From the NCBI GenBank assembly GCA_003250475.1, contig QKGI01000048.1, positions 196 to 64,195 on the forward strand: DNA of 64,000 nucleotides, read 5' to 3'. Shown piece after piece: positions 1 to 64,000 of this stretch; the stretch's first letter is position 1, and every line of letters begins with the position of its first letter. The notes below the pieces were generated by a model. The model did not search any database and was not told where the DNA came from. It was given only the letters and a program-made list of their open reading frames with translations. The translations under genes were made by a program, and so were the position numbers. The DNA is from Bacteroidota bacterium. GTDB lineage: Bacteria > Bacteroidota > Bacteroidia > Bacteroidales > VadinHA17.

Positions 1-1
1 G

Positions 2-1129
2 TCAGGTGACAGCCTTGCCCTTTCGCAACGTATTTGCGAAAAGGGGCTCAGGTATGACCTTACCGTTCCTTTTGCCAGATATGTTGTCCAGCACCGGGAT
101 GAGATCACCTTCCCCTTCAGAAGATACCAGATTCAACCGGTATGGAGGGCCGATAAGCCGCAGAAGGGACGCTACAGGGAATTCTTCCAGTGCGATGTAG
201 ATGTCATTGGCAGTAATTCCCTGCTCAACGAGTTTGAACTGATACGGATAATTGATCGTATCTTCAACGAGTTGAATATCAGCGTCGTTATTAAGATCAA
301 CAACCGTAAGATACTTGCCGGCATTACCGAGATGGCAGGAGCGGGCGACAGGATCACCGACATAACGGTGGCGATAGATAAGCTTGACAAGATAGGAAAG
401 GAAGGTGTCAGACAGGAGCTTCTGCAGCGCGGCATAGCTGCCGGGGTAATAGACAAGCTCGAGCCTGTGTTAGGACTCAGCGGCACGGCTGCCGTGAAGT
501 TTGAAACACTGAGGAACGTGCTCTCGTCCTCCGTTACCGGCCTGAAGGGGGTTGAAGAGATGGAGGAGCTGTTTGGCTATCTGACCATGGAGCCGTCGAA
601 GGCCATGGTTGAGCTTGACCTGTCGCTGGCACGCGGACTGAATTACTACACCGGGGCCATCATCGAGGTCAAGGCCGCCGATGTTGCGATAGGAAGTATC
701 TGTGGCGGAGGGAGATATGACGACCTGACAGGTATCTTCGGACTCCCCGGGGTGTCAGGTGTGGGAGTGTCATTCGGGGCTGACAGGATCTATGATGTAA
801 TGCTACAGCTCAGTCTCTTCCCGGAACAGACTGGCTCTGCCACCGGGGCCCTCGTGATAAACTTCGGGAAAGAGGAGCTGCCCGAGCTGATGAAGATAAC
901 CCGCTCGTTGCGTGAAGCCGGGATAGCCTCCGAACTATACCCCGAGGCAGCGAAGCTTAAGAAACAGTTCTCCTATGCCGATGCACAGAAGATCCCCCTG
1001 GTGATTATTGCCGGCAGCAATGAGCTGGCAGCCGGTGAGGCTACTGTGAAGAATATGAAAACGGGAGAACAGACAACCGTTTCATTATCTGATCTCCCGT
1101 CATTTGTGAAGAGGGAAAATAATCCCTGA
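2..1129 (+). CDS. hisS: histidine--tRNA ligase, 5'-truncated at window edge
   Basis: Frame 2 is open from the window edge. It reads [13 protein letters not shown]...[32 protein letters not shown] and runs into tracked ORF 272..1129, which has [22 protein letters not shown] and a C-terminal anticodon-binding-like region. Confidence 0.9.
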
Positions 1130-1159
1130 TTTACCTCTTTCTTCAGCGAGCAGTTACTG

Positions 1160-1690
1160 CTACATGTCGGGATTGACAACCTGGCCGCTTCGGCCCCTGA
1201 TGCCCGGTCCTGTACTCTGTCCCTGTCTCCTCTGGTTCAGTTCACGAAGCAACTGCTGCTTGTACTGGTTCTCAATGTGATATAGCCTGATCACCTTGGC
1301 CGGGGGCAAAACCTTCTTTACACTCTCATTGAAAGATACTATCAGCTCTGCCTCATCAGAGAAGGTACGCGCCAGCTTGTCAGCCGTGGAGGTGATCTCG
1401 GCCTCACTCATATTTGCTTCGTTTTGTGCCGAATAGCGCAACAGCGAGACACGCTCGAACTGAATTTTGTTCTTCCGGGCCGAGAAGTCGTTATATAACG
1501 GCCAGAATTTCTCAGCCTCTGCAGGGGTCAGATCAAGACGCTGCGTAAAAAATGCGATTTTGTACGCGGTCAGTTTCTCGTTATCATCCTGGCCCATGCC
1601 CTGGCCCATACCCTGACCCGGCCTCTGGCCGTTGAGGAGCTGACTGCCTGCCAGCATTACCACCATTACAAGAAAAAATAACTTCTTCAT
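1160..1690 (-). CDS. exported Spy/CpxP-like periplasmic protein, last gene of an ECF sigma operon
   Basis: Trimmed to the internal ATG giving MKKLFFLVMVVMLAGSQLL, a signal peptide. Gly/Gln-rich linker and helical repeats with LTPAEAEKFWPLY-type motifs. Follows the sigma and anti-sigma-like genes with 8-nt and 34-nt gaps. Confidence 0.5.
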   Translation of the reverse strand: MKKLFFLVMVVMLAGSQLLNGQRPGQGMGQGMGQDDNEKLTAYKIAFFTQRLDLTPAEAEKFWPLYNDFSARKNKIQFERVSLLRYSAQNEANMSEAEITSTADKLARTFSDEAELIVSFNESVKKVLPPAKVIRLYHIENQYKQQLLRELNQRRQGQSTGPGIRGRSGQVVNPDM

Positions 1691-1697
1691 ATCACTG

Positions 1698-2147
1698 TTA
1701 TAAAAGTTCGTAAATATCGTTAAGGTCAATATCCTCCATCATCAGGTAGTCGATGATTGCTTCGGATGAGATCTCCACATCCTGCGACTGGCTCATTTCC
1801 AACGGTTCGGACTGGCTCAGCTCGTACTCCAGCATATATGTGTCAAGCTCTTCCGTAGCAAGGTCCGCGAAGAGGCTGTAACCCGTATCATAACGTTCGG
1901 ATAGCCTGGAGGTAGAAACAAGCCTGATCATCACCGTGGCTATTATGGCTACACCAATAATGGCAGCTGCCAGGGCAAAAAACGGCCTGAGGGTGATACG
2001 CCTGGCCTGTTTACCCTCACTCCCCACCGGCTCTCCCTGTTCCTGGTTCTCCCTGATGGCAGACATCGTTCTTTCTGTCAGCCTGTCAAAGTAGCCGTCG
2101 GGTACTTTGTAGGGATTGCTGTTTTTTATTTTATCATTGAGTTTCAT
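1698..2147 (-). CDS. single-pass membrane protein, putative anti-sigma factor
   Basis: Sits directly downstream of the ECF sigma gene. Cytoplasmic N-terminus, one TM segment (FFALAAAIIGVAIIATVMI), acidic C-terminus. No recognisable catalytic motif. Confidence 0.45.
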   Translation of the reverse strand: MKLNDKIKNSNPYKVPDGYFDRLTERTMSAIRENQEQGEPVGSEGKQARRITLRPFFALAAAIIGVAIIATVMIRLVSTSRLSERYDTGYSLFADLATEELDTYMLEYELSQSEPLEMSQSQDVEISSEAIIDYLMMEDIDLNDIYELL

Positions 2148-2180
2148 GACATTGCTTTGATGTAAGGAAGAGGCAATGGT

Positions 2181-2723
2181 TTAATCATCCAGTAAATATT
2201 GTTCGATTTTTTTTACAGCATGGTGATAGGAAGCCTTCAGTGCTCCCACGGAGGTGCCTGTTACTCCGCTCATCTCCTCGTAGCTCATGTCATCAAAGTA
2301 CTTCATATTGAATACGACCCGTTGCTTCTCAGGAAGCTTAAGGATGGCATTATGTAACTTCACCGAGGCATTGTCCCCGTCGAAGTAAGTACTTCCTTCA
2401 ACAGACTGTGCCAGAAGGGTATCAATATCATCAAGGGATACATTGCTCTGCTTCTCTCTTTTCCTGATCAGTGAGAGGGCTTCATTGGTTGCTATTGACC
2501 AGAGCCATGTCAGCAATGAGCTTTCAAACCTGAAGGAGTCAATGTTTTTCCAGGCGTTTATAAAGGTATTCTGAAGTGCATCATCAGCATCTTCATGGAT
2601 AACCACCAGGCGCCGTATATGCCAGTATAACCTTGATCCGTATGTATCAACGATCAAACGGAAGGCCTTTTCGGCATCCGAACCCAGCAGCAGCCTGATA
2701 TCATTGTCAGTGATTTGCGACAT
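2181..2723 (-). CDS. RNA polymerase ECF-type sigma-70 factor
   Basis: Region 2 (RLYWHIRRLVVIHEDADDALQNTFINAW) and region 4 HTH (MSYEEMSGVTGTSVGALKASYHHAVKKI). Trimmed from tracked ORF 2181..3002 to the ATG at 2723, because the longer form overlaps ychF and its promoter. Confidence 0.85.
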   Translation of the reverse strand: MSQITDNDIRLLLGSDAEKAFRLIVDTYGSRLYWHIRRLVVIHEDADDALQNTFINAWKNIDSFRFESSLLTWLWSIATNEALSLIRKREKQSNVSLDDIDTLLAQSVEGSTYFDGDNASVKLHNAILKLPEKQRVVFNMKYFDDMSYEEMSGVTGTSVGALKASYHHAVKKIEQYLLDD

Positions 2724-2846
2724 CCCCCTCTCCGGTGGTATTTTCAATAAGACGCCTGAAGACCGGATTAGTTTAATCCTGTTCTCAAATTTAGTAAAAA
2801 GTGGATGCCATGGTGCTGCCTGTTGTTCCTGATAGCCTCTTTTTGG

Positions 2847-2854
2847 TAACTTTG
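2847..2854 (+). promoter_or_regulatory. Bacteroidota-type -7 promoter box (TAacTTTG) for ychF
   Basis: Matches TAnnTTTG, 20 nt upstream of the ychF ATG. Confidence 0.45.
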
Positions 2855-2874
2855 CATCAACTGAAACAGAAGAT

Positions 2875-3963
2875 ATGGCATTGAAATGTGGAATTATCGG
2901 GATTACCAGTGTAGGCAAAACCACCATCTTTAACTGTATATCCAACACCCGTGGTGAGATCAATACCTTTGGCACCGGTATCAAAGCCAACCTCGGCGTC
3001 ATCCAGGTGCCTGACCGCCGTCTTTACGAGCTGGAGAAGCATCAGCCGACGGAGCGCATAGTTCATACAACGGTTGACATCGTCGATATTCCGGGCCTGG
3101 TAAGGGGACAGGGAGACAGTTCCGGGGCCAGGCTCCTTGGCGAGATCCGGAATACCGATGCGCTGATACATGTTCTGAGATGTTTTGATGATGATAACCT
3201 CCCTCATATTGACGGTTCGGTCGACCCGGTACGTGATCTTGAAAATGTGGAGTTTGAGTTGCAGGTGAAGGATGTGGAGTCTGTGGTGAAGAAGATACAA
3301 CGACTGGAGAGGGCGGCTAAAACGGGTGATAAAGAGGCCAGGCACGGGATAGAGATACTGAATCTTTACAGGGAACATCTTGAAAACTTTCAGAACGCCT
3401 CAACCCTGGATCTCCGGCCGGAAGACAGGAAATATGTCGATGACATCTTCCTGCTTACCATGAAGCCGGTGCTGTATGTCTGTAACGTGGACGAGTCTTC
3501 GGCTATTGATGGTAACGGGTATGTCGATGCTGTAAAGAAATATCTCAGCAGCCGGACAACTGTTCCGCTTGTAATAGCCGGCGCCCTTGAGGCAGAGATA
3601 GCCAACCTGACAGAAGAGTCTGACAGGATGGAGTTTCTTGAGGCGTCCGGACTCGCTGAGCCCGGGGTAAACAAGCTGGTCAGGGCTGCCTATGAGATGC
3701 TCAGTCTTCTTACCTTTTTTACTGTCGGGCCCAAGGAGATCCGTGCATGGACCATCACAGCCGGGATGACGGCACCGCAGGCTGCCGGTGTTATTCACTC
3801 CGACCTTGAGAGAGGGTTCATAAGGGCAGAGGTGATGAAGTATGATGATTTTATAAGGCTCGGCTCAGAGCATGCATGCCGTGAGGCAGGGAAGCTCTCG
3901 GTGGAAGGGAAGAGCTATGTCGTTGATGATGGTGACATACTGCACATAAGATTTAACGTATAA
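2875..3963 (+). CDS. ychF: redox-regulated ATPase YchF (Obg-like GTPase family)
   Basis: G1 motif GIIGITSVGKTTIFN, DIPGLV G3 motif, and the C-terminal TGS-like FIRAEV...HIRFNV typical of YchF. Confidence 0.9.
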   Translation: MALKCGIIGITSVGKTTIFNCISNTRGEINTFGTGIKANLGVIQVPDRRLYELEKHQPTERIVHTTVDIVDIPGLVRGQGDSSGARLLGEIRNTDALIHVLRCFDDDNLPHIDGSVDPVRDLENVEFELQVKDVESVVKKIQRLERAAKTGDKEARHGIEILNLYREHLENFQNASTLDLRPEDRKYVDDIFLLTMKPVLYVCNVDESSAIDGNGYVDAVKKYLSSRTTVPLVIAGALEAEIANLTEESDRMEFLEASGLAEPGVNKLVRAAYEMLSLLTFFTVGPKEIRAWTITAGMTAPQAAGVIHSDLERGFIRAEVMKYDDFIRLGSEHACREAGKLSVEGKSYVVDDGDILHIRFNV

Positions 3964-3970
3964 AAAAGAG

Positions 3971-5680
3971 TTGAGAGCGCTTGTTGTCATAACTGCTCTG
4001 CTGCTACTGATAGCGGGTTCAAACGGATACGGGCAGTACCGGATGCCTGGCGATGACATCAGGGAGACCGTCAGCCGGTTCGGGCAGGCAGAGGTTGTCG
4101 TCAGCTATCCCGGCTTTGATGCCATGACAAAAATCGCCTCACGCTTCTCCGTCTCCTCATGCGACGCCAGGGAGGCAATACTCTGCCTCTCCGGTCGTGA
4201 TGTTGATGAGTTCATAGCCCTGGGCATACCATACAAACCTGTTATTCCTGAAGAACGCAAGGGATTTTACACAGCCTCCTCTTTGTCCGAAGCCATGCTC
4301 TGGCAGTCATATCCCACATGGCAGCATTATGACACCATCATGCATAAGATAGCCGAGCGTTGGCCCGGGGTATGCCGGCTTGACACCATTGGTTTCAGTG
4401 TCATGGGCAGGGCTGTGCTGGCGCTGAAGATAAGCGACAATGTTGCAGTCGATGAGCCTGAGCCTTCCGTTATGCTGAGCTCCACCATTCACGGGGATGA
4501 GCCTGCCGGTTTTGTGCTCCTGATGCGCCTTGCCGAATATCTTGCCTCCGGGAGCACCGGCGGAGGCCTGGCTGAGGAGCTTGTCTCCGGTCTTGAGATA
4601 TGGATAAATCCGCTGGCTAACCCGGACGGTATGTATCGTGACAACGATACCATGATATACCCGGTAAGGGCAAACAGTAACGGCTATGACCTGAACCGTA
4701 ACTTCCCTGACCCGGAGGTGAGTTCACCTCCGCTGCAGAAGGAGACAAGTGATATGATTGCTTTCCTGGAGGAGAAACGCTTTGCACTCTCCGTAAACCT
4801 GCACAGCGGAGTCGAGGTAGTAAACTACCCGTGGGATAAGTGGACCAGGCTTCATCCGGATGACGACTGGTTCGACGGCATCAGCAGAAGGTACGCCGAC
4901 ACTGTGCACCTGCATGCCGAGCCTGGCTATATGGTCTATCTCGATAACGGAGTAACAAGAGGGTGGGAGTGGTATATTGTCCGTGGCGGCAGGCAGGATT
5001 TTGTGACGTGGGGTCTGGGAGGCCGTGAGGTGACAATCGAGATTGATGACACAAAAATGACACCCGGGTCTAACCTTGAAATGATATGGAACTGGAACTA
5101 CCGTTCTCTCTTACGCTATATCGCCGAGGCTCTTAACGGTGTCAGGGGAACTGTCGCCGATGATGACACAGGCGATCCGCTCAGTGCAAAGGTATTTATA
5201 TCAGGCCATGATGCCGACTCATCACATGTTTACTCCGACACGGTTACGGGAACCTACTGCAGATTCCTTGCCCCGGGGGAGTGGACTATCACCTTTTCAA
5301 GCCCCGGGTACCTGCCCCTCTCTTTCCAGGCCTCCATAACCGCGTGGAACTCGGTCGTCCAGCAGGATGTCAGGTTGCAAAAGCCTGCGTATAATTACCC
5401 TGCACCGCCTGGGTCCGGATTACTTATCTGGCCGAATCCCTGTGACGGTAAATTCAGCGTTATGCTGCCGGCCAGGATTACAGGTGATGTAACTGTCACT
5501 CTTACAGGAGTCTCCGGTGCCATAATAAGCAGTTACAGCACTTCTGCGCAGGCCGGGATACCTTTAACATGTGACTTCAGCACACTTCCTCCCGGTATCT
5601 ATATCGTATCCGTGAGAGGAGAGCCGTTCGGTCCGCTGCTCAGAGGCAAGGTTATCATCACCCGTCCATTTCCGGAATAA
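3971..5680 (+). CDS. M14-family zinc carboxypeptidase with T9SS type A C-terminal sorting domain
   Basis: Signal peptide, HGDEPAG zinc motif, NPDG...NRNFP motifs. C-terminal ~80 aa (LLIWPNPCDGKFSV...GIYIVSV) resembles a Por secretion tail. TTG start. Confidence 0.8.
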   Translation: MRALVVITALLLLIAGSNGYGQYRMPGDDIRETVSRFGQAEVVVSYPGFDAMTKIASRFSVSSCDAREAILCLSGRDVDEFIALGIPYKPVIPEERKGFYTASSLSEAMLWQSYPTWQHYDTIMHKIAERWPGVCRLDTIGFSVMGRAVLALKISDNVAVDEPEPSVMLSSTIHGDEPAGFVLLMRLAEYLASGSTGGGLAEELVSGLEIWINPLANPDGMYRDNDTMIYPVRANSNGYDLNRNFPDPEVSSPPLQKETSDMIAFLEEKRFALSVNLHSGVEVVNYPWDKWTRLHPDDDWFDGISRRYADTVHLHAEPGYMVYLDNGVTRGWEWYIVRGGRQDFVTWGLGGREVTIEIDDTKMTPGSNLEMIWNWNYRSLLRYIAEALNGVRGTVADDDTGDPLSAKVFISGHDADSSHVYSDTVTGTYCRFLAPGEWTITFSSPGYLPLSFQASITAWNSVVQQDVRLQKPAYNYPAPPGSGLLIWPNPCDGKFSVMLPARITGDVTVTLTGVSGAIISSYSTSAQAGIPLTCDFSTLPPGIYIVSVRGEPFGPLLRGKVIITRPFPE

Positions 5681-5898
5681 ATTAATATTGATAACTTTTA
5701 TCAGCATCTTTGCACGTAAGGCTAAAACTGATAATTTTGGAACTGATTTTCTATACGACAATATTTACAATTGAAACCCTTGTGTTTGCATAGATATAAC
5801 CTGTCCCGCGGGCTCACCGGAGCCGGCCGGAACTCTGAAGATGGGTGTTCTGTCCTGGTGCGGGACAAGCTTTCAAGCCTTATAAGTCAAAAATTTTT

Positions 5899-7551
5899 AT
5901 GATGAAGAACTTAATCACTATCCTATATTTCCTGGCTTTTTCGTTCTCCGCAGGAGCACAGTCGGCATATATCCCCCCTGACAAACCAAAACTGGTTGTA
6001 GGTATAATTGTTGAACAGCTACGTTATGATCAGCTTGAGCGTGTCTGGGATATCCTCCCTGACGATGGGCTAAAGAGGATGGTCAGTGAGGGCACATATT
6101 TCCGTAATACATCTGTCGACTACCTCTCCACCCAGGCTGCCCCGGGTTTTGCCACCATATCCACCGGGGCTTCGCCATCAGCCCACGGGATCACCTCAGA
6201 CATCTGGTTCCACCCTTTCAATGACCAGATGATCTTTTGCGTCCAGGACCCTGAAGCCAGTCCCGTTGGCGGCAGCTTCGAGACCGGTCTCTTCTCTCCC
6301 GTTAACCTGCTCTCCTCAACCTTTGCGGATGAGCTGCAGATGTCAACATGTGGTGGAGCCAGGGTGTACGGAATAGGCATCAGGGAGATGGCAGCCATCA
6401 TCACTGCCGGGCATGCTGCTGATGGGGCCTTCTGGTATGATGACCGCACCGGCACATGGATGACCAGCACCTACTATACTGACAAACTGCCGGAGTGGCT
6501 CATGGACCTCAATGCTTTGCTCATGCCGGGTCAGTATCTTAACCGTGTATGGGAGCCTCTGCAGGACCCGTCGCATTACCCCGGGTGCCAGGTTGACTCA
6601 AGCGCATTTGAGAAGGGTTTTGATGGCCAGACATGGTTCCCCTATGATCTAAAACAGCTCTCGACAAAAGGTAAGATACTGAATGTAACCAGGGATTACT
6701 CCGTTTTACGTGAGACACCTTTTGCTGATGATTTTACAACGGACATGGCACTGAGGTTGATAGACAACGAGCAACTCGGTAAGGACGATGTTACAGATTA
6801 CCTGGCCGTTACATATTCAGCAACAGATTACATCGGACACCGCTTCGGACCCTCATCGGTTGAATCAACAGATGCAGTTCTCAGGCTTGACAGGAATATA
6901 GCCAGGCTGCTTGACAAGATTGACATGTCGCTTGGCAAGAAGAATGTACTAGTCTATTTTGTATCGGCACACGGGGTATCGGAGATACCGGCGGTGCTTG
7001 AGCAGAGCAGGGTGCCTTCGGGTTACTTCAAGCTGAACCAGTCACTGCAGCTGCTTCGCAGTTACCTCAATGCCGTCTATGGGCAGGGCGACTGGGTGAG
7101 GGGTTTCTTTGACAACCAGATCTTCCTTAACCGCGCGCTGATAGAGGATGCTGATATAAGCCTCGAGGAGATACAGAAAAAGGTGGCGCGTTTCATGGTA
7201 CAGTTCTCAGGTATTGCTGCAGCGGTGCCTACCTCAGCCTTTGAGATGAGTGACTTTGCCGGCGGGCTGTTGCGCAAGATGAATAACAATTTCAGCCAGC
7301 AACGGTCAGGTGACGTGATGATAGCCCTCAACCCGGGATGGGTTGAGAAAACTGACAATGTCACAGGCCATAACTCACCTTATGAGTATGACAGTCATGT
7401 GCCATTGATATGGTTTGGCTGGACGGCCAGCAGGTCTTCAATAACCAGGAGCGTCACCACACGCGACATAGCTGTGACTCTCTCCGTGTTATGCAGGATC
7501 CCTTTGCCCAACGCCTCCAGTGGCGATCCGCTTCATGAATTGTTCAGATAG
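5899..7551 (+). CDS. alkaline phosphatase / nucleotide pyrophosphatase-phosphodiesterase family protein
   Basis: Signal peptide from the internal ATG (MMKNLITILYFLAFSFSAGAQ). AlkP-core motifs GFATISTGASPSAHGI, SATDYIGHRFGP, VSAHGV. Confidence 0.75.
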   Translation: MMKNLITILYFLAFSFSAGAQSAYIPPDKPKLVVGIIVEQLRYDQLERVWDILPDDGLKRMVSEGTYFRNTSVDYLSTQAAPGFATISTGASPSAHGITSDIWFHPFNDQMIFCVQDPEASPVGGSFETGLFSPVNLLSSTFADELQMSTCGGARVYGIGIREMAAIITAGHAADGAFWYDDRTGTWMTSTYYTDKLPEWLMDLNALLMPGQYLNRVWEPLQDPSHYPGCQVDSSAFEKGFDGQTWFPYDLKQLSTKGKILNVTRDYSVLRETPFADDFTTDMALRLIDNEQLGKDDVTDYLAVTYSATDYIGHRFGPSSVESTDAVLRLDRNIARLLDKIDMSLGKKNVLVYFVSAHGVSEIPAVLEQSRVPSGYFKLNQSLQLLRSYLNAVYGQGDWVRGFFDNQIFLNRALIEDADISLEEIQKKVARFMVQFSGIAAAVPTSAFEMSDFAGGLLRKMNNNFSQQRSGDVMIALNPGWVEKTDNVTGHNSPYEYDSHVPLIWFGWTASRSSITRSVTTRDIAVTLSVLCRIPLPNASSGDPLHELFR

Positions 7552-7576
7552 TCAGGCTCGTACAGCCTTATCCGGA

Positions 7577-8317
7577 TCATATACTCATCACATGCCTGTT
7601 GTGGTTGTCCCTTACCTGGCAGGCTTCAGCTATCAGCATGGGGTTTTCTTCGCAGCCATTGCCGATGACAATCATATCAGCCCCGGCGGTAAATGCCTCA
7701 TCTGCTTTTACTGATGAGTCTATGCCTCCGCCGGTGATCAGAGGAATGGTTATCTCCATCCTGACTGCGCTTATCATCGCCATCTCCACGGGTCTTGCGG
7801 CGCCGCTTCCACCTTCCAGGTAAATGGCTTTCATGCCGAGCATCTCTCCTGCAAGAGCTGTTGCAACGGCTATATCATGCTTGCCGTAAGGTACAGGGGA
7901 GGTCTGGCTCATGTACTGCACGGAGGTTCCTCCCCCGCAGTCGGTAAGTATGTAGCCGACCGGTATCACCCTGTCACGCATATGTTTCAGGTAAGGCGCT
8001 GCAACCACATGATTGCCGATGAGCAGTTCAGGGTTACGTCCGCTGATGAGTGACAGAAGGAATACGGCATCGGCTTCAGTGGTCAGTTGTGTGAGGTTAC
8101 CCGGGAAGAGCACCACCGGTATATCCGAGAGCTTCTTCAGCCTCTGTATCAGTCCTCCGACCGGGACACCGGTCAGGCTGCCTCCGGCAAGAAAAAGATC
8201 AACCCTGGCCTCGGCAGCATAACTAACCGCGGCAACCAGCACCTCATCACCCGCCTTGTCCGGATCGATGAGCTGCGCCACCATCTTTCTCTTTCTGCAT
8301 GGTATCTCAACCTTCAT
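7577..8317 (-). CDS. geranylgeranylglyceryl / heptaprenylglyceryl phosphate synthase family protein (PcrB/GGGPS fold)
   Basis: LIDPDK N-terminal motif, LFLAGGS, GGGTSV, IYLEGGSGA, ITGGGI and VIGN motifs of the GGGPS TIM-barrel family. Start uncertain: ATG at 8317 overlaps the upstream gene by 11 nt, alternative ATG at 8284. Confidence 0.75.
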   Translation of the reverse strand: MKVEIPCRKRKMVAQLIDPDKAGDEVLVAAVSYAAEARVDLFLAGGSLTGVPVGGLIQRLKKLSDIPVVLFPGNLTQLTTEADAVFLLSLISGRNPELLIGNHVVAAPYLKHMRDRVIPVGYILTDCGGGTSVQYMSQTSPVPYGKHDIAVATALAGEMLGMKAIYLEGGSGAARPVEMAMISAVRMEITIPLITGGGIDSSVKADEAFTAGADMIVIGNGCEENPMLIAEACQVRDNHNRHVMSI

Positions 8318-8951
8318 GCTTCTTCTTTGTCCATACAATGGTGTAGTTGTCATACTTCGAATAGAAGAGGGTGAACTGGTCATCAATCCTCTCATTCTTT
8401 ACGCTCCCTCTTATCTCTCCGGATTCCCTGACGACGAAGGGTTCAATGGTAATATCGGTGACAATGTTTATGCCCTCCTTGTCACAAATCTTGTAGATAG
8501 CTTCCTTGGCACACCAGTGGATATAAAGGTGGTAGGTGCGGTCAGACCACCTGCGTGTGATCTTCTCCTTCTTATTAAGGAATTTAGAGGCAAAGGCATT
8601 GATGTTCATGCGCATGTACTCCAGGTCAATGCCTACGCGCTCATCCTTGCTTATAAGGATTGCTGTCAGTTTGTTCGAGTGGGTTATGCTGATGAAATGG
8701 GAGCCGTCTTTTATAAATGGCTTGTTGTTCTTATTGTATACTATCCTGGCATCTTTGCCAAGCATCTCAGACAGCAGGGCCCTGACACTCAGAAACTCAA
8801 GCTTCCTGGAGGTGCTGCGGAATATCTCGTATCTGCTTAGGTCTTCAGGACCAAGAGCGACCATTTCCAGGAGAGCCGGGATATCTTCCTCGATCTTCCA
8901 GACGCCTATGATCGTCTCCTTGTTCAGATAGTGTTTTGTGATACAGCCCAT
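8307..8951 (-). CDS. 4'-phosphopantetheinyl transferase superfamily protein
   Basis: Sfp/AcpS-like layout: LSVRALL...KPF...SITHS...VGIDLE...WCAKEAIYK. Confidence 0.7.
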   Translation of the reverse strand: MGCITKHYLNKETIIGVWKIEEDIPALLEMVALGPEDLSRYEIFRSTSRKLEFLSVRALLSEMLGKDARIVYNKNNKPFIKDGSHFISITHSNKLTAILISKDERVGIDLEYMRMNINAFASKFLNKKEKITRRWSDRTYHLYIHWCAKEAIYKICDKEGINIVTDITIEPFVVRESGEIRGSVKNERIDDQFTLFYSKYDNYTIVWTKKKHEG

Positions 8952-8954
8952 GAC

Positions 8955-9527
8955 CTATTCCCATTCCAGTGTCTCGATGAGATGAATGATATCCTCCCTG
9001 AGAAATTTGATTACGGGCATAAGGGAATCTTCATTCGGTTGTGCCATGAAGTATAGTGAGCCCCTGAGATAATGCTTCGTGCTGTCTGTTACATAGAACT
9101 GTACAGCAGACGCAGTGTTGCCCTTGAGGTCATAAAGGATTCCGTAGACATGTGCCGTTTCATCCGTCCAGAGCTTCTCGTCGATGGCATCAGCCCTGAT
9201 GGTATGTTTGTATGCCAGCTCCCGCGACAGCTCGGTGAGAGATGCCAGGTTATCCCGGATATTAAAGTATGTCAGATGTATCTTGGCCCTCATCGTTGGG
9301 ATCTCGATATCCATCCAGCAGGTGTCGCTGGCTGACCCGGGCTTCAGGTTGATCCTGGCATATTCCGGATATTCTATTGAATAGGAACAGGGGGTCTCAT
9401 AGCGCACATAACTCTTTTCAGGCAGGTCGATCCTGAAATAGCCTGCAGGCCGGGGAACAGAAGGTTGTCTGCAGCCGGCAGATAATAGTGCCGCTGCAAG
9501 CAGCGCTGCAGCAATTAAGGTTCTCAT
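8955..9527 (-). CDS. gldD: gliding motility lipoprotein GldD-like
   Basis: Lipobox LLSAGC, ~190 aa. Lies immediately downstream of gldE with a 4-nt overlap, as in Flavobacterium gldE-gldD. The GYFRIDLPEK motif is typical of GldD. Confidence 0.65.
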   Translation of the reverse strand: MRTLIAAALLAAALLSAGCRQPSVPRPAGYFRIDLPEKSYVRYETPCSYSIEYPEYARINLKPGSASDTCWMDIEIPTMRAKIHLTYFNIRDNLASLTELSRELAYKHTIRADAIDEKLWTDETAHVYGILYDLKGNTASAVQFYVTDSTKHYLRGSLYFMAQPNEDSLMPVIKFLREDIIHLIETLEWE

Positions 9528-10852
9528 ATGCCTTCCCCTTTCTTTTCAGCGGTTATCTCTCTTATACGCCTGTTTTCAACAGACTCGATGGTAAACGTAA
9601 ATTCTCCGGCTGAGATAACCCTTCCCTTCGAGGGTATCTCTCCAAGCATCTCCAGCAGCAGTCCTGCCAGTGTCTCCGATTCGCCCCTTATATCGGCGAA
9701 CGGATCATCCTCCTGCCCTGTGATACGATAAAAATCGTTAAGCAGTATCTTTCCGTCGAAGACCCACCTGCCTTCCCCTGTCACCCGGTAAAGAGGCACC
9801 TCCTCGTCAGTCTCATCGGTTATGTCACCAACAATTTCTTCAAGAACATCCTCCAGCGTGACCAGGCCGCTTGTGCCTCCATACTCATCGACAACGATGG
9901 CCATATGTATTTTCTTTGCCTGGAACTCCTTGAGCAGCTCGCTGATCTTTTTTGTTTCCGGGATAACGTAGGCAGGTCTGATAAGTGATTGCCAGCGGAA
10001 AGTATCCGGTTTGCCCAGGTGGGGAAGCAGGTCTTTAACGAAGAGTATTCCCCTGACATTGTCAAAAGAACCGGCATAAACGGGTATGCGTGAAAAGCCT
10101 GATTCGACAACCTCAGGCATAATCGTATGGAAGCCCCTCTGAATATCCAGTGCTGTCACATCAACGCGGGGGCACATAATCGCACTTACACTTATATTGC
10201 CGAACCTGACAACCCCCTCCAGAAGGTCCTTTTCGTCCTTGATCTCCGATGAGGTAAGATCAAGAGCGGCTGAAAGATCGTCAATACTAATACTGCTGTC
10301 TCTTGCCCTTGACCTTTTCCTGACGAAGAAAGAGGAGAAGGAGAGCAAGGATGCCAGTGGCCTGAAGACCTTTGAAGTGAACAGGAGGGCAGGAGCCATC
10401 ATCAGGGCGAACTTGAGCTGGTTGCGTGAGGCAACTACCTTTGGAATGACCTCACAGAAGAGCAACAGTATGAAGGTGATGACCACCACCTCCATGAGAA
10501 AGGCCAGAAGCGGGTGTTTCCCGGGGTCAAAAAGTCTTGAGCTGATGAAGGCTGCAAGGATTATGATTGCGATATTGATAGTGTTGTTCGCTACCAGGAT
10601 GGTACTCAGGAGCCTGTCAGGCTTTGACAGCAGCCTAAGTGCTGTGGAAGCGTTCTTCCCTTTCCTTCGTTGCAGCGTTTCAAGATCATTTGGCGTGAGG
10701 GAGAAGTAAGCCACCTCTGTCCCCGAGATGAAAGCCGAAGATATAATAAGCAGAATCAGAATGATTATCTCTGCTATCAGGGTAAAAGGAGACCCTGCAA
10801 ATGCCGTAAGTGCAACAACCCCTTGATGGGAAAGTGACAGAAGCGTCTCCAA
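9524..10852 (-). CDS. gldE: gliding motility-associated protein GldE (CNNM/DUF21 - CBS pair - CorC_HlyC)
   Basis: N-terminal 4-TM DUF21, CBS pair (IMCPRVDV...RIPVY), C-terminal CorC/HlyC transporter-associated domain. TTG start. Confidence 0.8.
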   Translation of the reverse strand: METLLSLSHQGVVALTAFAGSPFTLIAEIIILILLIISSAFISGTEVAYFSLTPNDLETLQRRKGKNASTALRLLSKPDRLLSTILVANNTINIAIIILAAFISSRLFDPGKHPLLAFLMEVVVITFILLLFCEVIPKVVASRNQLKFALMMAPALLFTSKVFRPLASLLSFSSFFVRKRSRARDSSISIDDLSAALDLTSSEIKDEKDLLEGVVRFGNISVSAIMCPRVDVTALDIQRGFHTIMPEVVESGFSRIPVYAGSFDNVRGILFVKDLLPHLGKPDTFRWQSLIRPAYVIPETKKISELLKEFQAKKIHMAIVVDEYGGTSGLVTLEDVLEEIVGDITDETDEEVPLYRVTGEGRWVFDGKILLNDFYRITGQEDDPFADIRGESETLAGLLLEMLGEIPSKGRVISAGEFTFTIESVENRRIREITAEKKGEGI

Positions 10853-10871
10853 CGTCAGCAGGTTTAATTAA

Positions 10872-11351
10872 CTAAAAAGGCAGATCATCTGCCGTATCAT
10901 GGGTGGTAAGGTCTTCTCCGCTATCGTTTCCTGTCTGTGACGGGCTCTGTGGTGGTGAGGAATAGCCGTTGTTATTTCCCTGGTAACCCTGCCCCTGATT
11001 CTGCCCCTGCTGACCCTGACCGTCAGGCTTACGCCCCAGCAACTGTATCACATCAGCCTCAACCTCAACTATATATCTTTTGTTCCCATCACGATCGTCA
11101 TATGACCGGTACCGCAACTTACCCTCAACAAGGATCTGCGATCCCTTACGGATATAATTTTCCGAAAGCTCGGCAAGCCTTCTCCAGGCAACAATATTGT
11201 GCCACTCTGTCTGTGTCACTTTGTCTCCTCCCCTGGGAGTGTAGGTTTCGCTTGTGGCAAGAGAAAACGATGCCTTGATGTTATTCTCAAAACGGCGGAT
11301 CTCAGGATCCTTTCCGACATTACCCACAAGTATTACTTTATTGAATGACAT
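10872..11351 (-). CDS. ssb: single-stranded DNA-binding protein
   Basis: OB-fold N-terminus (NKVILVGNVGKDPEIR...TEWHNIVAW), Gly/Gln-rich linker, acidic C-terminal tip DDLPF. Confidence 0.92.
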   Translation of the reverse strand: MSFNKVILVGNVGKDPEIRRFENNIKASFSLATSETYTPRGGDKVTQTEWHNIVAWRRLAELSENYIRKGSQILVEGKLRYRSYDDRDGNKRYIVEVEADVIQLLGRKPDGQGQQGQNQGQGYQGNNNGYSSPPQSPSQTGNDSGEDLTTHDTADDLPF

Positions 11352-11562
11352 AGCTTTATTATAAATTGTCCTTTAATAGAAGGATGTAAAGTTACGAAAA
11401 AAAATATTGAGAGGGTCAGAGACGGTCAGAAGGCCGGGGCAGGTAACTTTAAGACCCGGTGTTGAACGCTGTTTTTTTCTCCCTATATTTTATAGGTATC
11501 AAAAAATCAGGTTATTCGGAGCAAAAAAAAAGTATATCAACTATTATTGACAAATAATATTT

Positions 11563-11570
11563 TATATTTG
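11563..11570 (+). promoter_or_regulatory. Bacteroidota-type -7 promoter box (TAtaTTTG) for the HU gene
   Basis: TATATTTGCAC 56 nt upstream of the HU ATG, with an upstream TTG at 11547. Confidence 0.5.
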
Positions 11571-11625
11571 CACATTGAAAAAACAGAATATCAAAATAAT
11601 TTGTTGAATTAAAAATTCTTGCAAA

Positions 11626-11913
11626 ATGACAAAAGCAGACATTGTTAACGAAATTGCCAAGAACACTGGAATTGAGAAAGTGACCGTTCAGAAGACCGTT
11701 GAGGCCTTTATGGAATCAGTAAAAGACTCCATGGTTGCCGGCAATAATGTTTATCTCAGGGGATTTGGCAGCTTCATCGTGAAGAAGCGCGCAAAGAAAA
11801 CAGCCAGGAACATCTCAAAGAATACGACCATTATCATTCCTGCACACAATATCCCGGCATTCAAACCTGCCAAGACCTTTATCAATAAAGTAAAATCACA
11901 CGTTAAGAAATAA
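11626..11913 (+). CDS. hup: HU family DNA-binding protein
   Basis: MTKADIVNEIAK...GFGSFIVKKRAKKTARNISKNTTIIIPAHNIPAFKP, a canonical HU/IHF fold signature. Confidence 0.9.
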   Translation: MTKADIVNEIAKNTGIEKVTVQKTVEAFMESVKDSMVAGNNVYLRGFGSFIVKKRAKKTARNISKNTTIIIPAHNIPAFKPAKTFINKVKSHVKK

Positions 11914-11917
11914 TAAT

Positions 11918-12010
11918 ATGCCAAGCGGTAAAAAAAGAAAGAGGCATAAGATGGCAACCCACAAGCGTAAAAAGCGCTTGCGGAAAGACAGGCATAAGAA
12001 GAAGAAATAG
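11918..12010 (+). CDS. 30-aa highly basic peptide, probable ribosomal protein bS22 (AURKAIP1/COX24-like)
   Basis: Not in the ORF track (<60 aa). ATG at 11918, TAG at 12008. Translation: MPSGKKRKRHKMATHKRKKRLRKDRHKKKK. Starts 4 nt after the HU stop and is followed by an intrinsic-terminator hairpin. The pattern resembles mycobacterial bS22 (KKRRKRMSKKKHRKLLRR). Confidence 0.55.
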   Translation: MPSGKKRKRHKMATHKRKKRLRKDRHKKKK

Positions 12011-12039
12011 CATAAATGCATAGTCTGTAGCTTTTAACC

Positions 12040-12071
12040 CTAACCTAAAGATCCACTGGTCTTTAGGTTAG
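12040..12071 (+). terminator. stem-loop terminator after the HU/bS22-like operon
   Basis: Perfect 12-bp stem CTAACCTAAAGA / TCTTTAGGTTAG with an 8-nt loop, 30 nt after the small ORF stop. No strong T-tract. Confidence 0.55.
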
Positions 12072-12115
12072 TTGCATTATAATAAGACTATTGACTAATT
12101 AACAAATTCCGGAAT

Positions 12116-13672
12116 GTGAGTAAGGATTTAATTATCAGCGTAAGTGATGCTGAGATATCCATTGCACTTCTTGAGGATAAGCAGCTTGTCGAGTTAAATA
12201 AGGAAAAGCGAAATGTTAAGTTCTCTGTAGGCGATATTTACCTGGGAAAGGTAAAGAAGATAATGCCGGGACTTAATGCAGCGTTTGTCAACGTTGGTTT
12301 CGAAAAGGATGCTTTTCTGCATTATCTTGATCTGGGAGCCCAGTTCAGGACCCTTCACCGTTATTACCATCAGGCCACACAGAACAAGGCCAGAGTGACG
12401 CCGGTGTCAAAGTTCAGGCCGGAGCCTGACATTGACAAGGAGGGAAAGATTGCAGATGTCCTGACCCAGGGACAGACAGTGATAGTGCAGATAACCAAGG
12501 AGCCTATCTCTACCAAGGGGCCAAGGCTGGCATCGGAGGTGAGCATAGCAGGGCGCAACCTGGTGCTGATGCCATTTTCAGACAAGGTCTCCGTCTCTTC
12601 CAAGATAGAGAACAATGATGAACGCAACCGTCTCAAGCTCCTGATACAGAGTATCAAGCCCAAAAACTACGGAGTCATTGTACGTACTGTGGCTGAAGGC
12701 AAGAAGGTTGCCTCTCTTGATGCAGAGCTGAAGGAACTTATTAGCAGGTGGGAGACAGCACTCTCTGCGGTCCGGCGTGACGTCAAATCGCCGCGTCTGC
12801 TGCTGGGTGAGATGAACCGCACGACAACGATCCTCAGGGATATACTCAGTACCGACTTCAGTAACATCATCGTTGATGATGAGATGATAGCCGGCGAAGT
12901 AAGAAGTTACATCAGGGAGATTGCCCCTGAGAAGGAAAAGATAGTTAAGGTATACAAGGAGCAGTTCCCCCTCTTCGACCATTATGGTGTGAGCAGGCAG
13001 ATCAAAGGACTCTTTGGCCGCACCATATCATTCAAGGGCGGGTCATACCTTATCATAGAGCATACTGAAGCACTGCACGTCATCGACGTCAACAGCGGCA
13101 ACAGATCAAAAACAGGCTCTGACCAGGAGTCCAACGCCATATCCGTTAACCTCGAAGCGGCAAGAGAGATTGCCCGTCAGCTGCGGCTGAGAGATATGGG
13201 CGGGATAATTGTGGTCGACTTCATTGACATGCAGTCAAATGAAAACCGCCAGTCACTCTTCGACAAGATGAGGGAACTGATGAGCGATGACAGGGCCAAA
13301 CACAATATTTTGCCCCTCAGCAAATTCGGACTGATGCAGATAACACGTCAGCGTGTAAGGCCGGAAATGACCATTATCACTGACGAAAAATGTCCGGTGT
13401 GCAGGGGAGAGGGAAAGACTCCCTCAACCATCCTCCTGACAGATGAAATCGAGAGAACACTCATCTCCATCGTTGAGAAGGTGAAGACACGCAGGTTCAT
13501 CCTGCGTACTCATCCTTATGTGGCAGCCTATCTCAGGGAGGGTTTGTTTTCAATGATCGGGAAGATCAACAAGAAGCATAAAGTTAATATCAAGGTACAG
13601 GGAATTCTTTCCTACCATTTCCTGCAATACGGATTCTTTGACAGGCAGGGGAATGAGATCGATCTTACCTGA
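12116..13672 (+). CDS. rng: Rne/Rng family ribonuclease (RNase E/G)
   Basis: S1 domain (GDIYLGKVKKIMPGLNAAFVNVG), catalytic core (HVIDVNSG, GGIIVVDFIDM), zinc-link CPVCRG. GTG start. Confidence 0.85.
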   Translation: MSKDLIISVSDAEISIALLEDKQLVELNKEKRNVKFSVGDIYLGKVKKIMPGLNAAFVNVGFEKDAFLHYLDLGAQFRTLHRYYHQATQNKARVTPVSKFRPEPDIDKEGKIADVLTQGQTVIVQITKEPISTKGPRLASEVSIAGRNLVLMPFSDKVSVSSKIENNDERNRLKLLIQSIKPKNYGVIVRTVAEGKKVASLDAELKELISRWETALSAVRRDVKSPRLLLGEMNRTTTILRDILSTDFSNIIVDDEMIAGEVRSYIREIAPEKEKIVKVYKEQFPLFDHYGVSRQIKGLFGRTISFKGGSYLIIEHTEALHVIDVNSGNRSKTGSDQESNAISVNLEAAREIARQLRLRDMGGIIVVDFIDMQSNENRQSLFDKMRELMSDDRAKHNILPLSKFGLMQITRQRVRPEMTIITDEKCPVCRGEGKTPSTILLTDEIERTLISIVEKVKTRRFILRTHPYVAAYLREGLFSMIGKINKKHKVNIKVQGILSYHFLQYGFFDRQGNEIDLT

Positions 13673-13695
13673 ATGACACTTTACCGGGAATGACG

Positions 13696-13722
13696 CGACA
13701 GGTATGAATACCATACCTGTCG
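13696..13722. terminator. bidirectional hairpin between convergent genes
   Basis: Perfect 11-bp stem CGACAGGTATG / CATACCTGTCG with a 5-nt loop, in the 105-nt convergent spacer. Confidence 0.5.
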
Positions 13723-13777
13723 TGCATGTCCTGTCCGGTGAACGGCGTGTTTTATACCAGCCTGATATGGCTGCCCC

Positions 13778-14554
13778 TTACAGATAGATTAATCGTCCTG
13801 ATCCTGAGCGGGTGATGCTGACAGACGGATCACCCTGCAGGTACAGGTTGCCGCTTCCGCTTATAACACCCTCAAGATGGTCACTTACGGTGGTGTATAC
13901 CGACCCTGAGCCTGTCATTGTCACCACTGCTGAACCGGTGAGGAGATCCCTGGAGAAGATAGAACCGGATCCGGAAACGACATACCTGTTGCTCATGGTA
14001 ATTCCGCTTGCGGTAAGATCCCCGGACCCCGTGAGGGTAGCCTTGAGCGAGGTGGAGATGATGGCGCCCGTCATGACGTTTCCTGACCCGGAAATAACTA
14101 TTGATGTCTCAATTGCTGACACTGCTCCCGTGATGATGTCACCTGAGCCGCTGGCTACAACCCGCACGTCGTCACTTTCAAGCCCGTCGGCAACAACATC
14201 GCCGGAGCCCGAGCATACAAGATCACTGATAGAAGGTGCTGTAATGGTTATGACCGGTTGTTCAGTATATCTCAGGCAATGTGTTCCGTTTGTAGTTCTT
14301 ATCTCAAGGGCGCCGCCGGTGATATCTGTCTCGATATAGGGCAGTATATTGGTCTCTGCCTCTACGCTTATTGAATACTCATCCCCCTTGATATATTCCA
14401 CATGGAAAGAAGTCGTGTTGGCGATGGCACTGAATGGTACGGCATCCCTGAACTCGGTTTCCACATTACCGTTACCTTCAATGCAGTCTATGAATACTGT
14501 GCATGATGTTAACCCGGCTATAACCATTGTTATTGCAATAATTCCTTTTTTCAT
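13778..14554 (-). CDS. DUF2807 / head-GIN-domain (putative auto-transporter adhesin head) lipoprotein
   Basis: Lipoprotein signal (MKKGIIAITMVIAGLTSC). Repeated GSG(D/N) beta-helix-like units (ASGSGDI, ISGSGNV, LTGSGDL, VSGSGSI, MTGSGSV, ISGSGNL, RSGSGRL). Confidence 0.6.
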   Translation of the reverse strand: MKKGIIAITMVIAGLTSCTVFIDCIEGNGNVETEFRDAVPFSAIANTTSFHVEYIKGDEYSISVEAETNILPYIETDITGGALEIRTTNGTHCLRYTEQPVITITAPSISDLVCSGSGDVVADGLESDDVRVVASGSGDIITGAVSAIETSIVISGSGNVMTGAIISTSLKATLTGSGDLTASGITMSNRYVVSGSGSIFSRDLLTGSAVVTMTGSGSVYTTVSDHLEGVISGSGNLYLQGDPSVSITRSGSGRLIYL

Positions 14555-14622
14555 TTTTGTGTTTTTTACTGTTTTACATAGAAAGACAAAAGAATTCCCC
14601 ACCCGTTGCACTGACCTGAAAG

Positions 14623-15714
14623 CTATTTCTGCAGCAGGCGTATCTCGCCTCTCGTGGCGTCGATCCTGATTTCCGAACGATCAGGATGGCTTCCAACAGC
14701 AGCACTTGTCAGGTACTTTTTCTCCTGGGCGCTGATCTCTTTGCGTTCCGGCTCCGGGCTGAAGCCCGGGAGCGACAGGAAAGCATTTGTATGTATGACC
14801 TCGAGCTTGTAAGAGGCTTTCTCGCTCATGGCAATATCAATATCAGTATATGATGACCGTATATCAATGAGGGTAAATCCCGGATCAATATTTTCAAAAG
14901 AGAGGTTTCCATACTTGGCTGACATGTTTATCTCTCCTGATACTTCATGGGCAATAATATCGCTGAAGTAGCTGACACCCGTTATCTGCCCTGCGTTTCC
15001 GAAGTTAAGGTCATCTCGTTTTGAGTCGAGGTCAAAGGTGTTGCAATTATCTATCCATATCTTTGATGAGACTGAGGTGAGCTTGATACTGCCAGTCTCT
15101 TTCGATCTCAGTTCACTGAACGAGAGAGTCAGTTTCCCCTCGTCAATGCTTCTCACGTTTGCTTTGCAGAATGTAAGTTCCATGAGCTGGGCGTTATGTA
15201 CTGCAGCAGCATCGAGGGAGCCGTTTGACAACCTTAATACAAGCTCACGCGTCTCATCGCCTATATAGACGTCACCGTAACTGTTTGTAATCCTCAGGAC
15301 TGTCCGTGGAGGGCATTCAACATAATAATCGATCTTAAGCCTTGAATCAAAGTTTATCAGGTTCTTTGTTAGTCCCTTAAGGCTTTCAAAGAGAGGGGTG
15401 ATACCCTTTTCAAAAGATGTTTCCGCCCTGACGGTTTCATTTGCCATTGAGAGGCTGACCTTAACGTCTGCCATCATGGCATCGAGCTTGCTTCCGGTAT
15501 TCGATGAGGCGGTTATTTCAACCCTCAGGGAGATCGAGTCTCCCCGCGAATGGCTGACATGTATGTCACCGTATTTGTTTGTTACCTCAAGTACGGGATC
15601 ACTTCCTGCCCTGAATGACCTCCGTAGGGTCTTACTGTCGGATATCTGCTGTGCGCAGAGCAGCACGCCTGCCGGTAGCAGGGCCATCATCATAAGTAAA
15701 TGCCTATAGTTCAT
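14623..15714 (-). CDS. exported beta-strand repeat protein (DUF4097-like putative adhesin)
   Basis: Signal peptide from the ATG at 15714 (MNYRHLLMMMALLPAGVLLCAQQ). Recurring N-x-YGD-(I/V) motifs (TNKYGDIHV, TNSYGDVYI, AKYGNLSF). Start overlaps the anti-sigma stop by 11 nt. Confidence 0.45.
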   Translation of the reverse strand: MNYRHLLMMMALLPAGVLLCAQQISDSKTLRRSFRAGSDPVLEVTNKYGDIHVSHSRGDSISLRVEITASSNTGSKLDAMMADVKVSLSMANETVRAETSFEKGITPLFESLKGLTKNLINFDSRLKIDYYVECPPRTVLRITNSYGDVYIGDETRELVLRLSNGSLDAAAVHNAQLMELTFCKANVRSIDEGKLTLSFSELRSKETGSIKLTSVSSKIWIDNCNTFDLDSKRDDLNFGNAGQITGVSYFSDIIAHEVSGEINMSAKYGNLSFENIDPGFTLIDIRSSYTDIDIAMSEKASYKLEVIHTNAFLSLPGFSPEPERKEISAQEKKYLTSAAVGSHPDRSEIRIDATRGEIRLLQK

Positions 15715-16228
15715 TGCCGGTGATTTTTTTGGGTTCCTGCTCATTCTCTTTCATGAGTTGAAGCATATCCTCAAGAAGTTCTATCCTGAGTCTGTAGTTA
15801 CCGATCAGCGCCTCTATCACCTCACTGCTGGCTATGTTGTCACGCAGGTCCTTGATGATTTCTGCGGATAGAGAGTCAAGTTCGTCCATCCCTACGTTCA
15901 GTTCGGTCTTGATCTCAGGGTTGGCCGTAAGCAGGGGTGCAGCCTCCTCATAGAGTGATTTTATCCGGTTGTCATAGTAGTAGTATGTCTCTCCCACTGC
16001 TGCAACCTGAGGGTCAAGGAGTCTTTCCTTTGACCTGATGACACCTATCACTGCTGTCATGCCCGCTCCGGCGATAATTATCGCTACAGCAGCACGCCAC
16101 AGATAACTGCGCAGATGCCTCTCCCTGCCCGGAAGGTCTGCCTCTATCTTTTTCCAGAGGCCGGGAGAGGGATCCAGGGTATCCATCTTCTCCCTGCCAT
16201 TTATTATATGTCTCTCGAGTTCATCCAT
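15704..16228 (-). CDS. membrane-anchored putative anti-sigma factor
   Basis: 8-nt overlap with the sigma gene. Short cytoplasmic N-terminus, one TM (AAVAIIIAGAGMTAVIGVI), helical periplasmic part. Confidence 0.5.
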   Translation of the reverse strand: MDELERHIINGREKMDTLDPSPGLWKKIEADLPGRERHLRSYLWRAAVAIIIAGAGMTAVIGVIRSKERLLDPQVAAVGETYYYYDNRIKSLYEEAAPLLTANPEIKTELNVGMDELDSLSAEIIKDLRDNIASSEVIEALIGNYRLRIELLEDMLQLMKENEQEPKKITGNEL

Positions 16229-16775
16229 GGCTGTGCATTTCTGACAATATTTCCTTTAGTCTTTTCTTTGCCCTTGCATACTGGGTCTTGGAGGTTGACT
16301 CCGAGATACTCAGTATCTGGGCTATTTCCGTATGATCATAACCTTCCAGCAGATAGAGGCTGAACACTACCCTGTAACCGTCAGGTAATTTCTCTACTGC
16401 CCGGGCTATCGTTGCCTGATCAGGATATGAAGTTTCCTGCGGTTCGACTTCAGGCATCTCGAGCCGGCTGTAGTTGTCAATCAGCACAAGATCCGCCTCT
16501 TTCTTGCGAAGCCTGCTGATGCAGCGGTTGATAACAATGGTTTTAAGCCAGGCACCAAAGGTCGAATCAGTACGGTATGATCCGATGTTCCTGAAGCAAT
16601 CTGTGAAGGCCTCCTGGAGCATGTCCTCGGCCTCCTCCCTGTTCCCGGTGATCCTGTATGCGGTGTTCAACATAGCTTTTGAGTATAGCTCATACAGCCT
16701 GAATTGCGCTCTCCGGCTTCCCCTGCGGCACTCGTCAATGAGTTGATCATGTATATGCAAATCCGTCGTTACCAA
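16221..16775 (-). CDS. RNA polymerase ECF-type sigma-70 factor
   Basis: Region 2 (AEDMLQEAFTDCFRNI...AWLKTIVINRCISRLRKK) and region 4 (GYDHTEIAQILSISESTSKTQYARAKKRLKE). TTG start. Confidence 0.85.
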   Translation of the reverse strand: MVTTDLHIHDQLIDECRRGSRRAQFRLYELYSKAMLNTAYRITGNREEAEDMLQEAFTDCFRNIGSYRTDSTFGAWLKTIVINRCISRLRKKEADLVLIDNYSRLEMPEVEPQETSYPDQATIARAVEKLPDGYRVVFSLYLLEGYDHTEIAQILSISESTSKTQYARAKKRLKEILSEMHSHG

Positions 16776-16798
16776 CTTTCAGGTCGTTCTGCTTAAAT

Positions 16799-16824
16799 GA
16801 CGCAACAAAGGTACACTAGTTGCA
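16799..16824 (-). promoter_or_regulatory. ECF-type promoter candidate TGCAAC-N16-CGTC
   Basis: The minus strand reads CATGCAAC tagtgtacctttgttg CGTC, ending 23 nt upstream of the sigma start codon. Resembles AAC-N16/17-CGTC ECF autoregulatory promoters. CATGCAAC recurs upstream of the sigma gene at 54502. Confidence 0.4.
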
Positions 16825-16895
16825 TGAGAGTAATATATATCATCCGGACTGTCTGGATTTCAATCAAAAATGTTAATCATTGGAAACATTTTTAT

Positions 16896-16903
16896 TATAT
16901 TTG
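16896..16903 (+). promoter_or_regulatory. orphan Bacteroidota-type -7 box (TAtaTTTG)
   Basis: TATATTTGCG with no plus-strand CDS following. About 100 nt upstream of a canonical intrinsic terminator. Confidence 0.4.
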
Positions 16904-16909
16904 CGTTGA

Positions 16910-17033
16910 GTTAATAACCGATTTGGTTTAATCGCCTTTGAGGTTATGATACTTAAAAATGCTTTTTACTGTCCAAAAGCAATTTTTCCATTCTTTTCAT
17001 GGCTGCCCCGACGCCTAGTCGGGGCTTTTTTTT
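16910..17033 (+). ncRNA. candidate ~125-nt small RNA (promoter- and terminator-bounded, family unknown)
   Basis: Bounded by the -7 box at 16896-16903 and the terminator at 17005-17033. Internal hairpins ATAACC/GGTTAT (16914-16947) and GCTTTT/AAAAGC (16961-16980). No convincing ORF. Confidence 0.35.
17005..17033 (+). terminator. canonical Rho-independent terminator
   Basis: 8-bp GC-rich stem GCCCCGAC / GTCGGGGC, 5-nt loop, then 8 consecutive T. There is no plus-strand gene upstream for about 3.3 kb. Confidence 0.75.
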
Positions 17034-17329
17034 ACGGAGGTCGAAGCTTCCCGGCAATTGGAACAATGAGGGAACAGGCATCCCTGCAGAGTATTATCTC
17101 TATGCCCGGAGATGGTGTAGCAACAGATAAGCGGAGTCATATTGCACAGCCTGATCCTCTTCAACGGAAGTAAGGACCATGTCCGCGAGGCTCCCTGTAG
17201 TATGCTCCATGTTTTTTGCCGGACTGACGGTCATTTAACCTTTTTTATGTTTTCATGCCTCCGGCTGGATCACAAACAGGTTGTGATATTCTTATCTTAG
17301 CAACCGTAATCAAACCTATTTTGAAGCAG

Positions 17330-18532
17330 ATGAAATACTTTCTAATGGCTTTGGCACTGGCAGTTGTATCATGTACTCCGGGGGAGGAGAAGATCAGTCA
17401 GAAGGCCGGGCATCTACACAGGGATATGCTCACTGTCGACACACACTGTGACACTCCCATGCGGCTATTGAGAAGCAATTACGACCTGGGTGTGTATAAT
17501 GACAAGGGATGTGTCGATTTCCCAAGGATGAAGGAGGGAGGTCTCGATGCGGAGTTCTTCGCCATCTTTATAGGACAGGGCCCGAGAACAGCCGAGGCAT
17601 TTGAGAAGGAATACCGCAGGACCCTGGCCTCTTTTGATTCTGTCAGGAAAAGTGTCGGGCAATACCCTGAGCTGGCTGACATTGCACTGTCGCCTGATGA
17701 TGCATACAAGCTGAAGGACCAGGGCAAACTTGCCATCTTCATCGGCATTGAGAACGGATACCCTGTTGGCACTGACATCTCGAAAGTAAAAGAGTTTTAT
17801 GACCTTGGTGCCAGGTACATCACCCTGTGCCATTCATCAAACAACGACATATGCGATTCATCAACCGACAAGTCCGGACCGGAACATAACGGACTATCTG
17901 CCTTTGGTGAGGAGGTGGTGAAGGAGATGAACAGTATAGGAATGATAATAGATGTATCACACATATCTGACGATTCTTTCTATGATGTAGTGGCTCTCTC
18001 AAAGGCTCCTGTTGTAGCCTCTCATTCATCATGCCGGGCGCTTTGCGAAAGCCCGCGCAATCTTGATGATGAGATGCTGCAGGCCCTGAAAAAAAATGGC
18101 GGGGTGATACAGATATGTATCCTCAGCGATTACCTGAAACAGCCTGAACCCAACCCTGAGTTTGATGCCAGGGCACAGGAACTGCGTGAGAAGTGGCAGG
18201 CCATGGGTCCGGAACTGACAGAAGCACAGCAGGAGCAGCGCTGGAGCGAATATTCTGAACTGAAAAAGCAATATATCAAGCTGGCTACCGTGGCCGATGC
18301 CGTCAATCATATACAGCATGTTGTCGATGTCATAGGCATTGACTACGTAGGCATTGGTTCAGACTTTGACGGCGGAGGAGGCATTGAAGGATGCACTGAT
18401 GTCTCAATGATGAAGAACATAACAAAGGAACTTCTCCGTCGCGGCTACAGCCGTGAGGATATTACGAAGATATGGGGAGGCAACTTCATGCGGGTGATGC
18501 GTGAAGTACAGGCTCTGAGGGATGAAGTCTGA
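17330..18532 (+). CDS. membrane dipeptidase (peptidase family M19) lipoprotein
   Basis: Lipobox (LALAVVSC), then HCDTP, CHSSNNDI, DVSHISD, ASHSS...PRNLDDE and GIGSDFDG motifs of renal-type dipeptidases. Confidence 0.85.
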   Translation: MKYFLMALALAVVSCTPGEEKISQKAGHLHRDMLTVDTHCDTPMRLLRSNYDLGVYNDKGCVDFPRMKEGGLDAEFFAIFIGQGPRTAEAFEKEYRRTLASFDSVRKSVGQYPELADIALSPDDAYKLKDQGKLAIFIGIENGYPVGTDISKVKEFYDLGARYITLCHSSNNDICDSSTDKSGPEHNGLSAFGEEVVKEMNSIGMIIDVSHISDDSFYDVVALSKAPVVASHSSCRALCESPRNLDDEMLQALKKNGGVIQICILSDYLKQPEPNPEFDARAQELREKWQAMGPELTEAQQEQRWSEYSELKKQYIKLATVADAVNHIQHVVDVIGIDYVGIGSDFDGGGGIEGCTDVSMMKNITKELLRRGYSREDITKIWGGNFMRVMREVQALRDEV

Positions 18533-18710
18533 AGGTCTGAAGGTCTGAGGTCTGAAGGTCAGTCGCTTTGCTCGGTCTTGCAGTCTTGCAGTCATGCAGT
18601 CATGTCGGAATGCAGCGGAGATCATAGACCCTGAGGTCAGGACAATCCGGCTCCTACACTATAACGACCCATCCGCCCAACTGGCGGAGCGGACCGGTCT
18701 GAAGGTCAGG
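18524..18710 (+). repeat. mosaic octamer-array intergenic element, copy 1
   Basis: 5 GAAGGTCT-type units overlapping the TGA stop at 18530. Then GTCGCTTTGCTCG, 4 GTC(T/A)TGCA units, a conserved tail with the TCCGCC/GGCGGA hairpin, and a terminal GGTCTGAAGGTCAG identical to 18549-18562. Confidence 0.85.
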
Positions 18711-18751
18711 CTTTTATGACCGTTGGAAAATATTGTGGCCGGTGGCGGCTG

Positions 18752-19843
18752 CTACTCCTGCCTGGATTTCACCCTTGAAAACCTCAACGACTTGATCATC
18801 CAGGTGGGAAGAGGTTTGTTCGGGTCACGTTTGCGCAGATCGAGATACCATCCCAGCTTCTTGATTATAGGCACCTTGTGGGTCTCCACGAACTCAATAA
18901 GAGTACCGTCGGGGTCCTCTATGTATGCGAAGTGACCTGCTGCCTCGCCCATGTCAAAACTGTTACCCTCGTGGCTTTGCTGGCTGTCTACAGTGAACGG
19001 GAACCCCGCCTCTTCGCAGTATTTGCGCAGGTTATCCATGCCTCTTATGTCATAACATAGGTGAATGAAACCCGGATCACCCCACAACCGGCCTTCAAAG
19101 ATCTTGTTTACCTCCCTGTCTTTTGCCTCTATCAGCTCAATTACGCTCTGTCCGAAAACAGGGTTGAATCCACCATGGAAAGGCCTTGCCGGCGCTAACA
19201 GAACGCGCCTGAAGATACCCTTACCTCCGGGAACAGGGGCCAGATCTTCAAATGTACCTGTGACATCATATACTATCCTGTCATATCCCAGGATACCGGA
19301 ATATATATTCAGCGCCCTGTCAATATCAGTGACACCTATCACTCCTCCATATGATCCTCCGGATATTTTCTTCAGGTTCATGAACCAGTCGGTGGCACCT
19401 ACAATATGGAAGATGTTCCCGAAGGGGTCTCTCAGGAAGAAACTCTTTTTCCCTGCCGGATCATCTACCGGTTTCCCCAGGACTTCCACACCATTGTCGG
19501 TCCAGTATTGCCATGCGTTTTCCACATCCTTCACCTTGATCTTGCAGGCAAAGATACCCAGGTCGCCCAGCATGGTCTCATAAGCGGGATATTTAGGTTT
19601 TCTCTCCTTGTACTGCCATACCTCAAATCCGCCGCCGCTCTGGAGGTTCATAGCCAGTACGGCATGCCTGCTCCGCGGCTCACCACCCGTGTAAGGCAGC
19701 ATAAGCCTTGCCTCAGCGACCTCTTCAAATATGCGGCAATCCATCCCGAACGCCCTGATATACCACTCCCATGCTTCACTGAGGTCATTCACCCCTACAC
19801 CCATCTGCTGTATGCCGCTGATTACGTATCCCTTGTTCTTCAT
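18752..19843 (-). CDS. VOC (glyoxalase/bleomycin-resistance/dioxygenase) family protein, multi-domain
   Basis: Repeated beta-alpha-beta-beta-beta VOC modules (GIQQMGVGVNDL, GVIGVTDIDRAL, IHLCYDIRGMD, FAYIEDPDGTLIEF). Confidence 0.7.
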   Translation of the reverse strand: MKNKGYVISGIQQMGVGVNDLSEAWEWYIRAFGMDCRIFEEVAEARLMLPYTGGEPRSRHAVLAMNLQSGGGFEVWQYKERKPKYPAYETMLGDLGIFACKIKVKDVENAWQYWTDNGVEVLGKPVDDPAGKKSFFLRDPFGNIFHIVGATDWFMNLKKISGGSYGGVIGVTDIDRALNIYSGILGYDRIVYDVTGTFEDLAPVPGGKGIFRRVLLAPARPFHGGFNPVFGQSVIELIEAKDREVNKIFEGRLWGDPGFIHLCYDIRGMDNLRKYCEEAGFPFTVDSQQSHEGNSFDMGEAAGHFAYIEDPDGTLIEFVETHKVPIIKKLGWYLDLRKRDPNKPLPTWMIKSLRFSRVKSRQE

Positions 19844-19852
19844 TTAGTTAAA

Positions 19853-20653
19853 CTACATTGGTTTGATCCTGCCGGCTATCCTGAAGAACAGTGCCGGCAA
19901 ATATTTCCTGATTTTAAGCATCAGCAGCTCCTTGCTGCCGACAAGTATCTCTATCTTTCTTTTCTGCAGGCCCCGTATTATCTGCCGGGCAGCTTTTTCC
20001 GGCGACACACCGCCGGCCTGCCCCTCATCCATCCTGCGATGTTCGACCCCGGTGGCGGTAAGGGCGTGATATGAGATCATTGTCCTTACTCTTCCGGGAA
20101 TGATCACCGAGACCCTGATATTATCCTTTCTATGTTCCAGGAGCAGTGTTTCGAAGAAACCATGCAACGCCTGTTTTGATGCGGAGTACGCTGACCGGAG
20201 CGGGAATCCGAAACGCCCTGAGATTGAGCTGGTAGCTGCCACGTGGCCTCCTCCTGCTGTTATCATATACGGCAACACGGCTTTTGTCAGTGCAATGGTG
20301 CCAAAGTAGTTGATCTCCATTATCTTCCGGTCAAGCCAGAGAGGAGTGTCACTTATCATTGCTCTCTGGCTTACCCCACCAATGTTTAACAGCATGTCTA
20401 TCCGGCCCTCCCTGCTGATAACTTCTGCAACCAGTGTATCAATGCCGTCTGTTTCGCCAAGGTCAAAGGGCAGGGGGGTTACGCTCCCTTTCATGCCGGA
20501 GCATTCGTTGACAACTGTGAGGAGCCCGTCGTTGTCATTTGCTGATGCGATCACCCTGCTTCCTTCGCGTACGAAGGTTCTGACCAGTTCCCGGCCGATA
20601 CCCGATGATGCACCTGTGATCCAGACAACCCTGTCTGTAAAAATATTATCCAT
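19853..20653 (-). CDS. SDR family oxidoreductase
   Basis: TGASSGIG cofactor motif, NIGG, catalytic YSASK. Confidence 0.85.
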   Translation of the reverse strand: MDNIFTDRVVWITGASSGIGRELVRTFVREGSRVIASANDNDGLLTVVNECSGMKGSVTPLPFDLGETDGIDTLVAEVISREGRIDMLLNIGGVSQRAMISDTPLWLDRKIMEINYFGTIALTKAVLPYMITAGGGHVAATSSISGRFGFPLRSAYSASKQALHGFFETLLLEHRKDNIRVSVIIPGRVRTMISYHALTATGVEHRRMDEGQAGGVSPEKAARQIIRGLQKRKIEILVGSKELLMLKIRKYLPALFFRIAGRIKPM

Positions 20654-20655
20654 GG

Positions 20656-21984
20656 TCAGAGGGCGGCAATACGTTTTATGAGGTTATTGTATGTGTCACG
20701 AAGCCTGGCAAACACCGGATTTTTTGTACGGATGAGATTCCATATCCTGAACCCTCCTGTGGTCCTTCGAAAGAGCAGAAACCAGTTCCAGGCCATGATA
20801 CCGAGTACGGGTATCATCAGAAAGGCAATGACAGCCAGCCACCATGGCTTGATGAAAATGAGCGACAGCGCCAGGTACAGTGGTCCGAAGATAAAGCTTA
20901 GCCCAAGGAAGAACCCATACCTTGCCGTACTTATGAACGCCGGGTCTTTTGACTTTATCGATTTGATGTATGATACCCGGAATGTAAGTATGTTCAACAA
21001 AGCCCCTAGAAGGAACACAGGCATAACAAGAAGCAGGAACACTGATGAAAGAAGCATCCATACGAAAGGGTGTTTCTTTTTGCGCAGCTGCCGGTAGGTT
21101 ACTTTCAGCTCTGTCGCCATATCCCTGACAGCCAGGGTGTCACTGCATATCCTGCTATAGGCTGCCGGGTCAGCGGTATGAAGGTCATTCATTTTGCTAA
21201 CCAGCCTCTGGTCCCTGAAAAGTTTGGGATACTTGATACTGTCGCTGTATTTCTCATTGACAATGTTCCTCAGCTCATTGATGGCTTCATAGTCCTCCTC
21301 CTCATCAATATGGACCATGACCTTTTTCATTTCTGCCGATAGACGGTCTCTAAGCTCAATAATCGCCCTTGTGGGATTTTCCCGGAATGAGTCATAATAT
21401 TCCGAAACATGGATAGGATGTCCATAAACCACAGTCAGCACCTGCCTGAAACGCCAGTAATGAGAATATTCAAGCCCGACGGGCACAATATTTATTTCCT
21501 TGTTGAATCCCGAGGCCTCTGCTGTCTGGAAAGCTATCCTGCAGATACCCTTCTTCAACTGTCTCAGTTTTCTGTATGTGGCATGATTACCTTCAGGAAG
21601 TATAACTACTCCGTTACGATTTTCCATGACCCTGAGAGTATCACGGAATGTGTCATCATTCTGTTTCAGGTTCTCATACCCGTCCCTGATCCTGTATACC
21701 GGCAGTATTTTGAGGAAGTAAAGTATCCGGGCAATGAACTTCTTTTTGAAGATATCGGCCCTGGCGAGGAAGACAAGCTGCCTGTCAAGGGTACCGATAA
21801 CGGCCATTGCATCCATAAGGGCGTTCTGGTGGTTGGGTGCAAGAATCGTCGGCACCGAAAAATCAAGATTGTCTTTGCCGTAAGCCAGAACCTTACGATA
21901 GAAAATATAATTATGCCAGAAATCGACATATTTCTTCAGAAGCTGATAGAAAATATCATACTTCTCAATGTTCTTCTTACCCAT
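20656..21984 (-). CDS. glycerolipid acyltransferase family protein (PlsC/GPAT-like) with C-terminal membrane domain
   Basis: HxxxxD block (NHQNALMD), FLARADIF, PVYRIRDG and ILPEGNH blocks. Three to four C-terminal TM helices. Confidence 0.7.
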   Translation of the reverse strand: MGKKNIEKYDIFYQLLKKYVDFWHNYIFYRKVLAYGKDNLDFSVPTILAPNHQNALMDAMAVIGTLDRQLVFLARADIFKKKFIARILYFLKILPVYRIRDGYENLKQNDDTFRDTLRVMENRNGVVILPEGNHATYRKLRQLKKGICRIAFQTAEASGFNKEINIVPVGLEYSHYWRFRQVLTVVYGHPIHVSEYYDSFRENPTRAIIELRDRLSAEMKKVMVHIDEEEDYEAINELRNIVNEKYSDSIKYPKLFRDQRLVSKMNDLHTADPAAYSRICSDTLAVRDMATELKVTYRQLRKKKHPFVWMLLSSVFLLLVMPVFLLGALLNILTFRVSYIKSIKSKDPAFISTARYGFFLGLSFIFGPLYLALSLIFIKPWWLAVIAFLMIPVLGIMAWNWFLLFRRTTGGFRIWNLIRTKNPVFARLRDTYNNLIKRIAAL

Positions 21985-22150
21985 TCCGTAACCAGGTTTA
22001 CCTTCTGTATCTTAAATAATGAAAGCCCCCAGGCTTAACCGACGACTAAATTAGAAAAAGATTCCCCTGCTGAATCAAAATTATAATTTGTTAACGGTGG
22101 AAAGGCAGTTTTTAGGTATTTATACCACCATGACGGTGACAGCAAGACAA

Positions 22151-22528
22151 TTACTCAAGGAAATCCTCTATCTCCCTGCGTTCTCTTTTGGTAGGGCGTC
22201 CGCTGCCCCTCGGCCGGTATCCGAATGCCGTTTTACCGGTGATCAGTTTTTGTTTTTCATCCTCGGGGGTCAGGTCTGTGATAAAGTCACTTACCAGTTT
22301 GGCGCTGACCCTGCTCGCAGGCAGACCGGTTACTTTATAGGAATATGTCACAGGTGGCTTTCTTACCAGGATAATTGTTCCCTCGCTGATCATATGAGCC
22401 GGTTTCACCGGTTGTCCTTCCACAATGACCCTTCCTTTGCGGCATGCCTCGGTGGCAGCGCTGCGCGACTTGAATATGCGCACGAACCAGAGGTACTTAT
22501 CCGTTCTTTCGCTATTTACTGCTGTCAT
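22151..22528 (-). CDS. hslR: S4-domain RNA-binding protein (Hsp15/HslR-like)
   Basis: DKYLWFVRIFKSRSAATEACRKGRVIVEGQPVKP S4 motif. Basic C-terminus. 17-nt overlap with pth. Confidence 0.7.
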   Translation of the reverse strand: MTAVNSERTDKYLWFVRIFKSRSAATEACRKGRVIVEGQPVKPAHMISEGTIILVRKPPVTYSYKVTGLPASRVSAKLVSDFITDLTPEDEKQKLITGKTAFGYRPRGSGRPTKRERREIEDFLE

Positions 22529-23105
22529 CGTCCAGGTTTTTGCCTGCCTTGTTATACGCAGTCATGGTAAGCTCGCATCCTGCTGTTCCGAATGACTTTA
22601 TCATTTCCACTGCCAGGGGTAGTCTTTTATTGATGACAGCCATCTCATTTTCCGTCCATTCCCCGAGGACATAGTTTACCTGTCCTCCCCTGGGGTAGTC
22701 ACTCCCTATACCTACCCGAAGGCGTGCATATTCATCAGTGCCGATTATCTCGCTTATGCTCGTGAGGCCGTTATGACCACCTGCTCCTCCCTTGGCCCTC
22801 AGTCTTATGCTGCCTGTGGGTATAGCCAGGTCATCGGTTATCACAAGGAGGTTTTCGACCGGGATCTTCTCCTTCTGCAGCCAGTAGCGCACGGCATTGC
22901 CGCTCCTGTTCATAAAGGTGGACGGTTTGAGAAGGATCAGTTCAGCGTTTTTATAACGCATCGTGGCGATGAATCCGTAACGGCGGTCTGTAAAAGAGAT
23001 ACCGGATGCAGCAGCAGCAGCATCCAGTACCATAAATCCGACGTTATGCCGTGTGTTTTTATACTCGTCGCCTATGTTGCCAAGTCCGGCGATCAGGTAT
23101 TTCAT
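22512..23105 (-). CDS. pth: peptidyl-tRNA hydrolase
   Basis: MKYLIAGLGNIGDEYKNTRHNVGF...GGHNGL motifs. Confidence 0.92.
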   Translation of the reverse strand: MKYLIAGLGNIGDEYKNTRHNVGFMVLDAAAAASGISFTDRRYGFIATMRYKNAELILLKPSTFMNRSGNAVRYWLQKEKIPVENLLVITDDLAIPTGSIRLRAKGGAGGHNGLTSISEIIGTDEYARLRVGIGSDYPRGGQVNYVLGEWTENEMAVINKRLPLAVEMIKSFGTAGCELTMTAYNKAGKNLDDDSSK

Positions 23106-23131
23106 CCCTTACAAAGGATAGCTTGTTTCTA

Positions 23132-23743
23132 CTATTCTGCAGCAGTCTCCTCAGGAGCAGCTTCAGCTTCAGGAGCGGCAGCCTCCTCTTCCTTGAGAGA
23201 GAGCCGTGATACGTCAACCGATACTATCATCGAGCGCTTGTTGTCGATGACCTCCAGGTTTTCATAGGAGAGGTCGCCGATCTTGATCGACTGACCTATA
23301 CCAAGTCGTGTAATATCAATCGTCAGATGATCCGGCAGATGTTTTGTCAGCCCTTTTACCTTTAACATCCTGCGTCTTACCTTCAGTTTGCCTCCGGCCT
23401 TTACTCCGGATGATTCTCCGGTGATCTTTATCGGAATATTGATAGTCACGGGCTTATCTTCAGATACCTGCATGAAATCTATATGCAGCAGTTTGTCTGT
23501 CACGGGGTGGAACTGAAGCTCTTTCATTACGGCATTATAAGCTTTCCCGTCAACAATAAGGCTGACAAGATAAACCTCCGGGGTGTATACCAGTCCGCGG
23601 AATGCGTTTTCATGTGCATAAAAATGAAGATTCTCCTCTTCCCTGTACATCACGCAGGGTACATTACCCTCTGCCCGCAGGCTGTTCGAACTCTTTTTAC
23701 CGAAATGATCGCGTGAGACGGCTTTGATCTCAATGGTTTTCAT
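23132..23743 (-). CDS. rplY: 50S ribosomal protein L25 / general stress protein Ctc
   Basis: Typical N-terminus (R..FGKK.S..LR..G.VP.V.Y) plus the Ctc C-terminal domain and an acidic Ala/Glu tail. Confidence 0.85.
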   Translation of the reverse strand: MKTIEIKAVSRDHFGKKSSNSLRAEGNVPCVMYREEENLHFYAHENAFRGLVYTPEVYLVSLIVDGKAYNAVMKELQFHPVTDKLLHIDFMQVSEDKPVTINIPIKITGESSGVKAGGKLKVRRRMLKVKGLTKHLPDHLTIDITRLGIGQSIKIGDLSYENLEVIDNKRSMIVSVDVSRLSLKEEEAAAPEAEAAPEETAAE

Positions 23744-23828
23744 TAGTCTTTAATTTGTTGTGCTACTCAAGGTTACTTGCCCGGCAACCTCCCATCACAC
23801 GTTTGACGTTTTCTCAAAAATTGGCGTG

Positions 23829-23836
23829 CAAATATA
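23829..23836 (-). promoter_or_regulatory. -7 promoter box (TAtaTTTG) for rplY-pth-hslR
   Basis: Reverse complement reads TATATTTGCAC, ~85 nt upstream of the L25 ATG. Confidence 0.45.
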
Positions 23837-23846
23837 GTCAAAAAGG

Positions 23847-24785
23847 TTAAAAAACAAAACCCGAACTGATAGAGGTGTTTGTATATACCGCTTTTATTGC
23901 TTCGGCAAATATCTCACCTACGGAAAGTATCTTTATTTTCGACGAGTGCATCGTCAACGGGATGCTGTCGGTAACCACCAGTTCCTCGAGCGGGGACCTG
24001 TCAATTTTCTCTACGGCGTCACCTGAGAGAACAGGGTGAGTCGCAACTGCCCTCACGCTCAGTGCACCGCGGTCTTTCATCACAGTGGCTGCAAAGGTGA
24101 GGGTTCCTGCTGTGTCAACCAGGTCATCAATAATTACCACATGGCGACCCTCCACCTCACCGATGACCGATATTTCCTCAACCACATTGGGTTTTTTTCT
24201 CAGCTTGTAGCACAGTACCATCTCACTCTGAAGGTAACGGGCATAGGCATTTGCTCTTTTTGAGCCGCCCATATCGGGGGCCGACACAGTCAGGTTAGGC
24301 AGGTTGAGATTGCGGATATAGGGTGCAAAGAGCGCCGAGCCGAAGAGATGGTCAACCGGCACATCGAAGAAACCCTGGATCTGATCAGCATGAAGGTCCA
24401 TGGTTATTATCCTGTCAACCCCGGCTTTGGTCAGCAGATCTGCAGTAAGCTTGGCCCCCAGTGAGACCCTTGGCCTGTCCTTGCGGTCCTGCCGGGCAAA
24501 ACCGTAATAGGGGATTACGGCATTGACCTTGTATGCGGAGGCCCTCTTGGCGGCGTCAATCATGAGAAGAAGTTCCATGAGGTTCTCCGCAGGGGGGTTG
24601 GTAGACTGAATTATAAAGACGTGACAACCACGAACCGATTCATCAAAGCAAGGTTGAAACTCCCCGTCACTGAAACTCAGCAGGGAGCTTTTACCAAGTT
24701 CGATACCAAGATGGTCTGCAATTTTTTCCGCTATCCCAAGCGATGAGGTGCAGGAAAAGATCTTATATGGAGCTCTGCCGATCAT
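23847..24785 (-). CDS. prs: ribose-phosphate pyrophosphokinase
   Basis: YYGFARQDRK, DLHADQIQGFF and the VIIDDLVDTAGT PRPP-binding loop. Confidence 0.92.
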   Translation of the reverse strand: MIGRAPYKIFSCTSSLGIAEKIADHLGIELGKSSLLSFSDGEFQPCFDESVRGCHVFIIQSTNPPAENLMELLLMIDAAKRASAYKVNAVIPYYGFARQDRKDRPRVSLGAKLTADLLTKAGVDRIITMDLHADQIQGFFDVPVDHLFGSALFAPYIRNLNLPNLTVSAPDMGGSKRANAYARYLQSEMVLCYKLRKKPNVVEEISVIGEVEGRHVVIIDDLVDTAGTLTFAATVMKDRGALSVRAVATHPVLSGDAVEKIDRSPLEELVVTDSIPLTMHSSKIKILSVGEIFAEAIKAVYTNTSISSGFVF

Positions 24786-24846
24786 AAGAAGTGGGTTAAG
24801 GTAGTAAACACTGAACGATGCCGCTAAATTAATATTTATGAATTAA

Positions 24847-25455
24847 TCATTTTTCTCTTTTGAAAAATATCATCGTCTCATCTATATATTCCAGCAGTTC
24901 ATCTCTGCCTGTCCCTCTTGAAGCGGAGGTGATGAACGTTGGTGGCAGGGTCTCCCACGTGCGCAGCATGACTGTATCATACAGGTCCCTGTTTTTCCCC
25001 GCTTCGGCTTCCGACAGCTTGTCAGTCTTGGTGAAGACTCTGGCAAAAGGCACACCGTTAAGTGCAAGCCTCTCCATGAAGGCAAGATCTGACTCCTGTG
25101 GCTTGTGCCTTGCATCGATAAGAACAAAAAGCAGGATCAGGTTGTCACGTGTGGTCACATATGAGGTAAAGAGTCTGTTCCATTGCTCTCTCATTTTTTG
25201 TGATACCCGTGCATAGCCATAACCCGGCAGGTCAACAATATACCAGCTTTCATTGATAATAAAGTGGTTGATGGTCTGTGTCTTGCCCGGACTGCCGGAG
25301 GTCTTCGCCAGCCCCTTCCTTGATACAAGCATGTTAATAAGTGACGATTTGCCAACATTTGACCGCCCGATGAAAGCGTATTCCGGCAACCCGGGCGGTG
25401 GCAGCTGACTGATCTTTGCACTGCTTGTTACGAAAGATGCTGATCTGATGATCAT
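24847..25455 (-). CDS. engB: ribosome biogenesis GTP-binding protein YsxC/EngB
   Basis: EYAFIGRSNVGKSSLIN G1, DLPGYGYA G3, TKTDK G4. Confidence 0.9.
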   Translation of the reverse strand: MIIRSASFVTSSAKISQLPPPGLPEYAFIGRSNVGKSSLINMLVSRKGLAKTSGSPGKTQTINHFIINESWYIVDLPGYGYARVSQKMREQWNRLFTSYVTTRDNLILLFVLIDARHKPQESDLAFMERLALNGVPFARVFTKTDKLSEAEAGKNRDLYDTVMLRTWETLPPTFITSASRGTGRDELLEYIDETMIFFKREK

Positions 25456-25841
25456 ACCTCCCTTAGTTTTTCCATGAATTTCTTGTTGTCAATAATAAAC
25501 CTTTCATGGCGCCCTTCGCCAATCTTACCGGTCTCATCACTTGCCTCAACGTGAAAGAGGAGTCTTTTGTCATTCACCTCCATCAGTGTGGCTGTGCATG
25601 TAATTGTCATTCCCACGGGCGTTGCCTTGAGGTGCCTGACATTGACCTCGGTGCCTACTGTGCCTTCACCGGGGTTAAGGCATGTCTCCACAGCCTTCAT
25701 GGCTGTCTGTTCCATAAATGCAATCATTGCAGGTGTAGAAAAAACATCCAGTAAGCCTGACCCGTAAACAGCAGCGGTGTCACTGTCACCGACAGTCCTG
25801 GAGGTTGTGAGCCTTATTCCAGGTACAAGTATCTTTGACAT
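25452..25841 (-). CDS. hotdog-fold thioesterase family protein
   Basis: ~129 aa with the GSG..DV.STP.M...ME pattern of FlK/4HBT-like thioesterases. 4-nt overlap with engB. Confidence 0.6.
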   Translation of the reverse strand: MSKILVPGIRLTTSRTVGDSDTAAVYGSGLLDVFSTPAMIAFMEQTAMKAVETCLNPGEGTVGTEVNVRHLKATPVGMTITCTATLMEVNDKRLLFHVEASDETGKIGEGRHERFIIDNKKFMEKLREV

Positions 25842-25847
25842 GGTTTC

Positions 25848-26606
25848 TTATTTTAAATCTTTGTAGGGTAGGGGAATGGCGAGACGGTAATAAAGCCTGT
25901 TACCGAACTGTGTCAGGTAAGAGGCTATGACTACTATTGAGTCAGCATGCTGACCTGTCGTTTTCTGCAGATCGAGATAACCTGTGGTGGCTGTCTGTAA
26001 CATCGGCTTCAGTGAGTCCATATCCACCAGTCCATCTACAAGATCTCCCCTGAAGTATTTCACGTTCTCCGCCTTGTCTGACATCTCAACGAAGATCTTG
26101 TATAATCCCCTCTCGTCGTAACGGTCATTTACTTTGTATTTTATCTCAGGGTATGATGTAACCTTCTCACCATTCATGTTGTACTCTTCAATGCCCGGCA
26201 GCCTTTTGCCGTTAATATAGTCAAGCTTTGCCTTAACGCGTCCGCTCTTATAATACTGTATCTGTGATCCGTGGATTGTGTCATTGACATAAGGAGTTAC
26301 CCTGAAGAGTTTACTGTCAGGATAGTACCACCTGGCTTCTCCGTCCTTTTTACCATCGACATATGGTATCTCCTGCTCAATAACCCCACCCTTGTAATAG
26401 GTGCGTGTCAGGCCCTGGCGTACCCCGTTCCTGAACTCCACCTCTCTCATTTTAATGTTGTCTTTTATATAGTTACGTACGCCGGTAAAGCCTGTATCGG
26501 GCACATGCCCTTCCTTCTTCCTGCCTTTTGATTCACCTGTACCGCCTCCGCATGAGACGGTGAGTATCATGATTACTATGCCTGCAAGGGCTGCCAAGTT
26601 TTTCAT
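25848..26606 (-). CDS. MORN-repeat-variant (YwqK-like) lipoprotein
   Basis: Lipobox (ILTVSC). Repeated G..EG....YY..G motifs. Confidence 0.5.
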   Translation of the reverse strand: MKNLAALAGIVIMILTVSCGGGTGESKGRKKEGHVPDTGFTGVRNYIKDNIKMREVEFRNGVRQGLTRTYYKGGVIEQEIPYVDGKKDGEARWYYPDSKLFRVTPYVNDTIHGSQIQYYKSGRVKAKLDYINGKRLPGIEEYNMNGEKVTSYPEIKYKVNDRYDERGLYKIFVEMSDKAENVKYFRGDLVDGLVDMDSLKPMLQTATTGYLDLQKTTGQHADSIVVIASYLTQFGNRLYYRLAIPLPYKDLK

Positions 26607-27601
26607 TTCAGTTTATTTTTTTGTGGTATAAATACTTCAAGCAGGGTTGCCGTGCCCTGTGGTATCAGTGTCACGCTGTCGGCTGATGCCGGGATGAGGA
26701 CTGTCGTGCCGGCTTTCACCTCCTCCTGATGGCCGAAACATTCAACCACGGCCATGCTTTCTGTACATATATATATTACAAAAGAATCTGTCAGGCTGTA
26801 GTCTTTTATCACAGGCCTGTCGAACCTGATGATACTTGTACGGAAGTATGGGCATTCGGCAAGCAGTGTCGTGGTGTTGATCCCGGGCGAGTTCCTTGTC
26901 AGGTTTGCGCTGTCAAGTCCGAAATTAATGGCGTCAAGAGCCAGGGTTGTGTGCATCTCACGTGGCTTTCCGGATTGATCCAGCCGGTTCCAGTCGTATA
27001 TGCGATAGGTCACATCGGAGGTCTGCTGAATCTCTGCCAGTATGACTCCGGCACCGATGGCATGAACCATTCCTGCCGGAATGAAAAAGACATCACCGCG
27101 TGCTACAGGGGTGATGTTGATGAGTTCATCAAGTCTCTCCTCAGCCAGGTACTTAAGGTATTCCTCCCTGGTGGTCTTCTTCCTGAATCCTGTATAGATA
27201 ACAGCTCCCGGCTCTGCATCGATGACATACCACATCTCAGTCTTGCCCCATGCGTGGTGTCTCTCCGCGGACAGCCTGTCGTCAGGATGGACCTGTATCG
27301 ACAGTTTGTCCCTGGCATCAATGAACTTGATCAGCAGGGGGAACTCGTTTCCGTACTTCTCATATACCGAATCACCTACGAGGTCACCCATGTACACTTC
27401 CGTTATCTCCTCCAGTGTGTTTCCCTTGAGAAAGCCATTAGCTGCAACAGAGGCTGAACCCGGCATGCCGCTTATCTCCCAGCTCTCTCCGACAGTGGTG
27501 CTGCTTAAGGCCTTCTTGCCGAAACGTTCGCGCAGGGCACTGCCACCCCACAGGGTCTCTTTTAAAACAGGCCTGAAGCGTATAGGGTAGAGTGAACTCA
27601 T
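26603..27601 (-). CDS. manA: type I phosphomannose isomerase (mannose-6-phosphate isomerase)
   Basis: PIRF.P...E..WGG, LSIQVHPDD, GKTEMWY and AGMVHAIG cupin motifs. Confidence 0.75.
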   Translation of the reverse strand: MSSLYPIRFRPVLKETLWGGSALRERFGKKALSSTTVGESWEISGMPGSASVAANGFLKGNTLEEITEVYMGDLVGDSVYEKYGNEFPLLIKFIDARDKLSIQVHPDDRLSAERHHAWGKTEMWYVIDAEPGAVIYTGFRKKTTREEYLKYLAEERLDELINITPVARGDVFFIPAGMVHAIGAGVILAEIQQTSDVTYRIYDWNRLDQSGKPREMHTTLALDAINFGLDSANLTRNSPGINTTTLLAECPYFRTSIIRFDRPVIKDYSLTDSFVIYICTESMAVVECFGHQEEVKAGTTVLIPASADSVTLIPQGTATLLEVFIPQKNKLK

Positions 27602-27603
27602 GG

Positions 27604-27906
27604 TCAGAAATTATAGTCGATAACGATTTTTGCCTTTTTGATCCCTGATGCAGCAATGACAGCCTCCCGGTGCGGGTCACTGTTCTGGTAGCGCTTAAGA
27701 TCCTCCACAGAGGCAAAGGTGGCGTCAATGACAAAGTCCCCGGAATGATCATCATCATGGATGTTAATCCCAGTCCTGTATTCAATGACGTATTTGAGTT
27801 TGTTACCTACCGGCCCGAATACCTCCTTAAGTTTACGGACCGATTTTGCCCTTTCTTCCGGGGTGCACGGCGGAGTGAGCTTAAAGATCACGATATGTTT
27901 TACCAT
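27604..27906 (-). CDS. Dabb (stress-responsive alpha/beta barrel) family protein
   Basis: 100 aa. MVKHIVIFKL...Y..H..H pattern of Dabb domains. Confidence 0.7.
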   Translation of the reverse strand: MVKHIVIFKLTPPCTPEERAKSVRKLKEVFGPVGNKLKYVIEYRTGINIHDDDHSGDFVIDATFASVEDLKRYQNSDPHREAVIAASGIKKAKIVIDYNF

Positions 27907-27919
27907 ACAGAAATTTTGC

Positions 27920-27927
27920 TACTTTTG
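27920..27927 (+). promoter_or_regulatory. -7 promoter box (TActTTTG) for udk
   Basis: Matches TAnnTTTG, 19 nt upstream of the udk ATG. Confidence 0.45.
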
Positions 27928-27946
27928 ATACAAAAATAATCATTTT

Positions 27947-28555
27947 ATGCTTACTGTCGGGATTGCCGGAGGCACAGGATCGGGAAAGACTACTGTTGTA
28001 AGAAAGCTTATAGATATGTTGCCTCCGGGTGAGGTGGTCATATTGCCGCAGGACAGTTACTATCGTGATAACAGCCATATACCTGTTGAAGAAAGGCAGA
28101 ACATAAACTTTGACCATCCTGATTCAGTGGAATGGTCGCTGCTTATGGAACACCTCTCTGAGCTGAAGGCAGGCAGACCGATAGCGATGCCCATCTATTC
28201 GTACCTCACCTGTGTAAGGTCCCCGGAGACCATCCCGATAAAGCCTGCCGAGGTGGTTGTCGTCGAAGGTATCCTTGTTCTTGCCGACCCCGGTTTGCGT
28301 TCCATGCTTGACATAAAGGTATTCGTTGATGCTGATGCAGATGACAGGCTGGGGCGGGTGATCCAGCGCGACATAGTTGAGAGGGGCCGCTCGGTTCTTA
28401 TGGTGCTTGAACGTTACAACAGGACTGTCAAGCCGTCACACCTGCAGTTCATTGAGCCGTCAAAGAGATATGCCGATATTATTATCCCGGGGGGAGGGGA
28501 GAATCTTGTTGGGATCGAAGTCCTGAAGACAATAGTCGAAAAACACCTTGTGTAA
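27947..28555 (+). CDS. udk: uridine kinase
   Basis: P-loop GIAGGTGSGKTT, NFDHPD, RDIVERGRS. Confidence 0.9.
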   Translation: MLTVGIAGGTGSGKTTVVRKLIDMLPPGEVVILPQDSYYRDNSHIPVEERQNINFDHPDSVEWSLLMEHLSELKAGRPIAMPIYSYLTCVRSPETIPIKPAEVVVVEGILVLADPGLRSMLDIKVFVDADADDRLGRVIQRDIVERGRSVLMVLERYNRTVKPSHLQFIEPSKRYADIIIPGGGENLVGIEVLKTIVEKHLV

Positions 28556-28563
28556 CCTGGCAA

Positions 28564-29283
28564 TCAGTTTTTTCTCAGTTCACGCAGGTACATCTGGATG
28601 GTATTTTCCAGGCCAAAATAGAGCGCCTCTGAAATAAGAGCATGGCCTATAGACACCTCCATCAGCCATGGTATGTTACTATGCAGCCAGGCCAGGTTGT
28701 TAAGGTCAAGGTCATGGCCTGCATTGATTCCCAGCCTGGCCTCACGCGCGACCTCAGCTGCCATGACGAAAGGAGCCACGGCTGCCTGCCTGTCACTGCC
28801 ATAAGCCGAGGCATAGGGCTCAGTGTAAAGCTCAATGCGATCGGTACCGGTACGGGCAGCATATTCGATCATCACCGGGTCGGTGCCTGTGAAGATGGAG
28901 GTACGGATACCCTTTTCATGAAAACCGGCAATCACCTCAGTGAGGAATGACAGGTGAGTCCTCGTGTCCCACCCCGAGTTGGAGGTGATAGCGTCATGGG
29001 TATCAGGAACCAGCGTCACCTGATCGGGAAGGACATCCAGCACCAGTTTTATAAACTTCTCCTCCGGATTACCCTCTATATTGAATTCGGTGGTGACAAT
29101 ATCCCTGATCTCATAAACATCACTGTATCTGATATGTCTCTCATCAGGCCGGGGGTGAACCGTTATGCCCTCGGCACCAAAAGCCTGGCATTTTATTGCT
29201 GCCAGCCTTACATCAGGGACGTTGCCACCCCTTGCGTTCCGGAGGGTGGCTATCTTATTTATGTTTACACTCAATCTTGTCAT
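28564..29283 (-). CDS. pdxJ: pyridoxine 5'-phosphate synthase
   Basis: [43 protein letters not shown]. Confidence 0.92.
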
Positions 29284-29306
29284 GGTTTAACCGTTGTATG
29301 AATGTG

Positions 29307-29314
29307 CAAAGTTA
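29307..29314 (-). promoter_or_regulatory. -7 promoter box (TAacTTTG) for pdxJ
   Basis: Reverse complement reads TAACTTTGCAC, 23 nt upstream of the pdxJ ATG. Confidence 0.45.
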
Positions 29315-29362
29315 TAATGATCCGTAGTTTTTTGTACTTTTAATCGCTAAATGAGTGAATGA

Positions 29363-30028
29363 ATGCTTGCCAGAGAGATGATATCAGATGTGGTCCCTGC
29401 CCTGAAAACATCAGATACAGCGCAGACTGCCCTTAACTGGATGGAGATATTCAGGGTATCGCATCTGCCTATTGTGAATGAGGCAGACTATCTCGGCCTT
29501 ATCTCTGACAGCGATATCTATGACCTGAACCAGCCTGAAGAACCTATCGGGAACCATTCTCTCTCACTGCCACGCCCCTCTGTCAGGGGAACCACCCATA
29601 TATATGAGGTGCTGGCACTGGCTGCCAGGCACAAACTGACCGTCGTGCCGGTGGTTGATGATGAGAACCTCTTCAGAGGTGTCATTACCTATAACGAGCT
29701 TATTAACGGACTCGCTTCCATCTCATCCGTTGACCAGCCCGGAGGGTTGATAATTTTACAGGTGCTGCAGCGCGATTATTCGATGAGTCGTATCTCGCAG
29801 ATCGTTGAAAGTAATGACGCCAGGATACTGAGCATGCATATCACCTCTAACCCTGACTCCACAAGTCTCGAGATAACCCTCAAGGTCAATACCTCGGATC
29901 TTGCCTCTATTATCCGTACATTTGAAAGATATTCATATGAGGTAACCACCTGGGTGACAGACGATGATGAGATGGATCGCTACTATACTGACAGGTACAA
30001 CCTGCTCATGAAGTATCTCAACATGTAA
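29363..30028 (+). CDS. CBS domain-containing protein
   Basis: CBS pair (HLPIVNEADYLGLISDSDI; VVPVVDDENLFRGVITYNEL) plus an ACT-like C-terminal part. Confidence 0.7.
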   Translation: MLAREMISDVVPALKTSDTAQTALNWMEIFRVSHLPIVNEADYLGLISDSDIYDLNQPEEPIGNHSLSLPRPSVRGTTHIYEVLALAARHKLTVVPVVDDENLFRGVITYNELINGLASISSVDQPGGLIILQVLQRDYSMSRISQIVESNDARILSMHITSNPDSTSLEITLKVNTSDLASIIRTFERYSYEVTTWVTDDDEMDRYYTDRYNLLMKYLNM

Positions 30029-30040
30029 CATCCTACCCTG

Positions 30041-30919
30041 ATGGACAGAACGATAGCTCTTTACAGCAAGGGTCTTACCGAGAAGACCATGGCCGGACTG
30101 CTGCGGCTCATTGATGCCCTTCATGCCCGGGGGATCACCATCTACCTCAACATCATGGAGCCTAACGGAAACCATTTCAGGGCTGATTCCAGGGTCATCC
30201 TCTTCAATGAGATATCAGAGCTGCCTGCTGATGTATATATGATAATGAGCGTGGGTGGTGACGGCACCTTCCTTGAAACAGCCATGAGGGTACGTTCAAC
30301 CGGCATACCGGTGGCAGGGATAAACACAGGCAGGCTGGGCTTCCTTGCCAACATACCCGACGATGATATAGGAAGGTCGATAGATCTTCTCTGCTCCGGC
30401 AACTTTGAGGTTATAAGCCGCACAATGCTCGAGATCGTATCTCCTGAAGGTCTGTTTAGTTCACGTAATTCAATGGCTCTCAATGAGGTAACCGTACAGA
30501 AGAGTGACCAGAGCATGATCACAATCACTGTCAGGGTAAATGACATTTTCCTTAATACATACCGGGCTGACGGACTGATAATCTCTTCAGCTACCGGGTC
30601 AACAGCCTATAATCTGAGTGTTGGCGGGCCGATCTTATCACCCACGGATGAGAGCATCATCATTGTCCCTATGTCACCACATAATCTTACGGTCAGGCCT
30701 ATCATCGTCACCGGCGGCAGCACCATCACCCTGGAGACAGGAGGGAGGAGCAGCGAGTGCCTGCTGACATGCGATTCAAAGGCTGTAAGAATACCGACAG
30801 GCACCCTTGCCGAGGTGCGTCAGGCATCTTCCAGGCTGAAGACAGTAACAACCCCGGGAAACGATTTCTTCAGCACTCTGAGGAATAAGCTGATGTGGGG
30901 TGCCGACCCCCGTAACTGA
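30041..30919 (+). CDS. nadK: NAD(+) kinase
   Basis: GGDGT motif (SVGGDGTFL), GINTGRLGFL, DGLIISSATGSTAYNLS. Confidence 0.88.
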   Translation: MDRTIALYSKGLTEKTMAGLLRLIDALHARGITIYLNIMEPNGNHFRADSRVILFNEISELPADVYMIMSVGGDGTFLETAMRVRSTGIPVAGINTGRLGFLANIPDDDIGRSIDLLCSGNFEVISRTMLEIVSPEGLFSSRNSMALNEVTVQKSDQSMITITVRVNDIFLNTYRADGLIISSATGSTAYNLSVGGPILSPTDESIIIVPMSPHNLTVRPIIVTGGSTITLETGGRSSECLLTCDSKAVRIPTGTLAEVRQASSRLKTVTTPGNDFFSTLRNKLMWGADPRN

Positions 30920-30962
30920 CAATAATTAAGGAATATTTAAGTTTTTAATATTATACATTCCT

Positions 30963-30970
30963 TATATTTG
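30963..30970 (+). promoter_or_regulatory. -7 promoter box (TAtaTTTG)
   Basis: TATATTTGTAG 23 nt upstream of the ATG at 30994. Confidence 0.45.
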
Positions 30971-30993
30971 TAGCCTGAACTGCAAGATGACTG

Positions 30994-31773
30994 ATGATTA
31001 AACGTCCGATACTGGTGTGTATGGTGGTGCTCCTTTCTGCACCATTCGCGTCTGCACAGCTGTGGAAGATGAAAAGATATGAAGCCACCGCCGCTCTGGG
31101 TACATCACAGTTTTATGGTGACATAGGAGGCTTCACTATCGGGGAAAACGCCCTGGGGCTGAAGGATATGACATTCAAACAGACCCGTTTCAGCGTTAAC
31201 GGATCATTCAGGTATTTTATTACTGATAACATAGCCGCCCGCCTGTCTCTCTCATACGTAATGCTTCATGCCACCGACATGAGAGGTTCGAATGACGATA
31301 CCAGGCAATATGAATCCAGCACCTCACTCTTTGAGCCGGCACTGCTGGGGGAATATTATTTCGTTAGAAACCGTGAACGCAACAGTTTCCTCTTTCAGAC
31401 CTACAGGGGCAGGATAAGGAACAGGACCAAGGATTTCTTCAGGAGTCTGGATGTATATGTTGTTGCGGGAATAGGGGGAGCGGGCTTCAATGTATATAAG
31501 GGCAATGACAGGCTGGAGGCCAAATGGGCCTCAGACGAGACACTCAAGAGGAGGGGGTTCGCAGCGGTGATACCGGCGGGAGCAGGGGTTAAGCTTGCCA
31601 TAGACCCCAATATCCTTGTCGGGATAGAAATGATGGGCAGGTATGCCTTTTCAGATTACCTTGACGGTTACACTTCACAGTGGTCAAGAAGAAACGATGT
31701 CTATCATACCTTCAGCTTAACATTTAACTACAGGATCAAGACAGGGAGGAACGGTCTCCCCCTGTTCAGGTGA
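30994..31773 (+). CDS. outer-membrane beta-barrel protein (DUF6089-like)
   Basis: Signal peptide, alternating amphipathic strands, aromatic C-terminus. Conserved position between nadK and uppS in Bacteroidota. Confidence 0.55.
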   Translation: MIKRPILVCMVVLLSAPFASAQLWKMKRYEATAALGTSQFYGDIGGFTIGENALGLKDMTFKQTRFSVNGSFRYFITDNIAARLSLSYVMLHATDMRGSNDDTRQYESSTSLFEPALLGEYYFVRNRERNSFLFQTYRGRIRNRTKDFFRSLDVYVVAGIGGAGFNVYKGNDRLEAKWASDETLKRRGFAAVIPAGAGVKLAIDPNILVGIEMMGRYAFSDYLDGYTSQWSRRNDVYHTFSLTFNYRIKTGRNGLPLFR

Positions 31774-31774
31774 T

Positions 31775-32437
31775 ATGCCAATGACCCGGAGAATGAAAAA
31801 AGTACTGATAACCATAATACTGACCTTAACCGCGCTGTCTCTCTTTTCCCAGCGGAACGCTGACTATGGCGTCTCTGCAGGAGTGGTGACATACCTTGGA
31901 GAGAAGAACCCTCTTAATGTTCTCTACAGGCCGGGTCCGGCAGCCCAGATCTTCTACAGGTACAACTTCAACCCCAGGCAGGCTGTCAGGGCAAACCTTC
32001 TCGGAGGTTACCTTATGCCCCTCGGTTCATTCCTCGGGGAACTTGGGGCAACATATGAATTCAACTTCTTCCCCTACTCCACCTTCCGGAGCAGGCACGT
32101 TGACTATACACCCTACATCGCCGGCGGCGCCGCCCTGTCATTAATGAACACTGCCGGTCCCTTTCTGTCTATTCCATTCTCTGCCGGTTTCAAAGTAAAC
32201 GTGGCAAACCACGTCGGCGTTGAAATCGAATATGGATTCCGTAAAACTTTTACTGATAAAATGGACGGCCTTTTTGAAATAACAGACCCCGGGGGTGCTC
32301 CGGTGGATCACTCAAGGATCCATAATAACGACTGGTACAGCTTTATCGGGGTCTCCGTAACATGGAAAATGTACAACCAGCTTGTTGGCTGTCCTGCTTT
32401 TGCAGAAATTGGAAAAGATAAAAAAAGAAGGAGATAA
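31775..32437 (+). CDS. outer-membrane beta-barrel protein (DUF6089-like paralogue)
   Basis: Signal peptide (MKKVLITIILTLTALSLFSQ; alternative ATG at 31793) and beta-barrel strand pattern. Paralogous to the preceding gene. Confidence 0.55.
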   Translation: MPMTRRMKKVLITIILTLTALSLFSQRNADYGVSAGVVTYLGEKNPLNVLYRPGPAAQIFYRYNFNPRQAVRANLLGGYLMPLGSFLGELGATYEFNFFPYSTFRSRHVDYTPYIAGGAALSLMNTAGPFLSIPFSAGFKVNVANHVGVEIEYGFRKTFTDKMDGLFEITDPGGAPVDHSRIHNNDWYSFIGVSVTWKMYNQLVGCPAFAEIGKDKKRRR

Positions 32438-32443
32438 TCAACA

Positions 32444-33193
32444 TTGGCATTTAAGGATCAGATAGATATAAACAAGCTGCCAGGGCATGTTGCTGTTATT
32501 ATGGATGGCAACGGTCGCTGGGCACGCAGGAGAGGCAGGGAGAGGGTCTACGGCCATCATCAGGGCGTTAAGGCCGTGCGCAGAACAATAGAGGCGGCGG
32601 CTGAGATCGGCATCAAATACCTTACCCTCTACGCATTTTCAACAGAAAACTGGAACAGGCCTGATGAGGAGGTGACCGCCCTGATGGACCTCATGGTTGA
32701 CTCAATAAATAATGAGACACACACTCTCGTTGAGAAAAAGATATCACTTAAGGTCATCGGAGACCTTGACCGCCTGTCTGCTGATGTCAGGAACAGGCTG
32801 AATGAGACGATGAAGATCACCTCACCAGGTACCCGCATGAAACTGATAGTGGCTCTAAGCTACTCTTCCAGGTGGGAGATATCGGAAGCATGCCGCCGGA
32901 TTGCAGTGGCGGTAAAAGAGGGCCGTATCAGGGAAGAAGATATCGATGAGAAAACAATCAGCGCCAGCCTGGCAACCTCCGACATACCCGATCCGGAACT
33001 GATGATAAGAACCAGCGGAGAGAAACGCATCAGCAACTTCCTGCTGTGGCAGCTGGCATATACTGAACTTTATTTTACAGAGAAACTTTGGCCCGATTTT
33101 GGTAAGCAGGACTTTTACAAGGCAGTGGCAGACTACCAGAAAAGGGAAAGGAGATATGGTAAGACCAGTGAACAGATCACTGATAACAGATGA
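32444..33193 (+). CDS. uppS: isoprenyl transferase (undecaprenyl diphosphate synthase)
   Basis: HVAVIMDGNGRWA, YAFSTENW..RP, RTSGE.R.SNFLLWQ.AY.E. TTG start. Confidence 0.92.
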   Translation: MAFKDQIDINKLPGHVAVIMDGNGRWARRRGRERVYGHHQGVKAVRRTIEAAAEIGIKYLTLYAFSTENWNRPDEEVTALMDLMVDSINNETHTLVEKKISLKVIGDLDRLSADVRNRLNETMKITSPGTRMKLIVALSYSSRWEISEACRRIAVAVKEGRIREEDIDEKTISASLATSDIPDPELMIRTSGEKRISNFLLWQLAYTELYFTEKLWPDFGKQDFYKAVADYQKRERRYGKTSEQITDNR

Positions 33194-33194
33194 G

Positions 33195-35702
33195 ATGATG
33201 AAAGAAAAACCTATGCGGATACTTTGCTTTTTTGCTTTATTGATGACGGGATTGATTGCCACAGCCCAGACAGAGGATAAATATGTCAGTTACACTTACC
33301 CTGATGAATATACTATTGCCGGGATCACCGTCTCCGGAGTGAAATTCCTTGAGCCGAATGCCTTGATAGGTATCTCCGGACTACGTATCGGACAGAAGGT
33401 GGAGATACCGGGCGAACTGATAACTGCTGCCGTAAGGAAACTGTGGGATCAGGGGCTCTTTTCCGACGTGAAGATCACTGTCACCGGCAAAGAGGAAGAA
33501 AACATATGGCTTGATATATTCCTCCAGGAACGGCCAAGGTTGTCGGCCCTGAAGTTTGAAGGGATAAGAAAATCTGAGGAGACAGACCTGGCTGAGAAGC
33601 TGAGCCTCCCGAACGGTTCCCAGGTGACAGCCCACCTGCTTAACAGGGCCGAGCGCACGATCAAGGACCATTACATTGAGAAAGGCTTCCTGAATACCGA
33701 GGTGGATATCGTTCAGAAAGATGATCCCGATATGCCCAACAATGTCATCCTGAACATCATCGTGAACAAGAATGAAAAGGTCAAGATAGAGCAGATCCGG
33801 TTTGAGGGAAACACCTTCTTTGAGGACAAGCGCCTGAGGCGTGTCATGAAGAACACCAAGCAGAAAGACCTGAATATCTTCAAGGGATCAAAGTTTATTG
33901 AGGACAAGTTCAAGGAAGACCGCACCAGTCTGGTCGATTTCTATAATGAGAACGGCTTCCGTGATTTCCGCATCATGGGCGACTCCACCTACACAATGGA
34001 GGATGGTAAGATGGCTCTTGTGATAAAGGTTAATGAGGGTAGCCAGTATTACCTCAGGAACGTTGACTGGGTTGGGAACAGCATTTACACAAAAGACCAG
34101 CTTAATGCTGTCTTTAACTTCCCCAGTGGAGGAGTATACAACCAGACAATGATTGACAAGAGGCTGTCTGTCGATGACGATGCCGTGAACTCGCTGTATC
34201 TGAACTACGGATATCTTTTTTCCAGGCTGACACCTGTGGAGAAGAATGTAGAGGGAGATTCCATTGACCTGGAGGTCCGGATATTTGAAGGTGACCCGGC
34301 CAACCTTAACAACGTTGTCATCAGCGGTAATACGCGTACCAATGAACATGTGGCACGGCGTGAACTCTATACCCTTCCCGGGGACCTGTTCAGCAAGGAG
34401 AACATAATACGGTCAGTAAGACAGGTTGCTGTCCTTGGGCACTTTGACCCTGAGAAGATCAACCCGCAGCCCATCCCTGATCAGATAAACGGTACCGTTG
34501 ACCTGCTTTATGAACTTGAGGAGAAGGCCAATGACCAGTTCGAGATATCGGGAGGCTGGGGCGCCGGCATGCTTGTGGGTACCATAGGTGTCAGGTTCAA
34601 TAACTTCGCAATACGTAATTTCTTCAAGTGGAATGAGTGGAGACCTTATCCTTCGGGTGACGGACAGTCGCTGCAGATACGTGCCCAGTCGAACGGACGT
34701 GTATACCAGTCGTATAATGTCTCGTTCATAGAGCCGTGGCTTGGGGGCAAGAAGCCAAACACGCTCTCCATCTCGGCATTCCGGTCATTGATGACCAACG
34801 GATCCAAGAAAGGCGAAGACGACAGGCAGTCAATGATCATCGATGGCGCTTCCATCGGGTTCGGGAAGAGACTTGAATGGCCCGATGATTACTTCTCCGT
34901 TTATTATGAAGCCAGTTACCAGAGATACAGCCTGAATAAGTACAACTATTACCAGTTCCTCTTCACCGACGGCGATGCCAATCTTGCTTCGCTCACTGCC
35001 AGGATCACCAGGTTCTCCGCGGGTCCCAACACGATCTTCCCGCGCAGCGGATCTACCTTTACTCTGTCGCTGCAGGCCACCCCGCCCTTCTCAGCTATCA
35101 GCGGCAAAGACATGTCAAATGTCTCTGACGAGGAGAAGTACAAGTGGATTGAGTATTACAAGGCGGTTTTTAAGGCGGACTACTACGTGCCCCTCACCAC
35201 AGACCAGAAGCTCATCCTGAATGCCAAGGCAGCCTTTGGATACCTGGGCTTTTACAACAAGGACATAGGCCCATCACCTTTTGAAAACTTTTATGTCGGT
35301 GGTGATGGCATGACCGGATACAGCTTCTATGGCCGGGAAGTGATTGCACTCAGGGGTTACACCAATGGTTCGCTGACGCCTAGGATAGTAAAGGATTCAA
35401 GGACCATCGAGGTTGGTAACGTCTACTCCAAACTGACGCTTGAGCTCAGGTACCCGATCTCTCTCAATCCCCAGGCTACCATCTATGGTCTCGCATTCCT
35501 TGAAGCCGGGAGAGCATGGTACAGTATAAGCGAATTCAACCCATTCAGGATGAATCGCTCGGCAGGCATAGGCCTCAGGGCAAACCTGCCTATGTTCGGC
35601 CTCCTCGGTATCGACTGGGGCTACGGATTTGACACACCGGTTACCGGCAGTGCAGACGACGCCGGGAGCCAGTTCCATTTCGTAATAGGTCAGCAATTCT
35701 GA
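33195..35702 (+). CDS. bamA: outer membrane protein assembly factor BamA
   Basis: Signal peptide from the ATG at 33195 (2 nt after the uppS stop). Five POTRA-like repeats and a C-terminal Omp85 barrel. The tracked ORF start at 33099 lies inside uppS. Confidence 0.9.
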   Translation: MMKEKPMRILCFFALLMTGLIATAQTEDKYVSYTYPDEYTIAGITVSGVKFLEPNALIGISGLRIGQKVEIPGELITAAVRKLWDQGLFSDVKITVTGKEEENIWLDIFLQERPRLSALKFEGIRKSEETDLAEKLSLPNGSQVTAHLLNRAERTIKDHYIEKGFLNTEVDIVQKDDPDMPNNVILNIIVNKNEKVKIEQIRFEGNTFFEDKRLRRVMKNTKQKDLNIFKGSKFIEDKFKEDRTSLVDFYNENGFRDFRIMGDSTYTMEDGKMALVIKVNEGSQYYLRNVDWVGNSIYTKDQLNAVFNFPSGGVYNQTMIDKRLSVDDDAVNSLYLNYGYLFSRLTPVEKNVEGDSIDLEVRIFEGDPANLNNVVISGNTRTNEHVARRELYTLPGDLFSKENIIRSVRQVAVLGHFDPEKINPQPIPDQINGTVDLLYELEEKANDQFEISGGWGAGMLVGTIGVRFNNFAIRNFFKWNEWRPYPSGDGQSLQIRAQSNGRVYQSYNVSFIEPWLGGKKPNTLSISAFRSLMTNGSKKGEDDRQSMIIDGASIGFGKRLEWPDDYFSVYYEASYQRYSLNKYNYYQFLFTDGDANLASLTARITRFSAGPNTIFPRSGSTFTLSLQATPPFSAISGKDMSNVSDEEKYKWIEYYKAVFKADYYVPLTTDQKLILNAKAAFGYLGFYNKDIGPSPFENFYVGGDGMTGYSFYGREVIALRGYTNGSLTPRIVKDSRTIEVGNVYSKLTLELRYPISLNPQATIYGLAFLEAGRAWYSISEFNPFRMNRSAGIGLRANLPMFGLLGIDWGYGFDTPVTGSADDAGSQFHFVIGQQF

Positions 35703-35727
35703 ACAATCAACAATCAAATAAAACGCT

Positions 35728-36243
35728 ATGAAGAAGATCATTATCATGACAGTAATCGTGCTTGCCGGAACACTCAGCGGTATGGCACAGAAGTTTGCTT
35801 TTGTAGACAGCGAGTATATAAGGAACAATATACCTGCCTTTACTGCGGCACAGCAGCAGCTTGACAAGCTCTCTGAAGGATGGGAGAAAGAGGTGGCTGA
35901 CGGTTATGCTGTCGTTGAACAGATGTATAAGGATTATCAGGCAGAGGTGGTGCTTCTCTCACAGGACCAGAAGAAAAAGAGGGAAGAGGCGATCATTGCC
36001 AGGGAGAAAGAGGTAAAGGATCTGCAGAATACCTATTTCGGGATGGAAGGCGAGCTCTACAAGAAGCGTGAGGAGCTGGTCAAACCTATCCAGGATGAGA
36101 TACTTAAAGCTATCAAGGAGATATCTGTTGAAGGCAGCTATGCCGTTATCTTCGATACCTCAGCAGGGTCAAACATACTTTTCGCCAATCCCAGGTACGA
36201 TCTTTCCGATCAGGTGCTGCAGAAACTCGGTTATAAGAATTAA
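35728..36243 (+). CDS. OmpH/Skp family periplasmic chaperone
   Basis: Signal peptide, QKFAFVDSEYI start, coiled-coil core. Follows bamA. Confidence 0.8.
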   Translation: MKKIIIMTVIVLAGTLSGMAQKFAFVDSEYIRNNIPAFTAAQQQLDKLSEGWEKEVADGYAVVEQMYKDYQAEVVLLSQDQKKKREEAIIAREKEVKDLQNTYFGMEGELYKKREELVKPIQDEILKAIKEISVEGSYAVIFDTSAGSNILFANPRYDLSDQVLQKLGYKN

Positions 36244-36248
36244 ATAAT

Positions 36249-36256
36249 TACATTTG
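36249..36256 (+). promoter_or_regulatory. -7 promoter box (TAcaTTTG) for the second skp paralogue
   Basis: TACATTTGCAC 24 nt upstream of the ATG at 36281. Confidence 0.45.
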
Positions 36257-36280
36257 CACGTTTAATTGAAAAAGAAGACA

Positions 36281-36793
36281 ATGAAAAAAGTATTTGGTAT
36301 ACTCCTGTTTGCTGTACTGATCTTTACAGCACAGGATGGATTTGCACAGTCATTCAAGACAGGCCACATTAACAGGGATGAGATCATCATGGCTATGCCT
36401 TCGTATGACACCGCGATGCAAAAATATAACGCATTCGGACAGGAGCTCACAAATGCACTGGAACTGATGCAGGTCGAGTACAATAACAAGCTCGATCAGT
36501 ATGTGAAGGACAGCAAGAATCTCACCGACATCGTTAAGGCAAATAAAGAGCAGGAGCTGGGTGACATGCAGAACCGCATCAACAACTTCCAGCAGCAGGC
36601 ACAGGTGCAGCTGCAGGAAAAGCAGACGGAGCTTCTGAACCCTATCATTGAGGCGGCTACAAACGCTATCAATGCAGTGGCAAAGGAGGGAGGATTCATT
36701 TATATATATGACATCCGTACCCTGGTATATTTTGATCCTGTTAAAAGCACGGATATAGGACCCCTGGTGAAGACCAAGCTGGGGATAAAGTAA
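36281..36793 (+). CDS. OmpH/Skp family periplasmic chaperone (second paralogue)
   Basis: Signal peptide MKKVFGILLFAVLIFTAQ, then a coiled-coil OmpH pattern. Confidence 0.8.
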   Translation: MKKVFGILLFAVLIFTAQDGFAQSFKTGHINRDEIIMAMPSYDTAMQKYNAFGQELTNALELMQVEYNNKLDQYVKDSKNLTDIVKANKEQELGDMQNRINNFQQQAQVQLQEKQTELLNPIIEAATNAINAVAKEGGFIYIYDIRTLVYFDPVKSTDIGPLVKTKLGIK

Positions 36794-36814
36794 CTGAAAG
36801 CAAAAGAACTTGTG

Positions 36815-36845
36815 CTGCCCGCCACACGGCGGGCAGTCTTTCTAT
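36815..36845 (+). terminator. intrinsic terminator after the skp genes
   Basis: 9-bp GC stem CTGCCCGCC / GGCGGGCAG, ACAC loop, then a T-rich tail TCTTTCT. Confidence 0.65.
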
Positions 36846-36854
36846 TAGAACGTA

Positions 36855-37661
36855 ATGGAAACAGGTAACCGTCCCATCGGTATTTTTGACTCAGGGGTAG
36901 GGGGACTGACAGTGGCTCATGCCATACGACAGACACTCCCGGGAGAACAGATAATCTATTTTGGAGATACAGCTCACCTTCCTTATGGTGATAAATCGGA
37001 GGAGGCAATAAGGGGCTACTCAAAACGTATCGCTGAATTTCTCCTGGGATATGATGCAAAGGTGGTTCTTATAGCCTGCAACTCTGCATCAGCATCGGCT
37101 TATGAGAATCTTCTCGCCGAATACAGTAACAAAGCCCTTATTCTTGATGTTATAAACCCGGTGGTTGAATATGTTGCAGCACGTCATTTTGAGCGACTGG
37201 GCGTGATAGGGACCAAACGGACAATCAGTTCGGGCACTTATGAAAAGAAGCTGCATGAAGCTGCCCCGGGAACAGTGCTGTCATCCCTCGCCACCCCACT
37301 GCTGGTCCCGATGATCGAGGAGGGGTTTATATTTGACGATATCAGCAATGCTATCATACGTACATACCTCTCTGACACGAGGCTGCAGAAGATAAATGCC
37401 CTGATACTGGGATGCACACACTATCCCATTATACGCAACCAGATCAGTAAATTCTTCAATTTTAATGTTGAAGTAATAGACTCTGCACGTATAGTGGCTG
37501 CCCGCCTCAGGGAGACCCTCGAGAGACATAATATGGTCAACAGGGGAGAGGCAGGTGAGGATCTCTTCTTCATCTCTGACTACACCGAATACTTCGAGAA
37601 GATCGCAAGGATGTTCTTCGAAAGCTCAATCAATCTTCAGAAAGCGGACATCTGGTCCTGA
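36855..37661 (+). CDS. murI: glutamate racemase
   Basis: IGIFDSGVGGLTV, ACNSASA and LGCTHYP catalytic cysteine motifs. Confidence 0.92.
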   Translation: METGNRPIGIFDSGVGGLTVAHAIRQTLPGEQIIYFGDTAHLPYGDKSEEAIRGYSKRIAEFLLGYDAKVVLIACNSASASAYENLLAEYSNKALILDVINPVVEYVAARHFERLGVIGTKRTISSGTYEKKLHEAAPGTVLSSLATPLLVPMIEEGFIFDDISNAIIRTYLSDTRLQKINALILGCTHYPIIRNQISKFFNFNVEVIDSARIVAARLRETLERHNMVNRGEAGEDLFFISDYTEYFEKIARMFFESSINLQKADIWS

Positions 37662-37848
37662 AATCTTGCTAAGACTACTCGCTGACTTACCCCCGGAACA
37701 GTATTATAAGACTAACTGTGAGTGATTTGCCAGATCATAACAAACATGATCAAAATCATACGGATATATAAGTCTAATAGTGAACTTAGCTTCATCATAC
37801 TGGTTATTATTTTCATAGTACTCATAAAATAAATTCGTTACTATCATC

Positions 37849-39693
37849 ATGGGAAAAAGATCAATGGTCATTGATAAGGATGAGGTGGTTATCAGGTTCT
37901 CAGGCGACTCTGGTGACGGGATGCAGCTCACCGGCACTCTCTTCTCCAACACGTCGGCCCTGTTCGGACATGATATCTCCACCTTCCCGGATTATCCTGC
38001 GGAGATAAGGGCTCCGCAAGGTACCGTTGGAGGTGTCTCCGGTTTTCAGGTACATATAGGGCACAAACTGGTCAACACTCCCGGAGATTTTGCTGACGTC
38101 CTTGTGGCGATGAACCCTGCCGCTATCCGGGCCAATGCCCACGGGCTGAGGAAAGGTTCCACAATCATTTATGACTCAGACAATTTCACCGAGAAGCATA
38201 TCCAGCGTGCAGGCTATATTTCTGATCCCTTTACCGAGGACAAGCTTGACTCAATGCACCTTATTGCAGCTCCTATCACCTCGCTGGTGAGGGAAGCCCT
38301 CAAGGGTATGGATATTGATCCTAAGACCGCCCTGCGAACAAAGAATATGTTCGCTCTCGGTATGGTTTACTGGCTTTTTGACAGCAAGCTCAAGTATACC
38401 GAGGATTTTATTGAAGAGAAGTTCGGGAAGAAGCCTGTGATGGCAGAGGCCAACAGCATTGTCCTCAGGGCAGGCTACTACTACGCCGAGACCATTGAGG
38501 CACTTACTCCCTCTTACAGGGTCAGCCCGGCTCCTATTGCCAATGGCACATACCGCAACATAAACGGGAACCAGGCCACGGCATGGGGTCTGCTTGCCGC
38601 CGCAGAGAAAGCCAACCTCAGGCTTTTTATAGGTTCATATCCTATCACTCCTGCAACCGGCATTCTTGAGGAGCTGGCTATGAGGAAAGACCTTGGTGTC
38701 AAGAGTCTGCAGGCTGAAGATGAGATTGCAGGCATATGCTCTGCTATAGGAGCCAGTTTTACCGGTCGCCTGGCGGTGACTTCCACCTCGGGACCGGGTC
38801 TCGCCCTCAAGTCGGAAGCTCTCAACCTGGCCGTGATGACCGAGCTGCCGCTGGTGGTGGTTGACGTACAGCGGGGCGGGCCCTCAACAGGCCTCCCAAC
38901 CAAAACCGAGCAGTCTGACCTGTGGCAGGCTCTCTATGGCCGTAACGGCGAGAGCCCTGTTGTGGTCATGGCTGCAGGCACACCCTCTGACTGTTTCATG
39001 TATGCCTTTGAAGCCGCTAAGATCGCCGTCGAACATATGACACCTGTCTTACTGCTCACTGACAGTTACCTGGCAAACGGTTCGGAACCGTGGAAGATCC
39101 CGGCAATGAAAGATCTCCCTTCCATCAAGGTGCCCCTGGCAGTGAAGACTGAGAAGGAGTACCTGCCATATGAGAGAGACCCTGAAACACTTGCCCGTAA
39201 GTGGGCAGTGCCGGGAACACCTGGCCTGGAGCACCGCATCGGCGGACTCGAAAAGACAATTAAGGGAAGCGTTTCATATACCCCCGAGAACCATGAGTAT
39301 ATGGTCAGAATGCGGGAGGAGAAGGTGGAACGTATAGTATCCGAGGTACCTGACCTCGAAGTGACTGGCAAGGACTCGGGCGACCTGCTCGTGATCGGCT
39401 GGGGAAGCACCTACGGCCATATCTATACTGCTGTCAGCGAACTGCAGGAAGAGGGATACAAGATCTCATCGGCACAATTTAACTACATAAGACCACTGCC
39501 AAAAAACACAGATGAGGTGTTCGCAGGATTTGAAAAGCTGCTTGTATGTGAGCTGAACTCGGGCCAGTTTGCCAACTATCTGAGGATGAAGCACCAGAAA
39601 TATACATATCATCAGTATAACAAGATACAGGGGCTGCCGTTCACTATCAAAGAGATAAAGGAATATTGTATTAAACTGCTGGAGGGTAAATAA
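37849..39693 (+). CDS. korA: 2-oxoacid:ferredoxin oxidoreductase subunit alpha (KorA-type)
   Basis: Fused gamma+alpha architecture (FSGDSGDGMQLTG ... YPITPAT ... GPGLALK). Confidence 0.85.
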   Translation: MGKRSMVIDKDEVVIRFSGDSGDGMQLTGTLFSNTSALFGHDISTFPDYPAEIRAPQGTVGGVSGFQVHIGHKLVNTPGDFADVLVAMNPAAIRANAHGLRKGSTIIYDSDNFTEKHIQRAGYISDPFTEDKLDSMHLIAAPITSLVREALKGMDIDPKTALRTKNMFALGMVYWLFDSKLKYTEDFIEEKFGKKPVMAEANSIVLRAGYYYAETIEALTPSYRVSPAPIANGTYRNINGNQATAWGLLAAAEKANLRLFIGSYPITPATGILEELAMRKDLGVKSLQAEDEIAGICSAIGASFTGRLAVTSTSGPGLALKSEALNLAVMTELPLVVVDVQRGGPSTGLPTKTEQSDLWQALYGRNGESPVVVMAAGTPSDCFMYAFEAAKIAVEHMTPVLLLTDSYLANGSEPWKIPAMKDLPSIKVPLAVKTEKEYLPYERDPETLARKWAVPGTPGLEHRIGGLEKTIKGSVSYTPENHEYMVRMREEKVERIVSEVPDLEVTGKDSGDLLVIGWGSTYGHIYTAVSELQEEGYKISSAQFNYIRPLPKNTDEVFAGFEKLLVCELNSGQFANYLRMKHQKYTYHQYNKIQGLPFTIKEIKEYCIKLLEGK

Positions 39694-39694
39694 A

Positions 39695-40717
39695 ATGAAT
39701 GAAACAAATACTATGCACTACGTAGCCAAGGATTTCAAGAGCGATCAGGAAGTAAGATGGTGCCCCGGATGCGGTGACCACGGTATTCTCGCCTCTTTGC
39801 AGAAGACCATGGCTGAGCTGGACATCCCGAAGGAAAATTATGTCTTTGTCTCAGGTATCGGCTGTTCGTCAAGGCTGCCTTACTATATGAATACGTACGG
39901 TTTCCACAGTATCCACGGAAGGGCTGCCGCTATTGCCACCGGCATCAAGATTGCCAACCCTGATCTAATGGTATGGGAGATGACCGGCGACGGTGACGCC
40001 CTGGCTATTGGCGGTAACCATTATATACATGCCATAAGGCGTAACATTGACATCAAGATCATCCTCTTTAACAATGAGATATACGGCCTTACCAAAGGAC
40101 AGTACTCACCTACCTCCAAGAAAGGCCTGGTCACCAAGACCTCTCCTTTCGGCACCATTGAAGAGGCATTCAAGATAGGCGAGCTGACGATAGGGGCCAA
40201 CGGACGCTTTTTTGCACGTACGGTTGACTATAACCTTCAGCTCTCCAACGAGGTGTACAAGGAAGCTGCCAGGTTCCACGGCACAGCAGTGGTTGAGGTT
40301 ATACAGAACTGTGTGATATTCAATGACGGTGCCCATGATGCCTTCACCAGCAAGGAGAACAGGGATGACAACACTATCGTTCTACGCCACGGCGAGAAGA
40401 TGATCTTCGGCAAGAACCGTGACAAAGGGATCATCCTAAAGGATCTTAAGCTGAAGGTTGTGAAGCTGGGTGAGGATGGCATCACTGAAGATGATATCCT
40501 TGTTCACGATGCTCATGAGCCTAATCCCGGCATACACTACAGACTTGCCGGTATGACCCTTCCCGAGTACCCTGTTGCCATGGGTGTCATCAGAGCCATC
40601 GATGCTCAGACCTATGATGCAGCCATGGGTGAACAGCATGAGAGAGTACAGGCAGCATCAAAGATCAAGAGTGTTGATGATCTGCTGATGAGCGGGTCAA
40701 CCTGGGAAGTGAAGTAA
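39695..40717 (+). CDS. korB: 2-oxoacid:ferredoxin oxidoreductase subunit beta (KorB-type, TPP-binding)
   Basis: WCPGCGDHGIL, GIGCSSR, and GDGD...GGNH TPP-binding motif. Starts 2 nt after the korA stop. Confidence 0.85.
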   Translation: MNETNTMHYVAKDFKSDQEVRWCPGCGDHGILASLQKTMAELDIPKENYVFVSGIGCSSRLPYYMNTYGFHSIHGRAAAIATGIKIANPDLMVWEMTGDGDALAIGGNHYIHAIRRNIDIKIILFNNEIYGLTKGQYSPTSKKGLVTKTSPFGTIEEAFKIGELTIGANGRFFARTVDYNLQLSNEVYKEAARFHGTAVVEVIQNCVIFNDGAHDAFTSKENRDDNTIVLRHGEKMIFGKNRDKGIILKDLKLKVVKLGEDGITEDDILVHDAHEPNPGIHYRLAGMTLPEYPVAMGVIRAIDAQTYDAAMGEQHERVQAASKIKSVDDLLMSGSTWEVK

Positions 40718-40796
40718 AGGTCACCCTTTCCCTTTTAGGGGAGACATTCTCATTCTATTTCACTAATTTTGGCGTCGGAATTTGCCAGATGCCCTT

Positions 40797-43700
40797 ATGA
40801 GTAATTACCCTGAAGCCGGAAGCGGCAACACGAGAGACTTACATGACCAGCAGGAGCGCCTGAAGGAGCTGGCATGCATTAACCGTGCCACACAGATACT
40901 CAAGGAGAGGAAGCCTGTTGATGAGACGATGATGCATCTGGTGCTTGAGTTTCCGCCCGCGATGCAGTATCCGGAGTTTACCGTAGCCCGTATTATGTTT
41001 CAGGGAAGATCGTTTGAAACACCCGGCTTCAGGGAGACAGAATGGAACCTGGCAAGAAACTTCGCTACCATAGATGGCAACGGCAGCGTTGAGATATGCT
41101 ATACCAAAGAGTTTCTACCCGGGGATGAAGGCCCCTTCCTGAAGGAGGAACGGGAGCTGATCGACAATGTCACAGGACTTATTACAGGCTATATAAACAG
41201 CCTCACGGCGGGCACATCACGTGCCGGTGACAGCAAGGAGAGCGTTGAAGTCGATATGTCCAGCCATTCGATCCGGCGTCTGTTGCAGCAATTCCTTGAC
41301 AGGCATAACGCCGAACGGGATGTCTTTCACGACCTGATGCCATTCATGGTCAGGGAGATACTTCTCGTGGCAAGTCTCTATGACGCCTATTCAATTGAAG
41401 GCGAAGGACGGTTCTCGGATTATATGCTCGGAGAGTACTACCAGATGAGCCTGACCACCATCCCGCGTATCACGGGTGTGTCAGGTGAGGATGAGGCTTT
41501 CTCACGCCTGGGGGTGAGACACTATGATATGATCATCATCATGGTGGGGGTTGACAAGACCAACCCTATGAACCTGTGCCGGAAGATAAAGGAGAAGTAC
41601 CCGTATATCCCTACATACCTGCTTCTGAACAACCCCGTGGATATTCCGTATGTCCAGGAACAGAAAAAGCTGGGGGTGCCATTTGACAACCTCTTTGTGT
41701 GGACAGGAGAATCAAGGGTCTTCTTTGCCATGGCCAAGTTGCTCGAAGACAAGGTCAACGTGGGTAATGACACACGAAAGGGACTGACAGGGGTGATACT
41801 GATCATCGAGGATTCCCCTGACTACTATTCCAGCTATGTGCCCATGCTCTATACCCTTGTCCTGGAGCAGACACGCATACTTATTGAGGATGTCTCCTCC
41901 GATGAGCTGTACAAGGTGCTTAAGCTGAGAGCCCGGCCCAAGATATTGCTTGCAACAACCTGGGAGGAGGCCATCTCCGTCTATGAGAAATACAAAGACA
42001 GGCTTCTGGGTGTCATCTCGGACATGCGCTTTCCCCGTGACGGTGTGCTGAATGATATGGCCGGTTTTGACATGATAAGCCTGATCAGGGCGGAACAGAC
42101 CAACCTGCCTACAGTACTCCAGTCATCCGACCCCGGCAATGCCATTTATGCTACGCAACTGCAGGCCAACTTCATTAACAAGAACTCCGAGACACTTCTC
42201 CAGGACCTGAAGTCATTCATAAATTACTACCTCGGGTTTGGACATTTTGTCTATCGTGACACCAAAGGACGACAGATTGCTGTGGCAAAATCCATGAAGC
42301 AGTTCGAAGCTTTTCTCAAGACAGTACCCGAGGACTCCCTGGTCTATCACGCCATGAAGAACCATTTCTCACTGTGGCTGATGGCAAGAGGTGAGGTGAA
42401 GATAGCCAAGATAATCAACCCGGTAAAGATATCTGACTTCAAAAGCCTGAGAGAGATGCGTGAGTTCATCATCGATGTCATCCGTAAAAGGAGGCGTGAG
42501 ATGAACAAAGGCAAGGTTGTCAATTTTGACGAGTCCCTGATGATCGACGAATCAAACGTGGTAAGCTTTGCCGGCGGCTCACTAGGAGGAAAAGGCCGCG
42601 GCCTGGCATTCGTGAGTACCCTTATATACAGCTTCGAGCTTGGCAGGCTGTTGCCTGGCATTAATATCAAGACGCCCGTTACCGCCATCATAGGTACGGA
42701 TGAGTTTGACCAGTTCATGGATAGCAACAGGCTGTGGGAGGTGGTAAACAAGGAGAAGGATTTTTCGGAGCTGCAGAAACAGTTTCTCGCCGGAAGCCTC
42801 AGTGATGATCTGGAGGAGAAGCTGAGAGCCTTCATAAAGATCAACAACAGACCTCTTGCGGTAAGGTCATCGAGTCTTTTTGAAGACTCTCTGAGTCAGC
42901 CTTTCTCCGGTATCTTCGGCACCTATCTGCTGCCCAACAACCACCCTGATCACGAGGTGCGGCTGATGCAACTCATCGGTGCCATCAAGCTGGTCTTTTC
43001 ATCTATCTATTCTGACAACTCACGTATTTATTTTGAGGCAATAAACTACAAGGTGGAGCAGGAGAGGATGGCTGTCGTCATACAGGCAGTCGTAGGCAAC
43101 AGGTACGGAGACATCTTCTACCCCCATATCAGCGGCACGGCACAGTCGTTCAACTTTTATCCTGTGGCAAACATGACACCTCATGACGGGTTTGCTGTTG
43201 CTGCGGTAGGCCTGGGTCAGTATGTGCTCGACGGTGAGAGAGCTTTCAGGTTCTCACCCTCCTTCCCGGCACTGGATATCGTAAGTATAAATGACCTCAC
43301 CAGGTATTCCCAGACGGAGTTTTACGCTATCAACCTTGCAAGAAGTGAGGTTGACCTGCTCCAGGGAGAGAATGCCGGGCTGGTAAAGCTTGACATAAGC
43401 AGGGCGGAGGATGACGGCACCCTCAGGCATGCAGCCTCTGTATACAGTATAGATAATGATACCCTTATTCCCGGTCTGTATGATGCAGGACCGAGGGTTA
43501 TCAATTTTGCCAATATCCTTAAGTATGATTACATCCCTCTGGCAAAAACACTCAAGACAGTGCTCGAGGTTGTCAGGGAGGCCTTCGGTGCGCCGGTGGA
43601 GATTGAGTATGCCGTTGACCTCGACAAGGACGCGGAGGGCAAAGCTACCTTCTACCTTCTGCAGATCAAGCCGCTGGTAGGCAGCGGAGCCGGGTATTCC

Positions 43701-44237
43701 ATCGATCCCGAGAGCGTCTATACCGATGACATGCTTCTTGTCTCAAGGAAGAGCATGGGTAACGGCCTCATCGATGATGTTACGGATATTGTCTATATCG
43801 AACCCGACATGTTCGATAACCTGAAGACCAGTGAGATGGCGGCGGAGATAGATGGTATCAACAGGAAGATGCTGGCCCGGGGAAGAAAGTATGTGCTTAT
43901 AGGGCCGGGGCGCTGGGGTACCAAAGACCGTTTCCTGGGTATACCTGTGGCATGGCCGCAGATATCCAACGCCAAGGTGATAGTGGAGGTCAGCCTTCCT
44001 CATTTTCACATAGATGCCTCGCAGGGCTCCCATTTCTTCCATAATGTCACCTCAATGAATATCGGATACCTCTCGGTGAACGAAGCCACGGCTGAGGGTG
44101 TCGTCATGTGGGACAGGCTCAGGAAACAGAAAGAGATAGACAGGGGCATCTATTTCAGGCATGTCAGGTTTGACAGGCCACTGGTGATAAGAATGGATGG
44201 TAAGATAGGAATGGCGGTTATCTCCGTCAGCAGCTGA
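40797..44237 (+). CDS. large multidomain protein: N-terminal sensor-like domain, receiver-like domains, PPDK_N (PEP synthase/PPDK ATP-grasp) domain, unknown C-terminal domain
   Basis: REC-like ILIIEDSP...VISDMRFP...VLQSS. PPDK_N motifs GGKGRGLAF, LAVRSSSLFEDS, MAVVIQAVVG, EIEYAVD. No G-G-x-T-S-H phosphohistidine swivel motif and no PEP/pyruvate TIM-barrel motifs seen. ATG at 40797 preferred over TTG at 40782. Confidence 0.7.
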   Translation: MSNYPEAGSGNTRDLHDQQERLKELACINRATQILKERKPVDETMMHLVLEFPPAMQYPEFTVARIMFQGRSFETPGFRETEWNLARNFATIDGNGSVEICYTKEFLPGDEGPFLKEERELIDNVTGLITGYINSLTAGTSRAGDSKESVEVDMSSHSIRRLLQQFLDRHNAERDVFHDLMPFMVREILLVASLYDAYSIEGEGRFSDYMLGEYYQMSLTTIPRITGVSGEDEAFSRLGVRHYDMIIIMVGVDKTNPMNLCRKIKEKYPYIPTYLLLNNPVDIPYVQEQKKLGVPFDNLFVWTGESRVFFAMAKLLEDKVNVGNDTRKGLTGVILIIEDSPDYYSSYVPMLYTLVLEQTRILIEDVSSDELYKVLKLRARPKILLATTWEEAISVYEKYKDRLLGVISDMRFPRDGVLNDMAGFDMISLIRAEQTNLPTVLQSSDPGNAIYATQLQANFINKNSETLLQDLKSFINYYLGFGHFVYRDTKGRQIAVAKSMKQFEAFLKTVPEDSLVYHAMKNHFSLWLMARGEVKIAKIINPVKISDFKSLREMREFIIDVIRKRRREMNKGKVVNFDESLMIDESNVVSFAGGSLGGKGRGLAFVSTLIYSFELGRLLPGINIKTPVTAIIGTDEFDQFMDSNRLWEVVNKEKDFSELQKQFLAGSLSDDLEEKLRAFIKINNRPLAVRSSSLFEDSLSQPFSGIFGTYLLPNNHPDHEVRLMQLIGAIKLVFSSIYSDNSRIYFEAINYKVEQERMAVVIQAVVGNRYGDIFYPHISGTAQSFNFYPVANMTPHDGFAVAAVGLGQYVLDGERAFRFSPSFPALDIVSINDLTRYSQTEFYAINLARSEVDLLQGENAGLVKLDISRAEDDGTLRHAASVYSIDNDTLIPGLYDAGPRVINFANILKYDYIPLAKTLKTVLEVVREAFGAPVEIEYAVDLDKDAEGKATFYLLQIKPLVGSGAGYSIDPESVYTDDMLLVSRKSMGNGLIDDVTDIVYIEPDMFDNLKTSEMAAEIDGINRKMLARGRKYVLIGPGRWGTKDRFLGIPVAWPQISNAKVIVEVSLPHFHIDASQGSHFFHNVTSMNIGYLSVNEATAEGVVMWDRLRKQKEIDRGIYFRHVRFDRPLVIRMDGKIGMAVISVSS

Positions 44238-44285
44238 CCCTGGTACTTCCGGCTTTATCGTATCCCGGCATTAACGGTTGCCCGG

Positions 44286-45173
44286 TCACTGAACAGGTGA
44301 CAGGGCAGAGACAGCAACCCCGGGATTAATCTTTTTAATAAGACCCTGCAACACATTACCCGGACCGGCCTCAACGAATGAGTCAGCTCCGTCAGCTATC
44401 ATCCTCTCCACTGTCTGCGTCCATCTTACCGGGGAGGTTAATTGTGCTATCAGGTTGAGCATGATCTCGCCGGGGTCGGTGACAGGCAGGCCTGTCACAT
44501 TCTGATAGACAGGGCACAAAGGACTGCTGAAACGGGCTTTTCTGATAGCCTCCTCCAGCTCATACCTTGCCGGCTCCATGCATGGGGAATGGAATCCTCC
44601 GCTGACAGACAGGGGCACGATCCTTTTTGCGCCTCTCTGCTTCAACTCCTCCGTTGCCCTGGATATACCATCAAGGGTGCCGGAGATCACTATCTGCCCG
44701 GGACTGTTGTAGTTGGCCGGCACGACGGTCTCAGGCAGTGACTCACATACCTCCTCAACGATAGCGTCATCCATGCCGAGCACGGCAGCCATGGTGGACG
44801 GATTGACTGAACATGCCTTCTGCATGGCTGATGCCCTTCCGGCAACCAGGGTCAGCCCCTCTTCGAATGACAGTGCGCCGGCAGCCACCAGGGCTGAAAA
44901 CTCCCCCAGAGAGTGACCGGCAACCATCGCCGGCTTGAACTCATCACCGGCAATGGCCGTCAATATCACAGAGTGAAGGAAGATGGCAGGCTGTGTCACC
45001 CTTGTCTGCCTCAGTTCCTCAACTGTGCCTGCGAACATAATATCTGAAATACGGAAGCCAAGAATCGTGTTGGCCTTCTCAAACATATCACGGGCAAGGC
45101 CGAATCCGTCATACAAATCCTTCCCCATCCCTGTAAACTGGGCACCCTGCCCCGGAAATACAAATGCTTTCAT
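44286..45173 (-). CDS. fabD: ACP S-malonyltransferase
   Basis: FVFPGQGAQ, active site GHSLGE, ARYE..., GPG..L. Trimmed to the ATG at 45173. Confidence 0.92.
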   Translation of the reverse strand: MKAFVFPGQGAQFTGMGKDLYDGFGLARDMFEKANTILGFRISDIMFAGTVEELRQTRVTQPAIFLHSVILTAIAGDEFKPAMVAGHSLGEFSALVAAGALSFEEGLTLVAGRASAMQKACSVNPSTMAAVLGMDDAIVEEVCESLPETVVPANYNSPGQIVISGTLDGISRATEELKQRGAKRIVPLSVSGGFHSPCMEPARYELEEAIRKARFSSPLCPVYQNVTGLPVTDPGEIMLNLIAQLTSPVRWTQTVERMIADGADSFVEAGPGNVLQGLIKKINPGVAVSALSPVQ

Positions 45174-45286
45174 CTTTAATAAGCTTGATTTTTTATGGTA
45201 TAATGATTTGTCCCGCAACGAGGGACGACACCACTGTTTATGATCCTGTTAAAATTTATTTATCATTAAGGAAACACGAGTGATTC

Positions 45287-45314
45287 ATTATGCCGGGTCG
45301 GCTGCCGGCATAAT
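45287..45314 (-). terminator. hairpin immediately after the folE stop
   Basis: Perfect 10-bp stem ATTATGCCGG / CCGGCATAAT with an 8-nt loop, starting 5 nt beyond the folE stop. Confidence 0.5.
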
Positions 45315-45318
45315 GTTC

Positions 45319-45954
45319 TTAATGTAGTTTGCTGGCTATCAGTTGCATGAACTCCTCACGTGTGTTCAGGTTGGAGAGAAAGCAACCGGTAAAGGCTGAG
45401 GTAGTGGTGACTGAGTTCTGTTTCTGAACACCCCTGATCTGCATACACATGTGCTGAGCCTCTATGACGACAGCCACACCAAGAGGTTTAAGGTTCTCCT
45501 GGATACAGTTACGAATCTGGGTAGTGAGCCTCTCCTGCACCTGAAGCCTGGCGGCGTAGGTCTCGACAACACGCGCTATCTTGCTCAGACCGGTGATGTA
45601 ACCGTCAGGTATATATGCCACATGTGCCTTGCCATGGAAGGGTAACATATGGTGCTCACACATTGAGTAGATATCAATATCTTTGACTATCACCATCTGC
45701 CTGTACTCCTCCCTGAAGATAGCGCTGCGAAGTATCTCTTCCGGGTCGGAGCTGTATCCTCTCGTCAGGAAACTGAGAGCCTTGGCAACCCTCTCAGGTG
45801 TCTTAAGCAGGCCTTCCCTGTCAGGGTCTTCCCCCAGGAGCTTCAGTATCTTGTAGTAATAGCCGGAGATCTCGTTGATTGCCTCCGCATTCCATTTCTC
45901 GATCTTGTTGTAGCCGTCAGACAGCCTTCCGCTGCCGTCATTCAATCTTTCCAT
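45319..45954 (-). CDS. folE: GTP cyclohydrolase I (FolE)
   Basis: [29 protein letters not shown]. Start set to the ATG at 45954, 2 nt after the queD stop (alternative ATG at 45975). Confidence 0.88.
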
Positions 45955-45955
45955 T

Positions 45956-46366
45956 TTATCCGTAATATTCAACATAATTGTTTTCTGTCTCTTCCACCCT
46001 GACGCAATGCAGGATGGCGCCCTCTTTTGCCAGGGCATCCTCCAGCTCCTGCCAGATAGCCATCGCCAGGTTCTCTGTCGTAGCAACCTTACCTGCCATG
46101 AAGTCGGTCTCCAGGTTCATGTTTTTATGATCAAGCTTGACAATCACCTTCTCCTGGAGTATGTCTCTCAGCCTGGTGGCGTTCATAAAATACCCGGTCA
46201 CTGTATCCACCTCGCCCTTCACTGTCACCTTAAGCACGTAATTATGGCCATGCCACTGTGGATTTGAACATTTACCGTATATCTTCATGTTCTCCTCATC
46301 ACTGAGACCCTGCCGGAACATTCTGTGTGCAGAGCTGAAACGCTCTCTTCTTGTCAGGTAGATCAT
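45956..46366 (-). CDS. queD: 6-carboxytetrahydropterin synthase / 6-pyruvoyl-tetrahydropterin synthase family
   Basis: FSSAHR...C.NP..HGHNY...V, then DHKNMN motifs. Confidence 0.8.
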
Positions 46367-46452
46367 ATCCGCTAAATTAATTGGTTGACCGGAATGAGGA
46401 CTATTTTGTTCAAAAATAATATATTTATCACTCTTAATACTGATTTGGAATT

Positions 46453-47118
46453 ATGGATTATGCCCCCGGGGAGATACTCGTTGCCGTGGCACACTCTTCT
46501 GAGGAAGAGGCTGTCCGGCAGGCTGTCAGCGCTGCACAGGCAAATTGTGATATCCTTGTTACGGGTGTGGGAGGAGCGGCCATGTCATGGGCACTTCAGA
46601 AGAGGTTTGCATCGGGCCCCCGGCCTGCGGTTGTGATAGGTGCAGGCATAGCAGGCAGCTATCTCCCCTCCGTCTCGCCGGGAGAGGTGGTGATAGCCGG
46701 GTCGGACTGCTTTGCCGACATGGGAGTTGATGATAACGGAGAGTTCATCTCCCTTTTCGGTGCCCGCCTTGCCGATCCTGACAGGCCACCGTTCAGCGGG
46801 GGCAGGATAGTGTGCAGGGGCATGTTGTTTGACATGGCTTCAAAACTGTTTCCGGTGGTCTCCGCTGCCACGGTGAACATGTCTTCCGGATCACAGGTTG
46901 TCATTGACCGGATCCGGCGATCATGGAACCCGGAGATAGAGACGATGGAGGGGGCATGGATGGCATATGCGTGCGCCGTCTCCGGCATCGAATGGCTGTC
47001 AGTCAGGGCTGTATCAAATATGGTTGAACCACGCAACCTGAAGAACTGGGATATACCGCTTGCCCTGATGAAGCTGCAGGAAGCAATGTATGAAATACTT
47101 AATCTGTTAAAGAGATAA
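46453..47118 (+). CDS. mqnB: futalosine hydrolase (MqnB-like nucleosidase)
   Basis: PNP/UDP-1 fold motifs (VTGVGGAA, ETMEGAW, VRAVSNMV). 1-nt overlap (TAATG) with mqnD. Confidence 0.65.
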   Translation: MDYAPGEILVAVAHSSEEEAVRQAVSAAQANCDILVTGVGGAAMSWALQKRFASGPRPAVVIGAGIAGSYLPSVSPGEVVIAGSDCFADMGVDDNGEFISLFGARLADPDRPPFSGGRIVCRGMLFDMASKLFPVVSAATVNMSSGSQVVIDRIRRSWNPEIETMEGAWMAYACAVSGIEWLSVRAVSNMVEPRNLKNWDIPLALMKLQEAMYEILNLLKR

Positions 47119-47948
47119 TGAAACTGACACTGGGATTTTCACCATGCCCTAATGACACCTTCATCTTCGAGGCGATGGTTCACGGCAGGGTGGACAGTGA
47201 GGGACTGGAATTCGACTGGTTTCTTGCTGATGTTGAGGAGCTGAACCAGAGGGCGATAGAGGGTAGGGTTGACATAACCAAGATGAGCTTTCATGCTTAT
47301 GCCAGGGCAGCTGCAGGGTATCTGATCCTTGATGCAGGAAGCGCCCTGGGCCGCAATAACGGGCCACTGGTTGTCAGCCGCGGGAGGATGAGACCTGAGG
47401 AGCTCGACGAAGCGGTCATTGCCATCCCCGGCAGACACACCACTGCCAACCTGCTCTTCAGCATCTTCTGGCCAGCAGCGAAACATAAGGTTGAATACCT
47501 CTTCTCCGATATCCCGGAAGCCGTTCTCTCAGGTGCGGCTGACGCAGGACTGATAATACACGAGACAAGGTTCACCTATAAGGCAATGGGATTGCAGCTG
47601 ATGGCAGATACGGGTGAGAAGTGGGAGGAGCTCACGGGATTACCTGTGCCTCTCGGTGCGATAGTAGTAAACAGGAGCCTGGATGAGGATATAGCAGCAC
47701 GGGTAAACAGGACGATAAGGCGCAGCATTGAATATGCATATGCAAATCCCGGTAAATCAGTTGAATTCATCAGGAAACATGCCCGTGAGACAGATCCCGG
47801 CGTGACACGTGAACATATAAAGCTTTACGTGAACAGTTACAGCCTCTCCCAGGGGCAGGAGGGACGTATGGCAATAGAAAAGTTATTTGCCGTCGCTCAG
47901 GAAAAGGGTGTTATCGGCGAGATGCCGGAAAGGATATTTCTGTTTTAA
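47118..47948 (+). CDS. mqnD: 1,4-dihydroxy-6-naphthoate synthase (MqnD)
   Basis: The N-terminus LGFSPCPNDTFIFEAMVHGRVD is characteristic of MqnA/MqnD. Length and later motifs fit MqnD. Confidence 0.72.
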   Translation: MKLTLGFSPCPNDTFIFEAMVHGRVDSEGLEFDWFLADVEELNQRAIEGRVDITKMSFHAYARAAAGYLILDAGSALGRNNGPLVVSRGRMRPEELDEAVIAIPGRHTTANLLFSIFWPAAKHKVEYLFSDIPEAVLSGAADAGLIIHETRFTYKAMGLQLMADTGEKWEELTGLPVPLGAIVVNRSLDEDIAARVNRTIRRSIEYAYANPGKSVEFIRKHARETDPGVTREHIKLYVNSYSLSQGQEGRMAIEKLFAVAQEKGVIGEMPERIFLF

Positions 47949-47957
47949 CAGCAGGGG

Positions 47958-47969
47958 AATGACGTCATT
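47958..47969. promoter_or_regulatory. 12-nt perfect palindrome AATGACGTCATT upstream of the SOD gene
   Basis: Perfect dyad, 41 nt upstream of the SOD ATG and just upstream of a TAtaTTTA -7-like box (47974-47981). Confidence 0.3.
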
Positions 47970-48009
47970 TTAGTATATTTACATGTTTTCCAAATAATCT
48001 GAACAGGTC

Positions 48010-48603
48010 ATGAAATACGAACTTCCTTCACTAAAGTATGTTGCCGGAGACCTTGCTCCACATCTGAGCGCCGAGACTCTTGAGTATCATCATGGCAAGC
48101 ATCACCTTGCCTACGTGAACAATCTCAACAATCTGTTGCCGGGTTCGCCATTTGAGGATGCCTCGCTCGAGACGATGATCATGAAGGCGGAGGGTGGAAT
48201 ATTCAATAATGCCGCCCAGGTCTGGAACCATACTTTTTATTTCACAACCTTATCACCTACAGGTAAGAGAGCACCTTCAGGAACGATAGCAAGGGCGATA
48301 GATGCCGAATACGGATCGTTCGAAGCTTTCAGGGAGGTATTTTCAGCTGCTGCTGCCACCCTCTTCGGAGCAGGGTGGGCATGGCTTTCGATGAAGCCGG
48401 ACGGAAGGCTGACCATAACCCAGGAACAGAACGCCGGCAACCCGATCCGTTCGGGGCTGGTGCCCCTGATGACATGTGACGTCTGGGAACATGCATACTA
48501 TATCGATTACAGGAACAGACGTCCCGATTATATTAAGGCTTTCTGGGAGATGCTTGACTGGAAGGTGATAGGTGAAAGATATGATGAAGCCCTGAAAAAA
48601 TGA
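48010..48603 (+). CDS. Fe/Mn superoxide dismutase
   Basis: LPYLxxALEPHIS-like LKYVAGDLAPHLSAETLEYHHGKHH, and DVWEHAYY. Confidence 0.92.
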   Translation: MKYELPSLKYVAGDLAPHLSAETLEYHHGKHHLAYVNNLNNLLPGSPFEDASLETMIMKAEGGIFNNAAQVWNHTFYFTTLSPTGKRAPSGTIARAIDAEYGSFEAFREVFSAAAATLFGAGWAWLSMKPDGRLTITQEQNAGNPIRSGLVPLMTCDVWEHAYYIDYRNRRPDYIKAFWEMLDWKVIGERYDEALKK

Positions 48604-49172
48604 ATATCCACCAGCTAGTAGAAAAAACCAGGACCTTCCGGCGGTTTGATGAAAGCCATGCCGTAAGTGAGGATACCCTGGTATCACTTGTTGACCTCGC
48701 CCGTCTCTCAGCCTCGGGCGCTAACCGTCAGCCACTTAAATATATCCTTGTCACTGACCCTGCTGTCAGGGCAGATGTATATCCATGTCTGGCCTGGGCA
48801 GGATACCTGTCCGACTGGCACGGTCCTGACCCCGGTGAGAGGCCTGCCGCTTATATCGTCATCCTGGGTGACCGGGAGATATCCGAATCGTTTGGCGTTG
48901 ACCACGGGATAGCAGCGCAGAGCATCATGCTGGGAGCCACGGAGGCCGGCCTGGGCGGATGCATCATAGCTTCAGTAAAAAAGGAGAAACTACGGGTAGC
49001 ACTGAATATCCCGAAACAGTACGATGTTCTGCTTGTGCTTGCTCTGGGCAAGCCAGTTGAACGGGTTGTTATTGATACCATCAACAATAATGACGTGAAA
49101 TACTGGAGAGATGAAAAGCACGTTCATCATGTTCCCAAGAGGACAATTGCCGAGATCGTTATACGCAGGTAA
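48600..49172 (+). CDS. nitroreductase family protein
   Basis: RRF...S..NRQP and GLGGC motifs. 4-nt overlap with the SOD gene. Confidence 0.8.
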   Translation: MNIHQLVEKTRTFRRFDESHAVSEDTLVSLVDLARLSASGANRQPLKYILVTDPAVRADVYPCLAWAGYLSDWHGPDPGERPAAYIVILGDREISESFGVDHGIAAQSIMLGATEAGLGGCIIASVKKEKLRVALNIPKQYDVLLVLALGKPVERVVIDTINNNDVKYWRDEKHVHHVPKRTIAEIVIRR

Positions 49173-49890
49173 CGCCGGTATTACTCTTCTGTTCCTTTTC
49201 CTCCTTATCGCCTGCAGGCTGCCCGGTGCTTACGCCCAGCAGCATGAGTACCTGCTCTTCCAGGGAGTGGTGTTTGATGCCGACACCAGGCAGCCGATGC
49301 CCGGAGCTCACTACCGCATCAACGGAGTAAGCGGGGGTGCTACTGACAGCAGCGGGATGTTCTCCCTCTACGCAAGCTACCATGATACTATTACTTTCAC
49401 CAGTGTGGGATACAAGCAGTACAGTATGACTGTTGAGGATACCCTCCGGGCAAAGGAATATGTTACAGGAGTCTACCTGAGCAGTGATACCCTGGTGATA
49501 CCGGGTATTGTTGTCATTCCGCGTCTTGGTAATATCAGGGCTGAGATCATGTCGGAACGGCCAGCCGTCAACCAGGAGATGATCAATGCAACCAATAATC
49601 TCAGGCTATCCACATACCAGGGTCTGACAATGAAAGACGACCTTGGTGATCCCGCACTCAACTATGAGCTCCTCAGGCAGAAACAGCGATATGAGGCCTA
49701 TGAAAAAGGCCAGATAGGCTCCGGGCAGATGGTGGCTATCAGCCCGCTGCTTCTTATACCTGTTATTTATACGCTTGCCGCCGGTCCGCCCAAAAAGCCT
49801 GAGCCACCGGTACCATACATATCTGCCAGGGATATGGAGCATATCCGCGCGGCGCATGATTCACTCATCTATCGTAAACCCAGGCGTTGA
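49111..49890 (+). CDS. CarboxypepD_reg-like domain protein (exported)
   Basis: Signal/TM (ITLLFLFLLIAC) followed by GVVFDADTRQPMPGAHYRINGVSGGATDSSGMFSL, a carboxypeptidase-regulatory-like beta-sandwich. Start uncertain: ATG at 49111 overlaps the nitroreductase gene by 62 nt, alternative TTG at 49147. Confidence 0.5.
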   Translation: MKSTFIMFPRGQLPRSLYAGNAGITLLFLFLLIACRLPGAYAQQHEYLLFQGVVFDADTRQPMPGAHYRINGVSGGATDSSGMFSLYASYHDTITFTSVGYKQYSMTVEDTLRAKEYVTGVYLSSDTLVIPGIVVIPRLGNIRAEIMSERPAVNQEMINATNNLRLSTYQGLTMKDDLGDPALNYELLRQKQRYEAYEKGQIGSGQMVAISPLLLIPVIYTLAAGPPKKPEPPVPYISARDMEHIRAAHDSLIYRKPRR

Positions 49891-50120
49891 GGGTCGGAAG
49901 GTCGGAAGGTCGGAAGGTCTTAAGTCTGAAGGTCTCAGGTCGGAAGGTCTGTCGCTGCGCTCGGTCATGCAGTCATGCAGTCATGTCGGAGCGTAGCGGA
50001 GATCCTCGGCCGTGAGGTCGGGACAGTCGTGCGATTGGGACGGTCTTGAGATGAGTTTGCCATCGCTGCAGTCTGGCGCTTTCTCCGCCAGCTGGCGGAT
50101 CAGACCGGTCGGAAGGTCAG
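49888..50120 (+). repeat. mosaic octamer-array intergenic element, copy 2
   Basis: 8 GAAGGTC(G/T)-type units starting in the TGA stop at 49888. Then GTCGCTGCGCTCG, 3 GTCATGCA units, a conserved tail with the perfect 16-nt palindrome TCCGCCAGCTGGCGGA (50084-50099), and a terminal GGTCGGAAGGTC identical to 49938-49949. The stop of the convergent gene (50117-50119) lies in the last unit. Confidence 0.85.
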
Positions 50121-51028
50121 CCTTTGTAGAAGATTGCTTTGATAATATGACTTGCCATCTTCGGGTTCTCCTTCAGTCTGCGTGTTGAGTAGCCAAACCA
50201 CTTCTCACCGAACGGGACGTATACCCTCATCACATGACCTGCATCAACGATGCTCTGGCGCAGCTTGGGCGTTACACCGTAAAGCATCTGGAACTCATAC
50301 ATATCCTTAGGCACATTGTATTTTCTGATCAGCTCGTATGCACCCTCTATCAACGGTCTGTCGTGAGTTGCGATGCCGGCATATATCCTGTTCCTGAACA
50401 TAAACTCCAGGTCTTCCAGATAATGGTCATTGATCTCCTCATACTTTTTATATGCTATCTCGGCCGGCTCAACATAGATACCTTTACACAGCCTGTAATT
50501 GGCAGGTATGTCAGGTGTGTTCATGTCAAGCATATTCTCAAGATCATTGAGTGTCCTCTTCATATAAGCCTGCAGCACCAGCCCGACGTTCTGCGGGAAC
50601 TCGGCATGGAGACGCCGGTAGAGCTCTATCTCCAGATCGGTGCATTTGGAATCCTCCATGTCTATCCTGCAGAAATTGTTGTAGGAGGCAGCTTTGGCCA
50701 CTATTTCCCTCATATGGCTGTAACACCTCTCTTTATCAATCAACAGGCCGAAGCTGGTTGGTTTGAGAGAGTAGTTACCGTTGATACCGTTTTTCTCGGT
50801 TACCTCAATGAGATCAAGGTACTCCTGTTTATTCTCTTCCGCCTCATCAAGTGACTTAATAAATTCACCCAGCACATCCAGGGTGACCTTCATACCCCTG
50901 GAGTTGAGCTCTTTTGACACACGCATGGCATCTTCCATGGTCACGCCTGAGATATATGCACGGGAGAATATCCAGATGAATTTCTTCGGGAAATAGGGAA
51001 GTATTGATGCAATAAACTTGTTGAACAT
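50117..51028 (-). CDS. proline dehydrogenase family protein (monofunctional PutA-type PRODH)
   Basis: TIM-barrel PRODH pattern (VTLDVLGE ... RIDMEDS ... LVLQAY..R ... RLCKGIY ... IATHD ... FQMLYG ... YVPFG ... Y..RRL.ENP). Trimmed to the ATG at 51028. Confidence 0.8.
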   Translation of the reverse strand: MFNKFIASILPYFPKKFIWIFSRAYISGVTMEDAMRVSKELNSRGMKVTLDVLGEFIKSLDEAEENKQEYLDLIEVTEKNGINGNYSLKPTSFGLLIDKERCYSHMREIVAKAASYNNFCRIDMEDSKCTDLEIELYRRLHAEFPQNVGLVLQAYMKRTLNDLENMLDMNTPDIPANYRLCKGIYVEPAEIAYKKYEEINDHYLEDLEFMFRNRIYAGIATHDRPLIEGAYELIRKYNVPKDMYEFQMLYGVTPKLRQSIVDAGHVMRVYVPFGEKWFGYSTRRLKENPKMASHIIKAIFYKG

Positions 51029-51100
51029 GCTTGTACGCTTTATGTTATAGGCGCACAAATATATCAAAAACCTTGATTGATAAAGCAGTCTTGAGTAAAG

Positions 51101-54100
51101 CTATTTGAAAGCTTTCTCAGGCAGTCCGTCACCTTTCAGTGATAGCCGGCTGAAATACTCCGGGACCTCTTTCCCCAGCAGTTTGTTGACATACAGTTCA
51201 GCGAGGTACTGGCCGAGCATGAAGCCCTGTCCTCTCAGGCCCAGGAAAAGACCGTGCTCCGGATCAATATACATCCTGGGTTCTGTATAGTATCCGCTCC
51301 ATAGCGACTGGAAGCCTGCAGACGATAATTCCGGCAGCCAGCAGGTAAACACCTCCGACACTATCTCCATGAACTCCCTGCTGTTGATCTTCAGGTTTCT
51401 CCCTGCCTCTGCAGGGTCAGATGCGGGTGATGCACAGCCTATTATCTGTCCTGTTTCACCCAGCTGCTGACCATAGACAGCTATGAATCCCTTGTAATGA
51501 CGACGGTCGATCAGCATCGGCAGTGGCGTGTTGTTCGGTCCCAGCATGGGCAGCCTCCTTGTTATGAAAGCCTGGTGCCTTACTCCATAGGTGCCGGTAT
51601 AAATACCCAGCCTGCCGGCAAATTCAGCTCCCTGCACTCCCATGGCATTGACGAAAACGGGCGTTTCATATTCCACATACTCGCCTCTGTGGTTGCGGAC
51701 TATAATATTATACTCATTTCCATTACGGCATACATCCGTTATGATACTGTCTTCCTCAACCCTTCCCCCGTGGGATACGCCGAGGTGTCTTATAAGGTCA
51801 ATTACCTTGCCGGGGGTAGCCTGCCAGCAGTCGTTGGTCACGAGGGCGGCCTGATAGGTGTTTTGCAGTCCGGGATTGATGCCCGGGGCTATCTTGGACG
51901 CAAAGGCGGCCGGGGTGATGAGTTCGCCGTCAGACCAGGCAAGTGAGGCCTCCAGTTGATTTTGCATGGCATCATCATGGGCAAAGGTCACGTACTTTAT
52001 CTCGCGGTAGTTGATCTCTGCCCTCTTTTGCAGCTCCCTGAAGATGTCATGGTTGTGCCGGGCTATATCAGAGAGCTCCGGTACGCTGAAGTTGGGCCGT
52101 CCTCCTGCGATATTACGCCATGATGAGCCACGATCATGGTTGATAAGCACGGGGTCCATTCCTGCCTCAGCCATATAACGCATGAGTGCACTGCCTGTTA
52201 TCCCGCCTCCGCCGACAAGGGCTCCTGCTTTCACTTTCCTCCTTGTCCCCGGGGTGATGACGATCCCGGGAGTGTCTGACGGGCAGAGCTCTCCCATGGT
52301 TATCTGGTTTGAGAGCGGAGCCCTTGGGGTTGCCTCGCCGACGATCTCCACACCGGCGGGCCTGAGAAGCAATGAGAGCCTCCTGATGCAACGCTTGCCC
52401 CTGCATGGTCCCATCCCCAGGCGTGTGGTATGCTTGATCTCATCCACAGATATATATTTCCTGTCACCGATTACTGCCATTATCTCGTCGAGCTTAACAT
52501 CTTCACAGTGACATACATACTCCTTTGCTTCAGTTGCACCGGCGGCAGTGAAGTCAACAGGGGCAGGGTAATCCTTTTTCGTGATGAAGCCTCTCACCAT
52601 GACCATGTCCGCGCCTGTCGGAGTCACAGCCCTGACTCTTGCAACGTTGGTCTTGTTGGGTTTCATCATCACCTTTTCAACTATTCCCTCTCCAACTTTG
52701 TGGCCATTGTTGTCAACAAGGAACACCTCCGAACCCTCTTCAACAAAGTATTCAACAGGCAGGAAAAGCTGATTCTTTTTGGTATTATATCCGAAGATCG
52801 CAAGTCCGGGACACTGATAGACACATTTAAGACACCCTGTACACTTATCAAAGTCTATAGCAGGGACGGTATCAGGGGAGACCTTTGTAATAGCACCATG
52901 CGGGCAGGCGAACTGGCATGGATTGCAGGCAAAGCTGTAGAGGCAGTCGATGATGACAAAAGGCCTGTCCTCCATCCTCTCTTTGTCAGGCATCCACGGT
53001 TCTTCAATAATGCGTGCAGGATGCTGCTGGGAATCAATATATTCCTTTGAGAGCGACAGATACTGGCTGTAATTGCTTTTCACGCCCATCTCCTGAATAA
53101 CCTCCATGGCAGCCTGTTTACCCCGGAGGACTGCCGTGGTACCTTCTCCGATCCTCATGGCGTCACCGGCGGCAAACGCCCTTGTGCCGAACACTTCACG
53201 TCCCTTTATCAGGAGCTGATTATCAGGTATAAGGCCAGTGCATATGTTGATGGCGTCAATACCCTCAATAATCTTCTCTGTTCCCGGTACGGGCAGAAAG
53301 TCGCGGCTCTCAGCTATCACAGCTCCGCAGATACCGTCATTATTACTGTTTGGTATGGCCCTGACCAGGGTATGTGACAGGATTACAGGTATCCCGAGCC
53401 TCCTGACCCTGTTGGCCTGTACAGGAAAGCCTCCCTCGAAAGGCATAGCCTCAATGATGGCTTTTACCCTGGCACCAGCCTGCATAAGCTGGTAGGAGGT
53501 CAGATACCCGATATTGCCGGCACCTACTGTCAGTATGTTTTTACCCAGCAGTGTGAACTCCTGGTTCATCATCTTCTGCACTACGGCAGCGGTATATACC
53601 CCGGGAAGGTCATCATTGCCAAAGGCCGGCATGAAAGGGACGGCGCCGGTAGCCACAATCATATACTGTGCGTCAACATAGAAAATCTCCCCTGTGCGCA
53701 TGTTCTTTGCAGCAATCCTCTGACCCTCAATAATATCCCAGATAGTGGAGTTGAGTATGATCCCCTCATGCGATTCGCCTGCCAGCTGTCTGGCGATATC
53801 AAAGCCTCTCATACCGCCAAAGCGCTGTTCCTTCTCGAAGAAGAAGAACTGGTGGGTCTGCATCAGGAACTGTCCCCCTATACGGTCATTGCTGTCAATG
53901 ACTATATTGGGAATACCGTGTGAATTAAGCATCTCCCTGGCTGCCAGTCCTGCAGGGCCTGCGCCGGCAATGGCTACCGTTGTCCTGTAAACCTTTCTGG
54001 CATCCTCCTCCTTTCTTATTGTGGCCCCTGCCTGGTAGCCGGAGGGGATCTCCGAAACCTCGCTTACCCCATCAACGGGAGTGATGCATATACGTCTGAC

Positions 54101-54346
54101 AACACCGTCGACAAGCATCTCACAGGCTCCGCATTTTCCTATTCCGCACTCAAGACTACGGTTGCGGTTGTCGAGACTGTGTGTGTGAACCGGAAAACCT
54201 GCCTGATGCAGTGCCGCTGCAATGGTAAAACCCCTGATGCCTGTAACAGGCTGACCGTTATAAAGAAAGCCGGTCTCCCCGCCGTGTGGTATATCAAGTA
54301 TCGGATGCTGTGATATTCTTGTCATTTGATTATCTTTCGCTTTCAT
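51101..54346 (-). CDS. fused multi-cofactor oxidoreductase: [2Fe-2S] - FAD/NAD(P) pyridine-nucleotide-disulfide oxidoreductase - 2x[4Fe-4S] ferredoxin - BFD-like [2Fe-2S] - DAO-type FAD dehydrogenase
   Basis: CGIGKCGACEM; VAIAGAGPAGLAAA-type and VGAGNIGYL Rossmann motifs; AAGDA; CNPCQFACP and CTGCLKCVYQCP; CHC...GPCRGKRC; GGGGITGSA DAO N-terminus. Start could be the ATG at 54346 or 54325. Confidence 0.75.
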   Translation of the reverse strand: MKAKDNQMTRISQHPILDIPHGGETGFLYNGQPVTGIRGFTIAAALHQAGFPVHTHSLDNRNRSLECGIGKCGACEMLVDGVVRRICITPVDGVSEVSEIPSGYQAGATIRKEEDARKVYRTTVAIAGAGPAGLAAREMLNSHGIPNIVIDSNDRIGGQFLMQTHQFFFFEKEQRFGGMRGFDIARQLAGESHEGIILNSTIWDIIEGQRIAAKNMRTGEIFYVDAQYMIVATGAVPFMPAFGNDDLPGVYTAAVVQKMMNQEFTLLGKNILTVGAGNIGYLTSYQLMQAGARVKAIIEAMPFEGGFPVQANRVRRLGIPVILSHTLVRAIPNSNNDGICGAVIAESRDFLPVPGTEKIIEGIDAINICTGLIPDNQLLIKGREVFGTRAFAAGDAMRIGEGTTAVLRGKQAAMEVIQEMGVKSNYSQYLSLSKEYIDSQQHPARIIEEPWMPDKERMEDRPFVIIDCLYSFACNPCQFACPHGAITKVSPDTVPAIDFDKCTGCLKCVYQCPGLAIFGYNTKKNQLFLPVEYFVEEGSEVFLVDNNGHKVGEGIVEKVMMKPNKTNVARVRAVTPTGADMVMVRGFITKKDYPAPVDFTAAGATEAKEYVCHCEDVKLDEIMAVIGDRKYISVDEIKHTTRLGMGPCRGKRCIRRLSLLLRPAGVEIVGEATPRAPLSNQITMGELCPSDTPGIVITPGTRRKVKAGALVGGGGITGSALMRYMAEAGMDPVLINHDRGSSWRNIAGGRPNFSVPELSDIARHNHDIFRELQKRAEINYREIKYVTFAHDDAMQNQLEASLAWSDGELITPAAFASKIAPGINPGLQNTYQAALVTNDCWQATPGKVIDLIRHLGVSHGGRVEEDSIITDVCRNGNEYNIIVRNHRGEYVEYETPVFVNAMGVQGAEFAGRLGIYTGTYGVRHQAFITRRLPMLGPNNTPLPMLIDRRHYKGFIAVYGQQLGETGQIIGCASPASDPAEAGRNLKINSREFMEIVSEVFTCWLPELSSAGFQSLWSGYYTEPRMYIDPEHGLFLGLRGQGFMLGQYLAELYVNKLLGKEVPEYFSRLSLKGDGLPEKAFK

Positions 54347-54455
54347 GGTGAAGTTCCAAAATAAACTCAAGACTTTTCTTTAATCAATGACGGATATCAG
54401 AGACCTCTCATGATTTAAGACATTTTTTTCCTTATTTTGAAAAAAATCCCTCCCA

Positions 54456-54485
54456 TGCAACCATTTTACACATGCAACTGTCTTG
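54456..54485 (+). promoter_or_regulatory. tandem CATGCAAC boxes, candidate ECF-type promoter
   Basis: CATGCAAC at 54455-54462 and 54471-54478, 17 nt register. The first TGCAAC is followed after 16 nt by CTGTC. Same -35-like word as upstream of the sigma gene at 16775. Confidence 0.3.
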
Positions 54486-54501
54486 ATACTGTGCTCAGCT
54501 G

Positions 54502-55056
54502 ATGATGAGTGACCAACATATCATTGATGGCTGTATCAGGCACAACAGAAAGGCGCAGCAGATGCTCTGGGAAAAGCATTCCGGGTACCTCCTGGGTGTC
54601 TGTCTGAGATATGCCACTGACAGGCCTGAAGCCGAGGATATGTTGCAGGAAGCTTTCATGAGGATTTTTTTTAACCTAAGAGAGTTTTCCGGAACAGGTT
54701 CTTTCAGGGGATGGTTGAGAAAGGTGACAGTGAACACCGCCATTACATACTATCATAAAAACCTGCGTCATAAGCACCAGGTTGATATAGAAGAGTATGT
54801 AAGCGCAGAGACAGGTACTGCAGGATTCGAAGATGACTTTTATACTGCCGAGGATCTTTACAGGGTGCTTGGCGACCTGTCCCCCGGTTACCGGATGGTC
54901 TTTAACCTTTATACAATTGAAGGCTATAAGCATCATGAAATAGCAGACATGCTGGGAATAGATGTAAATACGTCAAAATCGCAATACAGCAGGGCCAGGG
55001 CTGTTTTGAGGAAAAAGCTTGAGGAACTGGCAAAGATGAAAGGTAAGTATAGTTAA
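54502..55056 (+). CDS. RNA polymerase ECF-type sigma-70 factor
   Basis: Region 2 (AEDMLQEAFMRIF...GWLRKVTVNTAITYYHK) and region 4 (GYKHHEIADMLGIDVNTSKSQYSRARAVLRKKL). Confidence 0.85.
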   Translation: MMSDQHIIDGCIRHNRKAQQMLWEKHSGYLLGVCLRYATDRPEAEDMLQEAFMRIFFNLREFSGTGSFRGWLRKVTVNTAITYYHKNLRHKHQVDIEEYVSAETGTAGFEDDFYTAEDLYRVLGDLSPGYRMVFNLYTIEGYKHHEIADMLGIDVNTSKSQYSRARAVLRKKLEELAKMKGKYS

Positions 55057-55063
55057 GAAAAGA

Positions 55064-56359
55064 ATGACCGCAGAGAAAAAGGATGATAGTCTTGAGAGTC
55101 TCTTCCGCAGCAGGCTGGAGGAGAATGAGGTGGTTGCAGGCAGCGACCTCACCGGTCGTTTTATGCGCCGTCTTGAACGCCGCGAGTTCCTCAGATTTCA
55201 TCCCTCACGATTCAATATCTGGTATCTTGCAGCAGCAGTCCTTACTGTAACTGTTGCCGGGGTCCTCCTGGTCAGCGAACCGAAAGACAGCAGCACGCAG
55301 GGCGGAGACCGGCAGGAGTTGGCGGTGCCGGATACAATAACCTCAGCAAATAGAGATGACGTCAGCAATACCCCGGTCGGTGATACCTTAACGGCACCGG
55401 CGACTGCGGCTTATTCCTCCGTACATAAAACAGAACCTGAGACTGCTGCCGGGGATATTACAGCTCCCAAGGAGACAGTCATAAACACTGACAGGAGCGG
55501 CAGTGAAAGCCCTGTAATCAGTAATATAGAAAAGGATGGAATAACCCTGGCAGTGCCGCTGGAGACAGCATTGATAACATCGTCAGCGACATCGGGATGT
55601 ATACCTCTGCATATCCGCTTCAGCTGTGATGCGGCAGGTAACAGTTCTGTTTTGTGGGACTATGGTGACGGCGGAACAGCTGAGGGAAGCAGTACAGATT
55701 ATATCTATGATCTGCCTGGTACTTACAGCGTCACCCTTACCATAACCGACAACAACGGGAGGAGCAGCAGGGCAACGACTGTCATTGAGGCCTGGGGGAG
55801 ACCCATGGCGGCATTCGATGTTCGTAGCGGCGACCTTACTGAAAACAATGACAGGCTGCACTTTGTAAACCTCTCCACGGGTGCGGTGGATTACCTGTGG
55901 GATTTTGGCGACGGTACATTCTCGACATTACCCGATCCTTCGTACAAATATGAAGAACAGGGTACCTACAACGTTATGCTGTATGCCTATTCCGTAAACG
56001 GATGCACGGACTCGGTCGCCGTAAACGATGTTTTCACCGGCAAGGGGATGTATCTCAGGTTCCCTAACGCCTTCATTCCTAACAAAGGAGGTCCTACAGG
56101 AGGTTATTACAACCGGCGTACCGATGAGGAGAACCAGGTGTTTCATCCTGTAGCCTCGGGCATAGCCACTTATGAGCTTAAGATATACAGCAAAGCGGGC
56201 CTCCTGGTCTTTGAAAGCGACGATATTGACATAGGTTGGGATGGTTATTACAAGGGTGAGCTGTGTGGGCCGGGAGTATATATCTGGAAGGTCAGAGGTA
56301 CATACCGAAACGGGCAGCCAATAATAATGGCCGGGGACGTTACTCTTATAAATTACTGA
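55064..56359 (+). CDS. anti-sigma-like N-terminus + TM + two PKD domains + T9SS type B (gliding motility-associated) C-terminal sorting domain
   Basis: TM at WYLAAAVLTVTVAGVLLV. PKD signatures VLWDYGDGG...GTYSVTLTITD and YLWDFGDGT...GTYNVMLYAY. C-terminal FPNAFIPN...YELKIYSKAGLLVFES...GWDGYYKG...GVYIWKV matches the type B CTD pattern. Confidence 0.7.
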   Translation: MTAEKKDDSLESLFRSRLEENEVVAGSDLTGRFMRRLERREFLRFHPSRFNIWYLAAAVLTVTVAGVLLVSEPKDSSTQGGDRQELAVPDTITSANRDDVSNTPVGDTLTAPATAAYSSVHKTEPETAAGDITAPKETVINTDRSGSESPVISNIEKDGITLAVPLETALITSSATSGCIPLHIRFSCDAAGNSSVLWDYGDGGTAEGSSTDYIYDLPGTYSVTLTITDNNGRSSRATTVIEAWGRPMAAFDVRSGDLTENNDRLHFVNLSTGAVDYLWDFGDGTFSTLPDPSYKYEEQGTYNVMLYAYSVNGCTDSVAVNDVFTGKGMYLRFPNAFIPNKGGPTGGYYNRRTDEENQVFHPVASGIATYELKIYSKAGLLVFESDDIDIGWDGYYKGELCGPGVYIWKVRGTYRNGQPIIMAGDVTLINY

Positions 56360-56491
56360 CCTTAAGGATCATGCGACTATCAGGCTAATTTCTTTGCACG
56401 CAGCTGGACAATTGTTCGTATTTTGAGATGCAACCTTACTCGATTTGGGCCGTATAATTAGCTACTTTGTGTAACTAATAATGGACCCGGA

Positions 56492-57493
56492 TTGCCTGTA
56501 AGAACTAAATATCTGCTTGGCTTGCTTTTATCAGTTTCTGTTTTTGTGCAAGGCCAGGACCCGCAGTTTTCGCAGTTTTACGCCAACCAGCTTTACCTGG
56601 CGCCATCATTTGCCGGGGCAACTGAAGATTACAGGGTATCACTGAACTGGCGCAACCAGTGGCCGTCGATACCGGGAGTCTTTCATACTTACAGCTTCTC
56701 TTTCGACAAAGCCATACCAAACTTCAACTCGGGTATCGGTATCCTGGCCACTTACGATGTAGCCGGTTCAGGTGACCTGAGTACCACCAACATAGGTCTT
56801 CTCTACTCATACGACATTCAGATAAATGATGAATGGCATATAAGGCCCGGGCTGAACTTCAAATTCACATACCTGGGCCTTGATCTTACTAAGCTGATAT
56901 GGAACAGCCAGATCACCACTGGCGGTACGCTGCCTACCATCACACCTCCTCCTTTCGATAATGTCGCCGACATCGACTTCACCACTTCCGGCCTCATTTA
57001 TAACCAGAAGATATGGGCAGGTTTCACTGTAGACCACCTGCTGAGACCACGCACCTCATTCTGGGGTGACGATAACTCTGTCCCGATAAAAGTGGACCTC
57101 TTCGGCGGGTTCCAGATCGTAAGCCGGGGAAGGTTGAAAAAGAAACTTACAGAGGTTCTGTCTGTTGCTGCCAATGTGATGTTCCAGGGCGATTTCTACC
57201 AGTCTGACATCGGCGTCTATTACTTCAAGCACCCGCTGGTGTTCGGGGTCTGGTACAGGGGAATACCCTTCGCATCTACCAGGGACGTGTCTGCACAGGC
57301 AGGTGATGCCATAATAGGAATGATAGGCATAAAAACAGACCAGCTCAATATCGGGTTGAGCTACGATTTCACAATCTCAAACCTGATAACCTCTTCCGGT
57401 GGTGCTTACGAGCTATCGCTTATTTATTCGTTCACCTCCGCACAGATCAAGAGAGGACAGAAAATTCACGCCATTCCCTGCCCCGAATTCTGA
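56492..57493 (+). CDS. type IX secretion system membrane protein PorP/SprF family
   Basis: QDPQFSQFYANQLYLAPSFAG N-terminal signature, beta-barrel pattern, and a C-terminal YELSLIYSF-type motif. TTG start. Confidence 0.8.
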   Translation: MPVRTKYLLGLLLSVSVFVQGQDPQFSQFYANQLYLAPSFAGATEDYRVSLNWRNQWPSIPGVFHTYSFSFDKAIPNFNSGIGILATYDVAGSGDLSTTNIGLLYSYDIQINDEWHIRPGLNFKFTYLGLDLTKLIWNSQITTGGTLPTITPPPFDNVADIDFTTSGLIYNQKIWAGFTVDHLLRPRTSFWGDDNSVPIKVDLFGGFQIVSRGRLKKKLTEVLSVAANVMFQGDFYQSDIGVYYFKHPLVFGVWYRGIPFASTRDVSAQAGDAIIGMIGIKTDQLNIGLSYDFTISNLITSSGGAYELSLIYSFTSAQIKRGQKIHAIPCPEF

Positions 57494-57555
57494 GTCGCGA
57501 CACCCCATCAACAGACTGCACAGCTCATTCTTCTTTTTAATATTTAAAATTTGTG

Positions 57556-57563
57556 TATGTTTG
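57556..57563 (+). promoter_or_regulatory. -7 promoter box (TAtgTTTG)
   Basis: Matches TAnnTTTG, 37 nt upstream of the ATG at 57601. Confidence 0.4.
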
Positions 57564-57600
57564 TGCAACAATTTGTTAAACCATAATCTAAGATTCTGAA

Positions 57601-58203
57601 ATGAATAGATCATCTGTTGTAAAGAACACCCTGATATTATCAGTATTGGCTGTTGCCGGAACACTTTTTATTTCCGGCTGCGGTAAGAATGAGGCCGGCG
57701 CTGTCGTGGAAAAGTCGAACGATGTCAGGACAAGTATCGCTTATGTAGAACTGGATACGGTGATAGCCCGCTTTGACATGGCAAAAGACAAGGCTACCGA
57801 GCTTGAGGAGAAGACCAAAAACTCCGAAGCTGAGCTGACTTCCAAGTCACAGGCTTTTGACCGTGATGTAAGAGACTACCAGAACAAGGTTCAGAAAGGA
57901 CTGATCACCAGGGCCACTGCCGCTGAGATGGAACAGACACTTCAGCAGCAGCAACAGACCTTGCTGGCAAGACGTGATGAGATGGCCTACAATCTGAATG
58001 AGGAGAGTCTTGTTGCCCAGCGTCAGGTACTGGAGTATATCAACCAGTATCTTGCCGAGTTCAATGCTGATCACGGATATGAATATATCCTGGCAAAACA
58101 GTTCCCGGGACCGATACTCTTCAGTGACACCACGCTCGATATTACCGAGGCTGTTGTCGCCGGGCTGAACACAAAATACAACGCTGAGAAGGCTAAGAAA
58201 TAA
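57601..58203 (+). CDS. OmpH family lipoprotein (Skp-like)
   Basis: Lipobox (LFISGC) and a coiled-coil OmpH core (IAYVELDTVIARFDM...). Confidence 0.7.
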   Translation: MNRSSVVKNTLILSVLAVAGTLFISGCGKNEAGAVVEKSNDVRTSIAYVELDTVIARFDMAKDKATELEEKTKNSEAELTSKSQAFDRDVRDYQNKVQKGLITRATAAEMEQTLQQQQQTLLARRDEMAYNLNEESLVAQRQVLEYINQYLAEFNADHGYEYILAKQFPGPILFSDTTLDITEAVVAGLNTKYNAEKAKK

Positions 58204-58206
58204 GCT

Positions 58207-58623
58207 TTACTCTCCGGAAGACCTGCGGGCCCGCTTTTCGGCGGGCTTTGCTGTTTTTGATACCTTGCGCTCACGTCTTATCTTGCGCTCCTCCTCCGGG
58301 GTTACTATAATAAACAGATCCTCATCCGGCTTCTTCATCCGGTACTGTTCCCGGGCATACCTCTCCAGATTCTCATCACTGGTCCTCAGAGCGTTTAGTT
58401 TCCTGCGATCCTCATCAATACGCTCCATGTAGTACTCTTTCTCACGATTAAGCCTGTTACGGGTCCGGATCTCCCTGACACGCGAGATGAGATTGTTGGG
58501 ATCAAGAAGGACAATCCATATAACAAAGACCAGTATGGTTAGAACATACTTGTTCTTCATCCATGATGGCATACTGTCACGCAGGCCTGCCAGTGAAAAC
58601 CGCTGCCAGAAATCCGGTTTCAA
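58207..58623 (-). CDS. septum formation initiator family protein (FtsB/DivIC-like)
   Basis: N-terminal TM (YVLTILVFVIWIVLLD) followed by a coiled coil and the ...YAREQYRMKKPDEDLFIIV motif. TTG start at 58623, alternative ATG at 58572. Confidence 0.65.
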   Translation of the reverse strand: MKPDFWQRFSLAGLRDSMPSWMKNKYVLTILVFVIWIVLLDPNNLISRVREIRTRNRLNREKEYYMERIDEDRRKLNALRTSDENLERYAREQYRMKKPDEDLFIIVTPEEERKIRRERKVSKTAKPAEKRARRSSGE

Positions 58624-58654
58624 AAGTTATAGTTCTTTTTAGTTGTTAATTTTT

Positions 58655-58858
58655 TCATCCACCGCTCATCAGGTAGATCACCTGTACATTGTCACCATCA
58701 CGTATCACCTCCCCGCTGTAACTGTTACGGTCAACAATCCTTCCGTTAATCTTTACCGTCCTCATCCTGAAGGTGTACCGCTTTACCTCAAGTAACTTTT
58801 CAACGGTAATGCTTTCACCGTCAAGGGTCACCGGCTCATTATTAAGAGTTATCTTCAT
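58655..58858 (-). CDS. ThiS/MoaD family sulfur-carrier protein (67 aa, C-terminal GG)
   Basis: MKITLNNEPVTL...VIYLMSGG, a beta-grasp length protein with a terminal Gly-Gly. Trimmed to the ATG at 58858. Confidence 0.7.
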   Translation of the reverse strand: MKITLNNEPVTLDGESITVEKLLEVKRYTFRMRTVKINGRIVDRNSYSGEVIRDGDNVQVIYLMSGG

Positions 58859-58891
58859 TCCTCTGCTATTCTCCTGCTGGTATACGAATGG

Positions 58892-58899
58892 CAAATATA
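58892..58899 (-). promoter_or_regulatory. -7 promoter box (TAtaTTTG) for the ThiS/MoaD-like gene
   Basis: Reverse complement reads TATATTTGCC, 33 nt upstream of the ATG at 58858. Confidence 0.45.
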
Positions 58900-59025
58900 A
58901 CGACAAACAGCGGGATTTGCATTTGTCGAATGGCAATCTTCTGCATATTGACTATTATCATTAGAATGTGGATATTTATGCACGTTATTTGTAAATACCA
59001 TATAAAACAACTCACAAAAACTACC

Positions 59026-61179
59026 ATGGATTTAAACGAAATCAAGGCGAAGCACAAGCTTGTCAACAGATGGGACTACAACTGGACCCCTCTGGATAAG
59101 GGTTATACCGACAAGACTCTTTATATAAACGTCGGTTCGGGGGAGGTTAAGGAAAAGGATGTACCGCCGGAGATGAAAGAGAAATTCATCGGGGGGAAAG
59201 GGTATGGGCTCAGGTATCTTTGGGATGCTACCAAACCTGATACCAGATGGGATGACCCGGAGAATGAGATAGTCATCTCTTCAGGTCCGATAGGGGGTAT
59301 CACCCAGTATTCAGGCTCCGGGAAGTCTCTTGTCGTCACCATCTCGCCCCAGACAGACTCTGTCATAGACAGTAATGTGGGAGGTTTCTTCGGTCCCTTC
59401 CTGAAGTTCTCCGGCTTTGATGCCATCGAGCTACAGGGTAAAGCGGCCAATGATGTTATCATTTACATAAACGGCATAGATCACTACGTTGAGATCTTCG
59501 AGGCTCCTGCGGAGGCCCTCGACAGTCATGTGCTGGCTGAGCAGCTGACAGACATGTTCATTGAGAACGATTCGGAGCGGAAGAACATAGGTATTGTCTC
59601 AACGGGTTCTGCTGCCGATCATTCCCTCATAGGCATGCTCAATTTCACCTTTTACGATTCAAAGCGTAAGAAGATAAGGATGAAACAGGCAGGGCGGGGC
59701 GGTATAGGCACTGTCTTCCGCAATAAGAAGATAAAGGCTATTGTGTGTAAAATACCTGGTGTAAAGGGAAATCTCAATAACGTTGTCGACCTGGAGCCCA
59801 TCCAGGAAAGGGGTCGTCGTTTCAACCGTGAGATGCGCGAGCTTGACGACAAGCAGTGCAAGATGCGCCAGATCGGTACTGCCCACCTGATGGAGATAAT
59901 GGATGACCACGATCTTTTGCCTACCCATAATTACAAGTTCGGATCACACAAAGACTCACCCAGGATTGATTCCGGGGTCTGGAAGTCTTTCTTCACCCAG
60001 AACATACCTGACGGCTGCTGGATCGGATGTAATATGGCGTGTGCCAAGGCAATTGACGACTTCGTGATAAGTACCGGCCCCTATAAAGGGCAGAAGGTAA
60101 TAGTTGACGGGCCTGAATATGAGACAGCAGCAGGGCTTGGCTCCAATGGCGGCTTCTTCGATCCGCGATATATAATTGAGACCAACTTCTATTGTGACAC
60201 ATACGGTATCTGTACCATCACCTGGGGAACCAGCCTGGCATTCATGCAGGAGTGCTATGAGAACGGCATCCTCAATAAGGAACGTACAGGCGGACTCGAG
60301 CTTACTTTCGGTAACATACCTGCCGCACTCGAACTGCTGCACATGGTGTCACGGGGTGAAGGATTCGGGCTGATAGCAGGACAGGGTATACGCCGCATGA
60401 AGAAGATCTTTGCGGAGAAGGGTTGGGGTGACCCTCAGTTCATGCAGGATATCGGGATGGAAAACAAGGGTCTCGAGTATTCTCAGTACATGTCCAAGGA
60501 GTCGCTGGCTCAGCAGGGCGGGTATGCGCTCACCAACAAAGGCCCGCAGCATGATGAGGCATGGCTAATATTTATGGATATGGTCAACAACCAGATACCT
60601 ACATTTGAGAACAAAGCCGAAGCTCTTCATTACTTCCCGATGTTCCGTACATGGTTCGGTCTGGTGGGACTCTGCAAGCTGCCGTGGAACGATGTCGAAC
60701 CTGAAAATAATGCCGAAACCGACGAACCGGCTAAGGTGCCCGAGCATGTTGACAACTATGTTACCATTTACACGGCTGTCACCGGGAGGCCTTTCGATAA
60801 ACACAGGCTTGTAGAGGACTCTGAACGCGTCTATAACTTCCAGAGGGTATTTAACATACGCCGCGGTTACGGACGCCGTAAGGATGATGACCAGCCATAT
60901 CGTGCATGCGGACCGGTTACACCGGAAGAATACCTGTCCCGGGAGGAGCGTTATGACAAGCAGCTGAAGGAGAAAGTAGGCGTTGATCCCGAGGGAAAAA
61001 GCACTGAAGAAAAGATACGCATCATGAGACAGTATCGTGAAAAACAGTACGACCTTCTTCGTGATGCCGTATACCTGCGGCGCGGATGGAATAACAATGG
61101 TATCCCCACCATTGAACACCTGAAAAGGATCGGAATGGATCTGCCCGAGGTGATAGAGGTGGTAAGACCGCTTCAGTAA
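59026..61179 (+). CDS. aldehyde:ferredoxin oxidoreductase family protein (tungsto/molybdo-pyranopterin, [4Fe-4S])
   Basis: AOR N-terminal domain (KEKFIGGKGYGLRYLW), Cys cluster DGCWIGCNMAC, pterin-binding blocks (DGPEYETAAGLGSN, FYCDTYGICTI). 717 aa from the ATG at 59026, about 100 aa longer than classical AORs. Confidence 0.85.
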   Translation: MDLNEIKAKHKLVNRWDYNWTPLDKGYTDKTLYINVGSGEVKEKDVPPEMKEKFIGGKGYGLRYLWDATKPDTRWDDPENEIVISSGPIGGITQYSGSGKSLVVTISPQTDSVIDSNVGGFFGPFLKFSGFDAIELQGKAANDVIIYINGIDHYVEIFEAPAEALDSHVLAEQLTDMFIENDSERKNIGIVSTGSAADHSLIGMLNFTFYDSKRKKIRMKQAGRGGIGTVFRNKKIKAIVCKIPGVKGNLNNVVDLEPIQERGRRFNREMRELDDKQCKMRQIGTAHLMEIMDDHDLLPTHNYKFGSHKDSPRIDSGVWKSFFTQNIPDGCWIGCNMACAKAIDDFVISTGPYKGQKVIVDGPEYETAAGLGSNGGFFDPRYIIETNFYCDTYGICTITWGTSLAFMQECYENGILNKERTGGLELTFGNIPAALELLHMVSRGEGFGLIAGQGIRRMKKIFAEKGWGDPQFMQDIGMENKGLEYSQYMSKESLAQQGGYALTNKGPQHDEAWLIFMDMVNNQIPTFENKAEALHYFPMFRTWFGLVGLCKLPWNDVEPENNAETDEPAKVPEHVDNYVTIYTAVTGRPFDKHRLVEDSERVYNFQRVFNIRRGYGRRKDDDQPYRACGPVTPEEYLSREERYDKQLKEKVGVDPEGKSTEEKIRIMRQYREKQYDLLRDAVYLRRGWNNNGIPTIEHLKRIGMDLPEVIEVVRPLQ

Positions 61180-61207
61180 TCACACCTGAAGAAATACACC
61201 GGGAAGG

Positions 61208-61233
61208 GGCTGTCACCGCATAAGGGGACAGCC
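61208..61233. terminator. hairpin in the convergent spacer between the AOR and KamA-like genes
   Basis: GGCTGTC(a)CC ... GG(g)GACAGCC stem followed by a T-rich tract on the plus strand. Confidence 0.45.
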
Positions 61234-61240
61234 TGCTTCT

Positions 61241-62791
61241 TTATTTCCCGCTGAACTTTGACTTGCTGAAGGCAATATCAATCTGTTTTGCAGCGTCAAC
61301 GGGGTTGGTGAGAGGCATGTCGGCACTGAACAGCTCATAGTCGAGCAGCCTTGCCTTTTTGCTTCTCTCAAATGTCGGAAGCTTGGTACGGTTGGTAGTC
61401 TCCACATGGTTTCCCTGACTGTCGACGATTATCAGCTTCGGCAGAAAAACACCCTTCCTCCCGATAAACTCATCCATGATCTTCACCGAGTTGTCAAACT
61501 CTTTCCTTGTAGCTCTGCCAAGTGCCTCATACTTCACTATCCGTTTGTGATCCCATGTCATGACATTGGCAAAGCTCTCTGAGATCTTATCGTCTATATT
61601 CTTTTCGAGGTTCAGGGTGTCATGTCCTGACGGCATCAGCAGCACTTTTCCCCCGCCACCCTCTATGTTGGCTGCATAGCGGGGCACCGTGATACCGCTT
61701 ATCCAACCCTGAAGGTGTTTCATGTATATCTTGCCCACCTGTATGGGAGTGATGAAATGCACTATACCCTTCTCTTTGTGGCACTGCAACAGGTAATAGG
61801 GATGAACACCTATCCAGAACATACGCCGGAATGTCTCGGCAAGGGTCCGGTAATGATCATTGACATGGTTCAGCAGCACAGTCTGGTTGCGGATTGTGAA
61901 ACCATGCATGGTGATCTTCTTTACTGCAGCTGCCATATCAGCTGTCACCTCCTGGTAATGATTTATATGGGTCATGAAATATACATACTTATCAATCCCC
62001 TTGTTGTACCTGTTGGATGAGGCCCTGATCATCTCAAGCAGGTCATCGGTGATGAGCATTGGAAGTACCACCGGCACCCTCGTGGCTATTCTGATGACCC
62101 TGAGGTGGGGTATGCGGCTCAGCTCCTCAAGTATATATCTGAGCCTCCCGAAGCTTATCATCAGGGCGTCACCCCCTGTTACAAGCACCTCGTTTATGTT
62201 TTTGTTGTACCCGATATAGAAGAGTCCTTTATCCACCTCGTGGCTGTTGACATCAGCCGTGGTGTCAAGCGACTTGGCGCGCTGACAATGTACGCAGTAG
62301 GAGGCACAGCTTGTATTCTCAGCGACAAAGAGCGCCAGCCTGTTGGGATAACGCTGGTAAGCTGCGCCGTAACTTCGTGACCCCTCACTCATGGCCCCCT
62401 CAACGCCTGCGTTCGGAAACATCAGGTTGGCCGGGGTAGGCACACTCTGCCAGAATATCGGATCAAGGCGTTTTTTCGATACCTCACCGAAAAACACGGG
62501 ATTGAATGGATCTTCCTGCATCAGTGATGCATAATAGGGACTGATCCGGAAGGGCTCTTTACCCTCCTGCCGTAGTGTACCGATAGTCCTCCTGATCTCT
62601 TTCTCCTGGTGATCATTTAGTTTTATCACCCTCTTCAGCTGGTCAACGGATCGTATGGAGTTTTTCCTCTGCCACGCCGGATCGTTCCATTGCTCTGAGG
62701 TCACATCTTTCCACAACTCGATCGTGTTGTACTTCCGCGGATAGTATAAAAAGTCATCGTTATAGTCCATAGGCATCTCATTGTTTTGCAT
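61241..62791 (-). CDS. KamA family radical SAM aminomutase-like protein
   Basis: CASYCVHCQR CxxxCxxC cluster motif, VTGGDAL, PYYLLQC and GGGGK motifs of lysine 2,3-aminomutase relatives. ~100-aa C-terminal extension. Confidence 0.85.
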   Translation of the reverse strand: MQNNEMPMDYNDDFLYYPRKYNTIELWKDVTSEQWNDPAWQRKNSIRSVDQLKRVIKLNDHQEKEIRRTIGTLRQEGKEPFRISPYYASLMQEDPFNPVFFGEVSKKRLDPIFWQSVPTPANLMFPNAGVEGAMSEGSRSYGAAYQRYPNRLALFVAENTSCASYCVHCQRAKSLDTTADVNSHEVDKGLFYIGYNKNINEVLVTGGDALMISFGRLRYILEELSRIPHLRVIRIATRVPVVLPMLITDDLLEMIRASSNRYNKGIDKYVYFMTHINHYQEVTADMAAAVKKITMHGFTIRNQTVLLNHVNDHYRTLAETFRRMFWIGVHPYYLLQCHKEKGIVHFITPIQVGKIYMKHLQGWISGITVPRYAANIEGGGGKVLLMPSGHDTLNLEKNIDDKISESFANVMTWDHKRIVKYEALGRATRKEFDNSVKIMDEFIGRKGVFLPKLIIVDSQGNHVETTNRTKLPTFERSKKARLLDYELFSADMPLTNPVDAAKQIDIAFSKSKFSGK

Positions 62792-62822
62792 CGAGAGAAC
62801 CGGTATTCCACACCTTAATCTG

Positions 62823-62830
62823 CAAATATA
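62823..62830 (-). promoter_or_regulatory. -7 promoter box (TAtaTTTG) for the KamA-like gene
   Basis: Reverse complement reads TATATTTGCAG, 31 nt upstream of the ATG at 62791. Confidence 0.45.
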
Positions 62831-62855
62831 ACAATTTTTTGGAAGCCTTGTCTGA

Positions 62856-63053
62856 CGACCTCAAGACCCTCCCGACCGCAAGACTGCAAGACTGCAAGAC
62901 CGCAAGCCTGCAAGACCGCAAGACTGCAAGACCGCATGACTGCAAGACTGCATGACCGCAAGACGGCATGACTGCACGACTGTCCCGACCTCAGACCTTC
63001 AGACTTCAGACCTTCAGACCTCAGACCTTCAGACTTCAGACCTTCAGACCTCA
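62856..63053 (-). repeat. mosaic octamer-array intergenic element, copy 3 (inverted relative to copies 1 and 2)
   Basis: Read on the minus strand from the TGA stop (63051-63053): 8 GGTCTGA(A)-type units forming an exact 30-nt tandem duplication (62991-63020 = 63021-63050). Then GAGGTCGGGACAGTCGTGC and 13 strictly phased GTC(T/A)TGC(A/G)-type octamers (62878-62981), then GGTCGGGAGGGTCTTGAGGTCG. Confidence 0.9.
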
Positions 63054-64000
63054 ATACCCCAGCCTGACCACAATACCGTCCATGGCGTTACAGATGAGGC
63101 CTTTTTCACCCACCGGCACAATATTGTTGATAAGGCATGATGATATACGGTGACTCCACAGGAGGCTGCCATCGGCCCTCGAGGCAGCATATATGATTCC
63201 CTTGTCGGTGGGTATTAATATTATTCCGTTGTTTTCGACAACTACTCCCGGGGCAATGTCATATCCTGTATTAAACTCCGTTTTCCAGGCAACACCGGGC
63301 TCATCGGTATCTGTTTTTACGCCGATGACAAATCCGTTCATGGTCTTGGCAAGTATCAATGTGCTGTCGGCTGTGACGCCCATTGATTCCCTTACTGCAG
63401 CACCCTCCAGGTCGGATTGCCAGATTAACCTGCCTGTCATTGCATCAAGACATGCCATCTTCCGGTCAGGAGCAACAACAAAGACCCTGTTGTTAACCGC
63501 AACAGGAACGCATGCTGCCGGAGAAAGCATCCTGTTGGTGTATCCGTTGGCCCAGTCCCATCTTGTCTCTCCGGTCTCCGTATCCAGGGCATAAAGATGG
63601 TTGTTCCATGTGCCGAAGATCAGCATCCCTTTGTATATCAGCGGCATTGTCTCCACGAACCCGTCTATCGTGTTGTTACTCCAGAGCAGGGTGCCGTCTT
63701 TCATATCCAGGGCCTGGCAGACACCTGATGACCCGGTAATGAATACACTGCCTCCGCTGATCACCGGGGAAGCCACCGAGGGCTGGCCCGTATCATAGCT
63801 CCACAGGAGATCTCCGTTTGAGAGGTTCAGGGCCTGCACCATGCCATTGGCAGAGACTGCTATCACTGTCATGCCGCACACTGCCGGTGTGCCGTATATC
63901 TTAGCCCCTGTGGTGTACACCCATTTCCCGCTTCCTGTCTTCAGATCCATGGCTTTTACCTCACCGCTGGTGTTAGTGACAATCACTGTTTTCCCGGCAA
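63051..64000 (-). CDS. PQQ-like beta-propeller repeat protein (BamB-like fold), 5' end beyond the window
   Basis: Recurrent G.L.W.....G....SP.V..G.V.. blades (GDLLWSY, GTLLWSN, GRLIWQS, GSLLWSH). The frame stays open to the window edge. Confidence 0.7.
   Translation of the reverse strand, partial: AGKTVIVTNTSGEVKAMDLKTGSGKWVYTTGAKIYGTPAVCGMTVIAVSANGMVQALNLSNGDLLWSYDTGQPSVASPVISGGSVFITGSSGVCQALDMKDGTLLWSNNTIDGFVETMPLIYKGMLIFGTWNNHLYALDTETGETRWDWANGYTNRMLSPAACVPVAVNNRVFVVAPDRKMACLDAMTGRLIWQSDLEGAAVRESMGVTADSTLILAKTMNGFVIGVKTDTDEPGVAWKTEFNTGYDIAPGVVVENNGIILIPTDKGIIYAASRADGSLLWSHRISSCLINNIVPVGEKGLICNAMDGIVVRLGY

Follow-up and report, generated by a model that had tools for sequence, protein, structure and literature searches.

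A mosaic of octamer arrays downstream of stop codons in Bacteroidales belongs to the known class of long simple sequence repeats

Short tandemly repeated repetitive (STRR) heptamers are a feature of heterocystous cyanobacteria. They comprise a few unit types (CCCCAGT, TTGGTCA and CAACAGT) dispersed between genes, each genome having some 100 copies or more, and they are not known to have a function. BOX elements of Streptococcus pneumoniae, which are found in Firmicutes, contain a boxB unit of about 45 nt and fold stably over their full length. The REP/BIME elements of enterobacteria are known to stabilise the upstream mRNA, and REPs located 15 nt or less from a stop codon affect translation.

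A broader class, the long simple sequence repeats (LSSRs), was described by Mrazek, Guo & Shah (2007). According to the summary of that work in PMC4679880, LSSRs are tandem arrays of 5-11-nt units longer than expected by chance, mostly non-coding, with units of about 7 nt being the commonest; they occur sporadically over phyla, and slippage is their proposed origin. Rehm et al. (2015; PMC4692102) described G-rich heptamer arrays, GGGAATC in Xanthomonas and GGGGAYT in Nostoc, whose G-rich strand is the coding strand and which lie 0-50 nt from a stop codon or overlap it. TAACTGA heptamer arrays were reported in Beggiatoaceae, Cyanobacteria and five Bacteroidetes, with mixed heptamer arrays sharing one spacer in Gramella, Aequorivita and Elizabethkingia (MacGregor 2015; PMC4679880).

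The mosaic analysed here is an octamer member of this known prokaryotic class with 7-8-nt units, whose published representatives include the cyanobacterial STRR, the Xanthomonas/Nostoc GGGAATC arrays and the TAACTGA arrays. The novelty of kind assumed in a preliminary description of this DNA has therefore to be given up. The mosaic is lineage-specific, being built of an A unit, GAAGGTCK, with 7-nt variants, a B unit, GTCWTGCR, and small non-repeat modules that separate or follow the arrays. The mosaic is neither a gene nor a structured RNA, and no transposase moves it. Similar to the LSSRs as summarised, its units are arranged head to tail beyond chance expectation (period 8, 2.8-13.6 copies), it is mainly non-coding (all three loci studied are intergenic), and many arrays per genome have a modal unit near 7 nt, seen here as an excess of periods 7 and 8. 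It differs from that summary in that 8-nt units are as common as 7-nt units, in that several unit types are joined with non-repeat modules, and in its host lineage, uncultured Bacteroidales, which is absent from the 2007 survey as far as the summary represents it.

With the arrays of Rehm et al., the mosaic shares the placement of the G-rich strand at stop codons, some convergent inverted pairs, and sites that persist among related species while the arrays there vary in length and sequence (PMC4692102). It differs in having octamer units and in combining several arrays, a linker and hairpin modules in one composite. Furthermore, the A unit contains only GG and the B unit has no G run; since tracts of three or four G are absent, no canonical G-quadruplex is possible in either. 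Like the TAACTGA arrays, the mosaic is intergenic with short units, contigs often end there, and close relatives can lack arrays at the same site; the unit is another one, however, and the arrays of BOGUAY (Beggiatoaceae) are mostly immediately upstream of start codons, whereas those described here run from stop codons (PMC4679880).

The STRR are likewise dispersed intergenic tandem arrays of few unit types, but STRR1-3 are heptamers of cyanobacteria, while GAAGGTCK and GTCWTGCR occur in Bacteroidota hosts (with T9SS genes). BOX elements have a comparable modular head, variable tandem middle and tail, and are also non-coding and dispersed in spacers, but unit length, stable fold and host set them apart, and they are not known to have any sequence in common with the mosaic. 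REP/BIME are mosaic intergenic 3'-UTR elements as well, often located between convergent genes. In contrast to the 8-nt non-palindromic direct repeats found here, REPs are imperfect palindromes of 20-40 nt linked to RAYT, and their stem-loop has no counterpart in the present RNA, which is without significant structure. By analogy, REP/BIME are nonetheless the nearest model for how the mosaic might work.

Layout of the mosaic in three spacers

The window, i.e., the whole stretch of 64,000 nucleotides analysed, contains the mosaic in three intergenic spacers, 18524-18710 (+), 49888-50120 (+) and 62856-63053 (-), all at the positions that the preliminary description had given. The dispersed, non-coding mosaic family recognised there is real. 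At all three loci, a GAAGGTCK array is followed by a linker and a GTCWTGCR array, and copies 1 and 2 have a non-repeat tail in common (Table 1). The TGA of the upstream gene falls within the first array unit in each of the three copies. The neighbours of the arrays are housekeeping genes (dipeptidase, proline dehydrogenase, radical-SAM enzyme).

Table 1. Features of the three copies of the mosaic. Tandem Repeats Finder (TRF) was used for array periods and gave period 8 for every array; its limits and copy numbers stand in the last column.
Feature	Position	Strand	Sequence or remark
Copy 1 A-array	18524..18560	+	GAAGTCT GAAGGTCT GAAGGTCT GAGGTCT GAAGGTC; TRF 18523-18560, 5.0 copies
M19 dipeptidase gene stop TGA	18530-18532		inside copy 1 A-array
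Copy 1 linker	18562..18574	+	GTCGCTTTGCTCG
Copy 1 B-array	18575..18604	+	GTCTTGCA x2, GTCATGCA, GTCATG; TRF 18575-18601, 3.4 copies
Copy 1 degenerate hairpin module	18604..18647	+	GTCGGAATGCAGCGGAGATC...GAGGTCAGGACA; 35/44 identical to copy 2 module
Copy 1 tail	18672..18709	+	hairpin TCCGCC-CAACT-GGCGGA, then GACCGGTCTGAAGGTCAG
Glyoxalase-fold gene, convergent, downstream of copy 1	end at 18752
Copy 2 A-array	49888..49950	+	units mainly G-type (GGAAGGTC); TRF 49892-49949, 7.5 copies
CarbopepD_reg-domain gene stop TGA	49888-49890		opens copy 2 A-array
Copy 2 linker	49951..49963	+	GTCGCTGCGCTCG
Copy 2 B-array	49964..49987	+	GTCATGCA x2, GTCATG; TRF 49964-49985, 2.8 copies
Copy 2 hairpin module	49985..50032	+	GTCGGAGCGTAGCGGAGATCCTCGGCC-GTGA-GGTCGGGACA, plus B-like unit GTCGTGC
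Copy 2 tail	50084..50120	+	hairpin TCCGCC-AGCT-GGCGGA, then GACCGGTCGGAAGGTCAG
Proline dehydrogenase gene stop (convergent)	50117-50119	-	inside last unit of copy 2 tail
Copy 3 A-array	62987..63053	-	8- and 7-nt units alternating; TRF 62987-63051, 8.6 copies, perfect 30-nt superperiod
PQQ/BamB-like beta-propeller gene stop TGA	63053-63051		opens copy 3 A-array
Copy 3 19-mer	62974..62992	-	GAGGTCGGGACAGTCGTGC, at A/B junction
Copy 3 B-array	62874..62982	-	13.6 units GTCWTGCR, 32-nt superperiod; TRF 62874-62982, 13.6 copies
Copy 3 degenerate trailing units	62856..62873	-	GGTCGGGAGGGTCTTGAGGTCG
Promoter-like site of downstream radical-SAM gene	62854-62825		after copy 3 trailing units

The linker GTCGCTnnGCTCG is found at 18562 and 49951. 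The 19-mer of copy 3, which corresponds to the 3' half of the copy 2 hairpin module, has its exact second occurrence at 50014-50032 (+) and sits in differing module contexts in the two copies. Outside the arrays, alignment of the copy 1 tail with that of copy 2 scores z = 13 relative to shuffles and has two blocks, with 35/44 and 37/43 identical positions. In the window, the two-unit A pattern has seven matches compared with 0.16 expected from shuffles, and the two-unit B pattern has 17 compared with 0.92; GGTCKGARGGTC occurs 16 times (1.19 expected), 14 of these within the three loci.

An earlier claim, that GTC recurs at a fixed phase in every module, holds in part. GTC is about 4-6 times enriched, and its spacing is mostly 8 nt, but 7-nt units and linkers break the 8-nt frame (spacings 4+13 and 5+32), and do so alike in copies 1 and 2. 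The series of spacings in these copies is 8, 4, 13, 8, 8, then 5, 32, with copy 1 having one extra B unit before the 5, 32.

Distribution and turnover of the arrays

Genomes of more than 100 uncultured Bacteroidales species contain GTCWTGCR arrays, and GAAGGTCK arrays are present on at least 120 metagenome contigs with 38-71% G+C. The survey around B-array matches covered 738 kb from 103 species genomes labelled as Bacteroidota; 140 tandem repeats with period 7 and 199 with period 8 were found, and at most 26 with any other period. More than 1 kb away from the ascertained B-array match, the numbers are 58 and 36, with at most four for each other period. Array density away from ascertained matches is about 17 per 100 kb, and 94 such period-7/8 arrays comprise 74 distinct units. 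Periods 7 and 8 also dominate around the A-array matches in metagenomes, over the whole G+C range. Of 346 arrays in related loci, 82% are intergenic, compared with about 16% of the DNA. The hairpin module of about 40 nt is kept between species (L040, L003, L131), and the tail motif has no exact match among the metagenome contigs.

Synteny around all three sites is conserved in relatives, and even where nucleotide identity is down to 70-75%, each of the three orthologous sites has arrays. The contents of the spacers vary. At site 1, L123 (94% amino acid identity) has the same modules with other unit counts, while L119-122 (93%) have seven A units but lack the linker, the B-array and the hairpin module; the spacer of L124-130 (85%) is degenerate and 84 nt long, and L062 (75% nucleotide identity) has five CAGTMGG units and about 14 B units. 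At site 2, L254/255 (96%) have T-type A units and a degenerate tail without the linker, L256 has 68 nt, and the 26-nt spacer of L257/258 (90%) consists of three degenerate A-like units. Direct A units lie on either side of the mosaic's interior, and A-like units are retained at the 'empty' L257 site. At site 3, L102 has A and B arrays followed by other arrays. Since relatives manage with spacers of 26 nt and 84 nt at the same sites, a necessity of the arrays is not upheld; the mosaic would be dispensable.

Relatives were compared for unit number, as proposed earlier. Counts and modules differ at the same sites, but the spacer is identical among L119-122, i.e., in four independently assembled contigs, and likewise in six (L124-126, L128-130). 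The arrays are therefore not visibly unstable in the short term.

Placement at stop codons and properties of the RNA

Arrays begin 0-5 nt past stop codons on the sense strand. Among arrays no more than 15 nt from a stop codon in 220 other loci, sense orientation prevails over antisense both for A (25 versus 7) and for B (18 versus 4), in agreement with the 3'-UTR position proposed in the preliminary description. Arrays of other units with nonzero skew have more G than C on the sense strand in 40 of 41 cases at stops (p = 4e-11), and this is also true of 26 of the 33 skewed arrays at stops in metagenome loci. Inverted pairs of same-unit arrays are G-rich and then C-rich in 25 cases, with the reverse order in three. 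In the B unit, G/C skew is nearly absent and the sense strand is G+T-rich (five of eight bases), yet this unit still follows the orientation rule. Taken together, B-arrays have no orientation preference relative to the flanking genes (++ 20, -- 21). Convergent spacers are over-represented (33% versus 20%). In the window, the remaining convergent spacers measure 3-105 nt and contain no arrays. Statistically, it is shown that the mosaic persists only in spacers, running from the upstream stop codon with its C-poor, G-rich strand in that mRNA.

Two roles suggested earlier, as terminator and as structured RNA, are not borne out. None of the three spacers contains a single site with a hairpin followed by a T run, the short TCCGCC/GGCGGA hairpins of copies 1 and 2 being without one. 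In related loci, a crude scan for a hairpin with a T run found terminators at 12% of array-bearing 3' ends and at 10-16% of array-free ones. Canonical terminators precede the array in nine cases and follow it in ten, and many arrays may therefore not be co-transcribed with the gene. On both strands, the RNA of the window loci folds no better than shuffles (z -1.9 to +3.0), and the antisense strand of copy 3 is less structured than its shuffles (z = +3.0). When the two strands are compared, 118 of 149 arrays have the more stable fold in the sense RNA (p = 4e-13), the sense and complement values for the window copies being -64.8 versus -53.1, -98.5 versus -63.5, and -63.8 versus -26.7 kcal/mol. 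In RNA letters, the array repeats read (GAAGGUCU)n and (GUCUUGCR)n.

A check against catalogued non-coding RNAs, using the Rfam 15 covariance models at gathering score, gave no match in the window. Two C/D-box snoRNA matches in E-value mode have 14-15 bits, compared with gathering scores of 40-54, and are at chance level. As the preliminary description had stated, terminal inverted repeats are absent, the only inverted repeat in the loci being one 10-nt palindrome, and no transposase is encoded nearby: transposase, integrase and reverse transcriptase genes were found neither among the 36 window ORFs scanned nor at the annotated syntenic locus L119, and the 64-kb window has no RAYT (Y1 transposase) gene. 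Nor is the family REP/BIME, a MITE or CRISPR. CRISPR arrays have 24-48-nt repeats with unique spacers of similar length, whereas the units here are contiguous 8-mers without spacers. A MITE does not fit the missing terminal inverted repeats or the near-empty L257/258 site, which holds A-like units and not one target copy.

Origin and possible effects of the mosaic

It is probable, in our view, that the arrays are products of slippage and recombination which are tolerated in 3' UTRs one way round and which affect the 3' end of the mRNA weakly at most. Comparisons of relatives suggest that slipped-strand mispairing and unequal recombination both create arrays and change their length. Variant units, arising by a point change or the loss of one base, may expand into adjoining sub-arrays, which would account for the mosaic and its common GTC core. 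Because the same units occur at many loci, recombination or gene conversion between loci could carry the interior modules (linker, hairpin module and tail) along, and would thus generate dispersed 'copies' without any transposase; for gene conversion, it is the similarity between loci that points to it. Orientation would be due to filtering at the RNA level. Sense RNA may pair with itself through G-U pairs and be a poor Rho substrate, while the complementary C/A-rich RNA would be unstructured and similar to a Rho-loading site. This Rho-avoidance rationale fits the B unit less well, because of its near-absence of G/C skew. The outcome would be a longer 3' UTR and, at most, weak protection or insulation of the upstream mRNA 3' end, comparable to that by REP/BIME in E. 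coli.

Functional selection would also give four of the patterns described above: an identical B unit in more than 100 species genomes, a hairpin module conserved between species, arrays at three orthologous sites at 70-75% nucleotide identity, and a very strong orientation rule. Slippage alone does not explain the preference for 7-8 nt either; a polymerase footprint determining unit length is a conjecture of Mrazek 2007, as cited in PMC4679880.

A selected 3'-UTR cis-element, whose 7-8-nt sites offer multivalent binding to a single-strand RNA-binding protein that controls how stable the upstream mRNA is or how it is translated, is an unlikely alternative that deserves some weight. The putative binder might be of the cold-shock/OB-fold, S1, RRM or KH type, and S1, Csp and CsrA were proposed for the TAACTGA arrays (MacGregor 2015; PMC4679880). 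Sense-strand starts right after stop codons, a constant period with varying unit sequences, and a B unit and hairpin module common to many species are consistent with this. However, the units are unrelated and number in the dozens (74 in 94 arrays), too many for a single protein to be likely to recognise, B-arrays overall lack an orientation preference, arrays are dispensable at orthologous sites, and terminators stand before the array as often as after it.

A little less likely again is that stop-anchored sense arrays of 7-8 nt are a general, sequence-degenerate signal for 3'-end formation in Bacteroidales, read by Rho or a periodic RNA binder. Such a signal would have opposite effects on sense and antisense transcripts, and its commonest dialect would be the A/B mosaic that includes the conserved hairpin module. 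Rho in this phylum has a large lineage-specific insertion.

Rho might instead be served by direction-dependent insulators, where C-rich unstructured antisense RNA loads Rho and stops convergent or antisense transcription before it reaches the gene, while G-rich sense RNA would allow passage of the gene's own transcript. The excess of C over G on the antisense strand in nearly all stop-adjoining arrays, the poorly structured antisense strand of copy 3, the over-representation of convergent spacers, the order within inverted pairs and the rarity of hairpin and T-run terminators in these genomes (10-16% of 3' ends) would all suit it. We consider it improbable. Firstly, the B unit obeys the same rule with C and G about equal on both strands and few antisense YC dimers. 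Secondly, most convergent spacers in the window are without arrays. Thirdly, Rho loading at the stop codon would terminate transcription inside the protected gene.

A role at the DNA level is more doubtful still, be it as recombination hot spots, nucleoid-protein tracts or non-B DNA (G-quadruplex or cruciform) that organise or rearrange the chromosome. Some sister arrays in relatives are G-quadruplex motifs (AGGGACA, AGGGGTTT, ACGGGGT), as in Rehm 2015, but the A and B units have no G3 tracts. Mirror pairs could extrude cruciforms, the 30- and 32-nt superperiods are close to three helical turns, and contigs break at arrays. Against this, the stop-codon and gene-strand rule is hard to account for on DNA, synteny is conserved at all three sites, and gene order at array sites was more stable than at controls in Rehm 2015 (PMC4692102).

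There is very little to be said for a non-autonomous, MITE-like element mobilised in trans by a transposase or recombinase from another part of the genome. Copies 1 and 2 do have non-repeat modules and both ends in common, and one relative is almost empty at site 2. However, terminal inverted repeats and a clean target duplication are missing, the 'empty' site already has A-like units, copies differ by whole modules and not by point changes, no transposase was found in the window or the syntenic loci, and the tail motif is unmatched in the metagenome contigs. Phase variation, with changes in unit number switching the expression of neighbouring genes, is just as hard to credit; the units are not multiples of three and their counts vary among related strains, but the arrays follow stop codons and are neither in reading frames nor between promoter elements, as contingency loci would be, their neighbours are housekeeping genes, and the spacer is identical in four and six independent contigs of two strains.

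Structure and setting of the three mosaics

The three mosaic copies of the window share one plan. Each opens with the TGA stop of the upstream gene and continues with a run of the A unit, GAAGGTCK, containing occasional 7-nt units (3/3 loci); a second run consists of the B unit, GTCWTGCR (array-unit sequences GAAGGTCT and GTCTTGCA). Tandem Repeats Finder reports a period of 8 in all six arrays, and copy 3 has superperiods as well, a perfect one of 30 nt in the A-array and one of 32 nt in the B-array. The two-unit patterns occur at 20-40 times their shuffle frequency and are confined to these loci within the window. The three-locus observation of the preliminary description is confirmed, and so are its linker GTCGCTnnGCTCG in copies 1 and 2, its 19-mer common to copies 2 and 3 (an exact match) and the homology of the tails of copies 1 and 2 (alignment z-score 13; blocks with 35/44 and 37/43 identical positions). 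Its claim that GTC keeps a fixed phase throughout holds only approximately, since 7-nt units and linkers shift the frame, and do so identically in copies 1 and 2.

The window is an ordinary piece of Bacteroidota chromosome, encoding T9SS PorP/SprF, a Por secretion tail, BamA, OmpH, GldD and housekeeping enzymes. Copies 1 and 2 occupy convergent spacers, and the convergently transcribed proline dehydrogenase gene has its stop codon inside the last unit of copy 2. Arrays are absent from the remaining convergent spacers of the window, which measure 3-105 nt. Copy 3 separates two genes of the same direction, and a promoter-like site, TTGTTATATTTGCAG, comes next; the site contains a TAnnTTTG motif of the Bacteroidota -7 promoter type, and a sigma-70 scan marks the same position. 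For the dipeptidase and proline dehydrogenase genes, the longest ORFs overcall the gene starts.

Coordinates of the mosaics, their neighbouring genes and related features in other sequences
Feature	Sequence	Position	Strand	Remarks
M19 dipeptidase gene	window	17255-18532	+	upstream of copy 1; longest ORF 425 aa, database homologues ~400 aa
Copy 1	window	18524-18710	+	A-array 5.0 copies, B-array 3.4 copies
CarbopepD_reg-domain protein gene	window	49111-49890	+	upstream of copy 2
Copy 2	window	49888-50120	+	A-array 7.5 copies, B-array 2.8 copies
Proline dehydrogenase, longest ORF	window	50117-51067	-	316 aa, database homologues 303 aa
TTGTTATATTTGCAG	window	62825-62854	-	directly after copy 3; 34 nt upstream of a radical-SAM/lysine-aminomutase-like gene
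Copy 3	window	62856-63053	-	A-array 8.6 copies, B-array 13.6 copies
PQQ/BamB-like beta-propeller gene	window	63051-63986	-	upstream of copy 3
Second small module	L018	~1751	-	in B-array
Second small module	L023	~1996	+	in B-array
Second small module	L036	~2101	+	in B-array
G-quadruplex-type array	L099	5593-5682		sense strand, directly after stop codon
G-quadruplex-type array	L101	571		sense strand, directly after stop codon
G-quadruplex-type array	L111	653		sense strand, directly after stop codon
G-quadruplex-type array	L077	4766		sense strand, directly after stop codon
Junction of B-array, AGCGGAGATCCCGAAC and (GGAAGGTC)n array	L131	~4560-4660		metagenome contig

Known classes and breadth among other genomes

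The first description of heptamer and octamer arrays dates from 1990, the oldest example reportedly being the cyanobacterial heptamer repeats (STRR) of Mazel, and such arrays are a long-standing unexplained regularity of bacterial genomes. The window mosaic is an octamer member of this class of long simple sequence repeats. The preliminary description had not recognised it as any described repeat; no literal A or B unit string was found in the literature searched, but intergenic arrays of 7-8 nt have been described (PMC4679880, PMC4692102). According to the summary in MacGregor (2015), Mrazek et al. (2007) set the unit length of such repeats at 5-11 nt, with heptamers the commonest, and put forward polymerase slippage as their origin (PMC4679880). 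MacGregor (2015) described TAACTGA arrays in Beggiatoaceae, Cyanobacteria and five Bacteroidetes, with mixed heptamer assemblages in some spacers, at which contigs often end (PMC4679880). Rehm et al. (2015) found GGGAATC and GGGGAYT arrays, at times as convergent inverted pairs, with mean distances of 28 nt to the 5' neighbour and 160 nt to the downstream ORF; the sites were retained in related species with variable content, and the function was left open (PMC4692102). Families of 6-8 nt are also known from Burkholderia, Chloroflexus and Mesorhizobium (Subirana and Messeguer 2019, PMC6749651).

Related genomes and metagenomes, where the preliminary description had proposed to look for A and B arrays, contain many of both. 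A query of 2.75 B units against one genome per species gave at least 118 stretches, and 103 of those listed come from MAGs labelled Bacteroidales, Rikenellaceae or other Bacteroidota. About three A units, searched against metagenome contigs, gave at least 120 stretches; those listed span 38-71% G+C, so A-type arrays occur in several phyla. Thus GTCWTGCR and GAAGGTCK are common to many species. Complete MAG chromosomes with arrays include OY970276.1 and CAWELF010000001.1, and JGI samples are the source of L119-L123 and L254-L255. B-arrays were found in only three viral contigs, two of them at contig ends, and a phage origin was rejected on this count. The exact tail motif had no match in metagenome contigs.

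The neighbourhood of these matches is itself rich in arrays. In 738 kb around the listed B matches, 140 arrays have period 7 and 199 period 8, with at most 26 at any other period. More than 1 kb from an ascertained B match the numbers are 58 and 36, with at most four at any other period, and arrays number about 17 per 100 kb, an abundance seen in a large section of Bacteroidales with hardly any cultured members. The 94 arrays away from ascertained matches use 74 distinct units, only 10 of them B-like, and 82% of arrays around the listed matches are intergenic. This sharp peak at periods 7 and 8, together with the many units, indicates that the family of the preliminary description is a local dialect of a trait general to these genomes.

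Many contigs end in or right beside arrays (L255, L254, L005, L064, L139, L144, L152, L166). Because arrays break short-read assemblies, MAGs probably understate how abundant they are; in practice, gene callers can also be misled at 3' ends. Octamer arrays of the GTCATGCG/GTCTTGCG type occur singly in unrelated phyla: in Streptomyces (L028, L053, L066, L116), in Sodalis and Biostraticola (L002, L087) and in Paraburkholderia (L008). In the last, a CCGGTCTT array turns into a GCGGTCTT array, a clear expansion of a variant unit beside its parent.

Placement and orientation

Relative to both flanking genes, the B-arrays of the listed loci are randomly oriented (++ 20, +- 26, -+ 13, -- 21), so that a general strand bias is absent; it is distance to the stop codon alone that reveals one. 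The 3'-UTR position put forward in the preliminary description stands: the window arrays start at stop codons, and among arrays of the related loci within 15 nt of one, sense outnumbers antisense by 25 to 7 for A and 18 to 4 for B. The junctions of these B-arrays read ...TAGgtcttgc and ...TGAggtcttgc. The B unit has no forward stop triplets (the reverse strand has one only in the GTCATGCR variant), so sense placement is not an artefact of ORF calling.

The same placement extends to other units. Among stop-abutting arrays with nonzero skew, the sense strand has more G than C in 40/41 (p = 4e-11), and in the metagenome loci in 26/33. The published rule, by which the sense strand is the G-rich one from the stop codon on, holds across dozens of unrelated units. 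In convergent spacers, which are somewhat enriched among B-arrays (33% vs 20%), arrays are G-rich on the sense strand of either gene (30:7 and 5:23). Co-directional spacers have their G-rich arrays close to the upstream stop (54:31) and their C-rich ones close to the downstream start (36:15), and divergent spacers follow no polarity rule. Placement is coupled with a systematic asymmetry of RNA folding: sense RNA folds more stably than its complement in 118/149 arrays (p = 4e-13), as in the three window copies, because G pairs with both C and U. Being independent of the unit, the rule makes the question of whether the arrays are mutational weeds or 3'-end signals experimentally tractable.

A three-frame stop cassette was considered and rejected; the units hold 62 stop triplets in sense against 26 in antisense, and composition predicts 65.5 +/- 5.3 in sense. 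Among sister arrays are G-quadruplex-type or telomere-like units, namely AGGGGTTT, which has an inverted partner, AGGGACA and ACGGGGT.

Turnover, origin and possible roles

Array presence and orientation persist between orthologous sites, and array content changes much more rapidly than the genes on either side. At site 1, the dipeptidase/glyoxalase spacer, L123 (94% aa) has the same modules with other unit counts and additional 3' units. Four contigs (L119-122, 93% aa) have seven A units and lack the linker, B-array and hairpin module; L124-130 (85% aa) have 84 nt of degenerate A-like units, and L062 (75% nt) has CAGTMGG x5 followed by ~14 B units. At site 2, L254 and L255 (96% aa) have T-type rather than G-type A units, no linker and a degenerate tail, L254 ending inside the upstream gene and L255 16 nt upstream of the array. 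L256 (91% aa) has a 68-nt spacer, and in L257/258 (90% aa) only 26 nt, three degenerate A-like units, separate both stop codons. At site 3, L102 has A, B and then other arrays. The mosaic is therefore dispensable.

On balance, the arrays are probably long simple sequence repeats born by slippage, spread by recombination, and tolerated only in spacers, and there only when turned so that the G-rich, C-poor, self-pairing strand enters the 3' UTR of the upstream transcript. Slippage would create the arrays, and gene conversion between loci would spread interior sequence. The copy 2 tail hairpin is closer to copy 1 (37/43) than to its L254 orthologue (about 32/42, hand count), and the contexts of the 19-mer differ between copies 2 and 3; judged from sequence, this suggests exchange between loci through shared units, so that non-repeat modules appear to travel between arrays. 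The orientation filter may act at the RNA level, by avoidance of an unstructured C/A-rich tail that would attract Rho and 3' exonucleases, and a benefit, if there is one, would probably lie in weak protection of the 3' end of the kind given by REP elements.

Several findings count against a purely passive reading, in which arrays are tolerated filler: one B unit recurs in more than 100 species, the hairpin module is conserved across species, the orientation rule is very strong, and filler gives no account of the preference for 7-8 nt. A selected protein-binding platform in the 3' UTR is unlikely. A structured RNA was rejected: Rfam gave no match for the window in gathering or E-value mode, and neither strand of any copy folds better than dinucleotide shuffles (z = -0.16, +1.05, -1.90, -0.80, +0.98, +3.01). 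Other species also have the hairpin module, GGAGATCC(C)GACC-GGAA-GGTCGGGA, with eight predicted pairs and no compensatory changes supporting the stem.

Still less likely is a directional Rho insulator, a role that the orientation rule would suit. The preliminary description had considered terminators, an idea that fails: the three spacers hold no hairpin followed by a T-run, and in a scan by that simple rule of gene 3' ends facing the spacer in 103 Bacteroidota loci (L001-L118; 482 ends), terminators occur at 12% of ends with arrays and 10-16% of those without, nine before and ten after the array. The low overall share of canonical intrinsic terminators suggests that transcription in these genomes mostly ends by other means.

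A role at the DNA level is more doubtful again. Same-unit inverted pairs place the G-rich array before the C-rich one in 25 cases vs 3, in co-directional and convergent spacers alike. A link to replication was rejected, as GC skew across the window simply tracks gene orientation. Such pairs, long imperfect palindromes of octamers with the G-rich arm first in 25/28, occur in L139, L145, L155, L168, L175, L199, L214 and others, for example (GGAAGGTC)n ... (GACCTTCC)n and (GGGACTGT)n(GGTCTGAA)n ... (ACAGTCCC)n. A MITE is hardly credible and was rejected: the three copies lack terminal inverted repeats, no transposase, integrase or reverse transcriptase was found in the window, and there is no clean empty site. 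A contingency locus, for all the variation in unit number between relatives, is just as improbable, as spacers identical within a strain across four (L119-122) and six (L124-126, L128-130) independent contigs are not hypervariable on short time scales.

B-arrays of three different MAGs enclose a second small module, TTTG-NN-ARCCGTAGC-N4-GCGAAGGYT-NN-C, whose outer stem shows compensatory changes (CAGCC/GGCTG, CAACC/GGTTG, AAGCC/GGCTT) and which resembles small dispersed repeats inside cyanobacterial heptamer arrays. Finally, at the L131 junction the B-array and AGCGGAGATCCCGAAC run straight into the (GGAAGGTC)n array, and hence the 3' arm of the hairpin module is the same sequence as the G-type A unit, an identity that hints at how the modules may derive from one another.
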